Shown: positions 1 through 64,000, counted from the first letter of the stretch. The stretch: 64,000 nt of DNA from an uncultured Gemmatimonadales bacterium (GCA_963730185.1 CAVSQW010000007.1:576001-640000); one strand, 5' to 3'. The notes: generated by a model from the letters alone, not told the origin. Made by a program: numbers and translations.

Positions 1-2403
1 TACCTGGTGCTGCCGGGCTACGACGCCATTGCCCTGGCGGCGATCGGCAAGCCCGCGCCGTTCGCGCGGGTGGCCTTCAGCTCGTTCATCGCCTACGCGA
101 TCAGTCAGACGCTTGGCTTCCCCTTGGTGACCGGGAGCTCGGTGCGCTACCGTTTCTGGACCGCGTGGGGACTCACCACGCCGGAGATCGGCTCGGCCAT
201 CGGGTACGTGGTGGCGACCTTCACGGTGGGCCTGGTCGCGATGAGCGGCCTCTCGATGGTGGTGGAGCCGGGGGGGACGGCGGCGCTGCTCAGGCTACCG
301 ATCCCCTCGCTCCGTCCGGTCGGGGCCTTCTTCCTGTTGGTGGTCGCGGCGTACCTCGGGTGGGCCGCCGTCCGGCGGGGGCCGATCCGGGTCCGGGGAT
401 GGACGCTGCCCGTCCCGAGCCTGGGCCTGGCCCTGGCGCAGCTGGGTGTCGCAGCGCTCGACTGGAGTCTCGCGGCCTCGGTGATGTTCGTGCTGCTGCC
501 GCACCCGCCGGGGCTCTCGTTCGCCCTGGTGCTGGGGGCGTTTCTCACGGCCCAGTTCGCGGGGATTGCCAGCCACGTGCCGGGCGGTCTGGGCGTGTTC
601 GAGGGGCTCATGGTGGTGTTGCTGCAGCCCTACCTCGACGTGTCGCTCATCTTCGGGGCCCTGCTCGCGTTCCGGGCGGTCTACTACCTCCTGCCGTTCT
701 CGTTGGGCTTGTTGCTGCTGGCCGGGTTCGAGGTGGCGCAGCCCCGGCCGCGGCTCCGGGCCCTCGCGGAGCGGCTGGGCGCGGTGACCAGCGCGGTCGG
801 AGCCCGGTGGATTCCCGCCGCGCTCCCCACGGTGCTGGGTGGGGCAACGTTCGTGTCGGGTGTCGTCCTCCTGGTGTCGGGAGCGACGCCGTCGGTGCCG
901 GCGCGAATCCAGTGGCTGAGCGCGTTGGTCCCTCTCGGCGTGATCGAGCTCTCGCACTTTCTGGCCAGTTTGGCCGGGGGCGCGTTGGTGGTGCTGGGGT
1001 GGGCGCTGACCCGGCGACTCGACGCGGCCTATCGGCTGACGCAGACGCTGCTGGTCGTGGGCGCCGTGGCGTCGCTGCTCAAGGGATTCGATTGGGAGGA
1101 GGCGACGATTCTGGCATCGGTTGGACTTCTGCTCATGCCCGCCCGGTCGGTGTTCTATCGGCGGGCCGCGGTGACCAGCGAGCCGTTCTCGCCTGGCTGG
1201 ATCGTGGCGATCGTGGCGGCGGTGGGGTTCACCGCCTGGCTAGGCTTCTTCTCCTTCAAGCACGTCGACTACTCCTCCGACCTTTGGTGGCGCTTCACGC
1301 TCCACGGCGACGCGCCCCGCTACCTTCGGGCCATGGTGGGCCTGATGGGTGGGGTCACGATCTTCACCTTCGCGCGACTGCTTCGGCCGGCGCCGCCCGA
1401 GCCGGCGCCGCCCACCGCCGCCGAGCTGGACCGGGCGGTGGCGCTGGTGAGGGAGAGCCCCACCACGATGGGCAATCTGGCCCTGCTCGGTGACAAGACG
1501 CTCTGGTTCAGCGACAGCGGGCGGGGCATGCTGATGTTCGCCGTCTCGGGGCGGAGCTGGGTGACCATGGGCGACCCGCTGGGGCCGGTCGAGGATCGGC
1601 GGGAGCTGGCCTGGCGGTTTCGTGAGGAGGCCGATCGGCACGGGGCCTGGACCGTGTTCTACGAGGTGGGCGTCGACAATCTGCCGCTCTACATCGATCT
1701 GGGGATGACCCTGCTCAAGCTGGGCGAAGAGGCGGTGGTGCCGCTGGACGATTTCAGCCTCGAGGGCGGGGCCCGGCGCGGCCTCCGGCGGACCCGTCGG
1801 GAGCTGACGGCCCTGGGCGCGCGGTTCGAGGTGGTGCCCGCGGAGGGCGTGGAGGGCGTACTGCCGGAGCTGGAGCACATCTCGTCGGATTGGCTGGCGC
1901 GGAAAAAGGTGCGCGAGAAGGGGTTCTCGCTCGGGCGATTCGAGCCGGGGTATCTCCGGCGCGGGCCGATCGGGCTGGTGCGAGTCGGCGATCGGGTGGT
2001 CGCCTTCGCGAACCTGTGGCAGGCGCAGCCCGGCGGCGAGCTCTCGGTAGACCTGATGCGCTACCGGCACGACGCGCCGTCGGGGGTCATGGAGTACCTG
2101 TTCATCGAGCTGATGGTTTGGGGACAAGCCCGGGGGTTCCGGACCTTCAGTCTGGGGATGGTGCCGCTCTCCGGGCTCGAGAATCGGGCCTTGGCGCCGC
2201 TGTGGACCCGGGCGGGCGCCTTCCTGTTCCGGCACGGCGAGAACTTCTACAACTTCCAGGGCCTCCGGCAGTACAAGGACAAATTCGATCCGGTCTGGCG
2301 GCCGCGCTACCTCGCCTCGCCGGCGGGACTGGCGCTGCCTCGGATCCTGACCAACGTCGCGACGCTGATCTCTGGGGGGATCGGCGGCATCGTGACGGGC
2401 TGA
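1..2403 (+). CDS. mprF: Bifunctional lysylphosphatidylglycerol flippase/synthetase MprF (5' partial, runs off window edge)
   Basis: Multi-TM N-terminal flippase region (ASHVPGGLGVFEG) followed by a synthase domain with LALLGDK, MGDPLG, LKLGEEA, EKGFSLG, VDLMRY and FYNFQGLRQYKDKFDPVWRPRYLA; frame is open from base 1. Confidence 0.93.
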   Translation, partial: YLVLPGYDAIALAAIGKPAPFARVAFSSFIAYAISQTLGFPLVTGSSVRYRFWTAWGLTTPEIGSAIGYVVATFTVGLVAMSGLSMVVEPGGTAALLRLPIPSLRPVGAFFLLVVAAYLGWAAVRRGPIRVRGWTLPVPSLGLALAQLGVAALDWSLAASVMFVLLPHPPGLSFALVLGAFLTAQFAGIASHVPGGLGVFEGLMVVLLQPYLDVSLIFGALLAFRAVYYLLPFSLGLLLLAGFEVAQPRPRLRALAERLGAVTSAVGARWIPAALPTVLGGATFVSGVVLLVSGATPSVPARIQWLSALVPLGVIELSHFLASLAGGALVVLGWALTRRLDAAYRLTQTLLVVGAVASLLKGFDWEEATILASVGLLLMPARSVFYRRAAVTSEPFSPGWIVAIVAAVGFTAWLGFFSFKHVDYSSDLWWRFTLHGDAPRYLRAMVGLMGGVTIFTFARLLRPAPPEPAPPTAAELDRAVALVRESPTTMGNLALLGDKTLWFSDSGRGMLMFAVSGRSWVTMGDPLGPVEDRRELAWRFREEADRHGAWTVFYEVGVDNLPLYIDLGMTLLKLGEEAVVPLDDFSLEGGARRGLRRTRRELTALGARFEVVPAEGVEGVLPELEHISSDWLARKKVREKGFSLGRFEPGYLRRGPIGLVRVGDRVVAFANLWQAQPGGELSVDLMRYRHDAPSGVMEYLFIELMVWGQARGFRTFSLGMVPLSGLENRALAPLWTRAGAFLFRHGENFYNFQGLRQYKDKFDPVWRPRYLASPAGLALPRILTNVATLISGGIGGIVTG

Positions 2404-2413
2404 TGCCGCGACC

Positions 2414-3817
2414 ATGACGACGGACGCACCCGACGCCCTTCGGATCGCCTTCGCCGACCGGGACCTCGCCCTCGGGCCGGAGATCGGTCGGGGCGGCATG
2501 GCGACGGTCTACGCGGGGACGGATCGGAAGCACAGCCGGCGAGTGGCGGTCAAGGTCTTGGACCGGGAGGCGGGGTCGGGGGCCGGGGGAGAGCGGTTTT
2601 CTCGGGAGATCGCTCTGGTGGCCCAGCTCCAGCATCCGCACATCGTGCCGCTCTACGACTCGGGTGAGCTGGCCGGGCTCCGCTACTACATCATGCCGCT
2701 GATGACGGGCGAGTCGCTCAGGACCCGACTCCGGCGCGACGGGAAGCTGGCCGTCGCCGAAGCGACGCGGCTGGCGTCGGAGGTGGCCGACGCGTTGGCC
2801 TACGCGCACGCGCGGGGTGTGATCCACCGTGACATCAAACCCGAGAACGTCCTGCTGGAGGGCGACCACGCGGTGATCGCCGACTTCGGTCTGGCGGTGA
2901 TCCGGGAGCGTTCGGCGATGACGGCGGCGGGCGAGCGGCTGACCCGCGGCGACGGGTTCGTCGGCACCCCGGAGTACATGAGTCCCGAGCAGCTCTTCGG
3001 CGAGCCGGCCGACGCCCGGACCGACGGGTACGCGACCGGGTGCGTGCTCTACGAGATGCTCGCCGGGCGCTCGCCCTTCGAGCCGGGCCAACCGGAGACG
3101 GTGCTGAGCCGGAAGCTGGCCGGCCAGGTGGCGCCGATCGACGAGCTCCGCCCCGATCTGCCGCGGGGCCTGGCCGAGGTGGTGATGCGCTCGTTCTCGC
3201 CCGACCCCAAGGACCGGATCGGGTCGGCGGCCGAGCTCCGGGCCGCGCTCCTTCCCTTCACGACCGGCAACCCGATCCGGTGGCGCTGGCGCCGGCGGCG
3301 GGTCTGGGGCACGACGGCGCTGATCGTGCTGGCGATGGCGGCCGGCGTCAGCCTGGTCCGGCGACCGGGGCGGCTCGGTCACATGGACCCGCACCGCATC
3401 GTCGTGGCCGACCTGGCCAACGAGTCGGCCGATTCGACGCTCACGGCACTCGGCGCCATGGCCGGCGACTGGATCGAGGCCGGGCTCTCGCGCGTGCCCG
3501 GGCTGGAGGTGATCAATTCGGCCTTCGTGCTGGGGGCGCCTCGGCTCAACCTGCCTCGGGGGATTCCGGGGACCTCGCGCCGGTTGCTGAAGCAATTGGT
3601 CGACTCCACCGACGCCGGCACCGTGATTTCGGGGTCGATCTACAAGGACGACCGCCGGATCGAGCTTTTCGCGGAGGTAACCGACGCTCGGTCGGGCAAC
3701 CTGCTGGCGGCGGTCGGCCCGATCCGGGGGCCGGGCACCCGACCGGACTCGGCCATGGCGGTGCTCCGCGACAGTGTCACGGCGGTGATCCGGCGTCGGG
3801 TGGCGGCGGCACGCTAG
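2414..3817 (+). CDS. Ser/Thr protein kinase K0 with TM helix and TolB-N/CsgG-like C-terminal domain
   Basis: GRGGMATVY, VAVK, HRDIKPEN, DFG, GTPEYMSPE; hydrophobic segment after RWRWRRRR; C-terminal IVVADLANES...ELFAEVTDARSG. Confidence 0.9.
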   Translation: MTTDAPDALRIAFADRDLALGPEIGRGGMATVYAGTDRKHSRRVAVKVLDREAGSGAGGERFSREIALVAQLQHPHIVPLYDSGELAGLRYYIMPLMTGESLRTRLRRDGKLAVAEATRLASEVADALAYAHARGVIHRDIKPENVLLEGDHAVIADFGLAVIRERSAMTAAGERLTRGDGFVGTPEYMSPEQLFGEPADARTDGYATGCVLYEMLAGRSPFEPGQPETVLSRKLAGQVAPIDELRPDLPRGLAEVVMRSFSPDPKDRIGSAAELRAALLPFTTGNPIRWRWRRRRVWGTTALIVLAMAAGVSLVRRPGRLGHMDPHRIVVADLANESADSTLTALGAMAGDWIEAGLSRVPGLEVINSAFVLGAPRLNLPRGIPGTSRRLLKQLVDSTDAGTVISGSIYKDDRRIELFAEVTDARSGNLLAAVGPIRGPGTRPDSAMAVLRDSVTAVIRRRVAAAR

Positions 3818-4046
3818 GCGCCCTAGGGCTCGGCCTCGATCGCCCTGGGTGCCGAGCGTGACGATGGGGTTCTCGGGGGCCACCGGGTCTCCTGCCGGGG
3901 GGACCGAGGGCACTATGCTCCAGAGGCGGCCTCCGGCTGAAACCCCGCCGGTCGCCTCCTCGTTTGCGATCGATGACCCAAGACGCTTCGGGCGCTCCAG
4001 CCGCGACCGCCGGCGCCGTTCAATTCAAGCAAGGAGACCCATAATC

Positions 4047-5548
4047 ATGCGTGGCCCGACGATTACCCTCGCCATCTTCCTCGCGGGCGCCGCGCCCGCG
4101 ATCGCCCAGCAGTCGCCCCCGGGTCCCGACACCGACGGGACCCTGGCCGCCCTGGAGAAGGTCGCGGGCCAGGGGATGATGCACTCGCGCGCCTACGACT
4201 ACCTGACCGAGCTCAGCGACGACATCGGGGCCCGGGTCACCGGATCGCCGGCGATGTGGAAGGCGGTGGAGTGGGGCGTCGCGACGATGAAGGCGATCGG
4301 TCTCGAGAACGTGCACGCGGAGCGCTACCAGATGTGGCGCGGGTGGACCCGGGGGTCGCCGTGATGACCATGCTGACCCCGCGGCCGCTCGGCTTGCACG
4401 TGGATGCGATGGGGTGGACCGGCTCGACCCCGGCCGGCGGGGTGGACGCCGACGTGGTGTCGGTGAACCTCTACGATCTCGATCGGGAGTTGGCCGCGAC
4501 GGGGAGTTGGAAGGGCAAGGTGCTCCTGATGGTGGCCAAGGGGACGCCGCCCAAGGGCGAAGATGGGTTCCTCGGATTCGGCCAACTGCTGAGGGCGGCC
4601 GAGCGGGCCGGGGCGGCCGCGGTGATCGGGGGGCAGGGCGGGGCGCACGCCGCGGGGATGAACCTGACCCACACGGGGATCCTGGGTTTCTCCGAGGACT
4701 TCTCGGTGCCGGTCGTGTCGATGACGGCCGAGGACCAGGGGTTGCTCGAGCGTGAGCTCGATCACGGACATGCGATCCGGGTGCACGTCGACATCCACAA
4801 CACCTTCACGCCCGGGCCGGTGGAGGCCGCGAACGTGGTGGGGGAGATCCGGGGCAGCGCCGAGCCGGACCAGGTGTTCGTGGTCGGCGCCCACTTGGAT
4901 TCGTGGGACCTGTCGGAAGGTGCCACCGACAACGGGGCCGGGTCGGTGGCGGTGCTGGGCGCCGCCGAGTCGATCGCCCGATCGGGCGCCCGGCCGCGCC
5001 GGACGATCCGCTTCGTCCTGTTCACCGGGGAGGAACAAGGGCTGCTGGGCTCGTTCGCCTATGTGAAGCAGCACCAGAGCGAGATGGCCAACCACCTGGG
5101 CGACCTCGTGCTCGACGGCGGTCAGGGACCGATCCGCGGTTTCAGCCTAGGGGGCCGTGACGACCTGGTCGGCGCCTTTACCCCGTTCGCCAAGTCGCTC
5201 AGCGCTTTCAGCGACTTGTCGGTGAACGACCGGATCTCGTTCGGCACCGATACCGGGCCGTTCTCGCTGGCGGGGCTTCCGGGGATCGATCTCGACAACG
5301 GGTCCGCCGAGTACCGGTATACCCACCACTCCGCGGCGGACGCGCTGGAAGCGGTCGGCCCCGCGGTGCTCGCTCAGAACGCGACCATCATGGCCCTGAC
5401 GGCGTTCTGGATCGCCGACCGGCCGGAGCGGCTGGCCAGCCCGTGGCCGGCGGATCGAATTGCCAAGACGTTCGTGGCCCAGCATCAGGACGGGATGTTG
5501 AAGGCGTTCAAGCTCTGGCCGTTCGGAGACGCGGGCGGCGGTCGCTGA
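4047..5548 (+). CDS. Secreted M28 family peptidase (carboxypeptidase Q-like) with a 1-bp frameshift near 4351-4355
   Basis: RBS AAGGAG at 4031 and signal peptide; LSDDIGARVTGS in the first frame; VGAHLDSWD, GATDNGAG, FTGEEQGLLGS and YTHHSAAD in the second; adding one G to the G run restores WTRGVAVM. Confidence 0.85.
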
Positions 5549-5687
5549 GTTGGCTGGCGGGCGTACCACCGCTACTCCTAGCCACCCGAATCAGGAGCCT
5601 GACGTGCAACTGGATTCGGGCGGCAAGGTGGCCAGCGTGAAGGTCGACGGGTTCACGACCTTCCGGCGGGTGCCGGACGCAAAAGGA

Positions 5688-6050
5688 TCATGAGGAGGGC
5701 TTCGGGATCATCGAGTGCCAGCGATCGGGCTCGAGCCCTAGCTTCTCCAGCCAGAGCTCCTCGAGCGCGGCGAGGTCGGACGCCGGATCGTGGTCCGGGC
5801 TCTCGGGCGGCGGGAGGGTGTCGAGGGTCTCGAACGTGAAGCCGTCGGGACCATGCTCGTTCCAGGCTCGCTGAAGGTCCTTGTCCGGGTGGGCCCCGAA
5901 GCGGAGCTGCGCCTGATGCCGGTTCAAGATCCCGGGCAGGTTCACACTCGCGGCCACGACCGACCGCCCGGTCACGGTGTCGTGGATCCGGTACACGCCC
6001 ATCGGGCGCGGCGTTTCCTTGTACTGGCGGAGCAACTCTTTCCGGTTCAT
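5688..6050 (-). CDS. Small GIY-YIG nuclease family protein
   Basis: PMGVYRIHDTVTGRSVV...NRHQAQLRFGAHPDKDLQRAWNEHGPDGFTFETLDTL resembles the small GIY-YIG subfamily. Confidence 0.75.
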   Translation of the reverse strand: MNRKELLRQYKETPRPMGVYRIHDTVTGRSVVAASVNLPGILNRHQAQLRFGAHPDKDLQRAWNEHGPDGFTFETLDTLPPPESPDHDPASDLAALEELWLEKLGLEPDRWHSMIPKPSS

Positions 6051-6116
6051 TGACGTGCTTCCAGGACGGCGGACGGAAATCGCAAGGACACGATCGGTCT
6101 TCGGTGGGGCGGAGCG

Positions 6117-6596
6117 CTATCCGGCGATGGCCTGGCCGGGGCTGTCGAACCGGGCGAGCCACTGGCGGATCCGTTCTCCACACTCCCTGAGGTCGCCCGT
6201 GACCCCGGCCAGCGCCAGGATGTGGGCGTCCTCGAGCGTGTCGATCTCCTCTTCCATCACCGGCGGCAGCACGAGCGCCCGCCGGGCTTGGGAGAGCACC
6301 GTCACGGTGTCCCGGAGGTTGCGGCGGCCGGAGGCCAGATCACGCCAGGTCTGCTGGAGGATCGCCATCAGGACCGGCCGCGACTCCCGTCGCCGGGCCA
6401 GGGGCCGGAGGGCGGCCCGCAGCGCGTCCACGTCGCGCGAGGGCGCCAGCGCGATGTCGACCAATGCGGCGCTGGGTTCCGGCTGATGCTCGAGCTGCGA
6501 CGCGGCCCAACGGCTCACGTCGTCACCGGTTGCCAAGCCGAGGAGCAGAGCCGCCCTGAGGTAGGTGGCTTGTTCTCGTACACCTGTAAGCGTCAT
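6117..6596 (-). CDS. Hypothetical helical protein
   Basis: 159-aa ORF (MTLTGVREQATYLRAALLLG...) with protein-like composition; no family recognised. Confidence 0.5.
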   Translation of the reverse strand: MTLTGVREQATYLRAALLLGLATGDDVSRWAASQLEHQPEPSAALVDIALAPSRDVDALRAALRPLARRRESRPVLMAILQQTWRDLASGRRNLRDTVTVLSQARRALVLPPVMEEEIDTLEDAHILALAGVTGDLRECGERIRQWLARFDSPGQAIAG

Positions 6597-6721
6597 TTGG
6601 AATCCCGCTCCGAAGGGGGCGATCGAACGGGTCGACGCAATATAGGTAGGCTGTGCGCCAGAGTGCAGTCTTCCGCAGCGCCTTTCGGTGTCTGATCTCG
6701 AGTGGAGCAAAACACGACGGT

Positions 6722-7189
6722 TCAGGCTTCGATGGAGTGTCCCCCGAGGGCGAGGTCACCGATCGCGATCCCGATCTCGGCGGCAAGCTCCCGGCCGGCG
6801 TCGTGATCTCGAGATCCGATCCCGAGAGCGAGCGTGGCGGTGTCGGCGTCCAGGAGGCCGTGCGGTCCGACCAGGGCGGCGAAGGCGCCGGGGTCGGCGG
6901 CTTCGAGCACCAGGCGGGCCCCTCGCGGCCGGCGCCACCAGGGATCCCGCTTCAGGTCGACCCTGGCCAGGCCGGCGATCGCAATGATCGCGTCGGTTCG
7001 GGAGGGTGGCTCGCGATCGGCGGCCTGGATGTCGCGGCCGAATCGGTCGGTGACCCGGTCGATCCACCAGTGGAGGGTGAGCCGGTCGGCGGCGAGCTGG
7101 ACGGTGCCGTGAACGATTTCGCGAATCGCGGTGATGTCGCCCGGGGCGGCGAGCGTCCGATCGCGGCGAAGGTGAAACCCCAGGATCAT
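6722..7189 (-). CDS. Hypothetical protein
   Basis: 155-aa ORF co-oriented with its neighbours; no family recognised. Confidence 0.4.
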   Translation of the reverse strand: MILGFHLRRDRTLAAPGDITAIREIVHGTVQLAADRLTLHWWIDRVTDRFGRDIQAADREPPSRTDAIIAIAGLARVDLKRDPWWRRPRGARLVLEAADPGAFAALVGPHGLLDADTATLALGIGSRDHDAGRELAAEIGIAIGDLALGGHSIEA

Positions 7190-7288
7190 CGTCAGGCTCC
7201 TATCGCCGGACGGGGTGGCACCTGGGCCCGCCGGGTGGCCGCGGGCACCGGCCAGGTTCGCGAGGCGGTGGGCATCTCGGACACCGGG

Positions 7289-8593
7289 TCAGGACGGCGG
7301 TGTTTCGGTCCGGACGTGGCGGAGCAGTAGGGGCCGGCCGAACACCGCGACCACGACCAGTCCAGCCAGGATGGCCAGCGGCAGCGGGTCGGTTTCCGCC
7401 AGGCGGACCGTGAGTGCCAGGACCGCCGCGATCCCGCCGACCGCCCCGGCACCGGTCACGGCTCGATGGCCGACCCGGAGCCTGAAGGCGAGCCCGCAGG
7501 TGACCGCGAAGGTGAAGAGGAACGCCAGGCTGGCCACTTCGACCAGGGAGGTGAGCGAGCCGATCACGGCCAGCACCGCCGCGGCGAGCCCGAGTCCGAT
7601 CACGGCTCGATCCGGAATGCCGGCGGCGTTCTTGTGGCCGATGGCGGCCGGCAGCTCGCCGGTGCTCGCGACCTCATGGGCCAGACGAGCGGTCGCGAAC
7701 AGGGTGGAGTTGATCGCCGAGCCGGTCGAGAACGCGGCGCCGACGGTCACCAGGATGAGCCCGACGGTCCCGAGCGCCCGTTGGCCGGCGAGCGCGAGCG
7801 CGACCTCCTTGTGGGCGACCACCTGGTCGGCGCCGATCAGCATCGCGACGCCCAGCGCGACCACGACGTACACCACGATCACGACGACGATGGCGGAGAG
7901 GACCGCCCGTGGCAGGGTCCGCTTCGGATCGGCGATGTCCTCGTAGTCGTAGGTGAGGAGCTGGAAACCTTCGTAGGCCATGAACACCGACGCGGCCCCG
8001 AACAACGCTGCGCCGATGCCGGCTTGGGGAACCCCCTCGGACAACAGCGGCGGGTTCCATTCAGCCAGACCCCAGGCCGCCAGTCCGACCAGCACCGCCA
8101 GCTTGAACCAGACCAGGAAGACCTCGACCCCGCCGGCTTCCCCCACGCCCTTGAGATTGAGCCCGATGAAGAAGGTCAGGATCGCCATGGCCGCCGCCCG
8201 GGGAAACCAAGGCCCCAGGCCGACCACGTGGCCGAGGTATTGTCCGAAGGTGAAGGCGTAGACGGCGTTGGTGAGGACGTATCCGACGATCAGGACCCAG
8301 GAGAGGCTGCCCGCGAGCCCATCGGCGTCGACCTTCCGGAGAAAGGTGAAGGCGCCGCCCCCCTCACCGTAGTGCGTCGCCAGCCGGACGTAGGCGTAGC
8401 CGGCGGCCAGCGCGATCAGTCCGGCCGCGACGAAGCTGAGCCAGGCCAACGGGCCAGCGATCCCGATCACGACGCCGAGCGTGGAGAAGATGCCGCCGCC
8501 CACCATCCCGCCGACGGCCATGGACCAGGTGGCGTTGAAGCCGAGCTGCTCGGAGGTCGAGGCGTTGTTCCGGGAATGGGGATTGTCCGCCAT
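7289..8593 (-). CDS. APC family amino acid permease
   Basis: About 12 TM segments; SMAVGGMVGGGIF, MAYEGFQLL, SAINSTLFATARL. Confidence 0.88.
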   Translation of the reverse strand: MADNPHSRNNASTSEQLGFNATWSMAVGGMVGGGIFSTLGVVIGIAGPLAWLSFVAAGLIALAAGYAYVRLATHYGEGGGAFTFLRKVDADGLAGSLSWVLIVGYVLTNAVYAFTFGQYLGHVVGLGPWFPRAAAMAILTFFIGLNLKGVGEAGGVEVFLVWFKLAVLVGLAAWGLAEWNPPLLSEGVPQAGIGAALFGAASVFMAYEGFQLLTYDYEDIADPKRTLPRAVLSAIVVVIVVYVVVALGVAMLIGADQVVAHKEVALALAGQRALGTVGLILVTVGAAFSTGSAINSTLFATARLAHEVASTGELPAAIGHKNAAGIPDRAVIGLGLAAAVLAVIGSLTSLVEVASLAFLFTFAVTCGLAFRLRVGHRAVTGAGAVGGIAAVLALTVRLAETDPLPLAILAGLVVVAVFGRPLLLRHVRTETPPS

Positions 8594-8717
8594 ACACCGC
8601 CCGGGAAAGGTCCCGGGCAATGTAGGCGTGGTGAGCGACGCGGGTCAAAAACGACGCCAGCTGGACGCCCTCCTCACTCGCTCGGTTCCGTCGGCTGGGG
8701 TGGGCGGGGCGCTCACC

Positions 8718-9278
8718 TCATCGGGGCCAAAGCCACCCGAAGGTCCCGGCGGTGAGCAGGGCGTAGATCAGGCCGTCGACGCTCGACTTGAAGGTGGTGC
8801 TCCACGACCGGTGATACCAGATCGAGATCTGCCAGAGCGCGGCGCCGTAGCCGAGGAAAGCGGTGACGCCGACGAAGCGGAAAACCTCGAGGTAGTCGGC
8901 GCCGGGCGCCAGGGCGCGACTGGCGACGTAGCCCGCGAAGAGACCGACCACCAAGAGATAAACGAACCACATCAAGAGCTGCGGTCCCATGCCGGGAAGA
9001 CCGTTCGGCCTCACGGTGATGATCATCACCGGTCCCTGGGCCATCTTCTCGGCGAACTCGGGCGACTTCAGGTCGGCCGCGGTCTTGGGGCGGGGCACCA
9101 TGTAGTCGCCGGGGGGGATGGCGAGGGGGCGGACGGCGTCCCTGAACCGGTCCTCGTTCGGTATCGCGGGGTAGTCACTCTTGTGCCAGGGCATCACCAT
9201 ATGAACGATGGAGCTGACCAGAAACACGATCACACCCGAGACGACGATCGGGACCCACAAGGTGGACAGGCCGGTCAT
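8718..9278 (-). CDS. Hypothetical membrane protein
   Basis: Several TM helices; RBS GGAGG upstream; ends AGTFGWLWPR. Confidence 0.7.
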   Translation of the reverse strand: MTGLSTLWVPIVVSGVIVFLVSSIVHMVMPWHKSDYPAIPNEDRFRDAVRPLAIPPGDYMVPRPKTAADLKSPEFAEKMAQGPVMIITVRPNGLPGMGPQLLMWFVYLLVVGLFAGYVASRALAPGADYLEVFRFVGVTAFLGYGAALWQISIWYHRSWSTTFKSSVDGLIYALLTAGTFGWLWPR

Positions 9279-9366
9279 GGCGACCTCCGAGGCTGGAGAA
9301 CGGACCACTGGCGGGGGGACGCGCTAGTATATCGCCCCGACCATCCCCTCGCGAGTCGCTCTCCGG

Positions 9367-11461
9367 CTACCGGGCTCCTTTGCCGCCGCTTGCGCCGCCC
9401 GCGGTCCACTTCTGGTTCTCACGGTTCAGGTCGGGGAAGTCGCCGGTGGCGTCGATCTCCACGGCCGAGACGGCCGGAGCGGCGGGCACCCGCACGGTGA
9501 CCCGTCGCTCACCGTGGAGCCAGGCGTCGACCGGAATGGTCAGATGCTCAACCCGGCCGCCGAGCCGGGTCACGGTCAGGTAAACCGGCATCGGCGCCAG
9601 CCCCCGGTCCTCCACCGTGATGGCGAGCGAGTCGCCCGCCGGAGTGACGCTCGCGATGGCCTGGTCGAGCGACCAACCGTGATAGAACCAGGTCTGCCAG
9701 AACCACGAGAGGTCGCGGCCGGCCACGTCGTCGATGGTGTTGAAGAAGTCGTACGGCTCCGGGTGGCGGCCGATCCATCGGTGACCGTACTCCCGAAAGG
9801 CTCGGTGGAAGAGCTCCTCGCCCAAGAGGCCGCGGAGCGCGGCCAGCACCTGGGCGGTCTTGTCGTACTGCATGATGAAGTACAGGCTCTGCGGATAGTC
9901 GTCGCCGGGGAGCATGAGCGGGGCGTCGTCGCCGGCCCGGGCGGTCCGGACGTAGAGGGCGCGCTGCCCCTGCTCCGAATCGTTGGCGCGGCCGCCGGTG
10001 CGCGGCTCGCCGTAGAGCGGCCGCATGCCTTGGGCGACGTCGAATTGGGTGAAGCCCTCGTCCATCCAGGGGAAGCGCTTCTCGTTGGAGCCCACCTGCA
10101 TCGGAAACCACATGTGGCCGGTCTCGTGCATCAGGTCGCCGGCCAGCGAGAGGGTGTCGGCCCAAGGCTGCATCAGCGTCATCATCGGGTACTCCATCCC
10201 GCCCCCGGTGAGCACGCCCTCCATCGAGGTCATCTTGGGCCAGGGGTAAGGCCAGAGGTAGGCGGAGAGCTGCTCGATGGCATCCTTCGTGAACCGGGCG
10301 CCACCGAGCTTCCAGGCGGCGGCGGGTCGGGTCAGGCGGAAGAAGCTGTCGATCTCGACCGTGTCCGGCGCGGCCCCCGCCCCCTGGCCCACCAGGGCTC
10401 GGGTGGCGTCCCAGGCGTACTGATCGCTGGTGCCCCAGGCGAAGTCACGGACGCTCGTCGGCGGTGAAATGCCAGGCGGAGGTGGCGCCGGTGCCGGCGA
10501 AGGTGCGCGCGGCCGTCGCGCCCGGTGTCATGACCCGGATCACCCGGCCGGTGCGTCGCGCGGCGGCCAAGCTGTCGCGGGCCGAGGCGGAGAGCACGGC
10601 GGCGGGGTTCCGGAGGGTGCCGGTGGCGCCGACCACCCAGCCGCGGGGTACCGTGACCCGGACGTCGTAGTCGGCCGGATCCATGTAGAACTCGGCCTCG
10701 AGCAGGTACGGATCGGCGACCCAGCCGTCGACGTCGTCGTAGACGGCGATCTCGGGATACCAATAGCCCATGAAGTAGACGTGGCCGTCGCGGCCTTCGC
10801 GGCCGTCGGCGGGCGACGGGGCGGGGTGATACGACCAGGCGAACGCCAGGTCGAGGCTGTCGCCCGGGAGGAGCGGGTGGGTCAGGGGAATCGTCATCAC
10901 CGTGCCGTCGACCGCGTACTGGCCGGCGGTGGGCGGTTTTCGCGGAGGGGCGGTGATCGGCAGGGCAGGGTTCCGGTCGGGCGCGGGAATCACCGCGCGC
11001 CCCGCCACCGTCACGCGACTGAGCGTCAGGCCGCCGGTGATCGGCACGCTCTGCCGGCGGGCGACGCCCGGCGCGAAGGCGTTCTGCCGGAGATGGACGA
11101 AGACGGTGCCGAGCGGGTCGGGAGAGCGATTGAGATAGGTGACGGTTTCGCGGCCGCTCACCAAGTGCCGGGCCGGGTCGAGCGACACGTCGATCGAGTA
11201 GCGGGCGTGCTGGACCCAGTTCCTCGGGCCGGGGTGGCCGGAGCGGGTCCGGGTGCCGCGGGCGACGGCGCGGGTAAAGGCGGCCGTCTCATAGACCGGG
11301 CCCGGTACCGGGCGCGGGCCGGCGGCAGTGGTCTCGGGATCGATGGTGGGGGCGGGCCGGGTCTGAGCCGAGGCGATGGGGGCGCAGAAGACGAGGGTCA
11401 GCAACACCAGCCGGAGAGGCGCAGCCGAGCGAGCGGGCGCCGGGGATTCATGTGGGGGCAC
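9367..11461 (-). CDS. Secreted M1 family metallopeptidase with one frameshift near 10455
   Basis: GTG start with RBS GAAGGAG and signal peptide; GGMEYP, HETGHMWF...MDEG zinc motif; the frames join at HFTAD|VRDFAWG. Confidence 0.87.
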
Positions 11462-11702
11462 AGCGCGGTCTCCTTCGAAGGACAGGGGCAACGCCCAGGA
11501 AGGTAAAGGGGTACGGCCGGGGGCGACGGGTCCGCCCCCGGCGTCGCTGGCATGAGCGTGACGGTGGGAGCATCTTGGGCCAGGGTGATCGCCGCTCAGG
11601 CGGGTTTCCCCTCCAGGACGATGACCGTGACGATCCCGGCGTGGTGACGGCCTTTCCGTTCCCTCCAACGCGCCGATGTCCGTAACCGGTCGACCGGCCA
11701 CC

Positions 11703-11809
11703 GCCCTCGCCGACCGAGCTCGGCGCGGATCGGTTCGTGGTGGAGATCCCGACCACGGCCGCGGTCCAGCATCCGCACATCCTGCCGCTGTTCGATGCTC
11801 TACTACGTC
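11703..11809 (+). pseudogene. Kinase N-lobe relic with internal deletions
   Basis: Segments ALADR | ELGADRFVVEIPTTAAVQHPHILPLFD | LYYV match the array kinases. Confidence 0.8.
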
Positions 11810-12777
11810 CCCTTCCGAATCGTCGCGGTGAGGGCCGGCACCAGCTCCAGGACGTCTCCCACGACGCCGACCGTGGCCACCTGAAAGATCGGGGCCCTGG
11901 GGTTCTTGTTGATGGCGACGATGAACGGGTTGCCTTTGAGGCCGCCGAGGTGCTGGAAGGCTCCGCTGATGCCGAGGGCGAGATAGACCTTCGGCTTGAC
12001 CGTCTTGCCGGAGGTCCCGACCTGGCGGCTCTTGTCCAGCCACTTGGCGTCCACCACCGGCCGCGAGCACGACACCACGGCGCCCATCGCCTGGGCCAGC
12101 TCTTCGGCGAGAGCGAGGTTCTCCTGGTCGCCGAACCCGCGACCGACCGAGACCAACACCTCCTCCTTGACGATGTCGACGTCGCCGGTCTCCGCGGCGA
12201 CCAGCTCCACGAACCGGCGGCGGGTGGGCGGCTCGCCGGCCTCCGCCGACTTGTCGATCACGGTGCCCGGCGTGCCCGCCGGAGCGCCGGCCGCGAAGCT
12301 CCCGGGCCGGACGGTCAGCACCGCGCCCCCACTGAGGTCGACGGACCAGTGCGAGCTCACCTGGCCGCTCAGCTCCTGGCGCGTGACGGTGAGCGTGGTG
12401 CCGTCGACGCCATCGATGCCGACGACGTCCGGGAGGTACGGCAGGTCGAGCTTGACCGACAGACCGGGTCCGAGGTCCATGCCGAACGTGGTATGCGGCA
12501 GCAACACGGCACATCCCTTCGGGAGCACCTGGACCAGGAGGGCCCGAAGCGCCTCCGCGTTGGGATGCGCCAGCGACTGGTGCCCGAGCTTCCAGACTTC
12601 CGAGTACGCCGCGGCCGCCGCCCCGCAGGCGGTGTCGAGCGGGGCCCCCACGCCGGCCAGGATGGCGATCGGGGCCGCGCCGGGAAAAACCTGCGCGGCC
12701 ACGGTGAGCAATTCCAGGGCGGTGTCGTCCGGCTTCCCGTCCTGATGGAGGACGACGGCGAAGACCTGGTCAGCCAT
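11803..12777 (-). CDS. etfA: Electron transfer flavoprotein alpha subunit
   Basis: SRPVVD, QVGTSGKTVKP, LGISGAFQHLGG, VAINKNPRAPIF. Confidence 0.93.
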   Translation of the reverse strand: MADQVFAVVLHQDGKPDDTALELLTVAAQVFPGAAPIAILAGVGAPLDTACGAAAAAYSEVWKLGHQSLAHPNAEALRALLVQVLPKGCAVLLPHTTFGMDLGPGLSVKLDLPYLPDVVGIDGVDGTTLTVTRQELSGQVSSHWSVDLSGGAVLTVRPGSFAAGAPAGTPGTVIDKSAEAGEPPTRRRFVELVAAETGDVDIVKEEVLVSVGRGFGDQENLALAEELAQAMGAVVSCSRPVVDAKWLDKSRQVGTSGKTVKPKVYLALGISGAFQHLGGLKGNPFIVAINKNPRAPIFQVATVGVVGDVLELVPALTATIRKGT

Positions 12778-13568
12778 CAGCGGATCCCTCCCTTGGCTCT
12801 GAGCAGCTCGACCAGTCGCTCCGCGACCTCGCCGGTCTTGCCTTCGATCATCTCGGCGCCCGCGCCCGCGGGCGGCACGAAGTAGTCGCGTCGCGCCACC
12901 CGGGCGCCGGCGCTGCCCACCGTGCTCGGGTCGATCCCGAGGCCTTCCGCGCTCAGGACCGGAATCTCGACCGACGCCACTTTGCGAATCCCCCGAAGCC
13001 CCACGTAGCGCGGCTCGTTGATCCCGGTTTGAATCGAGAGCACGCAGGGAAGGTCGATCTCGCTGATTTCCTGACTGCCGCCTTCGACCTCTCGGCCGAC
13101 GCGCAGCACCGGGTCGGAGGTCATCTCGATCCGGTTGACCACCGAGGCATAGGGCCAGTCGAGCAGCGCCGCGAGCATCCCGCCAACCTGGGCGGCGCCA
13201 TCGTCGGCCTGGGCGCCGCACAGGACCAGGTCGTACCGACCCCTGGCCACGGCGGCCTGGAGGATCCGGGCGACCCCCAGCCCGTCGGAGCCCTGGAACG
13301 CCGAGTCGTTCAACATCAGTCCGGCGTTGGCGCCCATGGCCATCTCCCGCCGCACCACTTCGTCGCTGTTCTCGTCGCCCAGGGTCACCACGGTCACCGA
13401 GCCGCCGACCCGCTCGACGATCTGGATCGCCTCCTCGACGGCGTAGTTGTCCCATTCATTCACCGAGTACACCAGATCGTCGCGCTCGATGTCGGACCCG
13501 TCGCTCCGAATCGTGATCTCGTTTTCGGCCAGGTCGGGGACCCGCTTGACGCACACCAGAATCTCCAT
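12777..13568 (-). CDS. etfB: Electron transfer flavoprotein beta subunit
   Basis: MEILVCVKRVPD, NEWDNYAVEEA, AMGA, INEPRY. Confidence 0.93.
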   Translation of the reverse strand: MEILVCVKRVPDLAENEITIRSDGSDIERDDLVYSVNEWDNYAVEEAIQIVERVGGSVTVVTLGDENSDEVVRREMAMGANAGLMLNDSAFQGSDGLGVARILQAAVARGRYDLVLCGAQADDGAAQVGGMLAALLDWPYASVVNRIEMTSDPVLRVGREVEGGSQEISEIDLPCVLSIQTGINEPRYVGLRGIRKVASVEIPVLSAEGLGIDPSTVGSAGARVARRDYFVPPAGAGAEMIEGKTGEVAERLVELLRAKGGIR

Positions 13569-15661
13569 CAGCTCGCTTCCTCTCCAGTCGTCGGTCTGGC
13601 GCTGGCCGGCCGATCGAGGTGCCGGTCGACCAGTTCCGAAAGGTCGATCGCCGTCATCTTGCCCTCGAGGCCGGCCACCTTGATCGCGTCCTCGATGTTG
13701 ACCAGGCAGAAGGGGCAGGCGGTGACGATCGTGTCGGCCCCCGCCTCCTCCGCCATCCTGACCCGCACCACGCCCATGCGGGTCTCCTCGTCCGGCTCGT
13801 AGAACAGCATCAGCCCGCCGCCGCCGCAGCAGAACGAGCGGTCGCGGCAATTGCCGGTCATCTCGACCCGCTCGAGACCGGGGATCGCGTCGATCACCTG
13901 CCGGGGCGGGTCGTAGAGGCCGTTGTGCCGGCCGAGGTAGCAGGGATCGTGAAAGGCATAGGTCGAGCCGCCCGTCGCGGGCGTCAGCCGCAGCCGCCCT
14001 GCGTCGAGCGCGTCGGCGACGACCTCGCTCACGTGCTGCACGGGGGGCAAGGCGTCGTAGTCGTGGATGAGGGCGTTGTAGGCGTGGGGATCGTGGGTGA
14101 CGATTCGCTTTGGTCCGGCGGCCCGGATGGCCTCCGTGTTCTGCTCCCGGAGCGACTGGAACAGCATCTCCTCACCGAAGCGACGGACCTCGTGACCGCT
14201 GTCTCGCTCGTCTTTCCCCAGCACGCCGAAGTCGACGCCGGCAGCCGTCAACACTCGAGCGGTCGCCTGGGCCACCTTCTGCATCCGATCGTCGTACGAC
14301 GTGACGCTGTCGACGAAGTAGAGGGTCTCGGCCGACTCGCCCTCGTCGAAGAGCTTCACCCGACCGCCGTCCCCGACGCCGGCCACCCAGTCGGCCCGTT
14401 TCTTCTCCAGCTTGCCCCACGGGTTGCCCCGCTTCTCCAGCGCGGAGAGCGGCTTTTGGAGCGACTGGGGCACCTGACCCTCCTCCACCATGCCGCGACG
14501 GAGGTCGACGATCTTGTTGATGTACTCGATCGCCACCGGGCATTCCTGTTCGCAGGCGCCGCAGGTCGTGCAGGACCAGATCTCGGCTTCGGTGTAGATC
14601 CCGCCGATCAGCGCCGGCGACTCCGCCGACCCGGCGCCCCACGCCGGGTGGAGCCGATACCCCAGGTCGCGGGCCTTGATCGAGATGAACCGGGGCGAGA
14701 GGGGCCGCTTCACCCGGGTGGCCGGGCAGTGATCGGAACAGCGGCCGCAGTCCACGCACGAATAGAAGTCCAGCATGTCCTTCCAGGTAAAGTCGTCGTA
14801 CCGCTTGACGCCGAACGACGGCACGGAGTCCAGCTGGTCGGCCGGGATGCCGTAGCGAACCGGCTTCACGTTGCCGTGATCCAGGCGCATGAAGAACACG
14901 TTGAACAGCGAAGTGATCACGTGGAAGTGCTTGCCCAGGGGGAGCAGGCACAGGAAACCGAAGAAGGTGAGATCGTGAACCGCATAGGCGCCGAGGTGCA
15001 GGCGCTGCCAGGTCTCGGGCCCGGACCCCGCCAGAAGCTTGGCGAACGCCCAGCCCAACGTGCCCGCCGGCAGTCCCCGGCCGGCCTCACCCGCGAGAAC
15101 GGAGGTCGCTTCGAACAGCCCGTCGCTGAGGACCAGCGTGGCGATCAGGCCGAGCACCAGGATGGCCTCGGGCGTGTGGCCCGTGCCGTAGCGTTCCGGC
15201 ACGGCGTACCGGGCCGGCTGGAACGCCAGGCGCCGGAGGGCCAGGACCACCACCGCCAGGAGGACCGCGGTGGCGGCGTAGTCCTTGGTCACGCTGTAGA
15301 CGGCACCGAGCCCGCCACCGAGACCGGGCAGGGTGAATCCGTCGACGAAGCCCAAGATCATGAGCTGGGTCGAGCGCGCGGCCAGGACCAGGAAGCCGAA
15401 GAACACGACCATGTGGAGGAGCCCCGCCAGCGGATAGCGGGGATGCCGCCACTGCCCGAGCCAGAGCTCGAGCACGTTGAGGAGCCGGGCGGGAATCCGA
15501 TTCCATCGGTAATCCGGCGCGGCGCTCCGAAGCGGGGCGATCCGTCGCCAGATGATCCACCCGAACGTGCCGATCCCGATCAGGGGGATCGTCAGGAAGA
15601 TGACGCGGCCGGGGACCCCCCAGAATGACGCGGAGGCCGGAGACACCAAGGCGGCCTCCAT
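13568..15661 (-). CDS. Membrane-bound FeS oxidoreductase with CCG domain (FadF / ETF:quinone oxidoreductase-like)
   Basis: N-terminal TM domain with His residues; two 4Fe-4S motifs (CVDCGRCSDHCP, CTTCGACEQECP); HDPCYLGRHN, CCGGGG, VTACPFC. Confidence 0.88.
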   Translation of the reverse strand: MEAALVSPASASFWGVPGRVIFLTIPLIGIGTFGWIIWRRIAPLRSAAPDYRWNRIPARLLNVLELWLGQWRHPRYPLAGLLHMVVFFGFLVLAARSTQLMILGFVDGFTLPGLGGGLGAVYSVTKDYAATAVLLAVVVLALRRLAFQPARYAVPERYGTGHTPEAILVLGLIATLVLSDGLFEATSVLAGEAGRGLPAGTLGWAFAKLLAGSGPETWQRLHLGAYAVHDLTFFGFLCLLPLGKHFHVITSLFNVFFMRLDHGNVKPVRYGIPADQLDSVPSFGVKRYDDFTWKDMLDFYSCVDCGRCSDHCPATRVKRPLSPRFISIKARDLGYRLHPAWGAGSAESPALIGGIYTEAEIWSCTTCGACEQECPVAIEYINKIVDLRRGMVEEGQVPQSLQKPLSALEKRGNPWGKLEKKRADWVAGVGDGGRVKLFDEGESAETLYFVDSVTSYDDRMQKVAQATARVLTAAGVDFGVLGKDERDSGHEVRRFGEEMLFQSLREQNTEAIRAAGPKRIVTHDPHAYNALIHDYDALPPVQHVSEVVADALDAGRLRLTPATGGSTYAFHDPCYLGRHNGLYDPPRQVIDAIPGLERVEMTGNCRDRSFCCGGGGLMLFYEPDEETRMGVVRVRMAEEAGADTIVTACPFCLVNIEDAIKVAGLEGKMTAIDLSELVDRHLDRPASARPTTGEEAS

Positions 15662-15662
15662 G

Positions 15663-17480
15663 CTACTTCCCGCCGAAGGCGTCCTCGGGAATGTCGACCG
15701 CGGCGCTGCTGCCGGCCAGGATCGCCTTCATCTTCCCAAAGGTGACCGGCAGAATCGTGTCGGCGAAGAACTCGAGGCTCTTGATCTGGCCCTCGTAGAA
15801 GGGAACGTCCTTGTCCTTCGCCCCGGCCGCCAGCTTCTCCGCGGCCACCCGAGCCCGCCAGAGGAGCATCCAAGCGGTCACCACGTCTCCACACACCTCG
15901 AGGAAGGGGTGTGCAAAGGCGAACGCGGTCATCACCTGGTCCGACATCGCGGTGGCGCCCATGTGCAGGGCGACTTCGCCCAGCTTCTGAGCCATCCTCT
16001 CGACCGTCGCGGCCTGGGCGGAGACGCGGGCGACCGCCTTCGCGGCGTTCACCTCGGACTGGATCTCGGCGAAGAGGTCCCGGATCGGGCGGCCGCCGTC
16101 CTGGCCCAGCTTCCGGCCGAGGAGATCCATCGCCTGGATTCCGTTGGTCCCCTCGTAGATCGGCGTGATCCGGACGTCGCGGTAGAGTTGCTCCATCGGG
16201 TATTCGCGGATGTACCCGTAGCCTCCATAGACCTGCACGCCGAGGCTGCACACCTCGCAGGCCCGGTCGGTGGCGTAGGCTTTGGCGATCGGGATCAGGA
16301 AGTCGATCATCCCCTGATAGCGGGACTTGGCGCCTTCGTCTGACTCGATCGCGAGACGGTCCATCAGATAGCCGACGTAGAAGAGCAGGCTCCGCATCCC
16401 TTCGACGTGGACCTTCATCAACATCAGCATCCGGCGGACGTCGGGGTGCTGGATGATCGGCACCGGCGGGGCGCTCTTGTCGCGGCTCTTGAGCAGGTGG
16501 CGGCCCTGGACCCGTTCCCGGGCGTAGTTCACGGCGTACAGGTAGGCCGGGCTGGCGCAGGCCAGGCCCTGGAAGCCGACATCGAGGCGGGCCTCGTTCA
16601 TCATCACGAACATCTCGCTCATGCCCTTGTTGGCTTCGCCCAAGAGCACGCCTCGGCACTTGCCCTTGCTCCCGAGAGCGATCGCGCAGGTAGCGCTCCC
16701 GTGGATCCCCATCTTTTCTTCGATGCCGGTGCAGACGACGTCGTTCGGCTCACCCAGGCTGCCGTCGTCGTTGACCCAGATCTTGGGCACCAGGAAGAGG
16801 GAGATCCCCGCGGTGCCCGGCGGCGCACCCTCGATCCGTGCCAGCACCGGGTGGACGATGTTCTCGGCCAGGTCGTGCTCGCCGGAGGTGATGAAGATCT
16901 TGTTGCCGGTGATCGAATAGGTGCCGTCGCCGTTGGGGCTTGCGGCGGTGGTGACTGCCCCGACGTCGGACCCGGCCTGCGGCTCCGTCAGCTGCATGGT
17001 CCCGGTCCAGCGGCCGGTGAACAGGTTCCGGACGAAGAGCTTGCGCTGCTGCTCCGTGCCGAAGGTCTCGATCAGCCGGGCGGCGCCGTGACTCAGGCCC
17101 GAGTACATCACGAAGGCGAAATTGGCGCCAAGGAGATAGTTGCCGGCCGCCATGGCGATCACGTGGGGCATGCCCTGCCCGCCCCAATCGGGGTCGTCCG
17201 TCATGGCCAGCCAGCCGCCCTCCGTGTAGGCCTCCCACGCCTTGTGGAAGGACTCGGGCACGGTCACGCGGCCGCCGTCGAACCGGGCGCCCACCCGGTC
17301 GCCCTCTTGGCGGGTGGGTAGGATCTCCTTGATCGCGAGCGTCCGGGCTTCGGACACGATCAGGTCCACCGCCTTGCGATTGAACTCGGCGAAGCGCTCT
17401 GCCTTGGTGAGCGGCGCCAGATCGAGCAGCTCGTGGAGGACGAAGTCGATATCCCTGCGATCGGCAATCAGCTGTGCCAT
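15663..17480 (-). CDS. Acyl-CoA dehydrogenase (long, about 600-aa type)
   Basis: TMQLTEPQAGSDVG, GNKIFIT, EEKMGIHGSATC, QVYGGYGYIREYP, IYEGTNGIQAMDL. Confidence 0.93.
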   Translation of the reverse strand: MAQLIADRRDIDFVLHELLDLAPLTKAERFAEFNRKAVDLIVSEARTLAIKEILPTRQEGDRVGARFDGGRVTVPESFHKAWEAYTEGGWLAMTDDPDWGGQGMPHVIAMAAGNYLLGANFAFVMYSGLSHGAARLIETFGTEQQRKLFVRNLFTGRWTGTMQLTEPQAGSDVGAVTTAASPNGDGTYSITGNKIFITSGEHDLAENIVHPVLARIEGAPPGTAGISLFLVPKIWVNDDGSLGEPNDVVCTGIEEKMGIHGSATCAIALGSKGKCRGVLLGEANKGMSEMFVMMNEARLDVGFQGLACASPAYLYAVNYARERVQGRHLLKSRDKSAPPVPIIQHPDVRRMLMLMKVHVEGMRSLLFYVGYLMDRLAIESDEGAKSRYQGMIDFLIPIAKAYATDRACEVCSLGVQVYGGYGYIREYPMEQLYRDVRITPIYEGTNGIQAMDLLGRKLGQDGGRPIRDLFAEIQSEVNAAKAVARVSAQAATVERMAQKLGEVALHMGATAMSDQVMTAFAFAHPFLEVCGDVVTAWMLLWRARVAAEKLAAGAKDKDVPFYEGQIKSLEFFADTILPVTFGKMKAILAGSSAAVDIPEDAFGGK

Positions 17481-17924
17481 GGCGAATCCGCAACGGTTTG
17501 GGTGGCTGGAGCGCCTGGGAGCAACCTTTCCCAGGAAACGTGAAGCTGGCATGAACCGGGAGTGAGGCTGGCACCGCTCGGGCTTCCAAACGCCGTCGTC
17601 CCCGATCAGTACAGGAGGGCCAGGCTCGACCCGTCAGCCGACCGGGGCATCGAAGTACAGCCGCTGGAACTGGCCCGAGTCCGTCGTCGGGGAGAGCGAC
17701 GGGACGATCCGGGGCGCCCGCCGTCCCCTCCCGGAGCTTGCATCGAGGGCTATCTTTAGACGACCTCCAGGCACCCTTCCGCCGTCAGCGCGCGCTGACA
17801 GCCCGGCAACGGTCCCGATCGCTGGAACCGCCCGGCATTCTTGGTCTCATTCAGAACGGCGACGTCTTATTCCTCCAGACACCATTCCGCGCGACCGCTT
17901 TCGGGTCTCCGACCGGCCCGCGGC

Positions 17925-20591
17925 ATGACCGTCACCGAGCGTCTCTCGCGAGCTCTCGAAGCTCGCTACCGGATCGAGCGCGAGCTGGGCCAGGGCGGGA
18001 TGGCCACCGTCTATCTGGCCCACGATCTCAAGCACGACCGCGACGTCGCCATCAAGGTGCTCCATCCCGATCTCGGGGCGGCCCTCGGAAGCGAGCGGTT
18101 CCTCTCGGAGATCCGGACCACCGCGCGGCTCCAGCACCCCCACATCCTGCCGCTCCTCGACAGTGGCGAGGCCGACGGCCTGCTCTATTACGTGATGCCG
18201 CTGGTGACGGGCGAGACCCTCCGGGCCCGGCTGGACCGCGAGCAGCAGCTGCCGATCGAGGACGCTCTCCAGATCGCGCGCGAGGTCGCCGACGCCCTGG
18301 GTTACGCCCACGGCCTCGGCGTGATCCACCGCGACATCAAGCCCGGGAACATCCTCCTCCAGGACGGCCATGCCTCGGTGGCCGACTTCGGGATTGCCCT
18401 CGCGGTCCAGACCGCCGGCGGCCAGCGGATGACCCAGACGGGCCTGAGCCTCGGCACCCCGCAGTACATGTCGCCCGAGCAAGCGATGGGAGAGCGCGCC
18501 ATCGACGGCCGGAGCGACATCTACGCACTCGGGGCCGTGACTTACGAGATGCTGGCGGGGGAGCCGCCCTTCACCGGGCCCACGGTCCAGGCGATCGTGG
18601 CGCGCCTCTTGTCGGAGGAGCCGAGGAGCCTCGGCGCTCAGCGGAAGTCGGTGCCCGGGCAGGTCGAGCACGCGGTCCGGCGGGCCCTCGAGAAGCTGCC
18701 GGCCGATCGCTGGACCACGGCCCCCGAGTTTGCCGCCGCGCTGGTATCGCCGGGGGCGGCGACCCCGGCGGGAGGCGTCCGCTACCCGGGGGCCCACCCG
18801 AGGAGCTGGCGGGACCGGCTTCGCGATCCCGTCGTCCTGGCGCTGGGAGCCCTGACGGTCGCCAGCATCCTGTTCGCCGGTTGGGCCCGAGCCGGGCGCT
18901 CGGCCGAGCCGGCCGCGCCCGTGGTTCGGTTCTCGATTCCCGCCGCCAAGAGCTCCTCCTTCGGGGCGCTCGGCCTCAACACCCTGGGGATCTCGGCGGA
19001 CGGGAAGCAGCTGGTGTACGTCGGCCAAGGCGCGAACGGGCGCCAGCAACTGATGCTCAGGCCGATCGACGCCGTCGATGCCCGGCCGGTCGAGGGTTCC
19101 GGAGACGGGAACTCGCCGGTCATCTCCCCCGACGGCAAGTGGATCGCCTACACCAACGGACCGGGGCTCTTCAGGGTGCCGGTCACCGGCGGCCGCCCGC
19201 AGGCGCTGAAGCAGGTCACCGGCACCTTCAATGGGATGAGCTGGTCGTCCACCGCGGGTCTCGTGGTCTCGGGTAACACGGCGCTCTACCTCGTTCCGGA
19301 GACCGGCGGCGAGCCTCGGGTGCTGACCCGGGCCGACAGCTCGCGCGACGAGCTGTTTCAGGACGCGCCAGCGGTCGTGGATGCGGCCGGAATCGTGCTG
19401 TACTCGAGCTGGGGCCCCGCGGGCATCGCCGGCGCCCGGATCGCCGTCGCCCCGCTCGCCGGCGGAGAGACGACGATTCTCGACCTCCTCGGGACCCACC
19501 CGCTCGGGATCGTCGACGGCAACCTGGTCTACGTCACGGCCGGCGGCGCCCTGATGGCGGTGCCCTTCGACGTCGCGAAGCGCCGGACGACCGGCGAGCC
19601 GGTCCAGCTGGCGAGCGATCTCTCGGTTAACAGCACGTCGGGGCTGGCCCGGGCCGCCCTGTCGGCGACCGGCACGCTCTTCTATCAGAGCGGGAGCCAG
19701 GTGTCCCGTGTCGTCCTCGCCGGCGTCCACGGCGACATCCGGGCCTTGTTGGACGAGCCCGAGGAGTACGGGTTTCCGCGGCTCTCACCCGACGCCGGGC
19801 GACTGGCCGTCACCCGGGGGAACTCGGGCCATCGCGACATCTGGGTCTACGAGCTGAGCTCGGGGATCCCGACCCGGCTCACCACCCAAGGCTCGACCAA
19901 CGAGCGTCCGGAGTGGACGCCGGACGGAAAGCGGGTCCTGTTCCGGAGCGATCGGAATCAGCGAGGGCGCTCGGAAATCTGGTGGCGGCCGGCGGATCTC
20001 AGCGCCCCCGAGTCGCTGTTGCAGGGCGGCGCCCGGCTGGACGTGTACGAGGCGGTCTTCTCGCCCGACGGCCGGTATCTCGTCGTCCAGATCGACACCT
20101 CGGGCGCGGATCTCTACTACCGCGCGCTCACCGGCGACACCGCGCTCAAGGTCATCGCCGCGACCCCGGCCATCGAGTCGATGCCCCGGGTCTCGCCCGA
20201 TGGGCGGTGGATCGCCTTCGTCACCAACGAATCCGGGTCCAACCAGGTCGTGGTGCAGCCGTTTCCGGGGCCCGGCGGCCGCACCCAGGTGTCCGGCAAC
20301 GGGGGGACCGAGCCGGTGTGGTCGCGCGACGGGAAGCGGCTGTTCTATCGGGGCGACGCCAAGCTGATGGCGGCCACGGTGCGCACCGAGCCCGCCTTCG
20401 CGGTCGTCGCGCGCGACACCGTGTTCGCGGACCGCTACCTCTTCGCGAACAATCCCCACGCCAACTACGACGTGATGCCGGACGGCGAGCACTTCGTGAT
20501 GCTCGAGTCGGCCGGCGAGGGGGTGCTGACCGTGGTGGTGAACTTCCGGGAGGCGCTCCGGGCGCGGATGGCGGGGAGCGGGGAACAATGA
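17925..20591 (+). CDS. Receptor-like Ser/Thr kinase K1: kinase-TM-PD40/TolB beta-propeller
   Basis: Intact kinase motifs (HRDIKPGN, DFG, GTPQYMSPE); TM helix; repeated SPDG blades; terminal NYDVMPDG. Confidence 0.92.
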   Translation: MTVTERLSRALEARYRIERELGQGGMATVYLAHDLKHDRDVAIKVLHPDLGAALGSERFLSEIRTTARLQHPHILPLLDSGEADGLLYYVMPLVTGETLRARLDREQQLPIEDALQIAREVADALGYAHGLGVIHRDIKPGNILLQDGHASVADFGIALAVQTAGGQRMTQTGLSLGTPQYMSPEQAMGERAIDGRSDIYALGAVTYEMLAGEPPFTGPTVQAIVARLLSEEPRSLGAQRKSVPGQVEHAVRRALEKLPADRWTTAPEFAAALVSPGAATPAGGVRYPGAHPRSWRDRLRDPVVLALGALTVASILFAGWARAGRSAEPAAPVVRFSIPAAKSSSFGALGLNTLGISADGKQLVYVGQGANGRQQLMLRPIDAVDARPVEGSGDGNSPVISPDGKWIAYTNGPGLFRVPVTGGRPQALKQVTGTFNGMSWSSTAGLVVSGNTALYLVPETGGEPRVLTRADSSRDELFQDAPAVVDAAGIVLYSSWGPAGIAGARIAVAPLAGGETTILDLLGTHPLGIVDGNLVYVTAGGALMAVPFDVAKRRTTGEPVQLASDLSVNSTSGLARAALSATGTLFYQSGSQVSRVVLAGVHGDIRALLDEPEEYGFPRLSPDAGRLAVTRGNSGHRDIWVYELSSGIPTRLTTQGSTNERPEWTPDGKRVLFRSDRNQRGRSEIWWRPADLSAPESLLQGGARLDVYEAVFSPDGRYLVVQIDTSGADLYYRALTGDTALKVIAATPAIESMPRVSPDGRWIAFVTNESGSNQVVVQPFPGPGGRTQVSGNGGTEPVWSRDGKRLFYRGDAKLMAATVRTEPAFAVVARDTVFADRYLFANNPHANYDVMPDGEHFVMLESAGEGVLTVVVNFREALRARMAGSGEQ

Positions 20592-20601
20592 GGTGCGGGC
20601 C

Positions 20602-23277
20602 ATGAGCGACGGCATCCGTCGGCTCACGGCCGCCCTCGCGGACCGGTACACCATCGAGCGGGAGCTCGGGGCCGGCGGCATGGCGACGGTCTATCTCGCC
20701 GAGGACCTGAGGCACGAGCGCCAGGTTGCGATCAAGGTTCTCAAGCCCGAGCTCGCCGCGGTGCTCGGCGCCGAGCGGTTCGTGCAGGAGATCAAGACCA
20801 CCGCGTCGTTGCAGCATCCGCACATCCTGCCGCTCTTCGATTCGGGCGCCGCCGACGGGTTCCTCTTCTACGTGATGCCGTTCATCGACGGCGAGACGCT
20901 CCGCGCCAAGCTCGACCGCGAGACCCAGCTCGGCGTCGACGAGGCGATCCGGATCACGTGCGAGGTTGCCGACGCGCTGGACTACGCCCACGGGAAGGGG
21001 GTCGTCCACCGCGACATCAAGCCCGAGAACATCCTGCTCGCCAACGGGCGTCCGATGGTAGCCGATTTCGGCATCGCACTGGCGGTCTCCGCGGCGGCGG
21101 GCGGGCGGATGACGGAGACCGGCCTCTCGCTCGGCACGCCGCACTACATGAGTCCCGAGCAGGCGACGGCGGACAAGGAGATCACCGGGCGGAGCGACAT
21201 CTACTCGCTGGCGAGTGTGCTCTACGAGCTGCTCACCGGCGACCCGCCCCATACCGGCTCCTCGGCGCAGCAGATCATCATGAAGATCGTGGCCGAAGAG
21301 GCGGCGCCGGTCACCAAGGTCCGCAAGAGCGTGCCACCCAACGTGGTCGCGGCGCTCTCCCAAGCGCTGGAGAAGGTGCCGGCCGACCGGTTTCGGACCG
21401 CGCTGGAATTCGCGGACGCCCTGGGGAACCCCAACTTCACCACGACGCGGCACCAGGCCGCCGCTCCCGCTGCCGCCTCCCGTCGGAACGCTCTGCTCCT
21501 CGGCGTGGTCGCCGTCGTGGCAGGGTCGGCGGGGGTGTTCGCCGGCCGCGCCCTGGCCGGCTCTGGCGGTGCCAACGCATCCGACGATCCGGTGCATGCG
21601 GCGCTCCCGCTGGGGGACAGCGTCGTCCTCCGCCCGATCAACAACGCCTCCCTGGCCATCTCGCCCGACGGCCGGCGGGTGGCGTTCGTCGGCGTCAACG
21701 GCGCCTCGTCGGGCCTTTGGGTCCGCGAGCTGGGGTCCGACCACGCGGTGAGTCTGCCCGGCACGAACGGTGGAGAGGCGCCGTTCTTCTCTCCCGACGG
21801 GCAGACGGTCGCCTTCCTCCGCAGCACCGGGAGCGGCGCCGATGTCCTGACGACGCCGGCGAGCGGCGGCTCGGTCCAGACCATCGTGAAGGCGGCCGCC
21901 TCAGGCTATGGCGCCTCCTGGGGCGACGACGGCTACATCTACTACTCCGACCGGGGCGCGTCCCTGGCCCGGGTTCCCGCAATCGGTGGCAACTCCGAGG
22001 TGGTCGCCACCGCCGACACCGCGCGGGGCATTCACGAGACCGACTACCCCGATGTCCTCCCGGGCTCCCGGTACGCCGTCGTGCAGCTGTACAAGGGGGC
22101 GGTCGAGGTCAGTTCGGTGGGCCTGATCGACCTCGCGACCGGGGCGACTCGCGAGCTGGCGCCGGCGACGTACGCGCGTTACGTGGACCCGGGAATTCTC
22201 GCCTTCGCGAACGCCGCCGGCGAGATCAGCGTCATGCGCTTCGATCCCGGCAAGGGCGTGCTGCTCGATCCGACGCCCACGCTGGTGCTGTCGGGGGTGC
22301 AGCGGGAGAACAGCAACGGCACCGTGGCCTTCGCGGTGGCCCGTAATGGGACGTTGGTCTACATCGCCGGCCGGAGCGGCGGCGACCGGCTCGTCCGGGT
22401 GACCATGGACGGCACGATCGCGCCGGTGGATTCCTCCCTCAACGGCTCCTTCAGCGCGGCGGCGCTGTCGCCGGATGGACGGAGCGTGGCCCTGTCGCGC
22501 AACGACGCCGGCGCCGAGGGCGTTTGGATCAAGCAGCTCCCGAAGGGCGCGTTGACCCGGCTCACGGGCGACGAGCCGGGCGCCGATCGTCCGGCCTGGA
22601 CTCCCGACGGCCGATCGGTGGCATTCCTCGCCATTCGGGGCGGCCGCCGCGCGGTGTGGATCCGGCGGGCCGACGGCAGCGATCCGTCCGCTCGCCCGCT
22701 CTCGCCGCCGGGCCTCGAGCTCGACGAGGTCGCCTTCGACCCGCGGGGACGCTTCGTCGTCTTCCGGACCTACGGCTCCGCCAGCGGGTCGCGGCACCTG
22801 ATGGTCATGCCGTCGAGCGGGGACAGTGCGCCCCGCCTGCTGATCGCGTCGGCCTTCGATCACTACGCGCCGGCCGTCTCGCCCGACGGGCACTGGATCG
22901 CGTACGTCTCCGAGGAGTCCGGCCGGGCGGAGGTGCTGGTGCGGCCGTTTCCCAACGCGGACTCGGCCCGCATCGCGGTCTCGGTCGGGGGCGGGTACGG
23001 GCCGGCGTGGGCCAAGGACGGGCACACCCTCTACTATCGGGACCCTCGCGGTGCGATGATGGCGGTGGAGATCCGGACCACGCCGGCTTTCTCCCACGGT
23101 ACCCCGCGCACCCTCTTCTTCGACCCGGGCCTGTTGTCGAGCCAGTACCATCGAAGCTACGACGTAGCCCCCGACGGCACGGGCTTTCTGATGATCGAGG
23201 CGCAGCAGCAGGCGAACGCCCAGATCAGGGTGGTCCTCGGATGGAGGCAGCAAATCGAGCGGGCGGCGGCACGATGA
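20602..23277 (+). CDS. Receptor-like Ser/Thr kinase K2: kinase-TM-PD40 beta-propeller
   Basis: HRDIKPEN, DFG, GTPHYMSPE; TM helix; SPDG repeats. Confidence 0.92.
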   Translation: MSDGIRRLTAALADRYTIERELGAGGMATVYLAEDLRHERQVAIKVLKPELAAVLGAERFVQEIKTTASLQHPHILPLFDSGAADGFLFYVMPFIDGETLRAKLDRETQLGVDEAIRITCEVADALDYAHGKGVVHRDIKPENILLANGRPMVADFGIALAVSAAAGGRMTETGLSLGTPHYMSPEQATADKEITGRSDIYSLASVLYELLTGDPPHTGSSAQQIIMKIVAEEAAPVTKVRKSVPPNVVAALSQALEKVPADRFRTALEFADALGNPNFTTTRHQAAAPAAASRRNALLLGVVAVVAGSAGVFAGRALAGSGGANASDDPVHAALPLGDSVVLRPINNASLAISPDGRRVAFVGVNGASSGLWVRELGSDHAVSLPGTNGGEAPFFSPDGQTVAFLRSTGSGADVLTTPASGGSVQTIVKAAASGYGASWGDDGYIYYSDRGASLARVPAIGGNSEVVATADTARGIHETDYPDVLPGSRYAVVQLYKGAVEVSSVGLIDLATGATRELAPATYARYVDPGILAFANAAGEISVMRFDPGKGVLLDPTPTLVLSGVQRENSNGTVAFAVARNGTLVYIAGRSGGDRLVRVTMDGTIAPVDSSLNGSFSAAALSPDGRSVALSRNDAGAEGVWIKQLPKGALTRLTGDEPGADRPAWTPDGRSVAFLAIRGGRRAVWIRRADGSDPSARPLSPPGLELDEVAFDPRGRFVVFRTYGSASGSRHLMVMPSSGDSAPRLLIASAFDHYAPAVSPDGHWIAYVSEESGRAEVLVRPFPNADSARIAVSVGGGYGPAWAKDGHTLYYRDPRGAMMAVEIRTTPAFSHGTPRTLFFDPGLLSSQYHRSYDVAPDGTGFLMIEAQQQANAQIRVVLGWRQQIERAAAR

Positions 23278-24155
23278 CCAGTCGGCTCCGCGACGCCCTC
23301 GCCGACCGCTACCGGATCGAGCGCGAGGTCGGCCAGGGCGGGATGGCGACCGTCTACCTGGCCCACGATCGCAAGCACGATCGCGACGTGGCCCTCGAGG
23401 TGCTCCGCCCGGAGCTCGCCGCCGCGCTCGGCGCGGAGCGGTTCCTGGCCGAAGTGAAGATCACCGCCCGGCTCGATCATCCCCACATCTTGACCCTGAT
23501 CGACTCGGGCGAGGCCGGCGGCACGCTCTTCTACGTGATGCCGTTCGTCCGGGGCGAGTCGCTCCGCGCCCGGCTGGATCGCGACCGGCAGCTCGGGCTC
23601 GACGCAGCGATCGGCATAACCCGCCAGATCGCGTCCGCCCTCGACCGGGTGACCTCCCGGAGCTCGGCGATGCAGTTCGCCGGCAAGCGCCGGCCGGCGG
23701 CGCCGGAAATCGCCAAGGCGCTGGACGTGGATGCGATCGTGGAAGGGTCGGGCACCCGGTCCGGCGACAAGGTGCGGATCACCGCCCAGCTGATCGCCGC
23801 CCGGGCCGACCAGCATCGGTGGGCGCAGAGCTTCGAGCGCCAGTCGAGCGACGTCCTCACCCTCCAGGCGGAGCTGGCCTCGGTCTGGCTCTCGAGCTCG
23901 GAGGTCCTCTACCGCTCCGGGGCGACCTGGCACACGGTCCGGATCGACCCGGCCACCGGGGAGCCGGAGGGCCCCGCGTCGCCGTGGGGGACCGACCCGC
24001 GGTTCTCCGACACCTTCGGCTGGTCCACCCGCCCGGACTGGCACGGCGGCATCGTTTACCTTGAAAACCCCGAGGATACCCACGCGACCTACTTCCGGGT
24101 CGTGCCCGACTGGGTCGCCCGGATGGAGCGTGCCGTGGACGAGGCGAACCGATGA
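23274..24155 (+). pseudogene. K3: in-frame chimera of kinase N-lobe, TolB-N-like segment and propeller C-terminus (catalytically dead)
   Basis: 293-aa open frame; VALEVL replaces VAIKVL; HRD/DFG absent; junctions at QIASALD|RVTSRSS and QAELA|SVWLSS. Confidence 0.82.
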
Positions 24156-26803
24156 CCCCGATACCCGACCGGCTGGCGGCCGCGTTGGCCGACCGCTACC
24201 GGATCGAGCGGGAGCTCGGCCAGGGCGGGATGGCCACGGTCTATCTGGCCGAAGACCTCAAGCACCGCCGCCCGGTGGCGATCAAGGTGCTCCGGCCCGA
24301 CCTGGCCGCCAGTCTCGGCCCCGACCGGTTCATGCAGGAGATCGACATCGCCGCCCGGCTCCAGCACCCCCACATCCTGCCGGTGCACGATTCCGGCGAG
24401 GCCGGCGGCTTCCTCTTCTACGTGATGCCGTACGTCGAGGGCGAGTCGCTCCGGGAGCGGCTGACCAATCACGGCGAGCTGCCGGTCCACGACGCCGTGC
24501 GGCTTCTGGTCGAGATCGCCGACGCCCTGGCCTACGCCCACTCGCACGGCGTCGTGCACCGCGACATCAAACCGGAGAACATCATGCTCTCCGGGCGCCA
24601 CGCGCTGGTGACGGACTTCGGCGTCGCCAAGGCGGTGAGCGAGGCGAGCGGGCGGAACCGGCTCACCACGGCGGGCGTCGCGCTGGGCACGCCGGCCTAC
24701 ATGGCGCCCGAGCAGGCCAGCGCCGATCCCAACCTCGACCAGCGGGTGGACATCTACGCCCTGGGCGTGCTGGGCTACGAGCTCCTGGCCGGTCGGCCAC
24801 CGTTCGTGGGGGGGACGCCGCAGCAGGTGCTGGCCGCGCACGTGACGACGGCGCCGGAGCCGGTCACCACGCACCGGACCACGGTGTCTCCTGCGCTCGG
24901 CGCGGTCATCATGCGGGCGCTGGAGAAGCGCCCGGCCGACCGCTGGCAGACGGCCGACGAGCTCCTCGGCCAGCTGGAGCCGCTGGCCACGCCGTCGGGC
25001 GGGCTGACGCCCACCCAGATGCGCCCGGCGGTGCCGGGGCGGGGCGGGCGCCGCTGGATGCTCTGGGGCCTCGGCGCCGTCGCCCTCGCCGCGACGGCCG
25101 TGGCCGTCACCCTGCTCGTGTCGCGGCGGCCGCCCACACTCGTGCTCGGCAAGCGGGTGGCGATCGCGGCGGGTCCCGAGCTCGAGACCTGGCCTTCGCT
25201 CTCCGGGGATGGGAAGCTCCTGGCTTACACGAGCCGCGGGGGCGACGGGTGGTCGGTGCAGGTGCGGCAGGTGGACGGCGGCACGCCGGTGAGCATCACG
25301 GGCCGGGAGCCCGGCTCGGTGGGATTCGGGATGCTCTCGCCGGATGGGACCCGGCTCCTGGTGACCACGCCGGCCGGGATCCAGGTGGTGCCGTCGTTAG
25401 GCGGGCAGATGCGGCTCGTGGCCGATCTTGGCGCTGGGCAGCCGGCCGATCAGAGCTTTCCGGCCAACCCTTACGCTCTCTGGGCGGCGACCTGGAGCCC
25501 CGACGGCGCTCGGGTTGCCTACACCAGCCTCGACACGCTCTACGTGCAGTCGATCGACGGCTCGAGCCGGACGGCGCTCGCCACCGGCACGTGGGTCCAT
25601 TCACCGGCCTGGTCGGACGACGGCTGGATCGCCTACGTCGAGGGCAATACCAATTTTCACACCGAAGGAAACCTGGCCCCGAGTCAGCTCCGCCTGGTCC
25701 GAGCCTCGGGCGGGACGCCAATCGACCTGACCGGGCGGGGCACGCTCAACACCAGCCCCGTCTGGGTTCCCGAGCGGCGCGCATTGCTTTTCATCTCGGA
25801 CCGCGACGGCGGGCGCGACATCTACGAGCTCTTCCTGACCCGGTCCGGTCAGCCCTCGGGGCCGCCCGTCCGGGTGACGACCGGCCTCAATCCCGAGCGC
25901 CTGGCCATGTCGGCCGATGGGAAATGGCTCGCCTGGTCCGTGTACACGGAGACCGCCAACGTCTGGTCGCTCCCCGTGCCGGCGCGCGACTCGGTCTCCA
26001 TCCGCCAGGCGACGCCGGTCACGCAGGGCGCCCAGGTCATCGAGAACCTGAGCGTGTCGCGCGACGGCGTCTGGCTCTACTACGACTCCGACCGGAGCGG
26101 CGTCGCCAACATCTGGCGGCAGCGCATTGCCGGGGGGCCGCCCGAGCAGCTGACCGACGACTCGGTGGCGAACTTCGCCCCGGGGGTCTCGCCGAGCGGG
26201 AACGAGGTCGCCTTCCATTCGTTCCGGACCGGGAATCGCGACATCTTCGTGATTCCCTCCTCCGGCGGGCCGGCGCGGCAGGTGACCACCAGCCCGACGC
26301 ACGACTGGAACGCGCGCTGGATGGACGACAGCACCCTGGTATTCGACGAGCAGACGTCGGCCGATAGCTCGATCTGGACGGCCCGCCGCCACCCGGACGG
26401 CAGCTGGGGGCCACCCAAGCCCATCCTCGTCCCCGGGGTGAGCAATATCGCGAACATTCGGCCCTCGCCGGACGGCCGGTGGCTGGGGGTCATCACCCTG
26501 TCCGGCGTTGGGGTGATCGACCTCCGCACGATGGCCTACCGACAAGTCGTGCCGGTCGTGGCCTACGTGGCCTGGTCCGCCGACAGCCGGACGCTCTACC
26601 TCGGGACGGCGGCGGACGCGAGCGGGCATTGGAAGATTCTGGCGGCGTCGCCCGAGGGCGGGCCGGTGCGGACCGTCGCGTACGGCAACGACCCGATTAC
26701 GGAGGGGCGGCGTTTCGGGCTCGAATTCTCCGGCGGCCGGCTCTACGTTCCGCTGGTCGAGCGGAAGGGCGACATCTGGGTGGCGGAGGTGCGGGAGAAG
26801 TGA
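24152..26803 (+). CDS. Receptor-like Ser/Thr kinase K4: kinase-TM-PD40 beta-propeller (divergent kinase subtype)
   Basis: HRDIKPENIML, DFGVAK, GTPAYMAPE; TM helix; TolB-like repeats (SDRDGGRDIY, SDRSGVANIW). Confidence 0.92.
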   Translation: MTPIPDRLAAALADRYRIERELGQGGMATVYLAEDLKHRRPVAIKVLRPDLAASLGPDRFMQEIDIAARLQHPHILPVHDSGEAGGFLFYVMPYVEGESLRERLTNHGELPVHDAVRLLVEIADALAYAHSHGVVHRDIKPENIMLSGRHALVTDFGVAKAVSEASGRNRLTTAGVALGTPAYMAPEQASADPNLDQRVDIYALGVLGYELLAGRPPFVGGTPQQVLAAHVTTAPEPVTTHRTTVSPALGAVIMRALEKRPADRWQTADELLGQLEPLATPSGGLTPTQMRPAVPGRGGRRWMLWGLGAVALAATAVAVTLLVSRRPPTLVLGKRVAIAAGPELETWPSLSGDGKLLAYTSRGGDGWSVQVRQVDGGTPVSITGREPGSVGFGMLSPDGTRLLVTTPAGIQVVPSLGGQMRLVADLGAGQPADQSFPANPYALWAATWSPDGARVAYTSLDTLYVQSIDGSSRTALATGTWVHSPAWSDDGWIAYVEGNTNFHTEGNLAPSQLRLVRASGGTPIDLTGRGTLNTSPVWVPERRALLFISDRDGGRDIYELFLTRSGQPSGPPVRVTTGLNPERLAMSADGKWLAWSVYTETANVWSLPVPARDSVSIRQATPVTQGAQVIENLSVSRDGVWLYYDSDRSGVANIWRQRIAGGPPEQLTDDSVANFAPGVSPSGNEVAFHSFRTGNRDIFVIPSSGGPARQVTTSPTHDWNARWMDDSTLVFDEQTSADSSIWTARRHPDGSWGPPKPILVPGVSNIANIRPSPDGRWLGVITLSGVGVIDLRTMAYRQVVPVVAYVAWSADSRTLYLGTAADASGHWKILAASPEGGPVRTVAYGNDPITEGRRFGLEFSGGRLYVPLVERKGDIWVAEVREK

Positions 26804-26846
26804 GCCCCTGCTCGATGGCCGACACGGGCCGGGATGGCCTTGCCCG

Positions 26847-27038
26847 ATGACCCTCCGCTCAGCCGTTCTCGGCGCCGCCCTGGCCGCGGGTCTTCCCAGC
26901 CTGAGCCACGCCCAGAACGCGGTCGTCGATTTCAAGCCGCTGACCTTTGCCTTCAACGGGCGCCCGGGTTCGCCACGTCAGGGGGCGTCCCGACCGCCTC
27001 GGCCGTCGCGACCGCCTCGGGCGGCCGGGTTCCGCTGA
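26847..27038 (+). pseudogene. Possible 5' remnant of a secreted-protein gene
   Basis: Signal-peptide-like MTLRSAVLGAALAAGLPSLSHAQ, followed by decay into low-complexity sequence. Confidence 0.4.
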
Positions 27039-27223
27039 GCCCGATTCGGGGTACATATTGGGTTGGCTACGGCCGGCAGACCCGACGCTCAGCAGTCCCT
27101 GTCCTCGTCAGTGACCGCCCCCCGGGGTCGGGCGGTCCGGCGCTCGTTCATTCCGACCACTGGTGCGACCCTGCCTGACCTGAGACCGCACCGGCGGCCG
27201 CTCATACGTCGACGGCCGCCGAC

Positions 27224-29873
27224 ATGACCATCGCCGAACGCCTCTCGGCCGCCCTGAGCGACCGCTACCGGATCGAGCGCGAGCTGGGCCAGGGCGGGAT
27301 GGCCACCGTCTATCTCGCCGAGGACCTGAAGCACGACCGCAGGGTCGCCCTCAAGGTCCTGAAGCCCGAGTTGGCCGCCGTGCTGGGCGCCGAGCGCTTC
27401 GTGGTCGAGATCAAGACCACGGCCGCGCTGCAGCATCCCCACATCCTGCCGCTCTTCGACTCGGGGACCGCGGCCGGCTTCCTGTTCTACGTGATGCCGT
27501 TCATCGACGGCGAGACCCTGCGGGCCAAGCTCGACCGGGAAACCCAGCTCGGCGTCGAGGAGGCCGTCCGGATCACGACCGAGGTGGCCGACGCCCTGCA
27601 GTACGCCCACGAGCATGGGGTGATCCACCGGGACATCAAGCCGGAGAACATCCTGCTCCAGAACGGCCGCCCGATGGTGGCCGACTTCGGGATTGCCCTC
27701 GCCGTCTCGGCGGCGGCGGGCGGGCGGATGACGGAGACCGGCCTCTCGTTAGGCACTCCGCACTACATGTCGCCGGAGCAGGCCACGGCCGAAAAGGAGC
27801 TGACGCCCCGGAGCGACGTCTATTCGCTGGGGAGCGTGCTCTACGAAATGCTCACGGGCAACCCGCCGCACACCGGGGCGTCGGCCCAGCAGATCATCAT
27901 GAAGATCGTGACCGAGGAGGCCGCGTCGGTCACCCAGGTGCGGAAGTCGGTGCCGCCGAACGTGGCGGCCGCGGTGGCCCGGGCGATCGAGCGCCTTCCG
28001 GCCGACCGGTTCGAGTCCGGCCAGCGCCTTTGCCGCCGCGCTCCACGATCCGGGCTTCGCGCCGCGCACCGGCGCGGCCGCCGCCGGCCGTCGGTCGGCC
28101 GACGCCGGCCCGCCTGGGGCTCCTCGCCGCCGGCGTGGCGGTCGTCCTGGCGGCGGGGTTCGGCCTCGGGCGGTGGACCAACGCTCCCACGGCGGCTCCC
28201 GCGACGCGGGTCGTCTCGGCGATACTCCCGCCGGACGGCGAGGACTTCAGCGACCGGCGGTCGTTCGGTGCCCTGTCGCCCGACGGGAAGCGGTTCGCCT
28301 TCGTCTCGATCTCCGCGCGGGGCGAGCGCCGGCTCTGGATCCGCCGGCTCGGCGCGCTGGACGCCGAGCTGGTGCCGGGCACCTCGGGCGCCACGGCGCC
28401 CTTCTGGTCGCCCGATGGCGGGTCCGTCGCCTTCTTCGCCAATGGCCGGCTGATGCGGCTCGACCTCCAGAGCGCCACGGCCACGGTCGTCTGCGAGGCG
28501 CGGTCCGGCCTCGGCGGCGCCTGGGGCCGGGGCGACCTCATCGTCTTGGCCACGGCTCGCGGTATCGAGCGGTCGGTCCCGGGCAAGACTCAGTGCGACC
28601 TGGTGTTTCCGGTGGATTCCGGCGCCCGGTTCCAGTCGCCTTCGCTGCTGGGCGACGGCCGCACGGTCCTGTTCCAGCGACTGCGGATCCTGACCGCCGA
28701 GGCCAACCGGTCGTTCGGGTGGCGCTCCAGCATCCTCCTGGGGGACCTCGAGACCGGGACCACGACCGACCTCCGGGCCGGCGGGTTCTCGCCGACGTTC
28801 GTGCCACCGAATCGGGTGGTGTACGTGCTGCCGTCCGGCGCCGAGATGCCCGTCGTGACGCAGACCCTGAGCCGGGACCATTCGCGGCTGGAGGGGACGC
28901 CCGTCCCGGTTACCGGTTCGGTGCGAGATACCGATCTCCAGTATTCGTATTCGGTCTCGGCCGACGGGTCGCTGATCTACCTGCGACTCCCGCGGCGATC
29001 CCGACAAGCTGCTGGTGGACCGCCGGGGCGAGATCGTCGACACGGTGCGGCAGGCGGGCAGCTGGACGCATCGGGTGGCCCAGCGGCATCCCTGGGTCGC
29101 GATGGCGGCGAGCTTCGACCTCTGGCTGTACGACCTGGACCGGAGGGTATCGACGCCCCTGATCCGGGGAGACTCCGGGCTCTTTGTGGCTGATCCCGTC
29201 TGGTCGCCCGAGGACACGGCCCTGGCGTTCGGCCGCTGCCGCTGGGGACGGATCGAGGAGCTTGCCCGCGCACACGTCCTCGGTGCCGGGCGATCGCTGC
29301 TTCCGTTCGGCGGACTGGACGACGGACGGGCGCTACCTCGTCGTGGAGCTCGCCGGGAGGGAGGCGGAGTCGGCCCCGGGGCCTCGGGTCGGACCGGCGG
29401 ACGCTCGCCGCCTACGACCTGTCGGAGAAGCGGGTGATCCCGCTCTTCGACTTCGTCGGGCTCAAGTCCGACGCGTCGGTCTCGCCCGACGGCCGCTGGA
29501 TCGCCTATACCTCGGCCGAGTCGGGCACCCCCGAGGTCTACGTTCGCCCGTTCATGGCGAGCGGCCGAGGCGGTGCGGCTCTCCGCCGGCGGCGGACGGT
29601 CGCCGCGATGGCGCGGCGATGGCCGGGAGCTCTTCTTCGAGACGGCCGACGGGCGTCTCATGGTCATGGAGCTGCCCGCCGGCGGCGACCTGACCGGGGC
29701 ATCGGCCCCGGATCCTGTTCCGGGCGCCCGGCTACGCCCGGACGATGTTCTACGATCGGGGGACCCCGTACGACGTCACGCCCGACGGCCAGCGCTTCGT
29801 GCTCCGGGTGTCCGCCGCCGCCAACCACGCGGTGCTGGTGCAGCAGGCACTTGGCACGGCGGCGGACCGCTAG
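27224..29873 (+). pseudogene. K5: kinase-TM-PD40 propeller gene with about 6 frameshifts (pseudogene or sequence errors)
   Basis: Intact kinase to ADRFES; propeller pieces continue in shifting frames near 28020, 28995, 29260, 29380, 29568 and 29708; ends ...YDVTPDGQRF...ADR* at 29873. Confidence 0.82.
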
Positions 29874-29874
29874 G

Positions 29875-32538
29875 ATGGCCGCCCCGCTGGAGCGCCTCTC
29901 GGCCGCGCTGGCGGGCCGGTACCGGATCGAGCGCGAGCTCGGGGCCGGCGGCATGGCCACCGTCTACTTGGCCCACGACCTGAAGCACGACCGCCAGGTC
30001 GCCATCAAGGTCCTGAAGCCGGAGCTGGCCGCCGTGCTCGGCGCCGAGCGGTTCGTCGCCGAGATCAAGACCACGGCGGCCTTGCAGCACCCGCACATTC
30101 TTCCGCTGTTCGATTCGGGCGAGGCGGACGGCTTTCTCTTCTACGTGATGCCGTTCGTCGACGGCGAGACGCTCCGGGCCCGCCTCGACCGGGAACGGCA
30201 GCTCGGCGTGGAGGCGGCGGTGCAGATCACGGCCGAGGTGGCCGACGCGCTCCAGCACGCCCACGAGCGCGGGGTGATCCATCGCGACATCAAGCCCGAG
30301 AACATCCTGCTCCAGAACGGCCGGCCCATGGTGGCGGACTTCGGGATCGCGCTGGCGGTGAGCGCCGCCGCCGGCGGCCGGATGACCGAGACGGGCCTCT
30401 CGTTAGGCACGCCCCACTACATGAGTCCCGAGCAGGCCACCGCCGACCGGGAGATCGGGGCCCGGAGCGACGTCTACTCGCTGGCCAGCGTGCTCTACGA
30501 GATGCTCACCGGCGACCCGCCCCACACCGGCGCCTCGGCCCAGCAGATCATCATGAAGATCGTGACCGAGGAGGCCGCTCCGGTCGCCTCGGTCCGGCGG
30601 TCGGTTCCGCCTAACGTCGCGGCGGCGACGGACCAGGCGCTCGAGAAGCTCCCGGCCGACCGGTTCGAGAGCGCCGCCCTGTTCCGGGACGCGCTCCGGA
30701 ACCCCGGGTTCACGGCGGCGGGCCGCTCGGGTGCCCGGGCTCCCGCCGCCGGGTCGCGGCGGCTCGTCGGCCTGATGGCGGCGGTCGCGGTGGCCGCGCT
30801 CGCGCTGGCGGCGTGGGGGTGGCTCCGGCCGGTGTCCAAGGCGGGGCTGTTGCGGGTTCCCATCGTCCTCTGGAAGGCGCGCTTCGCGAACATCGTCTCC
30901 AGCGGCCAGCGGCAGATCGGACGCCAGGCGGCCATCGCGCCGGACGGATCGAGCATCGTCTTCGCGGATTCCGTCGGAGACGGGGTCGAGCTCCGGCGGA
31001 AGCGGCGCGACGCGGGCGCGAGCGAGCCCGTCCCGGGGACGGAAGGGGCCGAGTCGCCCTTCTTCTCCCCCGACGGCCGGTGGATCGGCTTCGTGACCAC
31101 CGACGGACACATCCGGAAGCAGGAGCTCGCCGGGGGCGGCGCGGTCGACGTCGTGGGCGACGCGAGCTACGTCTATCAGTATGCGGCCTGGCTGGACGAC
31201 AACACCATCGTTTACGTCGACACCGCGTCGGGCTTGAGCCGGGTGGACGCGGACGGCGGACGGGAGCGGGTCGCCGCCCCGTTCTCCGCGTTCGGCGAGC
31301 AGCTGATCTCGATGCTGTCGCCGTTGCCCGGCAGCCGCGGCGTGTTGTTGACGCTCTGCCCCGGCAACTGTCTGGCCGAGCCGTCCGTCGCCGTGTTGGA
31401 CTTGCGGACGGACAGCGTCCGGGTGCTGGTCCCGGGCGCGGTCGGCGCGTGGTATGCCCCGACCGGACACTTGCTCTACACGCTCCCCACCGGCGGGCTG
31501 TACGCGGTACCCTTCGACCTGGACGGCCTCCGGGTCACCGGCGGCGCGGTCTCCGTCATCGAGGACGTCAGTCCGACCGAGTTCGCGCTGTCTCGGAACG
31601 GTACCGCGCTCTACTCGACGGGCGTCGGCGGGAGGCGAAATGCCGAGCTGGTCTGGGTGGGGCGGGACGGGAGGGTCACGCCGGTGGACACGACCTGGCG
31701 GGCGGACTTCCAGTATCCGGCGCTCTCGCCCGACGGCCAGACGATCGCCGTGAGCGTGACCGACCCGAAGAGCACCCAGCTCTGGGTCCGCCGGCCGAAT
31801 GGCAGCCGGCAGAAGCTCACCCTCCGCGGTGACCTCAGCTGGCGGCCGTCGTGGAGCGGGGACGGACGCACGATCGCGTTCGTCGGCGCCGTGGGCGAAG
31901 GGGCGAACGACTGGGACGCCTTCCAAGTCCCCGCGGACGGCGGAGCGCCCGCCGCGCCGCTCCTCCACCAGGATCTCGGCACCTGGGAGGTGGAGTTGAG
32001 CCGGGACGGGCGGTGGCTGCTCGACCGCACCGACAACGGGAGCGGGTCGCGGTCGGACATCCATGCCCGCCGGTTGCGGGGCGACACGACCCGATTCGAC
32101 GTCGCCGTCGGACACGGATTCAACCGCCAGCCGGTCCTCTCGCCGGACGACCGGTGGGTCGCGTACATGGCCACCGAGTCCGGCCGCGAGGAGATCTACG
32201 TGGCGTCGTTCCCGGACCTGAAAGCCAAGCGGCTCGTGTCGCAGGGCGGGGGCCAGGAGCCGCGGTGGTCGGCCAGCGGGCGGGAGCTCTTCTTCAAGAG
32301 CGGCGGCGCCATGATGGTCGTGGACGTGCCGCCCGGGCCCGACCTGTCGCCCAGCCTGCCACGGCCTCTGTTCCCGCTGGTCGGCGTGCTCGGGGCCATG
32401 AACCGCCAGCAGTACGACGTGTCTCCCGACGGCCAGCGATTCCTGATGATCCAGGACCGGAGTCAAGCGTCGAAGCGGGAGCTGATCTACGTCGAGAACT
32501 GGTTCGACGAGCTACGCGCCAGGACGGAAGCGAAATGA
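29875..32538 (+). CDS. Receptor-like Ser/Thr kinase K6: kinase-TM-PD40 beta-propeller
   Basis: Intact kinase motifs; TM AVAALALAAWGWLRP; SPDG blades; terminal YVENWFDELR. Confidence 0.92.
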   Translation: MAAPLERLSAALAGRYRIERELGAGGMATVYLAHDLKHDRQVAIKVLKPELAAVLGAERFVAEIKTTAALQHPHILPLFDSGEADGFLFYVMPFVDGETLRARLDRERQLGVEAAVQITAEVADALQHAHERGVIHRDIKPENILLQNGRPMVADFGIALAVSAAAGGRMTETGLSLGTPHYMSPEQATADREIGARSDVYSLASVLYEMLTGDPPHTGASAQQIIMKIVTEEAAPVASVRRSVPPNVAAATDQALEKLPADRFESAALFRDALRNPGFTAAGRSGARAPAAGSRRLVGLMAAVAVAALALAAWGWLRPVSKAGLLRVPIVLWKARFANIVSSGQRQIGRQAAIAPDGSSIVFADSVGDGVELRRKRRDAGASEPVPGTEGAESPFFSPDGRWIGFVTTDGHIRKQELAGGGAVDVVGDASYVYQYAAWLDDNTIVYVDTASGLSRVDADGGRERVAAPFSAFGEQLISMLSPLPGSRGVLLTLCPGNCLAEPSVAVLDLRTDSVRVLVPGAVGAWYAPTGHLLYTLPTGGLYAVPFDLDGLRVTGGAVSVIEDVSPTEFALSRNGTALYSTGVGGRRNAELVWVGRDGRVTPVDTTWRADFQYPALSPDGQTIAVSVTDPKSTQLWVRRPNGSRQKLTLRGDLSWRPSWSGDGRTIAFVGAVGEGANDWDAFQVPADGGAPAAPLLHQDLGTWEVELSRDGRWLLDRTDNGSGSRSDIHARRLRGDTTRFDVAVGHGFNRQPVLSPDDRWVAYMATESGREEIYVASFPDLKAKRLVSQGGGQEPRWSASGRELFFKSGGAMMVVDVPPGPDLSPSLPRPLFPLVGVLGAMNRQQYDVSPDGQRFLMIQDRSQASKRELIYVENWFDELRARTEAK

Positions 32539-32557
32539 CGGCCCAGGGGTGGGTGCC

Positions 32558-34940
32558 ATGACGCCGATCCTCGAGCGCCTCTCGGCGGCCCTGGCCGACC
32601 GGTACCGGATCGTGCGCGAGCTCGGGGCCGGCGGCATGGCCACCGTCTACCTGGCCCGCGACCTCAAGCACGACCGGGACGTGGCGGTCAAGGTGCTCAA
32701 GCCGGAGCTGGCCGTGGCCCTGGGCGCCGAGCGGTTCCTGGCGGAGATCCGGGTGATGGCCACGCTCCAACACCCCCACCTGCTGCCGCTGTTCGATTCG
32801 GGCGAGGCCGACGGGCTTCTCTTCTACGTCATGCCGTATCTCGAGGGCGAGACTCTGCGGACCCGCCTTCAGGCGGAGCGGCAGCTGCCGGTGGAGGAGG
32901 CGATCCGTCTCGCGGGGCTCCTGGCCGGCGCGCTCGATTTCGCCCACGCCCGGGGCGTCATCCATCGCGATCTCAAGCCGGAGAACATTCTGCTCCAGGC
33001 CGGGCAGCCGGTGATCGCCGACTTCGGGATCGCGCTCGCGGTGGCCCAGGCGGGCGGCGACCGGATCACCGAGACGGGCCTCTCGCTGGGCACGCCGAGC
33101 TACATGAGCCCGGAGCAGGCATCGGGGACCGAGACCGTGGACGCCCGCTCCGATCAGTTCGCGCTCGGAGCGGTCACCTACGAGATGCTGGTGGGGGAGC
33201 CGCCGCACACCGGCGCCAACACCCAGACCATCATCGCCCGGGTGATGACGGAGACGCCGCGGAGCATCCGGGCCGTGCGGCCGGCAGTGCCTGCTGGGGT
33301 GGAGGCCGCCGTGCAGCGGGCGCTGGCCAAGCCGCCGGCCGATCGGTTCGCCAGCTGCGGCGCCTTTGCCGCGGCGCTCTCGGCCGGCACTCGGGAGACC
33401 GCCCGGGCCCGCCCGGGGCGGTGGCTGGCCGCCATCGGTGCGGTCGTGGTCCTGGTGGCGGTGGCCGGGTATGTCATCCTAACCCGCACGAGACCCGGCG
33501 ACGCCGGGGCGGCGGAGCGCTCCCTCGCGGTGCTGCCGTTCACCTCGGTCGGGGGCGACACGGCCAACGCCTACTTCGCCGCCGGTATCGCCGACGAGCT
33601 GAGCAGCGCGCTGACCCGGATTCCGGGGCTCCGCCTGGCGGGCCACGCCTCGGCGGCCCGGGTCAAAGAGCGGGGCGACGCCGCGGTGGACATCGGCGAC
33701 CGCCCTCCACGTGGGTGCGGTGCTCGACGGCTCCGTCCGGCGGGCCGGGAACCGGATCCGGGTCACCGCGGAGCTGACCAGCACTACGGACGGCCGGGTG
33801 ATGTGGAGCGACACCTACGAGCGGCCGCTGGAGGACGTCTTCGCCGTGCAGGACGAGATCACCCGGGCGATCGTCGGCGCCCTCCAGGTCCGTCTGGCGA
33901 GCGGTGCGGCCGATCCAGGCAAGGCGCGGGGCGGCACCACCAACCTGGCGGCTTACGATCTCTACCTCAGGGGGCTCCAGGCATATCGTGGGCGGAATCA
34001 TGGGGTGCTCGAAGCGGAGCGGTACCTCCGCCAAGCGATCGCCCGGGACCCGGGGTACGCCGCCGCCCACGCACTGCTCGCCTCGGTGCTGCTGGTACAG
34101 CCGTTCTACGTCGCCGTGCGCCCCGATGCGGTGCAAGAGCCGGCGAGGGCGGCGGCCATGCGGGCCGTCGCCCTCGATGACTCGATGGCATCCGGCCACG
34201 TCGCACTCGGGTTCGCCCATATTCGGGCGACCGAATGGGCCGACGCCGAGCGCGAATTCCGTCGTGCCCTCGCGCTCGATCCACAGGTGGAGGACGGGCA
34301 TTATCGCCTGGGCGACCTCTATCTACAGACCGGGCGCATCCGCGACGCCCTCCGGGAGCTCGAAGAGGGCGCCCGGCTCGATCCGCTCTACACGATTCAG
34401 CTTTCGTATCAGGGTTGGGCCCTCGCGTTGCTCGGTCGGGCCGAGGAGGCGCAGGCCACGATGCGGCAGGCCCTGGCCATCGACCCCGAGAGCGTCGTTC
34501 CCCATTTCATCAGCCAATGGGTCCTCGACCTGGTCGGGGCGCCGGACGAAGCGGCGGCCGAGGCCCGGGCCGCACTGTCGATCAACCTCCTTCCGATGCG
34601 CCAGGGTATTGCGGCCTGGTCGTTGGCCCGCGGCGGGGCGCGGGCGGAAGCCACCGCAATCCTGCGTCGTCTGGAGCGCTTGCCGGCCGCGACGCCCGGC
34701 CGGGCGTCAGGTCTGGTCTTTGCCCGGCTCGGGCTGGAGGACTGGCCGGGGGCCCTGAACGCCCTCGAGGACGCCGCGATCCGGGAGCCCCAGATGCTCA
34801 CGGCGGTGCTGATGGTGAACCCGGCGTACGATCCAATCCGTTCCAACCCGCGGTTCGCGGCGGTCATTCAGAAGCTCAATCTCGACGTCACCCGGTTCAC
34901 CTTGCCGGATGGCGGGCGATCGGAAGCGGCCGCCCGATGA
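32558..34940 (+). CDS. Ser/Thr kinase K7: kinase-TM-TolB-N-like-TPR, frameshift near 33698
   Basis: HRDLKPEN; SLAVLPF...YFAAGIADEL; AYDLYLRG and TPR helices; one extra base relative to paralogue K8. Confidence 0.88.
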
Positions 34941-34950
34941 GGCGCGCACC

Positions 34951-37340
34951 ATGACCTCGAGTCTCGAGCGCGTCTCGGCCGCCCTCCGCGACCGCTACCG
35001 GATCGAGCGCGAGCTCGGCCAGGGCGGCATGGCCACCGTCTACCTGGCCCGCGACCTCAAGCACGATCGGGACGTGGCGGTCAAGGTGCTCAAGCCGGAG
35101 CTGGCCGTGGCCCTGGGCGCCGAGCGGTTCCTGGCGGAGATCCGGGTGATGGCCACGCTCCAGCATCCCAACCTGCTGCCGCTGTTCGACTCGGGCCAGG
35201 CCGACGGTCTCCTCTTCTACGTGATGCCGTACCTCGAGGGCGCGACCCTCCGAAGCCGTCTCGAGGGCGAGCGCCAACTTCCGGTGGAGGAGGCGATCCG
35301 TCTCGTCGGACTGCTCGCCTCGGCGCTCGACTTCGCCCACGCCCGGGGGGTGATCCATCGCGATCTCAAGCCGGAGAACATCCTGCTCCAGGGCGGCCAG
35401 CCGGTGATCGCCGATTTCGGGATCGCGCTGGCCGTGGCGCAAGCGGGCGGCGACCGGATCACCGAGACAGGCCTCTCGCTGGGCACGCCGAGCTACATGA
35501 GTCCGGAGCAGGCATCGGGGACCGACGCCGTGGACGCCCGCTCCGATCAGTTCGCGCTCGGGGCGGTGACCTACGAGATGCTCGCGGGCGAGCCCCCGCA
35601 CACGGGCGCCAACACCCAGGCGATCATCGCCCGGGTGATGACGGAGACGCCGCGGAGCATCCGCGCGGTGCGACCGGCGGTGCCGGCTGGGGTGGAGGCC
35701 GCCGTGCAGCGGGCGCTGGCCAAGCCGCCGGCCGATCGCTTCGCGAGCTGTGGTGCCTTTGCCGAGGCGCTCTTGGCGGGCACCCGCGAGACGCCCCGCG
35801 GTCGCCCGGGCCGGTGGCTGGCTGGCCTTGGCGCCGTGGTGATTCTGGTGGCGGCAATCGGATACGTGGTCCTGACCCGCCGGGCGCCCAATGGTACCGC
35901 GTCCGGTGCATCGGCGGAGCGCTCGCTCGCCGTGCTGCCGTTCACCTCGGTCGGCGGGGACACGGCCAACGCCTACTTCGCCGCCGGCATCGCCGACGAG
36001 CTGAGCAGCGCGCTGACCCGAATTCCGGGGCTCCGGCTGGCGGGCCACGCCTCGGCGGCCCGGGTCAAGGAGCGGGGCGCCGCCGCCGTAGACATCGGTA
36101 CCGCCCTCAACGTGGGCGCGGTGCTCGACGGCTCCGTGCGGCGGGCCGGCAACCGGATCCGGGTCACGGCGGAGCTGACCAGCACCACCGACGGCCGGGT
36201 GATGTGGAGCGACACCTACGAGCGGCCGCTCGAGGACGTCTTCACGGTCCAGGACGAGATCACCCGGGCCATCGTCGGCGCCCTCCAGGTCCGGCTGGCG
36301 AGCGGCGCGGCCGAGCCGGGCAAGGCGCGCGGCGGCACCACGAACCTGGCCGCCTACGATCTCTATCTCAGAGGGCTCCAGGCGTATCGTGGGCGGAATC
36401 GGGGGGTCGTGGACGCCGAACGGTATCTGCGCGAGGCGATCGCCCGGGACCCGGGTACGCCGCGGCGTACGCGCTGCTCGCGTCGGTGCTGCTGGTGCAG
36501 CCGTACTACGTGCCGGTTCGGCCCGATGACGTCCAGGCGCCCGCGCTGGCCGCGGCCACGCGGGCCGTCGCCCTCGACGACTCGATGGCGTCCGGCCACG
36601 TGGCGCTGGGTTTCGCGAAGATGCGGGCGACGGAATGGGCCGACGGGGAGCGCGAGCTGCGCCGGGCGCTGGCCCTCGACCGCCAAGTGGAGGACGGGCA
36701 CTTTCGCCTGGCCGACCTGCTCCTGGAGACCGGGCGGATCCGGGACGCGCTCGACGTGCTGGAGGAGGGCACCCGGCTCGATCCGCTCTACTCGATTCAG
36801 CTCGCGTACAAGGGGTGGGCGCTGGCCCTGCTCGGGCGGGCCGAGGAGGCCCGGGCGACGATGCGACAGGCGCTGGCACTCGACCCCGAGAACATCACCA
36901 GCAACTCCCTCGACCAATGGGTGCTCGACTTGGTCGGGAGCCCGGACGAAGTGGCCGCCCAGGCCCGGGTCAATCTGTCTCTCAGCCACCTTCCGATGCG
37001 TCGGGGCGTCGCGGCCTGGTCGCTCACCCGCGGTGGCGCCCGCGGGGAGGCCGCGGCCATCCTGCAGAGCCTCGAGGCCCTGCCGGCGGATACGCAAGGT
37101 CGGGCGACCGGCCTGATCTTCGCGAGGCTCGGGCTCAAAGACTGGTCAGGAGCCCTGCGGGCGCTCGAAGACGCCGTGACCCGGGAACCCCAGCTGGTGC
37201 TTTCCGTCAACATGGTGAACCACGCCTTCGATCCGATCCGGTCGGACCCCCGGTTCGCGGCGGTCATTCGGAAGCTCAATCTCGACGTGGCCCGGTTCAC
37301 GCTGCCGGACGGCGGGCGGTCGGAGCAGGCCGCCCAATGA
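34951..37340 (+). CDS. Ser/Thr kinase K8: tandem paralogue of K7, frameshift near 36455
   Basis: Collinear with K7; one G missing in gacccgggtac compared with gacccggggtac in K7. Confidence 0.88.
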
Positions 37341-37350
37341 GGAGCGACGC

Positions 37351-40011
37351 GTGACGTCGAACGCCGAGCGCCTCTCGGCCGCCCTGAGCGACCGCTACCG
37401 GATCGAGCGCGAGCTGGGGGCTGGCGGGATGGCCACCGTCTTTCTCGCGGAAGACCTCAAGCACGACCGCAAGGTCGCGATCAAGGTGCTGAAGCCCGAG
37501 CTGGCGGCGGTGCTGGGCGCCGAGCGGTTCGTGCAGGAGATCAAGACCACGGCGGCGCTGTCCCATCCCCACATCCTGCCGCTCTTCGATTCCGGCGAGG
37601 CCGCCGGGTTTCTCTACTACGTCATGCCCTACATCGAGGGCGAGACCATCCGAGACCGGCTGAACCGGGAGACGCAGCTCGGGGTGGAGGAGGCCGTCCG
37701 GATCACCGTGGAGGTGGCGGACGCGCTGGACTACGCCCACCGCCACGGGGTGATCCACCGGGACATCAAGCCCGAGAACATCCTGCTTCACGACGGGCGG
37801 GCGATGGTGATGGATTTCGGGATCGCCTTGGCCGTCAGTGCCGCGGCCGGCGGGCGGATGACCGAGACGGGCCTCTCGTTAGGCACGCCCCACTACATGA
37901 GCCCGGAGCAGGCGACCGCAGACAAGGACATCACGGCCCGGAGCGACGTCTATTCGCTGGCGAGCGTGCTCTACGAGATGCTGACCGGGAACCCGCCGCA
38001 CACGGGAAGCTCGGCGCAGCAGATCATCATGAAGATCATCGCCGAGCCGGTGGCGGAGGTCACGACGCTCCGGAAGTCGGTGCCGGCGAACGTCGCGGCG
38101 GCGCTGGGGAAGGCGCTCGAGAAGCTTCCGGCGGACCGGTTCCCGACGGCGGCCGAGTTCGCCCGGGCGCTCGGCGACCCGGTCTTTCGGGCCGCGGTCC
38201 ATGGTGGACCGGGTGTCGGCCGCGCGGGCGGGAGAGAGGTCGCTCGGCGCGCGCTCCCGTGGCTCGTGGCCGCCGGCTCGCTCGGCGTCGCGGTCGTGGC
38301 CCTCCTCCGGACGGGCCCTTCCCGGGCCGGGCCCGTGGAGCCGCTCTTCGCGAGCCTGGACGTCTCCGGGCTTCGGGTGCGCGGCGGGGGATCCAACAGC
38401 TTCAGTGTCTCGCCGGACGGCGGACAGGTGGTCTTCGCCGTCGACCGGAACGACAACACCGGGCTCGCGGTCCGCGCGCTCGACGCGATCGAGGTCCGGC
38501 TCCTGCCGGGAACGCGCGGGGCGGCGTTCCCCTTCTGGTCCCCGGACGGCAAGTCGCTCGGCTTCTTCGCCGACGATTCGCTCAAGACGGTGGAGCTGGC
38601 GTCCGGGACGGTCCGGTCGCGGTGCCGGGCGGGCGCGACGCAGGGTGGAACCTGGGGGATCGACGGCACGATCCTCTTCTCGGGCTCCGAGGGGATGCTC
38701 CGGACGTCGGGTGCCGGGGGGCCCTGCGAGGTGATGCCGGTCCCCGACGAGGCCCGGGCCGGACCGGAGGCCGAGGGTCGCCGGCCGACGTTCTTTCCCG
38801 ACGGGCGGCACTATCTCGTTACCGGTGGGTCGAAAGCCTGGCTGGGGGAGCTGGGACGGGACCGCCTTGTGCTGCTCCGGGATCTGTACATCGCGAAGGC
38901 GGTGCTGGCCCCGCCCGACTACCTGATGTGGCCCGGCGCGGACGGGCTCTTGGCGCAACGGGTCGACCTTGGACGGGGCCGGATGGTAGGAGACCCGGTT
39001 CGGATCTTGCCCCGGATCGCGTATCCCGGGGCGTACACCGGCGTGTCCGTTTCGGCGAACGGTGTGCTGGTCGCCTCGCCCGCCACGGGGCCGGCAGCGG
39101 ACTCGGCGATCGTCAGCCCGGGCCGTGTCATGGGCACGATCGAGCGTGGGACGACGACGTCGCTCCAGACGACGGCCCTGGCCGAGACCGTGTGGGACTG
39201 GCTCCGGCTTTCGCACGACGGCACCCGGGTGGCCTTGGGCGGGTGGGACCTTCAGGCGATGAGCCTGGCCAGCGGTCGCTGGGTCCACCTTGCCGAAACA
39301 CCGGCAACGGGCCGGGAAATCGTCTCGACGCCGTTGTGGTCGCCGCGCGACACGGCGGTCGTGTACGAGACGCGGCCCACGGCCCGGTCCCTTCGGATCG
39401 CGTCCCTGGCGAGCGGGGCCGTCCGGACCGTTTCGCGATTCCCGTTCGACCAGTGGCCCGGCTGCTGCTATGGACCCTTCGACGATCTCTCGCCGGACGG
39501 ACGGTGGGTGGTCTTTGCCCGCGGCAGCTCGCCGTCCCTGCTGACCGAAGCCTGGGAGTACGACCTGGTTGCCGATACGGCGCGTCGTCTCTTTCTGGCC
39601 CCGGGCTCGATCTCCGATCTGCGCTACGATCCGGCCGGCGGGTGGATCGCGTACCAAGTCACGACGCCGGGCCAGACCGATGTCTTTCTTCGGCCGTATC
39701 CCAGCCCCGGCAGCCCGATTCGGATCTCGTCCGGCGGCGCCCGGATGCCGCGCTGGCGCGCGAACGGCTCGGAGCTGTTCTACCTCGACGGGCACGACGC
39801 GGTCACGGCCGTGCCGGTGCAGGCGGCCGGAAGCAGCGTGACGGCGGGGGCGCCCACGGTCGTGACTCCCGGCGACGCGCTCGGGGGGTGGACGGTCGCT
39901 TCGTTCGACGTCGCGCCCGACGGCCGGCGGTTTCGCTTCGTCCTGGTGCCGGAGGTCCGCTCGTTCTGGCTCGTCGTCGGATGGCGTCATCTGCTCGGAG
40001 GCACCCCATGA
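37351..40011 (+). CDS. Receptor-like Ser/Thr kinase K9: kinase-TM-PD40 beta-propeller
   Basis: GTG start with GAGGAG RBS; intact kinase; FPFWSPDG blades. Confidence 0.92.
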   Translation: MTSNAERLSAALSDRYRIERELGAGGMATVFLAEDLKHDRKVAIKVLKPELAAVLGAERFVQEIKTTAALSHPHILPLFDSGEAAGFLYYVMPYIEGETIRDRLNRETQLGVEEAVRITVEVADALDYAHRHGVIHRDIKPENILLHDGRAMVMDFGIALAVSAAAGGRMTETGLSLGTPHYMSPEQATADKDITARSDVYSLASVLYEMLTGNPPHTGSSAQQIIMKIIAEPVAEVTTLRKSVPANVAAALGKALEKLPADRFPTAAEFARALGDPVFRAAVHGGPGVGRAGGREVARRALPWLVAAGSLGVAVVALLRTGPSRAGPVEPLFASLDVSGLRVRGGGSNSFSVSPDGGQVVFAVDRNDNTGLAVRALDAIEVRLLPGTRGAAFPFWSPDGKSLGFFADDSLKTVELASGTVRSRCRAGATQGGTWGIDGTILFSGSEGMLRTSGAGGPCEVMPVPDEARAGPEAEGRRPTFFPDGRHYLVTGGSKAWLGELGRDRLVLLRDLYIAKAVLAPPDYLMWPGADGLLAQRVDLGRGRMVGDPVRILPRIAYPGAYTGVSVSANGVLVASPATGPAADSAIVSPGRVMGTIERGTTTSLQTTALAETVWDWLRLSHDGTRVALGGWDLQAMSLASGRWVHLAETPATGREIVSTPLWSPRDTAVVYETRPTARSLRIASLASGAVRTVSRFPFDQWPGCCYGPFDDLSPDGRWVVFARGSSPSLLTEAWEYDLVADTARRLFLAPGSISDLRYDPAGGWIAYQVTTPGQTDVFLRPYPSPGSPIRISSGGARMPRWRANGSELFYLDGHDAVTAVPVQAAGSSVTAGAPTVVTPGDALGGWTVASFDVAPDGRRFRFVLVPEVRSFWLVVGWRHLLGGTP

Positions 40012-42632
40012 CGGCAACGCCGTCCGATCGCCTGGCTCGGGCCCTCGCCGACCGCTACCGGATCGAGCGCGAGCTCGGCCAGGGCGGGATGGCGACGGTC
40101 TATCTGGCCGCGGACCTGAAGCACGACCGCAAGGTCGCCATCAAGGTGCTGAAGCCCGAGCTGGCGGCGGTGCTCGGCGCCGAGCGGTTCGTGCAGGAGA
40201 TCAAGACCACCGCGGCCCTGTCCCATCCCCACATCCTGCCGCTCTTCGACTCCGGTGAAGCCGTCGGGTTTCTCTACTACGTCATGCCCTACGTCGAGGG
40301 CGAGACGATCCGCGACCGGCTCAACCGGGAGGCCCAGCTCGGCGTCGACGAGGCGGTGCGAATCACCACCGACGTGGCCGACGCCCTCCAGCATGCCCAC
40401 GAGCACGGGGTGATCCACCGGGACATCAAGCCGGAGAACATCCTGCTCCAGAACGGCCGCCCGATGGTGGCCGACTTCGGGATCGCGCTCGCGGTCTCGG
40501 CGGCCGCCGGCGGGCGGATGACGGAGACCGGACTCTCGTTAGGCACGCCGCACTACATGTCGCCGGAGCAGGCCACCGCCGAGAAGGAGATCACCGCCCG
40601 GAGCGACGTCTACTCGCTGGCCAGCGTGCTCTACGAAATGCTCGCCGGCCAGCCGCCGCACCTCGGCGGCTCGGCCCAGCAGATCATCATGAAGATCGTG
40701 GCCGAGCCGGTGCCGCCGGTGACCCGGTTCCGGAGGACGGTGCCGCCGAACGTCGCGGCGGCGCTGGCCAAAGCGCTCGAGAAGCTGCCCGCCGATCGGT
40801 TCGCCACCGCGAGCGAGTTCGCCCGCGCCCTGAGCGACCCGGCCTTCCGCGACGGCGCCGGGACCGAGGCCGGCGCCACGGCGGGCGGCGCCCGGGCGCC
40901 GGCGTCGCGGGGGCTCCGGATCGGTCTGGCGATCGGGGCGTTGGCGCTCGCCGGAGCCGCCTTCCTGATCGGCCGCCGCACGGCCCCCCGGCCGAACGTC
41001 GTCGACGTGGGCCTCCCGGATACGGCCCAGTTCGCGTTCGTGGACGACACGCCGTGGGGCATGGAGCTACCCGGCCTGGTGGTGTCGCCCGACGGGGATT
41101 TCGCCGTCTACGTCGCCCGCCGGGGCGCCTTCACCGAGCTCTGGTACCGGAGCCTGGTGGGGCCCGTGGCCCGGCCGCTGCCCGGAACCCGGGGCGCCAA
41201 CGTCCCAGCGATCTCGCCTGACGGCCACTGGGTCAGCTTCATGGCGGGGCGGGTGCTCAAGAAGGTGGCGACCGACGGCAGCGCGCCGGCGGCCGACGTC
41301 GCGGAGGTGGTCGATCCGTGGGGCTCCACCTGGACCGGTCCGGACGAGCTGCTGGCGGCGGCGGATCAGGGGAACCGCACCGAGTGGGTTCGGATGAGCG
41401 ACGGGGAGAAGAGCCGCAGCGGCGGTCCTTGTGCCTTCCCCCAGCGGATCCCGGACACCAACGACTTCCTGTGTCACCCCTCGGGGGGGACGCAGTGGGT
41501 TCGGGTGGTGACGCCGACGGCGGACGGCTCGCTGCCGATGTCGCCGATGGCGGGCACCATCCTGGGCGACAGCACCCGGCCCGTGCTGAGTCACGAGTCC
41601 TTCATCGTCGGGGATCGGCTCGTCTTCGTCGATGCCGACGGTAACCTCGAGGCCGCGCGGTACGACCGGGCCACCCGCGCTCTCGGTCCACGGTCCGTCG
41701 TCCGGCGCGGGCTCCGGCGCTCGTTCTTTGCCATCGCGGGGCACCTCGGCGTCACCCGCGCCGGTGACCTCGTCTACGTCCCCGGTTCGAACGGGGCGAT
41801 CGGGCAGTTCGTGGCGAGGCCGCCGGGGGGCGCCGCCCGGGCGCTTCCGATCCCCGCCGGGGAGTACCATCACTTCACCGTCTCCGCCGACGGCCGCCGG
41901 ATCGCGGCCACCGCGCGGGGCGTCGGCGGCGACGAGCTCTGGATCTTCGACGCCGAGACCGGTCGGGGCGATCGGGTGGCGGTCGCGTTCCTTCTCTCGC
42001 ACCCGATCTGGGCTCCCGACGGAACCCTGGCGTACGCGGTCCGTGACACGGCGGGCAGCGAGATGGCGACGGCTCTGCTGCCGCCCGATGGCGGCCGTCC
42101 GTCGCGGCTCACCGGCGTGGCGGTCTTCCCCGCCGCGTTCCTGGCCCGGCGCACCCTGGTGGCCAACACCGTGGACGATCCCGACATCGCCGTCGTGAGC
42201 CTCGACGGCGACCGGGTCGTCCGGGCCGACACGGTGAAGCTGCCCAACAGCCAGTACTTTCCGGTGGTCTCGCCGGACGGGCGCTGGCTCGCGTACGGCG
42301 GGACGGAGCGGGGGATCGCCCAGCTCTTCGTGACGCCGTACCCCGCGATGGACCGCCAGTACCGGGTCTCGGCGGACGTCGGAACGGAGCCGGTCTGGCT
42401 GCCGGATGCCAGCCTCGTCTACCGGAAGGGGTCGTGCTGGTACCGGCTCCGGCCGAACCCGGCCGCCGCGCCGCCGCTCTCGGCTCCGGTGCTCGCCTTC
42501 TGCGACGACAAGTTTCTCAATACGGTGGGCCCCTCCAACACCAGCATGCCGGACGGAAGCGTCCTCTATCTCAGGACCGTCGCGCCGACGACGGCCGGCT
42601 ACCTGCGGATCGTTCGCGACTGGCTGAAGTGA
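40008..42632 (+). CDS. Receptor-like Ser/Thr kinase K10: kinase-TM-PD40 beta-propeller
   Basis: ATGA overlap with K9; intact kinase; SPDG blades; ends YLRIVRDWLK. Confidence 0.92.
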   Translation: MTATPSDRLARALADRYRIERELGQGGMATVYLAADLKHDRKVAIKVLKPELAAVLGAERFVQEIKTTAALSHPHILPLFDSGEAVGFLYYVMPYVEGETIRDRLNREAQLGVDEAVRITTDVADALQHAHEHGVIHRDIKPENILLQNGRPMVADFGIALAVSAAAGGRMTETGLSLGTPHYMSPEQATAEKEITARSDVYSLASVLYEMLAGQPPHLGGSAQQIIMKIVAEPVPPVTRFRRTVPPNVAAALAKALEKLPADRFATASEFARALSDPAFRDGAGTEAGATAGGARAPASRGLRIGLAIGALALAGAAFLIGRRTAPRPNVVDVGLPDTAQFAFVDDTPWGMELPGLVVSPDGDFAVYVARRGAFTELWYRSLVGPVARPLPGTRGANVPAISPDGHWVSFMAGRVLKKVATDGSAPAADVAEVVDPWGSTWTGPDELLAAADQGNRTEWVRMSDGEKSRSGGPCAFPQRIPDTNDFLCHPSGGTQWVRVVTPTADGSLPMSPMAGTILGDSTRPVLSHESFIVGDRLVFVDADGNLEAARYDRATRALGPRSVVRRGLRRSFFAIAGHLGVTRAGDLVYVPGSNGAIGQFVARPPGGAARALPIPAGEYHHFTVSADGRRIAATARGVGGDELWIFDAETGRGDRVAVAFLLSHPIWAPDGTLAYAVRDTAGSEMATALLPPDGGRPSRLTGVAVFPAAFLARRTLVANTVDDPDIAVVSLDGDRVVRADTVKLPNSQYFPVVSPDGRWLAYGGTERGIAQLFVTPYPAMDRQYRVSADVGTEPVWLPDASLVYRKGSCWYRLRPNPAAAPPLSAPVLAFCDDKFLNTVGPSNTSMPDGSVLYLRTVAPTTAGYLRIVRDWLK

Positions 42633-42802
42633 TCGGCCCAGCGGCTCCACTCCAGTCGGCGCCGCCGATCCGCCACGCCCAACCCTAAGGCGGCGGCCGC
42701 TTCCCCGTCTCGCACTCCCCCGTGTCGGGTTCCCGCGCAAATCCGCTCTCCCCTTTGACGAGCCCGCATTCGCGCGGCGCCCGGTCTTCCAGGGGAGAGA
42801 TC

Positions 42803-43520
42803 ATGACGACGACACCACGATGGCTGGCATTGGGGCTGCTGGTTCTGGCGGCCTGCGGACCGGAATCGGTCACCGCCCCCGAACGACGCGGAGCTGGCGG
42901 GCGCCGAGGCCTTCCTGTCGACCAGCTGCGGCAGCTGTCACCGCGGGCCGGCGTTCACCGACCACCGGTTCCACAACGTGGCCGTGGCGCAGGTCGGCCC
43001 GGGCGAGGGCGATGGGGTCGGCGGCACCGACGACTTCGGCCGGGAGCGGGTGACCGGCGACGCCGCCGATCGCTATCGCTTCCGGACCACCCCGCTTCGG
43101 AACGTCGTGCTCACCGGCCCCTACGGCCACGACGGGGCGTTTCCGTCGCTCCGCGAGTTCGTCGCGCACTACTCCGAGGCGGAGGCCAAGCTGCGCCAGT
43201 TCGACGTCGGCACGATCGAGCCGCTGCTCCGGGGAACGCTGGTGGCCAACGCCGACGCCGTAGTCTCGACCATGGACCGGCGGCTCGACGGGCTGGTGCT
43301 GACGAGCGACGTCGTGGACCAGCTGACCACCTTCATGGAGGCGCTGACCGACCCGGCCGCGACGCACCTCGATCGGCTGATTCCCGGGCGGGTGCCGAGC
43401 GGGCTGCCGGTCGAGGGCTGCTTCAGGAATTTTCGTCGATACCCCGCCGAAGTGTCGCGTAACTCGATTGCGGGACTATATTTGGCTGACCGCAGGCCAG
43501 CAGCCTGGCAGCACCCGTAA
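42803..43520 (+). pseudogene. Internally deleted di-haem cytochrome c peroxidase (CCP/MauG-like) gene
   Basis: Lipoprotein signal (LLVLAAC) joined out of frame near 42880 to the second haem domain: SCGSCHRGPAFTDHRFHN, FRTTPLRNVVLTGPYGHDG; first haem domain missing. Confidence 0.78.
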
Positions 43521-43650
43521 CGACAGCTTTTGAACTGCTCCCTGACCGCACCCGACCGGGGTCGGTCCAGCCGGCTTGATCGACCAAGCCGGCCACCAGG
43601 GTACCGATGACGGGAAGCCTCACCATTCAAGGCCCGGGTCGGGCGTCGCG
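43452..43650 (+). promoter_or_regulatory. Conserved promoter plus structured 5' leader, copy 1 (upstream of K11)
   Basis: Aligns with 54411-54606; contains CTATATTTGG and nested stems cccgt/acggg, ccctg/caggg, gaccg/cggtc and gccggc/gccggc. Confidence 0.55.
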
Positions 43651-46275
43651 GTGACGGACGCCTCATCCCGACTCACGTCCGCGCTCGCCGATCGCTACCG
43701 GATCGAGCGGGAGCTCGGGGCGGGCGGGATGGCCACGGTGTATCTCGCGGAGGACCTGAAGCACGACCGCAAGGTCGCCATCAAGGTCCTCAAGCCCGAG
43801 CTGGCCGCGGTGCTGGGCGCCGAGCGGTTCGTGCAGGAGATCAAGACCACCGCGGCCCTCTCCCATCCGCACATCCTGCCCCTGTTCGACAGCGGCGAGG
43901 CCGGCGGGTTCCTCTACTACGTGATGCCCTACATCGAGGGCGAGACCATTCGGGACCGCCTCAACCGGGAGACCCAGCTCGGCGTGGACGAGGCGGTCCG
44001 GATCACGGTCGAGGTGGCCGACGCCTTGGACTACGCCCACCGGCATGGGGTGATCCACCGGGACATCAAGCCGGAGAACATCCTGCTGCACGACGGGCGG
44101 GCGATGGTGATGGACTTCGGGATCGCGCTGGCGGTGAGTGCCGCGGCCGGGGGGCGGATGACGGAGACGGGGCTCTCGTTAGGCACGCCGCATTACATGA
44201 GCCCCGAGCAGGCCACGGCCGACAAGCAGATCACGGCGCGCTCGGACGTCTACTCCCTGGCCAGCGTGCTCTACGAGATGCTGGCCGGCGAGCCGCCCCA
44301 TCTGGGCAACTCGGCGCAGCAGATCATCATGAAGATCGTGACCGACGAGGCCCGGCCGGTCAGCGATCTCCGGAAGGCGACCCCGCCGAACGTCGTGGCG
44401 GCCGTGAGCCGGGCGCTCCAGAAGCTGCCGGCGGACCGCTTCGCGTCGGCGAGCGAATTCGGGGCGGCGCTCACGGGCGGCCCCGGGGCGCTGCCGCTCA
44501 GTGCCGGTGCCGGGACGGCAGCGGGATCCGTCACCCGGTGGCGGCGGCTTGCGCTCGGGGCCGGCGTCGTGGCGGCGGTGGCCGTCGCCGTCCTGCTCTG
44601 GACCCTGGCCCGCCGGGCGCCGGGCGGCCCGGCGGACGGGCCGATCGCGTTCACCTTTCGGCCCAGCCTGAATCAATCCCAGCGGATCGGCATCGCGATC
44701 TCGCCAGACGGCCGGCAGATCCTGATTCCGGCGCCGGACTCGAACGGGGTCGAGGGTCTCCTGGTCAGGGACCTGGCCTCGCCGGGCGTCGCGTGGATCC
44801 CGGGCGCGGCGCGGGCGTCGGAAGCCAGCTTCTCTCCCGACGGCCGGTGGGTGGTCTACGACGCCGACTCCAAGCTGTACAAGGTCCCGGTGGCCGGCGG
44901 CCCGCCGGTGGAGCTGGTCGACTCGCTCAGGCCGACGGGAGCGTTCTGGGGGGCCAACGGCTGGATCGCCTTCTCGGCGTCCAACGCCGGACTCTGGCGG
45001 GTGCGGGAGTCGGGCGGCGAGCCGGAGCAGCTCACCCGGCTCGACTCGACCCGGCGGGAGTTCGCGCACTTCGCCCCGGTCGAGCTTCCGGGTGGCAAGG
45101 CGGCGATCTACAACAGCTACGCCACGCCGCTCGCCCGCTCGCGGATCGAAGCGGTCGAGTACGCCACCGGCCGGAAGACGGTGCTGGTCGATGGCGCGAT
45201 CCTCCCTCGTTACCTCGACGGCTACCTGCTCTACGTTCGGGACGGCGCCATCTTCGCGGCGCCCTTCGATCCCGGCCGGCTCAAGGTGCTCGCGCCGGCC
45301 GTGCCGGTGGTGGAGGACGTTGCCTGGGATCTGACCGAAGGCAGCGCCGGATACTCGGTGTCCGACAACGGCACGCTGGTGTACCTCAAGGCGTCGGCCT
45401 GGAACCAGGAGCGGCAGGTCGTCTGGGTGGACCGGCAGGGCAACGCGCGGCCGGCGCTTCCCCGGCCCGGACAGTGGGCGGAGCCCCGGATCTCGCCCGA
45501 CGGCCGGTGGCTGGCCGTCACGGGACTGGACCCGTCACACCAAATCTGGCTCTTCGATCGGACCCGCCGGGTGCTCACCCAGCTGACCCACTCGGCGGGG
45601 GCGTCGTTCGACCCGAACTGGATGCCCGACAGCCGTTCTCTGGCCTACTCCCTCGAGACACCGGTGTACGATGTGGGGCGAATCTCGATCGACGGCGGGA
45701 CCGTGGACACGGTCCTGATGACCCCGATCGACAAGCTCCCGAGCGCGGTTTCGGCCGACGGCAAGCTGGTGGCCTATACGGGCTACGGGAACCGCCAGGT
45801 GACCGGGGTGGCCCCGATCGACGGGAGCCGGCCCCCGGTGGTCGACGATGACGGGCGGGACCGCGCCAACCAGGCCTTTTCGCCCGACGGCCGGTGGCTG
45901 GCGTACGAGGAGGTCGTCTCGGACCGGCCGCAGGTCTTCGTTCGCCTGATGAGCGGCGGCGGCCGCCGGCAGGTCTCGGCGACCGGGGGCACCCAGCCCC
46001 GCTGGACCAAGGGGGGCAGGGAGCTCGTCTACCGCGACGGCGACGCGGTGTACGCCGTCTCCTTCCAGCCGGCCACCGGCGACCCGGGCACTCCGATGCG
46101 CCTCTTCGCCTTGCGGGATGCCGGCCGGGTCAACCGGGACCGCACCGTCGGCTACGACGTCACCCCCGACGGGTCGGAGTTCCTGATGGTGGAGCCGGTG
46201 GTGCGGCCCGAGGTTCAGCCGGTGGTGGTGATCGTCGATTGGATCGCGCAGCTCCGGAAGAAGGTGCCCCGATGA
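43651..46275 (+). CDS. Receptor-like Ser/Thr kinase K11: kinase-TM-PD40 beta-propeller
   Basis: GTG start (VTDASSRLTSALADRY); intact kinase; TM helix; SPDG blades. Confidence 0.92.
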   Translation: MTDASSRLTSALADRYRIERELGAGGMATVYLAEDLKHDRKVAIKVLKPELAAVLGAERFVQEIKTTAALSHPHILPLFDSGEAGGFLYYVMPYIEGETIRDRLNRETQLGVDEAVRITVEVADALDYAHRHGVIHRDIKPENILLHDGRAMVMDFGIALAVSAAAGGRMTETGLSLGTPHYMSPEQATADKQITARSDVYSLASVLYEMLAGEPPHLGNSAQQIIMKIVTDEARPVSDLRKATPPNVVAAVSRALQKLPADRFASASEFGAALTGGPGALPLSAGAGTAAGSVTRWRRLALGAGVVAAVAVAVLLWTLARRAPGGPADGPIAFTFRPSLNQSQRIGIAISPDGRQILIPAPDSNGVEGLLVRDLASPGVAWIPGAARASEASFSPDGRWVVYDADSKLYKVPVAGGPPVELVDSLRPTGAFWGANGWIAFSASNAGLWRVRESGGEPEQLTRLDSTRREFAHFAPVELPGGKAAIYNSYATPLARSRIEAVEYATGRKTVLVDGAILPRYLDGYLLYVRDGAIFAAPFDPGRLKVLAPAVPVVEDVAWDLTEGSAGYSVSDNGTLVYLKASAWNQERQVVWVDRQGNARPALPRPGQWAEPRISPDGRWLAVTGLDPSHQIWLFDRTRRVLTQLTHSAGASFDPNWMPDSRSLAYSLETPVYDVGRISIDGGTVDTVLMTPIDKLPSAVSADGKLVAYTGYGNRQVTGVAPIDGSRPPVVDDDGRDRANQAFSPDGRWLAYEEVVSDRPQVFVRLMSGGGRRQVSATGGTQPRWTKGGRELVYRDGDAVYAVSFQPATGDPGTPMRLFALRDAGRVNRDRTVGYDVTPDGSEFLMVEPVVRPEVQPVVVIVDWIAQLRKKVPR

Positions 46276-48937
46276 CGGCGCCGGGTCGGCTCGCCGCGGC
46301 TCTCCGGACCGCTACCGGATCGAGCGGGAGCTCGGCGCGGGCGGCATGGCGACCGTGTATCTGGCCGAGGATCTCAAGCACGACCGGAAGGTCGCGATCA
46401 AGGTGCTGAAGCCGGAGCTGGCGGCGGTGCTGGGCGCCGAGCGGTTCGTGCAGGAGATCAAGACCACGGCGGCGCTCTCGCATCCGAACATCCTGCCGCT
46501 CTTCGATTCCGGCGAGGCCGGCGGCTACCTGTACTACGTGATGCCGTACCTCGAGGGCGAGACCATCCGCGAGAAGCTGAACCGCGAAGCGCAGTTCGGG
46601 ATCGAGGAGGCACTGAAGATCACGACCGAGGTGGCCGAGGCGCTGGAGTATGCCCACCGGCACGGCGTGATCCATCGCGACATCAAGCCGGAAAACGTCC
46701 TGCTGCACGCCGGGCGCCCGATGGTGATGGACTTCGGGATCGCGCTCGCGGTGTCCGCCGCGGCGGGCGGGCGGATGACGGAGACGGGGCTGTCGTTAGG
46801 CACGCCGCACTACATGAGCCCCGAGCAGGCGACGGCGGACAAGCAGATCACGGCCCGGAGCGACGTCTACTCGCTGGCGAGCGTGCTCTACGAGATGCTG
46901 GCGGGGGAGCCGCCGCACACGGGCGGGTCGGCCCAGGCGATCATCATGAAGATCGTCACCGACGTGCCCCGGCCGGTGACCGAGCTGCGCAAGAGCGTGC
47001 CGCCGAACGTCGAAGCGGCGCTGAGCAAGGCGCTGGAGAAGGTGCCGGCCGATCGCTTCGCCACGGCGCAGGCGTTCGCGCAGGCGCTGCACGACCCGGC
47101 GAGCGCGGCGATGCTCGCCGCCCGGGGCGCGGTGGCCGGCGGTGGATGGAAGGCCAATGTCCGGAATCCGGTCGTGTGGGTCCTCGCGCTCCTCGCCGCC
47201 GGGGCGTCGGCGCTGGCCATGCACGAGCGGTCGGCCGCTTGGGCGGCCGGGCCCGACGCCGTGGTCCGCTTCAAGGTGACCATGCCGGCGGGGTCTCAGC
47301 TCGCCCTCGACGACCCGCAGGGGCCCGATCTGGCGATCTCGGCCGACGGCTCGACCGTGGCCTTCCCGGCGGGCGACCGGCAAGGCCGGCGGCAGATCTA
47401 CGTGCGCCGGCTGGACGAGCCGGTCGCGCGGGCGCTCCCCGGAACCGACGGCGGCTTTCTCCCGGCCTTCTCGCCCGACGGGACCCGCCTCGCCTTTTGG
47501 GTTGCCGGCCGGGTGGCGACGATCTCCCTCGACGGCGGGGCGCCGCACGCCGCCGGCGAGTTCGGGAGCCTCAACGCCCTCCGCTGGGTCAGCGACGGCG
47601 AGCTGATCTTCGCCGCCGGGTCCACGCTAGGACCGCGCCGGATCATGCGGGTGGCCGTCGCCGGTTGTGAGCCGCGCCCGGTCGCACCCCTGGATACCGC
47701 CCATGGCGAGATGGGCCAGTTCTTCCCGGTGGCCCTCCCGGACGGGAAGCACGTGCTGTACGAGAGCTGGGGACACGGCGCCGCCGAGGATGCCCGGATC
47801 GGGATGCTCGACCTCGAGACGGGACGGGCCCGGCGGCTCGATCTTCCCGGGACGACGCCCCTCGGGGTCTTGGACGGCACGCTCATCTACGCGGATCAGA
47901 CGGGGACCATCCTCGCGGTGCCGTTCGACGTGAGGTCGGGATCCGTCGGCGGGCGCCCGGTGCCGGTGGGCGGCGGCGTGGCAACCAGCGCCCGGGGCCT
48001 CGCCGTGGCGAGTCTCTCGCCCACGGGCACCCTCGCGTACAAGGGCGGGAGTGCCGAGGCGACTCTCGTGCTGGCGAACGCCTCCGGGGAGGCGGCGCTC
48101 CTGCCGACTCCGGATGCCCGCGCCTTCGCGTTTCCACGCTACTCCCCCGACGGGTCCAAAGTCGCCCTGGCCGTCGGGAGCGGCACCTCCACCGACGTGT
48201 GGGTAGCGGACGTCGCGTCGGGAAATCTTCTCCGCTTGAGCAACGGGGGGAGCGTCAACGACCGCCCCGAATGGTCCCCGGATGGCAAACAGGTTCTCTT
48301 CCGGACGGTGCGTGGCGGTCGCTCGGCCATCTGGTGGCAACCGGCGGATCAGAGCGCGCCCGCCACGCCCCTCGTGGCGAACGACAGCGCGGACTACTTC
48401 GAGGCGGTCGTCACGCCGGATGGCCGGCAGCTGGTGTTCCAGGTGGACAATGGACAGGCGGACGTCATGAGGCGGCCGATCGGGGGCGGCGGCGCGACGC
48501 CGATCGCGAACACCCCTGCGCTCGAGTCCCAGGCCCGGGTGTCTCCCGACGGCCGGTGGGTGGCGTTGGTCAGCGACGCCGACGGCGCCCCTCGGGTGGT
48601 GGTCCAGCCGCTGACCGGTCCGGGGGCCAAGGTACCGATCTCGCTTCGCGGCGGGAACGAGCCGGTGTGGTCGCGAGATGGCCGGCGGATCTTCTACCGT
48701 GCCGAGGGCAAGTTCCGGGTCGCCGAGGTGTCGGCCTCGCCGACGTTCCGGGTCGTGTCCCGTCACGACTTCATGGTCGATGGCTACCTGACGTCTCCCG
48801 CGCCGCATGCCAACTACGACGTGGCCCCCGACGGGAAGAGCCTCCTGGTCCTCAAGGGCGAGGCCGCCGACTTGTTGGTCGTGCACGGGTGGATCTCGGA
48901 AGTCCGGGCGAAGCTGGCGGAGGGAGGGGGGCGATGA
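46272..48937 (+). CDS. Receptor-like Ser/Thr kinase K12: kinase-TM-PD40 beta-propeller, 1-bp frameshift near 46305
   Basis: ATGA overlap with K11; MTAPGRLAAAL, then a shift to DRYRIERELG; remainder intact. Confidence 0.9.
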
Positions 48938-51570
48938 CGGATCGGATCGCCGCGGCCCTCGCCGACCGCTACCGCCTCGAGCGCGAGCTGGGGCAGGGCG
49001 GGATGGCCACGGTCTACCTGGCCGAGGACTTGAAGCACGACCGCAAGGTCGCGATCAAGGTCCTGAAGCCGGAGCTGGCGGCGGTGCTCGGTGCCGACCG
49101 GTTCGTGCAGGAGATCAAGACCACCGCGGCACTCTCCCACCCGCACATCCTCCCGCTCTTCGACAGCGGCGAGGCCGGGGGCTTCCTCTATTACGTCATG
49201 CCCTACATCGAGGGCGAGACGATCCGGGACCGGCTCAACCGGGAGACCCAGCTCGGCGTGGAGGAGGCGGTTCGAATCACGGTCGAGGTGGCCGACGCCC
49301 TGGATTACGCCCACCGGCACGGGGTGATCCACCGGGACATCAAGCCCGAGAACATCCTGCTGCACGACGGCCGGGCGATGGTGATGGACTTCGGGATCGC
49401 GCTGGCGGTGAGCGCGGCCGCCGGCGGGCGGATGACGGAGACAGGGCTCTCGTTGGGCACCCCTCACTACATGAGCCCCGAGCAGGCCACGGCGGACAAG
49501 GACCTCACCAATCGGTCCGACCTCTACTCGCTGGGCTCGGTGCTCTACGAGATGCTGACCGGTGATCCGCCGCACACGGCCTCCTCGGCCCAGGCGATCA
49601 TCATGAAGATCGTGACCGAGGACGCGGCGCCGGTCACCCGGCTTCGGAAGAACGTCCCGTCCAACGTGGCGGCGGCCGTGGCCCGGTCGCTCGAGCGGCT
49701 CCCGGCCGATCGGTTCGAGACCGCGAAGGCCTTCGCCGAGGCGCTCACCAATCCCGGGTTCACGGCGAGGGTCGGCGGCACGCTGGGGCTCTCCCCGGGC
49801 GCGGCGCCTCGCCGGTCCTTCCTGGTCGCGAGCCTCGTCGTCGCGGTGCTGCTGCTGGGCGGGTTGGCCGCCTGGGGCTGGCTCCGGCCCGAGCCTCGAG
49901 CGCCGGTGGCGCGGTTTCTGGTCTCGGTGCCCGACAGTCAGCCGTTGGCGCGCGGTCCGTACGCGGGGCTACAGATCACCGCCGACGGCCGCCGGCTGGG
50001 TTATCTCGGGGTCGGAGCCGACGGGGTGGTCCGGGTGTTCGTCCGCGACTTCGCCGCCTTCGATGCGCTCCCGGTCACCGGATCGGAGCGCGCCGATGGC
50101 TTCGCGTTCTCGCCGGATGGCAAGGAGATGATGGTGCTGGCCGATGGACAATTGCGGCGCACGGGCTGGTCGGGCGCGGCGCCGCGAACCATCGGTGATT
50201 CGGCGCTGGCCGGCGGCATCGTCTGGGGGGACGATGGCTTCGTTTATTTCACCGACCTGGCGGGGAACCTGGTCCGGAGGGCGGCCGCCGGCGGCCCCGT
50301 CGAGCGAATGGCCGAGACGTCCGGAAGGGAGCTGCGCGCCTGGCTCGACGTGTTTCCCGGGGGCCGCGCGGGACTCGTCCTCGAGACCCCGCCGGCGGTA
50401 ACCGGCCGCGAACCCACGGTAGCGATCCTCGACTTCTCGACCGGGACGACGCGGCCACTCGTCCGCGGGGCAAAGGCGGTATACCGGGCCGGGCTGGTCG
50501 TCTTCGGGCGCAGCGACGGAACGCTCTGGGCCGGACCATTTGACCTGCACCGGCTCGCGTTCCTCCGGGAGCCGATCCAGGTGGGCCGAGCGGGGGTCAG
50601 GGTGGCGCACGTGAGGGACTTGTTGTTCGCCGTCTCCGGCACCGGGACCCTGATCTATCTCCTGCCGTCGCCTCACGGCATGTCGCCGGTCCGGCTCGGG
50701 CGCGACGGCCGCCAGGTACCGTATCCGTTCACGGCTCCGTTCTCGCTCGGCCCCAGGCTGTCGCCGGAAGGGCGGCGGCTGGCGGCCACGTTGTCCGATG
50801 GGCCCGCCTCCGACGTCTACGTGGTCGACCTGCCCACCGGCAGCACCACCCGGCTGACCTTCGACCGCGCCAGCGGGTACCCGGAGTGGTCGCCGGACGG
50901 TCGTCGGGTCGGGTACTACAGCCTCGCCGACAGCACCTATCGGCTGCTCTGGCGAGTTGCCGACGCGTCGGCGCCGGCCGAGCAGCTGATCCGGGGCCCA
51001 TGGCGGCCGATCGAGGTCGCCTTCCTGCCGGGCGGGCGCGCCTTCATCACCCGCGAGGGCGATCGATCGACCACGGACAACGCCGACCTGATCCGCTACG
51101 ACCGGGCGGGGGACAGCCTGACCCGCACCCCGCTGACCCGCACGCCGGCCAACGAGCGGAGCCCGATGATCTCGCCGGACGGGAGGTACGTCGCCTATGT
51201 CTCGGACGAAGGCGGCAGCGACCAGATCTACGTTCGGGAGACCCGACCCTCCGACGAGGTCTGGCGGGTGTCCCCGGACGGCGGCCGGGAGCCGCTCTGG
51301 GGCCGGAGCGGTCGTGAGCTGTTCTACCGGGGCCGGGGCCAGCTGATCCGCGTCGGAGTTCGGACCAGCCCGAGCTTCGCGGTGACCGAGCCGGCCCGGG
51401 AGCTGTTCCCGGCCGGCGCGTTCCTGGAGAACTTGAATCACACCGCCTACGGGATCCTCCCCGGTGACACCGCCTTCGTGTTTGTCAGAGCGGCCCCGTC
51501 GGACGATCGGGTCGCGGTGGTGTTGAACTGGACGGCCGAGGTGAAGGCGCAATTGGCGGGCAAGCGTTAG
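48934..51570 (+). CDS. Receptor-like Ser/Thr kinase K13: kinase-TM-PD40 beta-propeller
   Basis: ATGA overlap with K12; intact kinase; TM LLLGGLAAWGWLRP; terminal VVLNWTAEVK. Confidence 0.92.
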   Translation: MTDRIAAALADRYRLERELGQGGMATVYLAEDLKHDRKVAIKVLKPELAAVLGADRFVQEIKTTAALSHPHILPLFDSGEAGGFLYYVMPYIEGETIRDRLNRETQLGVEEAVRITVEVADALDYAHRHGVIHRDIKPENILLHDGRAMVMDFGIALAVSAAAGGRMTETGLSLGTPHYMSPEQATADKDLTNRSDLYSLGSVLYEMLTGDPPHTASSAQAIIMKIVTEDAAPVTRLRKNVPSNVAAAVARSLERLPADRFETAKAFAEALTNPGFTARVGGTLGLSPGAAPRRSFLVASLVVAVLLLGGLAAWGWLRPEPRAPVARFLVSVPDSQPLARGPYAGLQITADGRRLGYLGVGADGVVRVFVRDFAAFDALPVTGSERADGFAFSPDGKEMMVLADGQLRRTGWSGAAPRTIGDSALAGGIVWGDDGFVYFTDLAGNLVRRAAAGGPVERMAETSGRELRAWLDVFPGGRAGLVLETPPAVTGREPTVAILDFSTGTTRPLVRGAKAVYRAGLVVFGRSDGTLWAGPFDLHRLAFLREPIQVGRAGVRVAHVRDLLFAVSGTGTLIYLLPSPHGMSPVRLGRDGRQVPYPFTAPFSLGPRLSPEGRRLAATLSDGPASDVYVVDLPTGSTTRLTFDRASGYPEWSPDGRRVGYYSLADSTYRLLWRVADASAPAEQLIRGPWRPIEVAFLPGGRAFITREGDRSTTDNADLIRYDRAGDSLTRTPLTRTPANERSPMISPDGRYVAYVSDEGGSDQIYVRETRPSDEVWRVSPDGGREPLWGRSGRELFYRGRGQLIRVGVRTSPSFAVTEPARELFPAGAFLENLNHTAYGILPGDTAFVFVRAAPSDDRVAVVLNWTAEVKAQLAGKR

Positions 51571-51622
51571 GCCCCAGCCGAGGAGCCGAACCGGTGACGG
51601 TCACCATATCGAGGATGGAACC

Positions 51623-51944
51623 GTGACAAGCCACGCTGCTTTTCGCCCCCCGTGCCCGGGGCTTGCCCGCGCCGTAGACCCTGATCACGGTCGCCTTCCC
51701 CGCCGGCGCGATCGCTTCGCTGGTCCAGTTGGCGATTCATTCCAGCGAGGGGGATCTGACCTTCGAGCCGAAGCTCAGGACCCACCTCGGGCTGCTGGCC
51801 GGAGGGGTCGACATGGCGTATGCCGCGCCGACCGCCGCCGAGCGGGCGGTCTACGTGAAGATGGGGCAGGAGGCGCAGGCGGGTGAAGCCAGGTTGCGCG
51901 CCGTGCTGGCCAAGCTCGGCGCGCCAAAGCCGCTGACGCCGTAG
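51623..51944 (+). pseudogene. Gene remnant: decayed 5' end fused to a C-terminus resembling large BNR/VPS10-type glycosyl hydrolases
   Basis: LVQLAIHSSEGDLTFEPKLRTHLGLLAGGVDMAYAAPTAAERAVY resembles the C-terminal helical tail of that family (recognition from memory). Confidence 0.45.
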
Positions 51945-51961
51945 CCGACGGAACGCCGCCG

Positions 51962-52745
51962 ATGGCAGACCCCGCCGCCCGCCTCGCCGCCGCCCTGGCC
52001 GACCGCTACCGCCTCGAGCGCGAGCTTGGGTCCGGCGGGATGGCGACCGTCTATCTGGCGGCGGACCTGAAGCACGACCGAAAGGTCGCCATCAAGGTCT
52101 TGAAGCCGGAGCTGGCCGCCGTGCTCGGCGCCGAGCGGTTCGTGCAGGAGATCAAGACCACCGCGGCATTGTCCCACCCCCACATCCTGCCCCTCTTCGA
52201 TTCGGGTGAGGCGGCCGGATTTCTCTATTACGTCATGCCCTACATCGAGGGCGAGACCATCCGCGACCGGTCCCTCGGGCGACTTCGTCGTCTACCACGC
52301 GGTGCCGGGCGGGCGGAGCGAGCTCTGGTACCGCTCGCTCCGCGATGCCACCGTCCGGCGGATTCCCGGCACCGAGAACGGCAGCCAGCCGGTCCTCTCG
52401 CCCGACGGCACCCGGGTCGCCTTCTTCAACTCCGACGCCGATGGCCAGAACCTCCTGGTCCTGCCGGTCGAGGGAGGAACGGCCACCGCGCTGGGTCGGG
52501 TCACCGCGCCCCCGAGCCTCCAGTGGCTTCCCGATGCTTTCCGTCAACATGGTGAACCACGCCTTCGATCCGATCCGGGCGGACCCCCGGTTCGCGGCGG
52601 TCATTCGGAAGCTCAATCTCGACGTGGCCCGGTTCACGCTGCCGGACGGCGGGCGGTCCCAACAGGAGACCGGATCGCCTCGATCGCCGAGCGCCTCTCG
52701 GCCGTCCTGAGCGACCGCTCCCGGATCGAGCGTGAGTTCGGCCAG
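51962..52745 (+). pseudogene. Four-part kinase mosaic relic
   Basis: Kinase N-lobe (51962-52270), propeller blade segment (about 52271-52534), copy of the K8 3' end (52535-52658), and a new kinase start IAERLSAVLSDRSRIEREFGQ (about 52683-52745). Confidence 0.85.
52535..52658 (+). repeat. 124-bp direct repeat of 37198-37321
   Basis: Manual alignment shows a single mismatch (ccggtcggac vs ccgggcggac). Confidence 0.92.
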
Positions 52746-52913
52746 CGCCGGATCCCCTTTCCCCCCAAAGACTTCCACGAATGATTCTCGGCTGATGGTT
52801 GGGAGGGCCGGGGTGAGAGCCAGGAGATGGCTGCTCCCCAGATTGGCTCTCGCTCGAACGCCGGGCGGCGCCGCCCCCTGGCGCTCCGACCAACTCAGCC
52901 GCGGGAGTCCGCC

Positions 52914-54386
52914 ATGTCGTCCCGAATTCTGCTCGCGTTGCTTGCCACGCCTCTCCTGGTGGCCGGTCCGCTGCTCGCCCAGCGCCCGATACCGCGGCCG
53001 ACCGCCGTCGCCCCCAGGACCATGACGCTGGTCGGCGGGGCCGCGGTGACGGGCCTCAAGGGGGCGGCGACGGCGATCACCGCTACTCTGACCTGGGCGC
53101 CGGCCTCCGGGGCCAGCGCCTACAAGATCTACCGCGCACTGCCGCCCCGGGTCCCGTTCGCCGTGGTCGCGACGGTCAGTGCCCCGACGACCACGTTCAA
53201 AGACACTGGGGTTTACCCGGGCATGATCTACTCGTACCAGATCGGGGCGGTCTACGCCGGGGGTGAAGCATCCCCCTCGGCGCCGGTGTCCCTCAGCACG
53301 CTCCCGGGCGCGCCCCCGACCTGGATCAAGGGCACCGTCACCGGGGTCGGTCAGGTGTCCCTCACGTGGCCGGCGGCGTCGGACGCGGCCGCCTACGCGA
53401 TCTGGCGGGATGGGACCCCGTTGACCAACAATGTGCCGGGGACCAGCTGGACCGACACCCAGGCGCCCAGCGGCACCCACGTCTATACCGTCGGCTCGAT
53501 GTTCCAGCCGGTCGCGGGCCGGGGCCTGGTCGAGGGGCAGCTGACCAACCTGCCGAGCGCCTCGGTGGCCACGCTCTACGGGATCTACAGCCTGATCCTC
53601 GAGCGGCTCAGCGTCACCAACCAGACCAAGGACGCCCTCTTCGAGCAGGATGGAAAGGGAGACGAGGTCTACGTCACGGTCGACGTCAGCCTGCTCGACA
53701 AGGGCAAGCCGTCGGTGATTCCGACCCAGCAGCTCCGGAGCTGGACCTACGGCGACGTCGGCGCCGACCACGTCAACCGGATCCGGGCCGGCTCGGCCGA
53801 CGCCAGCAACGGCGGCATCCGGACCGGCGACGCGGTTCCCGATACCCGGATCGCCTGCCAGAGCCAGCCGCCCGATCACTACTGCCTGCCGCTCGAGATC
53901 TTCCGCGGCCAGCTGGCGCAGGACGCGCTGGCCGTGATGGTGGTGCCGACCATCTGGGAGTACGACGGCACCCAGACCATGATGCAGCAGCTCCTGGCGT
54001 ACCAGGTGAACCAGCTCCAGCAGATCGGTACCGGCGGGTTCAACCTGCCGTCGGACTCCAAGCACGTCACGACCACCCTGAGCAACGCCCTGAACTACTC
54101 GCCGCTCAACCCCACGGGTGGTCTGGCGTTCGTGACGTCGATGGGCGACGGTCAGGCGGATCGGCCGATCGGCCTCCAGAAGACCGCCAGCGGTTCCCAC
54201 ACTTACGACTCGCAGGTGATCAGCCTGACCTACCAACTGGCCGACGCGCTGCTCTCGAATACGGCACAGATCGGCGGGCTCTACCCCGGTGAGTTCACCA
54301 TCACCTACCGGGATGGTCCGGACTACGAAGGCCTCTACGTGGCCACCTTCTTGGTCAGGCGGTGCGCCAGCATGACGTCCTGCTGA
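52914..54386 (+). CDS. Secreted fibronectin type III domain protein
   Basis: Signal peptide ending LLAQ; two FN3-like repeats (LTWAPASGASAYKIYR...YSYQIGAV; LTWPAASDAAAYAIWRDG); C-terminal domain not recognised. Confidence 0.78.
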   Translation: MSSRILLALLATPLLVAGPLLAQRPIPRPTAVAPRTMTLVGGAAVTGLKGAATAITATLTWAPASGASAYKIYRALPPRVPFAVVATVSAPTTTFKDTGVYPGMIYSYQIGAVYAGGEASPSAPVSLSTLPGAPPTWIKGTVTGVGQVSLTWPAASDAAAYAIWRDGTPLTNNVPGTSWTDTQAPSGTHVYTVGSMFQPVAGRGLVEGQLTNLPSASVATLYGIYSLILERLSVTNQTKDALFEQDGKGDEVYVTVDVSLLDKGKPSVIPTQQLRSWTYGDVGADHVNRIRAGSADASNGGIRTGDAVPDTRIACQSQPPDHYCLPLEIFRGQLAQDALAVMVVPTIWEYDGTQTMMQQLLAYQVNQLQQIGTGGFNLPSDSKHVTTTLSNALNYSPLNPTGGLAFVTSMGDGQADRPIGLQKTASGSHTYDSQVISLTYQLADALLSNTAQIGGLYPGEFTITYRDGPDYEGLYVATFLVRRCASMTSC

Positions 54387-54410
54387 GGAGGGCCCGGCGC
54401 CGGTCTCGGA

Positions 54411-54606
54411 GTATCGCGTAACTCGATTGGAGGACTATATTTGGTGACCGCAGGCCAGTAGCTTGTCGCGCCCGTAACTACCGGTTCCGAACTATCCCCT
54501 GACCGCGCTCGACCGGGGTCGGTCCAGCCGGCCCCGGTCGACGACGCTGGCGCCAGGGTTCGATGACGGGACGTTTTCTCAATCAGCGGCCGACCCCGGC
54601 GTCGCG
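54411..54606 (+). promoter_or_regulatory. Conserved promoter plus structured 5' leader, copy 2 (upstream of a kinase relic)
   Basis: Diverged copy of 43452-43650; stem substitutions retain pairing through G-U. Confidence 0.55.
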
Positions 54607-54922
54607 GTGACGGGCAGCCCGACTCACGTCCGCCCTCGCCGATCGCTATCGGATCGAGCGCGAGCTGGGCGCGGGCGGGGTGGCCACCGTCTCCCTGGCC
54701 GAGGACCTGAAGCACGACCGCAAGGTCGCCATCAAAGTCCTCAAGCCGGAGCTCGCCGCCGTGCTGGGTGCCGAGCGGTTCGTGCAGGAGATCAAGACCA
54801 CCGCCGCGCTGAGTCACCCGCACATTCTGCCCCTCTTCGGACTCGGGGGAGGCCGCCGGGTTCCTTACTACGACGGGCGGGCGATGGTGATGGACTTCGG
54901 GATCGCGCTGGCGAGGTCGTAG
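54607..54922 (+). pseudogene. Kinase relic related to the K11 5' end, with internal deletion
   Basis: Shares gtcgcggtgacgg...cccgactcacgtccgc with K11; jumps from the FLY region to DGRAMVMDFGIALA. Confidence 0.85.
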
Positions 54923-55135
54923 GATCCCGCGCCGGTATAGAACGGGGCGCGCCGGCTCAGCGCCAGGTGCACTGAGGGCAAAGATTACTTTTGATGCCGG
55001 CTCAACCAAGGAGCACGCCCTTGGCTGCTGATCCGGCCATCCGCCTCCGATAGGCATTGGACGCCGCCGGACACCGGCCTCGGGTGCATATTAGGCACAC
55101 CGACCCTCTTCGACTCCGGACCCGAGGATCACGCC

Positions 55136-55942
55136 ATGTCCGCATCCCCGGCGGTTCTTTCCGAGCAGCCCCTGGTGCGTTCCGCCCGCGAGGGCGGCGT
55201 CGTCACCCTTACCCTGAACCGAGGTAACCGGTTCAATCCGCTCTCGGCGGCCATGATCGCCGCGCTGCAGGCCGAGCTCGACCGGGTGGCGGCCGACGAA
55301 GCCACGAGGGTGGTCATCCTGGCCGCGGAGGGCAGGGGATTCTCCGCGGGGCACGACCTCAAGGAGATGCTGGCCCACACCGACGACGAGGGCTGGCAGC
55401 GGGCGCTGTTCGACGAATGCAACCGAATGATGCTCACGCTCACCCGGATGCCGCAGCCGGTGATCGCGCGGGTGCACGGCATCGCCACGGCGGCCGGCTG
55501 CCAGCTGGTGTCGATGTGCGACCTGGCCGTCGCCGCCGACACCGCCAAGTTCGCCCTGCCGGGCGTGAACATCGGCGTCTTCTGCTCCACCCCGGCGGTC
55601 GGGGTGGCGCGCAACGTGGGACGGAAGCGGGCCATGGAGATGCTGCTCACCGGCCAGCTGTTCGACGCCGCCACCGCCCTGGCCTGGGGGCTGGTGAATC
55701 GGGTCGTGCCTTCGGACCAGCTCGACCAGGCGATTCGCCACTACACCGACATCGTCACGGCCCGGAGCCCGCTCGCGATCCGGATGGGGAAGCAAACGTT
55801 CTACCGGCAGATCGACCGCCCCCTCGCCGACGCCTACGACGAGGCGGGCGAGACCATGGCGTGCAACCTCGTGGCGGAGGACGCCGCCGAGGGGATGAGC
55901 GCCTTCCTGAACAAGCGGGCAGCGGTCTGGCGTGGCAGGTAG
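55136..55942 (+). CDS. Enoyl-CoA hydratase/isomerase family protein
   Basis: FSAGHDLKE, PQPVIARVHGIATAAGCQLV, FALPGVNIGVFCSTP, DAAEGMSAFLNKR. Confidence 0.92.
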   Translation: MSASPAVLSEQPLVRSAREGGVVTLTLNRGNRFNPLSAAMIAALQAELDRVAADEATRVVILAAEGRGFSAGHDLKEMLAHTDDEGWQRALFDECNRMMLTLTRMPQPVIARVHGIATAAGCQLVSMCDLAVAADTAKFALPGVNIGVFCSTPAVGVARNVGRKRAMEMLLTGQLFDAATALAWGLVNRVVPSDQLDQAIRHYTDIVTARSPLAIRMGKQTFYRQIDRPLADAYDEAGETMACNLVAEDAAEGMSAFLNKRAAVWRGR

Positions 55943-55973
55943 CCTGCTTCCGCCTCGAAGCTCCGCTGGCGCG

Positions 55974-58900
55974 ATGCCGCGACAGGCGCCCGGCGGACGC
56001 ACTGTTCCGGTCGGCCCGCCGTCCGAGCGGCCGGCCGGCCTCGACGACCGCTACGTCCGCGAGGAAGGGCCCGTCTACCTGAGCGGGATGCAGGCCCTGG
56101 TGCGGCTCCCGCTGGATCAGGCCCGTCGCGACCGGCGTGCCGGGTTCCGGATCGGCACCTTCATCAGCGGCTACCCCGGATCCCCGCTCGGCGGGTACGA
56201 CCTGGCGCTGGGTCAGGCGCGCGCGCTGCTCGAGTCCCATGACATTCTGCACGTGCCGGCCGCCAACGAGGAGCTCGCGGCGACGGCGATCAGCGGGACC
56301 CAGATGCTCGACCGCTACCCCCACTCGCGGGTGGACGGAGTGGTGGCGCTTTGGTATGGGAAGGGCCCCGGCGTGGACCGGAGCGGCGACGCGCTGAAGC
56401 ACGGGAACTTCGCGGGCACCAGCCGCCACGGCGCGGTCGTGGTCCTCTCCGGCGAGGACCACGAGGCCAAGAGCTCGACCATGCCGTACCAGGACGACTA
56501 CGCCTTCGTCGGGCACGGGATGCCGATCCTCTACCCCGCGAGCACGGCCGAGTTCCTGACGCTGGGCCTGCACGCGATCGCGCTCTCCCGGTACTCGGGC
56601 TGCTGGGTCGCGCTCAAGCTGGTGAGCCAGCTCGCCGACGGCGGCGCCACGCTCGCGCTCGACCCGGGGCGGCCCGCAATCGTGCTCCCCGACCTCCAGA
56701 TCGACGGCCGCCCGTTCCAGAAGAGCACCGACTTCACCTTCTTCCCGGGCCTCAACCTGGAGACCGAGCGCCGGCTCTTCTACGAGCGGCATCGCGCGGT
56801 CGTAGCCTACGCCCGGGCCAACCGCCTGGACCGGGTGGAAGCTCGGGGCCCCCGCGACCGGATCGGGCTGGTGACGGCCGGGAAGAGCCACGCCGACCTG
56901 ATCCAGGCGCTCCGTGACCTCGGGCTCGACGCCCCGGCCCTCGCCGAGCTCGGCGTTCGGGTGCTGAGGATCGGGCTCACGTATCCCGTGGATCCTGGCG
57001 TGATTCGGGAGTTCGCCGGCGGACTGGAAGAGATCGTCGTGGTCGAGGAGAAGCGGGGATTTCTCGAGGGTCAGGTCAAGGAGGCGCTCGCCGGTCATGC
57101 GGCCGGGATCCGGGTGTTCGGCAAGGCCGACGAGCACGAGCGCCCGCTCTTCCCGATCCAGGGCGGCCTGGATGCGGACCTGGTGGCCGAGCGGTTGGGG
57201 CCGCGGCTCCTGGCGCTGGTGGCAGGCCAGCCGGCGCTCCGGGGCGGCATCGAACGTCGCCTGGCCGAGATTGCGGCCATCCGCGCCCGGAGCAGCGAGC
57301 CGCTGCCCGGTCGCACCCCCAACTACTGCTCGGGCTGCCCGCACAACGTCTCGACCCGGCTCCTCCCGGGCGAGGTCGCCTGGGGAAGCCCGGGCTGCCA
57401 CTCCTTCGCCTCGATCATCGAGCAGCCCGAGCGGCACATCGTCTCGATGACCCAGCTCGGCGGCGAGGGGGCTCCCTGGATCGGGCTGGCACCCTACACC
57501 GACCAGCCGCACCTGGTGCAGAACGTGGGCGACGGCTCGCTCTTTCACTCGAGCTACCTCAACATCCGCTTCGCGGTCGCCGCGGGGGCGAGCCTCACCT
57601 TCAAGATCCTCTACAACGGCGCGGTGGCGAACACGGGAGCCCAGTCGCCGGTCGGCGGCAAGACGGTGCCGGAGCTCACCCGGCTGCTCGAGATCGAAGG
57701 CGTGACCCGCACCGCCGTGCTGGCGACCGACCCGGCGGATTATGAAAGCGCGAACCTGGCCGGGAACGCCCGGGTGTATCCGGTGGATCGCCAGGAGGCC
57801 GTGCTCGAGGAGCTCCGACGGACGCCCGGGGTCACCGTCTTCATCTACGACGGCTTCTGCGCCAACGAGCGGCGGCGGCTCCAGAAGCGGGGCAAGGCGC
57901 CGGCGCCGAATCGGTTCGTGATCATCAACGAAGAGGTGTGCGAGGGGTGCGGCCACTGCGGCGAGCTCACCAATTGCATGTCGCTCCACCCGGTGGCCAC
58001 CGAATTCGGCCGGAAGACCCGGATCCATGCTTCTTCGTGCAATCAGGACTATTCGTGCTTGGGCGGCGACTGTCCCTCGTTCGTCACGGTGGAGACCCGG
58101 CCGGGCACCGGCTACCGGAAGCCGACCCCGCCGCCGGTCGGACCCGACCGTGTCCCCGAGCCGGCGCACCGGGTGGAGCTCGAGCGCCCCTACCACGTCT
58201 ACCTGCCGGGCGTGGGGGGCACCGGGGTCATCACGCTCAACGCGGTGCTGGCGTGGGCGGCGCTGCTCGACGGTAAGTCGGTCCTCTCCTACGATCAGCT
58301 GGGCGCCGCTCAGAAGTGGGGCCCGGTGGTCTCCAGCCTGGTGATCGCGAGGGGCGAAGCGGAGCTGGCGGCGAACCGGGTGGGACTGGGGCGGGCCGAT
58401 CTCTACCTCGGCCTCGATCTGCTGGCGGCGACGACCCAGGCCAACCTCGACCGCTGCGACCCGGACCGGACCACCGCGGTGGTCAACGCCAGCCTGCTGC
58501 CGAGCGGCGAGATGGTGCGGGAGGTCGGCTTCGAGCCGCCCCTGGAGAGGATGCGCGCGGCGATCGCCGAGGTCACCCGACGCGAAGGAAGCGTGGCGGT
58601 GGAGGCGCGGCGGTTGGCGGAGGGGCTCTTCGGCGACTACCTGGCGACCAACATGCTGGCGCTGGGGACGGCCTACCAGGCCGGTCTCCTGCCGATCGGA
58701 GCGGATGCCATCGAGCGGGCGATCCGGCTGAACGGCGTCAAGATCGAGCAGAACCTGCAGGCATTTCGGTACGGGCGTCTCTGGCTCGCCGAGCCCGACC
58801 GGGTCGAGGGGTTGGTCACGCCTCGGACCAGGGGCGCGGACGAGGTGGCCGGGGAGGCCCTGGCCCGGCTCCCAGGCCGCGACCGGGCGGCGTACGACGG

Positions 58901-59554
58901 GTTGCTGGAGCGGTGCCGCGAGCTGGATGCCGAGTCGCGCCGGCTGCTGGCGATCCGGGCGGGTGAGCTGATCGAGTATCAGAGCGCGAGCTACGCCGAA
59001 CGGTACGTCGACTTCGTGCTCGGGACGGCGGCGAGTGAGCAGGCGGCCACGCCGGGCCGCCGCGAGGTCACCGACGCGGTGATCCGCTCGCTTTACAAGC
59101 TGATGGCCTACAAGGACGAGTACGAGGTGGCGCGGCTCCAGACCAAGGCGACCTTCAGGGCCTCGGTCCGGGAGACGTTCGCGGCGCCGGAGCGGGTCGC
59201 CTATCACTTCCATCCGCCGGCCCTCCGGGCCCTCGGGCTCCGCCGGAAGCTCGAGCTGGGCCCGTGGTTCAGGCCGGTGCTGGCGGGGCTCCGGGGCCTC
59301 CGCCGGCTTCGGGGAACCTGGCTCGATCCCTTTGGCCGGGCGGTCGTTCGGAAGGAGGAGCGGGCGCTCGTTCTCTGGTACCGGGACTGGTGACGACCGC
59401 GCTCGGGCGGCTTACGCCGGCGACGGCCGGCACGGTGGTGGAGCTCGCGAGCCTGCCGGACGCGATCCGCGGGTACGAGGAGATCAAGCTCGCGAGCATC
59501 GGGCGAGCTCGGGAGCGGGCGTCGGAGCTGCTCGAGGCGTTGACGGAGCGCTGA
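55974..59554 (+). CDS. Indolepyruvate:ferredoxin oxidoreductase family protein (fused alpha/beta), frameshift near 59388
   Basis: ISGYPGSPLGG, WYGKGPGVDRSGD, YCSGCPHN, CEGCGHC, GVGGTGV, LMAYKDEYEVARL; tail LPDAIRGYEEIK lies in the shifted frame. Confidence 0.9.
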
Positions 59555-59614
59555 CCGACCGTTTTCCGGCGGCTGACGGGGAGCTCGCGAAGCCGGTCAC
59601 CCCCCTCGCGTAAC

Positions 59615-59751
59615 GCGCTTGGCGCCGAGCGGTTCGTGCAGGAGATCAAGACCACCGCTGCGCTGAGTCACCCGCACATCCTGCCGCTCTTCGATTCCGG
59701 CGAGTCCGGATCAGCGTCGAAGTGGCCGACGCGCTGGACTACGCTCAGCGG
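59615..59751 (+). pseudogene. Kinase N-lobe relic with internal deletion
   Basis: ALGAERFVQEIKTTAALSHPHILPLFDSGE | RISVEVADALDYAQR. Confidence 0.85.
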
Positions 59752-59825
59752 TTGTCGATTTTGCGGACCTTGCTTCGTCGGGGTGATGAAAGCAGCCAAT
59801 CACCACCCTGTCACGGAGCGCGGAA

Positions 59826-60252
59826 ATGCCGGCTAACTCCAAGAAGATCAATCTGTTGCTCTGGACCGTCCAGGTCCTCCTCGCGGCCCTGTTCCTGTTC
59901 GCAGGTGGCTACAAGCTCCTGGCCCCGTTGAGTGCGCTGGCCGGGCCGATACCGCTGCCGGGAACGTTCCTCCGCTTCATTGGCGCGGCCGAGCTGCTGG
60001 GCGGGCTGGGCCTGGTCCTTCCGGGACTCTTCCGGATCCACGGTTGGCTCACCCCGCTCGCCGCCCTGGGTCTGCTGGCGATCATGATCGGGGCGACCGC
60101 GCTCACGGCTTTGGGCATCGGCGTCGCCGCCGCCGGCTTCCCGGGCCTGGTCGGCGTCCTCGCCCTCGCCGTCTTCCGCGGGCGGGGCGGCCTTCGCGCC
60201 CTCCCGGCGCCCGGGCCTCGGCGCCGCGGTCGCCGCGGCACCCGGCGCCTGA
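59826..60252 (+). CDS. DoxX family membrane protein (probable frameshift near the C-terminus; end inferred)
   Basis: LWTVQVLLAALFLFAGGYKL, FIGAAELLGGLGLVLP, LTPLAALGL; the given frame runs on into the next gene, while the shifted frame ends PGLGAAVAAAPGA* at 60252. Confidence 0.75.
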
Positions 60253-60297
60253 GCCCGACGACTATTCTTTACCTTTGCATTCAAGGAGAACGCAACC

Positions 60298-60657
60298 ATG
60301 AAATTCCTGATGTTGATCAAGCACGCCGAGAGCTATCGCAACCAGGAGATTCCTCAGGGCCTGATGGAGGCGATGGGCGTCTTCGTCGAGCGGTCCTTCA
60401 AGAGCGGCGTCCTCAAGGACACCGCCGGCCTCAAGCCGAGCAGGGACGGCTTCCAAGTCCGCTCCTCGGGTGGCAAGCTCCACGTCACCGACGGCCCCTT
60501 CAGCGAGTCGAAGGAGATCGTGGGCGGCTACGCGTTGGTCGAGGTGGCGAGTCGGGAAGCCGCCCTCCAGGTCGCCAACGACTTCATGGATCTCCACCGG
60601 ATCCACTGGCCGGCCTTCGACGGGACCTGCGAAGTCCGCCCCGTCGAGGACATGTGA
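60298..60657 (+). CDS. YciI/DGPF family protein
   Basis: VTDGPFSESKEIVGGY; RBS AAGGAG. Confidence 0.9.
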   Translation: MKFLMLIKHAESYRNQEIPQGLMEAMGVFVERSFKSGVLKDTAGLKPSRDGFQVRSSGGKLHVTDGPFSESKEIVGGYALVEVASREAALQVANDFMDLHRIHWPAFDGTCEVRPVEDM

Positions 60658-60667
60658 GGAGCCGACC

Positions 60668-61057
60668 ATGCGATTCATGATGCTGATGATTCCGAGGGTC
60701 TACCAGGACGCGGCGCCCGAGCTCCGTCCGACGGCCGAGGCGGTCGCCGCGATGACCCGCTTCAACGCCGAGATGCGGAAGGCCGGCGTGATGCTCACCG
60801 GCGAAGGGCTCCACCCACCGGTTTCGGGCGCCCGGGTCGCGTTCGGCGGCGGGAAGCCGCGAGTGATCGACGGGCCCTTCATCGAAGCCAAGGAGCTCGT
60901 CGGCGGGTTCTGGATGATCGAAGCCCGATCCCAAGACGAAGCGGTTGAGTGGGCTCGTCGCTGTCCGGCCGCGGACGGCGATGTGATCGAGATCCGCCAG
61001 GTGTTCGAGATGGGCGACTTCCCGCCCGAAGTCCAGGCCGCGGTGCACCAGAACTGA
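60668..61057 (+). CDS. YciI/DGPF family protein
   Basis: VIDGPFIEAKELVGGFW; RBS GAGGAG. Confidence 0.9.
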   Translation: MRFMMLMIPRVYQDAAPELRPTAEAVAAMTRFNAEMRKAGVMLTGEGLHPPVSGARVAFGGGKPRVIDGPFIEAKELVGGFWMIEARSQDEAVEWARRCPAADGDVIEIRQVFEMGDFPPEVQAAVHQN

Positions 61058-61061
61058 CCTC

Positions 61062-62345
61062 ATGGCGACGGACGACGTCAACCGGACTATCGACGCCATC
61101 TGGCGGATCGAGCAAGCGGCGGTGATCGCCAGCCTCGCCCGGATGGTCCGGGACGTCGATCTCGCGGAAGACCTCGCGCAGGATGCCCTGGTGGCCGCGC
61201 TCGAGAGCTGGCCGCGCGCCGGGATCCCCGACAAACCCGGCGCCTGGCTCCTGGCCACGGCACGGCGGCGGGGTATCGATCGGCTGCGCCACCACACGAT
61301 GTCGGCGCGCCGCCTGGTGGAGCTCGGCCTGGAGACCGACGATCGCCGGGAGCGGGTGGCCCAGGCGATCGAGCGCGCCCTCGACGACCCGATCGGCGAC
61401 GAGCTGCTCGGCCTGATCTTCGCCGCCTGCCATCCGATCCTGCCAGTCGAGGCCCGTTGCGCCCTGACCCTTCGCCTCCTGGGCGGGCTCACCACGCCGG
61501 AGATCGCCCGGGCCTACCTCACGCCCGAGCCCACCATCGCCCAGCGGATCGTCCGGGCCAAGCGGACCCTCCGCGAGGCACGGGTGCCGCTCGAGGTGCC
61601 GGCGGGGGCATCGCTTTCCGAGCGGATCGGCGCGGTGCTCGAAGTACTCTATCTGATCTTCAATGAAGGCTACTCGGCCACCAGCGGCCAGGACTGGCTC
61701 CGCCCCGACCTCTGTCAGGAGGCACTCCGACTCGGCCGGGTGCTGGCGGAACTGGCGCCGGGGGAGCCGGAGGTCCACGGGCTGGTGGCGCTGATGGAGA
61801 TCCAGGCCTCGCGCGCCCGGGCGAGGCTCGACCCCGAGGGTCGGCCCGTGCTACTCGCCGATCAGGACCGGGCCCGATGGGATCGGCTGTTGATCAGCCG
61901 GGGCCTCGCGGCGCTCGAGCGCGCCGCGGCGTTGGGCGCGCCCTTCGGGCCATACGCGCTTCAGGCGGCGATCGCGGCCTGTCACGCCCGGGCGCCCTCG
62001 ATGGAGTCGACCGACTGGACCCGGATCGTGGCGCTCTACGACGCGCTGGCGATGGTCTGGCCTTCGCCGGTGGTGGCGCTCAATCGCGCGGTGGCGCTCG
62101 GGATGATGCACGGCCCGGCCGCCGGCCTCGAGGCGCTGGAGGAGCTCGACCGGGCCCCGGGCATGAGCGGCTATCACCTGCTTGCCGCCGTCCGCGGCGA
62201 CTTCCTTTTCAAGCTGGGGAGCTTCGCGGCGGCGGCGAGCGAGTTCGCGAGCGCGGCGGAGCGGACCGAGAACGAGGCCGAGCGTGGCCTGCTCCGCGGC
62301 CGGGCCGAGGCCTGCCGCGTCGCGGCCCGCGAGGGCGGCGAGTGA
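61062..62345 (+). CDS. ECF sigma factor with long C-terminal TPR-like extension (ECF42-like)
   Basis: DLAEDLAQDA, LIFAACHP, EIARAYL, QRIVRAKR, YLIFNEGY, LQAAIAACHA; adjacent DGPF genes are typical of ECF42. Confidence 0.88.
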   Translation: MATDDVNRTIDAIWRIEQAAVIASLARMVRDVDLAEDLAQDALVAALESWPRAGIPDKPGAWLLATARRRGIDRLRHHTMSARRLVELGLETDDRRERVAQAIERALDDPIGDELLGLIFAACHPILPVEARCALTLRLLGGLTTPEIARAYLTPEPTIAQRIVRAKRTLREARVPLEVPAGASLSERIGAVLEVLYLIFNEGYSATSGQDWLRPDLCQEALRLGRVLAELAPGEPEVHGLVALMEIQASRARARLDPEGRPVLLADQDRARWDRLLISRGLAALERAAALGAPFGPYALQAAIAACHARAPSMESTDWTRIVALYDALAMVWPSPVVALNRAVALGMMHGPAAGLEALEELDRAPGMSGYHLLAAVRGDFLFKLGSFAAAASEFASAAERTENEAERGLLRGRAEACRVAAREGGE

Positions 62346-62593
62346 GCCTGCTTGGCGTGGACTCTGGCCATTCTCCTGCCCCGCCTGCGGTAATCATTCG
62401 CTGAGCGCCTACAAGGCTATACAGCAATGAGTTACGTGACGTCACCGGGACCGGGGGGACCGATCCCGGCGTGTTGCGGCGGCCTTGCACCACGGGTAGC
62501 TTTTTGGTTCTCCAAGTATTTCCAAGGCCCGAGCGGAGCCTCCTGTCTGGGCGGCCCTCCTCGTCGCTCACCCGGGAACCAAAGGAACCCTTT

Positions 62594-64000
62594 CTGACCC
62601 GATCCCTCGCGGATCTCGCCGCCGCGCTCGCCGACCGTTACCGGATCGAGCGCGAGCTGGGCGCGGGCGGGATGGCCACCGTCTACCTGGCCGCGGATCT
62701 CAAGCACGACCGGAAGGTCGCCATCAAGGTTCTGAAGCCCGAACTGGCCGCGGTGCTGGGCGCGGAGCGGTTCGTCCAGGAGATCAAGACCACCGCGGCC
62801 TTGAGCCACCCGCACATCCTGCCGCTCTTCGACTCAGGGCAAGCGGCCGGGTTCCTCTACTACGTGATGCCCTACATCGAGGGCGAGACCATCCGCGACC
62901 GGCTCAACCGCGAGACCCAGCTCGGAGTCGAGGAGGCGGTCCGGATCACGGTCGAAGTAGCCGATGCCCTCGACTACGCCCACCGGCACGGGGTGATCCA
63001 CCGGGACATCAAGCCGGAGAACCTCCTGCTCCACGACGGCCGGCCGATGGTGATGGACTTCGGGATCGCGCTGGCGGTGAGCGCGGCGGCCGGCGGCCGG
63101 ATGACGGAGACCGGGCTCTCGTTAGGCACGCCCCACTACATGAGTCCGGAGCAGGCCACCGCCGACAAGGAGATCACCGCTCGGAGCGACGTCTACTCGC
63201 TGGCCAGCGTGCTCTTCGAGATGCTGGCCGGGGTGCCGCCGCACGAGGGCGGATCGGCCCAGCAGGTGATCATGCGGATCATCGCCGAGCCGGCCAAGCC
63301 GGTGACCGAGCTCCGGAAGTCGGTGCCGCCTAACGTCGCGGCCGCCCTCGCCCGGGCGCTCGAGAAGGTGCCGGCCGACCGGTTCGCGACGGCGAAGGCG
63401 TTCGCCGAGGCGCTCCAGAATCCGGCGTTCACGACCGCGGGCGTCGCGGCCGGCGGTCGGGCCGCGGCCCCGGCGTGGTATCGAAGCCCCCTGATCGTCG
63501 GCCTGGGGGTGGTGTCGATCGGACTGGCGGTAGCGCTGGCGGCGGTGCTGTGGCGGGCCCAGGACGCGCCAAGCCGCCTGGCGCCGGCGATCCAGTTCCC
63601 GCTCTCGGCCGATCCCGCGGTCCGGGTCGGGACGCGGTACACCCGCCCGTTCGCCGTGTCGCCCGATGGCCGAACGATCGTCTTCCGGGCCTCGACCGAC
63701 AGCACCGAGCCCCAACTCTGGGTGCGCCAGGTCGGCGATCCCGACGCCCACCCGCTCGCCGGGACGGACGGCGCCATGAACCCGGCCATCTCGCCCGACG
63801 GTGGGTGGGTGGCCTTCGTCGATGGCCGAGCGCTCCGGAAGGTCAGGCTCGCCGGGGGAGAAATCTCGACCCTCGCCACGATCGGCACCTACTCGGCCGC
63901 CCTCGCCTGGGTCTCGAACGACGAGATCCTGTTCGAGCAGCTCGGGGCGGGGACGCTGCCCATCGAGCGGGTCAGCGCCGCCGGCGGGCAACCCACGCCC
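62594..64000 (+). CDS. Receptor-like Ser/Thr kinase K14: kinase-TM-PD40 propeller (3' partial; start inferred)
   Basis: LAAALADRYRIERELGAGGMATVY, HRDIKPEN, DFG, TM helix, VSPDG blades; open to the window end. Confidence 0.9.
   Translation, partial: MTRSLADLAAALADRYRIERELGAGGMATVYLAADLKHDRKVAIKVLKPELAAVLGAERFVQEIKTTAALSHPHILPLFDSGQAAGFLYYVMPYIEGETIRDRLNRETQLGVEEAVRITVEVADALDYAHRHGVIHRDIKPENLLLHDGRPMVMDFGIALAVSAAAGGRMTETGLSLGTPHYMSPEQATADKEITARSDVYSLASVLFEMLAGVPPHEGGSAQQVIMRIIAEPAKPVTELRKSVPPNVAAALARALEKVPADRFATAKAFAEALQNPAFTTAGVAAGGRAAAPAWYRSPLIVGLGVVSIGLAVALAAVLWRAQDAPSRLAPAIQFPLSADPAVRVGTRYTRPFAVSPDGRTIVFRASTDSTEPQLWVRQVGDPDAHPLAGTDGAMNPAISPDGGWVAFVDGRALRKVRLAGGEISTLATIGTYSAALAWVSNDEILFEQLGAGTLPIERVSAAGGQPTP

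What the first reader, a model, noticed from the sequence alone, without database searches (positions are those of the whole stretch)
17925..51570. Tandem array of 13 receptor-like kinases with a constant kinase and highly variable sensor: candidate recombination-diversified receptor repertoire
Seen: 13 co-oriented genes over about 34 kb. The first 270 or so codons of the full-length members are highly similar, with long nucleotide-identical tracts. Everything after the TM helix is so divergent that mainly the SPDG blade motifs align. Two sensor classes occur: PD40/TolB propeller, and TolB-N plus TPR. Established: Hanks-type kinase-TM-sensor architecture, and kinase-PD40 fusions individually. 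Inference: a shared signalling output coupled to a panel of different extracytoplasmic sensors, held in a birth-and-death array, analogous in logic to plant receptor-like kinase clusters. It could serve surveillance of environmental, predator or phage ligands. No phosphatase or FHA partner is encoded in the window.
Basis: partly seen in the sequence, partly recalled or inferred. Interest (0 to 1): 0.9.

Follow-up and report, generated by a model that had tools for sequence, protein, structure and literature searches.

The report
Receptor kinase array swapping kinase heads
A Gemmatimonadota-type bacterium carries a real row of a dozen membrane receptor kinases whose outer sensor parts are old, distinct and conserved, while their inner kinase parts are copied and swapped between neighbours, so many different sensors probably feed one shared signal.

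Summary
The array is real: 13 co-oriented genes at 17925-51570. Twelve have complete, catalytically intact Hanks kinases; one is a collapsed chimera. More copies and remnants continue past the window end. Sensors are double six-bladed TolB-like propellers (10 genes) or TolB_N-TPR (2). It is not an assembly concatenation.

Exact shared tracts are short (95 nt at most). Recombination is supported: kinase and sensor trees conflict, while the sensor's two propellers agree. Kinases group by genome and sensors across genomes. One relative shows a kinase-only tract of about 790 nt with 5 differences. But sensors are old lineages under purifying selection (dN/dS 0.16-0.40): the kinase is homogenised, the sensor is not hypermutated.

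Tandem runs occur in 37 of 80 Gemmatimonadota loci. Likely function: a panel of periplasmic receptors feeding one phosphorylation output; ligand and substrate unknown, and no evidence for phage or predator sensing. My ten literature searches found no description, but this scan noted the same pattern earlier in other Gemmatimonadota and Acidobacteriota genomes. New variant of a known kind.

The parts
17925..20591 (+). K1: type-B kinase, TM, double propeller (888 aa); sensor is of the K12 family
20602..23277 (+). K2: type-A kinase, TM, double propeller (891 aa)
23274..24155 (+). K3t: in-frame collapsed chimera: kinase N-lobe, TolB_N piece of a TPR-class sensor, C-terminus of a propeller sensor; no HRD/DFG
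   Evidence: second junction also covered by an independent contig (X2 record 9)
24152..26803 (+). K4: divergent kinase type (58% to K2), TM, a different PD40 propeller type (883 aa)
26804..27223 (+). Spacer with a short signal-peptide-like gene remnant and an AT-richer promoter-like stretch
   Evidence: sequence read directly; promoter role is inference
27224..29873 (+). K5: type-A kinase, TM, propeller; several 1-nt frameshifts in this assembly that related contigs lack
29875..32538 (+). K6: type-A kinase, TM, double propeller (887 aa)
32558..34940 (+). K7: TPR-class kinase, TM, TolB_N-TPR; one frameshift near 33700
34951..37340 (+). K8: recent duplicate of K7; one frameshift at a homopolymer near 36453, absent from an independent contig
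37351..40011 (+). K9: type-A kinase, TM, double propeller (886 aa); sensor not found at E<=1e-60 in 21 congeneric genomes
40008..42632 (+). K10: type-A kinase, TM, double propeller (874 aa); sensor 71% identical to a gene in G011
42633..43650 (+). Spacer: remnant of a MauG/cytochrome c peroxidase-like gene, then a ~200-nt leader that recurs at 54407-54613 (79% identical)
43651..46275 (+). K11: type-A kinase, TM, double propeller (874 aa); sensor modelled as two six-bladed propellers
46272..48937 (+). K12: type-A kinase, TM, double propeller; 1-nt frameshift near the start (~46305)
48934..51570 (+). K13: type-A kinase, TM, double propeller (878 aa); sensor 66% identical to L034_10001
51962..52760 (+). 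R14: remnant of at least three genes: kinase N-lobe, propeller piece, K8-like TPR end, next kinase start (87.5% nt to the K8-K9 junction)
54407..54920 (+). R15: copy of the K11 leader plus an internally deleted kinase
59614..59750 (+). R16: short type-A kinase remnant
62600..64000 (+). K17: type-A kinase, TM, propeller; start codon uncertain; runs past the window end with one frameshift; followed outside the window by K18 (kinase with a non-propeller C-terminal domain)

Best explanation
A panel of single-pass receptor Ser/Thr kinases of a Gemmatimonadota-wide family, held in operon-like tandem blocks (several genes joined by ATGA stop/start overlaps). Shown: each gene joins a cytoplasmic-type Hanks kinase, one helix and a double six-bladed propeller or TolB_N-TPR domain. 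The sensor is inherited as one intact unit. The ~800-nt kinase part, repeated every ~2.65 kb, is exchanged between neighbours by gene conversion and is also where genes are gained, lost or collapsed, so kinase-sensor pairings are reshuffled and kinases homogenised within a genome. Inferred: the sensors lie in the periplasm and bind different peptide- or protein-like ligands (the TolB and LRP6 propellers among the fold hits are solved with bound peptides). Binding clusters the receptors, the kinases activate through N-lobe dimers as described for PknB/PknD, and, because type-A kinases share one activation segment, they phosphorylate the same substrates, probably read by FHA proteins and reset by PP2C phosphatases encoded elsewhere. 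In logic this is an OR gate: many inputs, one output, as in chemoreceptors. Confidence: recombination about 0.85, shared output about 0.6, ligand class about 0.35.
For: Kinase vs sensor trees of 77 of 170 genes: 6 of 74 splits shared; 15 of 21 supported kinase splits conflict with a supported sensor split; AU p 1.9e-58 and 0.004. Internal control, propeller 1 vs propeller 2 in 129 genes: 35 of 50 supported splits shared, 1 conflicting, rho 0.58, 0 of 81 close pairs discordant; kinase vs propellers rho 0.09 and -0.003. All four pairings of two kinase types and two sensor families exist (K1, K11, K12, L088_12646, L066_10019). Kinase DNA tree of 39 rows groups by genome ({K5,K6,K10} 98/94; {K9,K11,K13,K17} 100/95; two G011 pairs), sensors group across genomes. 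Forcing kinases to follow sensor orthology is rejected for 2 of 3 pairs (p 0.018, 0.009). In G027 two array genes share a ~790-nt tract with 5 differences that starts and ends at the kinase borders; sensors 25.5% identical. Own type-A kinases: synonymous identity 0.69 vs 0.61 from codon usage; Sawyer P 0.0005; 77-nt run not reached in 400 simulations. G011 has an extra gene between two genes that are adjacent in G009; G008 has one leader and 5' end on two different kinase classes. Activation segment identical in 90 of 110 type-A kinases. Model pLDDT 93.9; C-terminal propeller matches TolB at Z 27.8, rmsd 2.4 A over 241 residues. 7 FHA ORFs and 4 PP2C matches in the genome.
Against: Conversion in this genome is old and patchy: against GC3-matched foreign genes synonymous identity is 0.655, so the excess is small; the site-permutation null reaches 77 nt with P 0.02, and Sawyer's longest-fragment test is not significant (P 0.45). 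With codon positions 1+2 only, 1 of 3 pair tests is rejected (p 0.028, 0.088, 0.18); K13/L034 is never rejected. Own type-A kinases are not one clade (4 changes; AU p 0.15). The comparison set was picked by likeness to K9's kinase, which inflates kinase constancy. The array holds four kinase types with different activation segments, so 'one output' can apply only to type A. Topology rests on hydropathy; K/R before the helix exceed those after it in 8 of 12 proteins. No ligand, substrate or expression data.
Confidence: 0.65

Rival explanations
1. An ordinary old paralogue cluster. Kinases look alike through purifying selection and codon bias; conversion is an occasional by-product of tandem arrangement without functional meaning, and each receptor has its own local substrate.
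For: Kinases of unrelated Gemmatimonadota are as similar (79-88% aa) as array neighbours. Kinase dN/dS 0.04-0.23. GC3 of 0.94-0.96 explains part of the synonymous identity. Streptomyces keeps five clustered kinases, none of which alone complements the five-fold mutant (PMC4416010, passages).
Against: Selection alone cannot give a 790-nt, 5-difference tract bounded at the kinase, genome-wise grouping of kinases, or reciprocal kinase/sensor pairings. It does remain possible that this exchange has no adaptive role.
Confidence: 0.2
2. An immune-like surveillance repertoire: the sensors recognise phage, predator or competitor proteins in the periplasm and trigger a common defence response, as proposed for tandem plant receptor-like kinases.
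For: Gain, loss and collapse of genes; K9's sensor not found in 21 congeners; tandem plant RLK arrays show conversion, duplication and deletion (PMC3136440, passages); TolB propellers are solved with colicin peptides.
Against: Sensor orthologues are under purifying selection over the whole domain (dN/dS 0.16-0.40 in 10 pairs). PADLOC hits (PD-T4-6, MAD6) cover the kinase domain only and no NCBIfam defence model reaches its cut-off. Flanking genes with a family are metabolic or regulatory. Site-level selection was not tested.
Confidence: 0.12
3. Assembly artefact: repeats from different strains or loci concatenated by a long-read assembler.
For: Six of 14 full-size genes of the cluster are frameshifted, against 1 of 35 control genes. 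The left-flank acyl-CoA dehydrogenase had no match at E<=1e-150 in 40 relatives.
Against: No two copies exceed about 85% nt identity over the kinase. Contigs from four independent studies cover sensors across 23-43 kb and bridge K5-K6, K6-K7 and K8-K9 (records 11, 4, 22). Tandem runs occur in 37 of 80 other loci.
Confidence: 0.02

Closest known systems
Mycobacterium tuberculosis PknD (receptor Ser/Thr kinase with a six-bladed beta-propeller sensor; PMC3601408 passages, PMC1847690 abstract)
   Same: Hanks kinase, one TM helix, extracytoplasmic propeller; kinase domain closest to PknB among solved structures (E 9e-59); N-lobe dimer activation is the expected mechanism
   Different: [quoted passage not shown]
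Streptomyces coelicolor SCO4775-4779 cluster of five Ser/Thr kinases (PMC4416010, passages)
   Same: Tandem cluster of Hanks kinase genes with overlapping roles
   Different: Five genes transcribed separately; here 12 or more, many joined by ATGA overlaps; no kinase exchange mentioned in the passages read
Campylobacter group A chemoreceptors Tlp2-4/11 (PMC6433261, passages)
   Same: Different periplasmic sensors on near-identical signalling halves that act as recombination repeats; many inputs to one pathway
   Different: MCP signalling domain, not a kinase; dispersed repeats that mediate inversions; signalling halves far more identical than here
Plant tandem receptor-like kinase arrays, e.g. 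the Arabidopsis OAK cluster (PMC3136440, passages)
   Same: Tandem receptor kinases with conversion, duplication and deletion; cytoplasmic domains broadly equivalent, ectodomains decisive
   Different: Eukaryotic, different ectodomain fold, inverted topology (sensor N-terminal); analogy only
Prokaryotic kinases with PD40, WD40 or TPR domains (PMC2877116, passages)
   Same: These are listed among the commonest partner domains of prokaryotic Ser/Thr kinases
   Different: The main text does not mention Gemmatimonas (0 hits); no array or exchange in the passages read; its supplement of architectures was not read

Membership tests
Hanks-type bacterial receptor Ser/Thr kinases | Pkinase domain with Gly-loop, VAIK Lys, HRD, DFG, APE | tested here: met
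   12 of 13 genes; K3t lacks HRD/DFG
Hanks-type bacterial receptor Ser/Thr kinases | Single TM helix between kinase and C-terminal domain | tested here: met
   One hydropathy peak 1.77-2.76 in 12 of 13 proteins scanned; prediction only
Hanks-type bacterial receptor Ser/Thr kinases | C-terminal domain outside the cytoplasm; ligand-regulated kinase activity | not testable with these tools
   Charge bias weak, 8 of 12; no biochemistry
PknD orthologues | Single six-bladed propeller sensor and score over the PknD model cut-off | tested here: not met
   Two propellers; 146 bits against 839. Works like PknD, is not PknD
PknB/Stk1 PASTA kinases | PASTA repeats | tested here: not met
   No PASTA in Pfam scan; 304 bits against 450, kinase part only
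TolB-like PD40 propeller fold | Six-bladed propeller superposable on TolB | tested here: met
   Z 27.8, rmsd 2.4 A, 241 residues, 18% identity, C-terminal propeller of K11
Concertedly evolving paralogue families (gene conversion) | Paralogues group by genome; bounded near-identical tracts; incongruence with unconverted parts | tested here: met
   clear in G027, moderate in this genome
Diversifying immune-type receptor repertoires | Positive selection or hypervariability of the ligand-binding domain among orthologues or alleles | tested here: inconclusive
   Whole-domain dN/dS 0.16-0.40 argues against; site-level and strain-level tests not run
Anti-phage kinase systems (PD-T4-6, MAD6, PglW) | Full-length match and system partners | tested here: not met
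   Matches cover the kinase domain only; no partner among the 29 flanking ORFs scanned with Pfam
Cassette-exchange systems with a dedicated recombinase | Recombinase or invertase gene and specific recombination sites | tested here: inconclusive
   None among the 29 flanking ORFs scanned (12 had no family); no genome-wide search made

The most novel reading that the evidence does not exclude
Gemmatimonadota (and, per earlier scan notes, Acidobacteriota) run a bacterial counterpart of plant receptor-kinase immunity: the conserved kinase serves as a built-in recombination handle through which intact sensor modules are traded between neighbours and strains, keeping a changing panel of periplasmic pattern-recognition receptors for foreign proteins wired to one conserved response.
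Probability: 0.12. Interest if true: 0.85.

Novelty: new variant of a known kind. Interest (0 to 1): 0.5.

Why it matters
The family is large (over 5,100 sensor relatives among 8,000 candidates scored) and tandem runs are common in this phylum of little-cultured bacteria. If type-A kinases share one output, finding one substrate would explain many receptors at once, and kinase-head swaps give a simple test. It also shows that the 'many sensors, one homogenised signalling domain' design known from chemoreceptors and plant receptor kinases occurs in bacterial Ser/Thr signalling. The parts and the recombination process are known; ligands and output are not.

Tried and rejected
Assembly concatenation: rejected. 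Hypermutated sensors: not seen at whole-domain level. Recombination inside the sensor: not seen; the two propellers are congruent. One recent in-genome expansion of all type-A kinases: own kinases need 4 changes on the tree; a single clade is neither found nor rejected (p 0.15). Conserved synteny of the locus: the left-flank gene had no match at E<=1e-150 in 40 relatives, and of 11 flank proteins only a distant M28 peptidase hit the fetched loci; not found with these queries, not shown absent. Structured RNA in the leaders: no Rfam match in the window; the ~200-nt leader has no blastn match in the relatives' loci. Sigma-70 promoter scan: 0 sites in 37401-57400; the first half was not scanned. 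Same sensor fused to other output domains: no other full-length high-scoring sensor match in this genome. Expression: no RNA holder listed. Joints in the laid contigs have short sides and high depth and likely come from other organisms' kinases; not used. Two hints (X1 record 8 leaving the reference near the end of K8; X3 record 19 entering K6 with 101 unlike letters) may be strain-level rearrangements but could not be read. No whole-length structural match: best Foldseek TM-scores 0.37. Complex prediction was not run: a kinase-kinase pair would likely pass by likeness to PknB. Literature searches found no paper on this family or its arrays; PMC7159879 has 0 hits for 'gemmatimonad'. Subscription papers and supplements were not seen.

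Full report
Setting. The window is G000:C7:576001-640000 of a 5.27-Mb, 17-contig genome, 82% complete. All 80 closest kinase loci from the genome collection are titled Gemmatimonadota, so I take the organism to belong there; its own name is not given.

What is there. Twelve ORFs in 17925-51570 carry intact Hanks motifs; a thirteenth (K3t) is a 293-aa chimera of a kinase N-lobe, a TolB_N piece and a propeller C-terminus. Ten genes have PD40 propeller sensors and two have TolB_N-TPR ('TolB_N' is my recalled label for the domain before the TPRs). Five junctions are ATGA overlaps and five are gaps of 1-19 nt; two longer spacers hold remnants of unrelated genes and leader sequences. The cluster continues with three remnants, K17 and K18: 18 of the genome's 59 kinase loci lie here. 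All 11 kinase-propeller genes found in the genome are in this cluster, while TPR-class kinases also occur singly elsewhere. The AlphaFold model of the K11 sensor (117 sequences, pLDDT 93.9) gives two propellers. The C-terminal one matches TolB (Z 27.8, rmsd 2.4 A, 241 residues); whole-model hits are tandem-propeller proteins such as LRP6 with a different arrangement (TM 0.37 at best).

Is it real? Yes. Copies are 70-85% identical at DNA level over the kinase; the closest pair, K7/K8, is 83% over 2.97 kb. Contigs from four independent soil or subsurface studies, laid on 23001-43000, cover sensors along the array and bridge K5-K6, K6-K7, K8-K9 and the second K3t junction; none spans the whole. 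They lack five 1-nt insertions of K5 and the K8 deletion, so these breaks are probably assembly errors. However, 6 of 14 full-size genes are broken against 1 of 35 control genes, and strain-specific decay is not excluded. The breaks in K12, K17 and K18 were not tested.

How constant is the kinase? Among nine intact genes, mean identity is 0.71-0.81 over the first 200 columns and 0.22-0.36 after the helix. Eight of the twelve kinases form type A; K1, K4 and K7/K8 are other types. Type A is equally conserved across the phylum (79-88%), and its 33-residue activation segment is identical in 90 of 110 proteins. That set was selected by likeness to K9. Longest exact DNA runs are 95 nt (K7/K8), 77 (K5/K10) and 62 (K9/K12).

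Distribution. 41 of 41 genomes searched have relatives. Of 80 loci, 37 hold two or more adjacent co-oriented copies, 15 hold three or more, one holds seven; many contigs are short and a few loci share a contig.

Recombination. I compared 170 full-length genes (161 foreign, 9 own). Trees used 77 of them: members of sensor families with two or more members, the own intact genes except K4, and four added array neighbours. Kinase and sensor trees share 6 of 74 splits; 15 of 21 supported kinase splits conflict with supported sensor splits; each alignment rejects the other tree. As a control, the two propellers of the sensor agree in 129 genes: 35 of 50 supported splits shared, 1 in conflict. K1 has a type-B kinase with a K12-family sensor, and L088_12646 has a K1-like kinase (82%) with a K11-family sensor (52%), so all four pairings exist. 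On a DNA tree of 39 type-A kinases (own, same genus, or GC3 at least 0.925) kinases group by genome, whereas the K10, K11, K13 and K6 sensors each group with foreign genes at support 1.0. Forcing sensor orthologues together on the kinase tree is rejected for K10 and K11 but not K13, and on positions 1+2 only for K11. The clearest case is in G027: a tract of about 790 nt with 5 differences that begins and ends at the kinase borders, between genes whose sensors are 25.5% identical. In this genome the signal is older: synonymous identity 0.69 against 0.61 (codon null) and 0.655 (GC3-matched foreign genes); Sawyer sum-of-squares P 0.0005, longest-fragment P 0.45.

Birth and death. G011 carries an extra receptor gene between two that are adjacent in its close relative G009, and G008 has the same leader and 5' end on a TPR-class and on a propeller-class gene. 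In the window, K3t and R14 are collapses of two and at least three genes, R14 preserving a second copy of a K8-K9-like junction; R15 repeats the K11 leader. K9's sensor was not found in 21 congeners.

Selection. In 10 sensor-orthologue pairs, whole-sensor dN/dS is 0.16-0.40 and kinase dN/dS 0.04-0.23 (Nei-Gojobori, dS partly near saturation). The five within-array pairs with unrelated sensors give saturated values and were not used. Sensors therefore evolve faster than kinases but are conserved lineages.

Mechanism. Shown: architecture, fold, kinase exchange, gene turnover. From established knowledge: N-lobe dimerisation activates PknB and PknD (PMC3601408, passages); PknD phosphorylates a sigma-factor regulator (PMC1847690, abstract). 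Inferred: periplasmic location, peptide- or protein-like ligands, cross-activation and a shared substrate set for type A, read by FHA proteins and PP2C phosphatases elsewhere in the genome (7 ORFs and 4 matches, some adjacent to each other). A phage or predator ligand is possible but unsupported: defence-library hits are kinase-only.

Known and new. Kinase-PD40 and kinase-TPR fusions are catalogued (PMC2877116, passages). A five-kinase cluster is known in Streptomyces (PMC4416010, passages). Varied sensors on recombining signalling halves are known in Campylobacter chemoreceptors (PMC6433261, passages) and plant RLK arrays (PMC3136440, passages). Ten searches found no paper on these arrays; subscription papers and supplements, such as the architecture file of PMC2877116, were not seen. 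Earlier notes of this scan describe the same pattern in other Gemmatimonadota and in Acidobacteriota; they are leads, not support. Verdict: real, larger than any array among the loci I fetched, a new variant of a known kind; interest 0.5.

Noticed in passing
window 11706-11795: A further ~90-nt kinase fragment left of the ETF/Fe-S/acyl-CoA dehydrogenase genes (74-78% nt to array kinases), so remnants also lie on the other side of the array.
   Followed up: no
window 43448-43650 and 54407-54613: A ~200-nt leader duplicated at 79% identity before K11 and remnant R15, with a TATATT hexamer and GC-rich inverted segments; no Rfam match, no match in relatives' loci.
   Followed up: partly
window 42803-43520: Signal peptide fused to the C-terminal third of a MauG/cytochrome c peroxidase-like gene; a paralogue at 64% aa lies on contig C8.
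   Followed up: partly
window 52827-54386: A 519-aa protein with a signal-peptide-like start, fibronectin type III repeats and a C-terminal domain of no known family; paralogues on C6 and C7.
   Followed up: partly
window 59826-62345: DoxX, YCII and ECF sigma (DUF6596) genes directly upstream of K17.
   Followed up: no
L001:15287-20000 (just past the window end): K18 carries a C-terminal domain that looks like an alpha/beta hydrolase by eye, without a clear TM helix; it is followed by what look like an ECF sigma, an anti-sigma and a TPR protein. All are broken by frameshifts in this assembly.
   Followed up: no
window 2414-3817: A separate Ser/Thr kinase (43% to K2) next to an MprF-like lysyltransferase and an M28 peptidase.
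   Followed up: no
L015:16340 and L016:4294 (G027): Near-perfect kinase-only conversion tract of about 790 nt between two array genes 8 kb apart.
   Followed up: yes
window 32558-37340: K7 and K8 show falling identity from about 0.9 in kinase and TolB_N to about 0.75 in the TPR end, suggesting continued exchange of the 5' part after duplication.
   Followed up: partly
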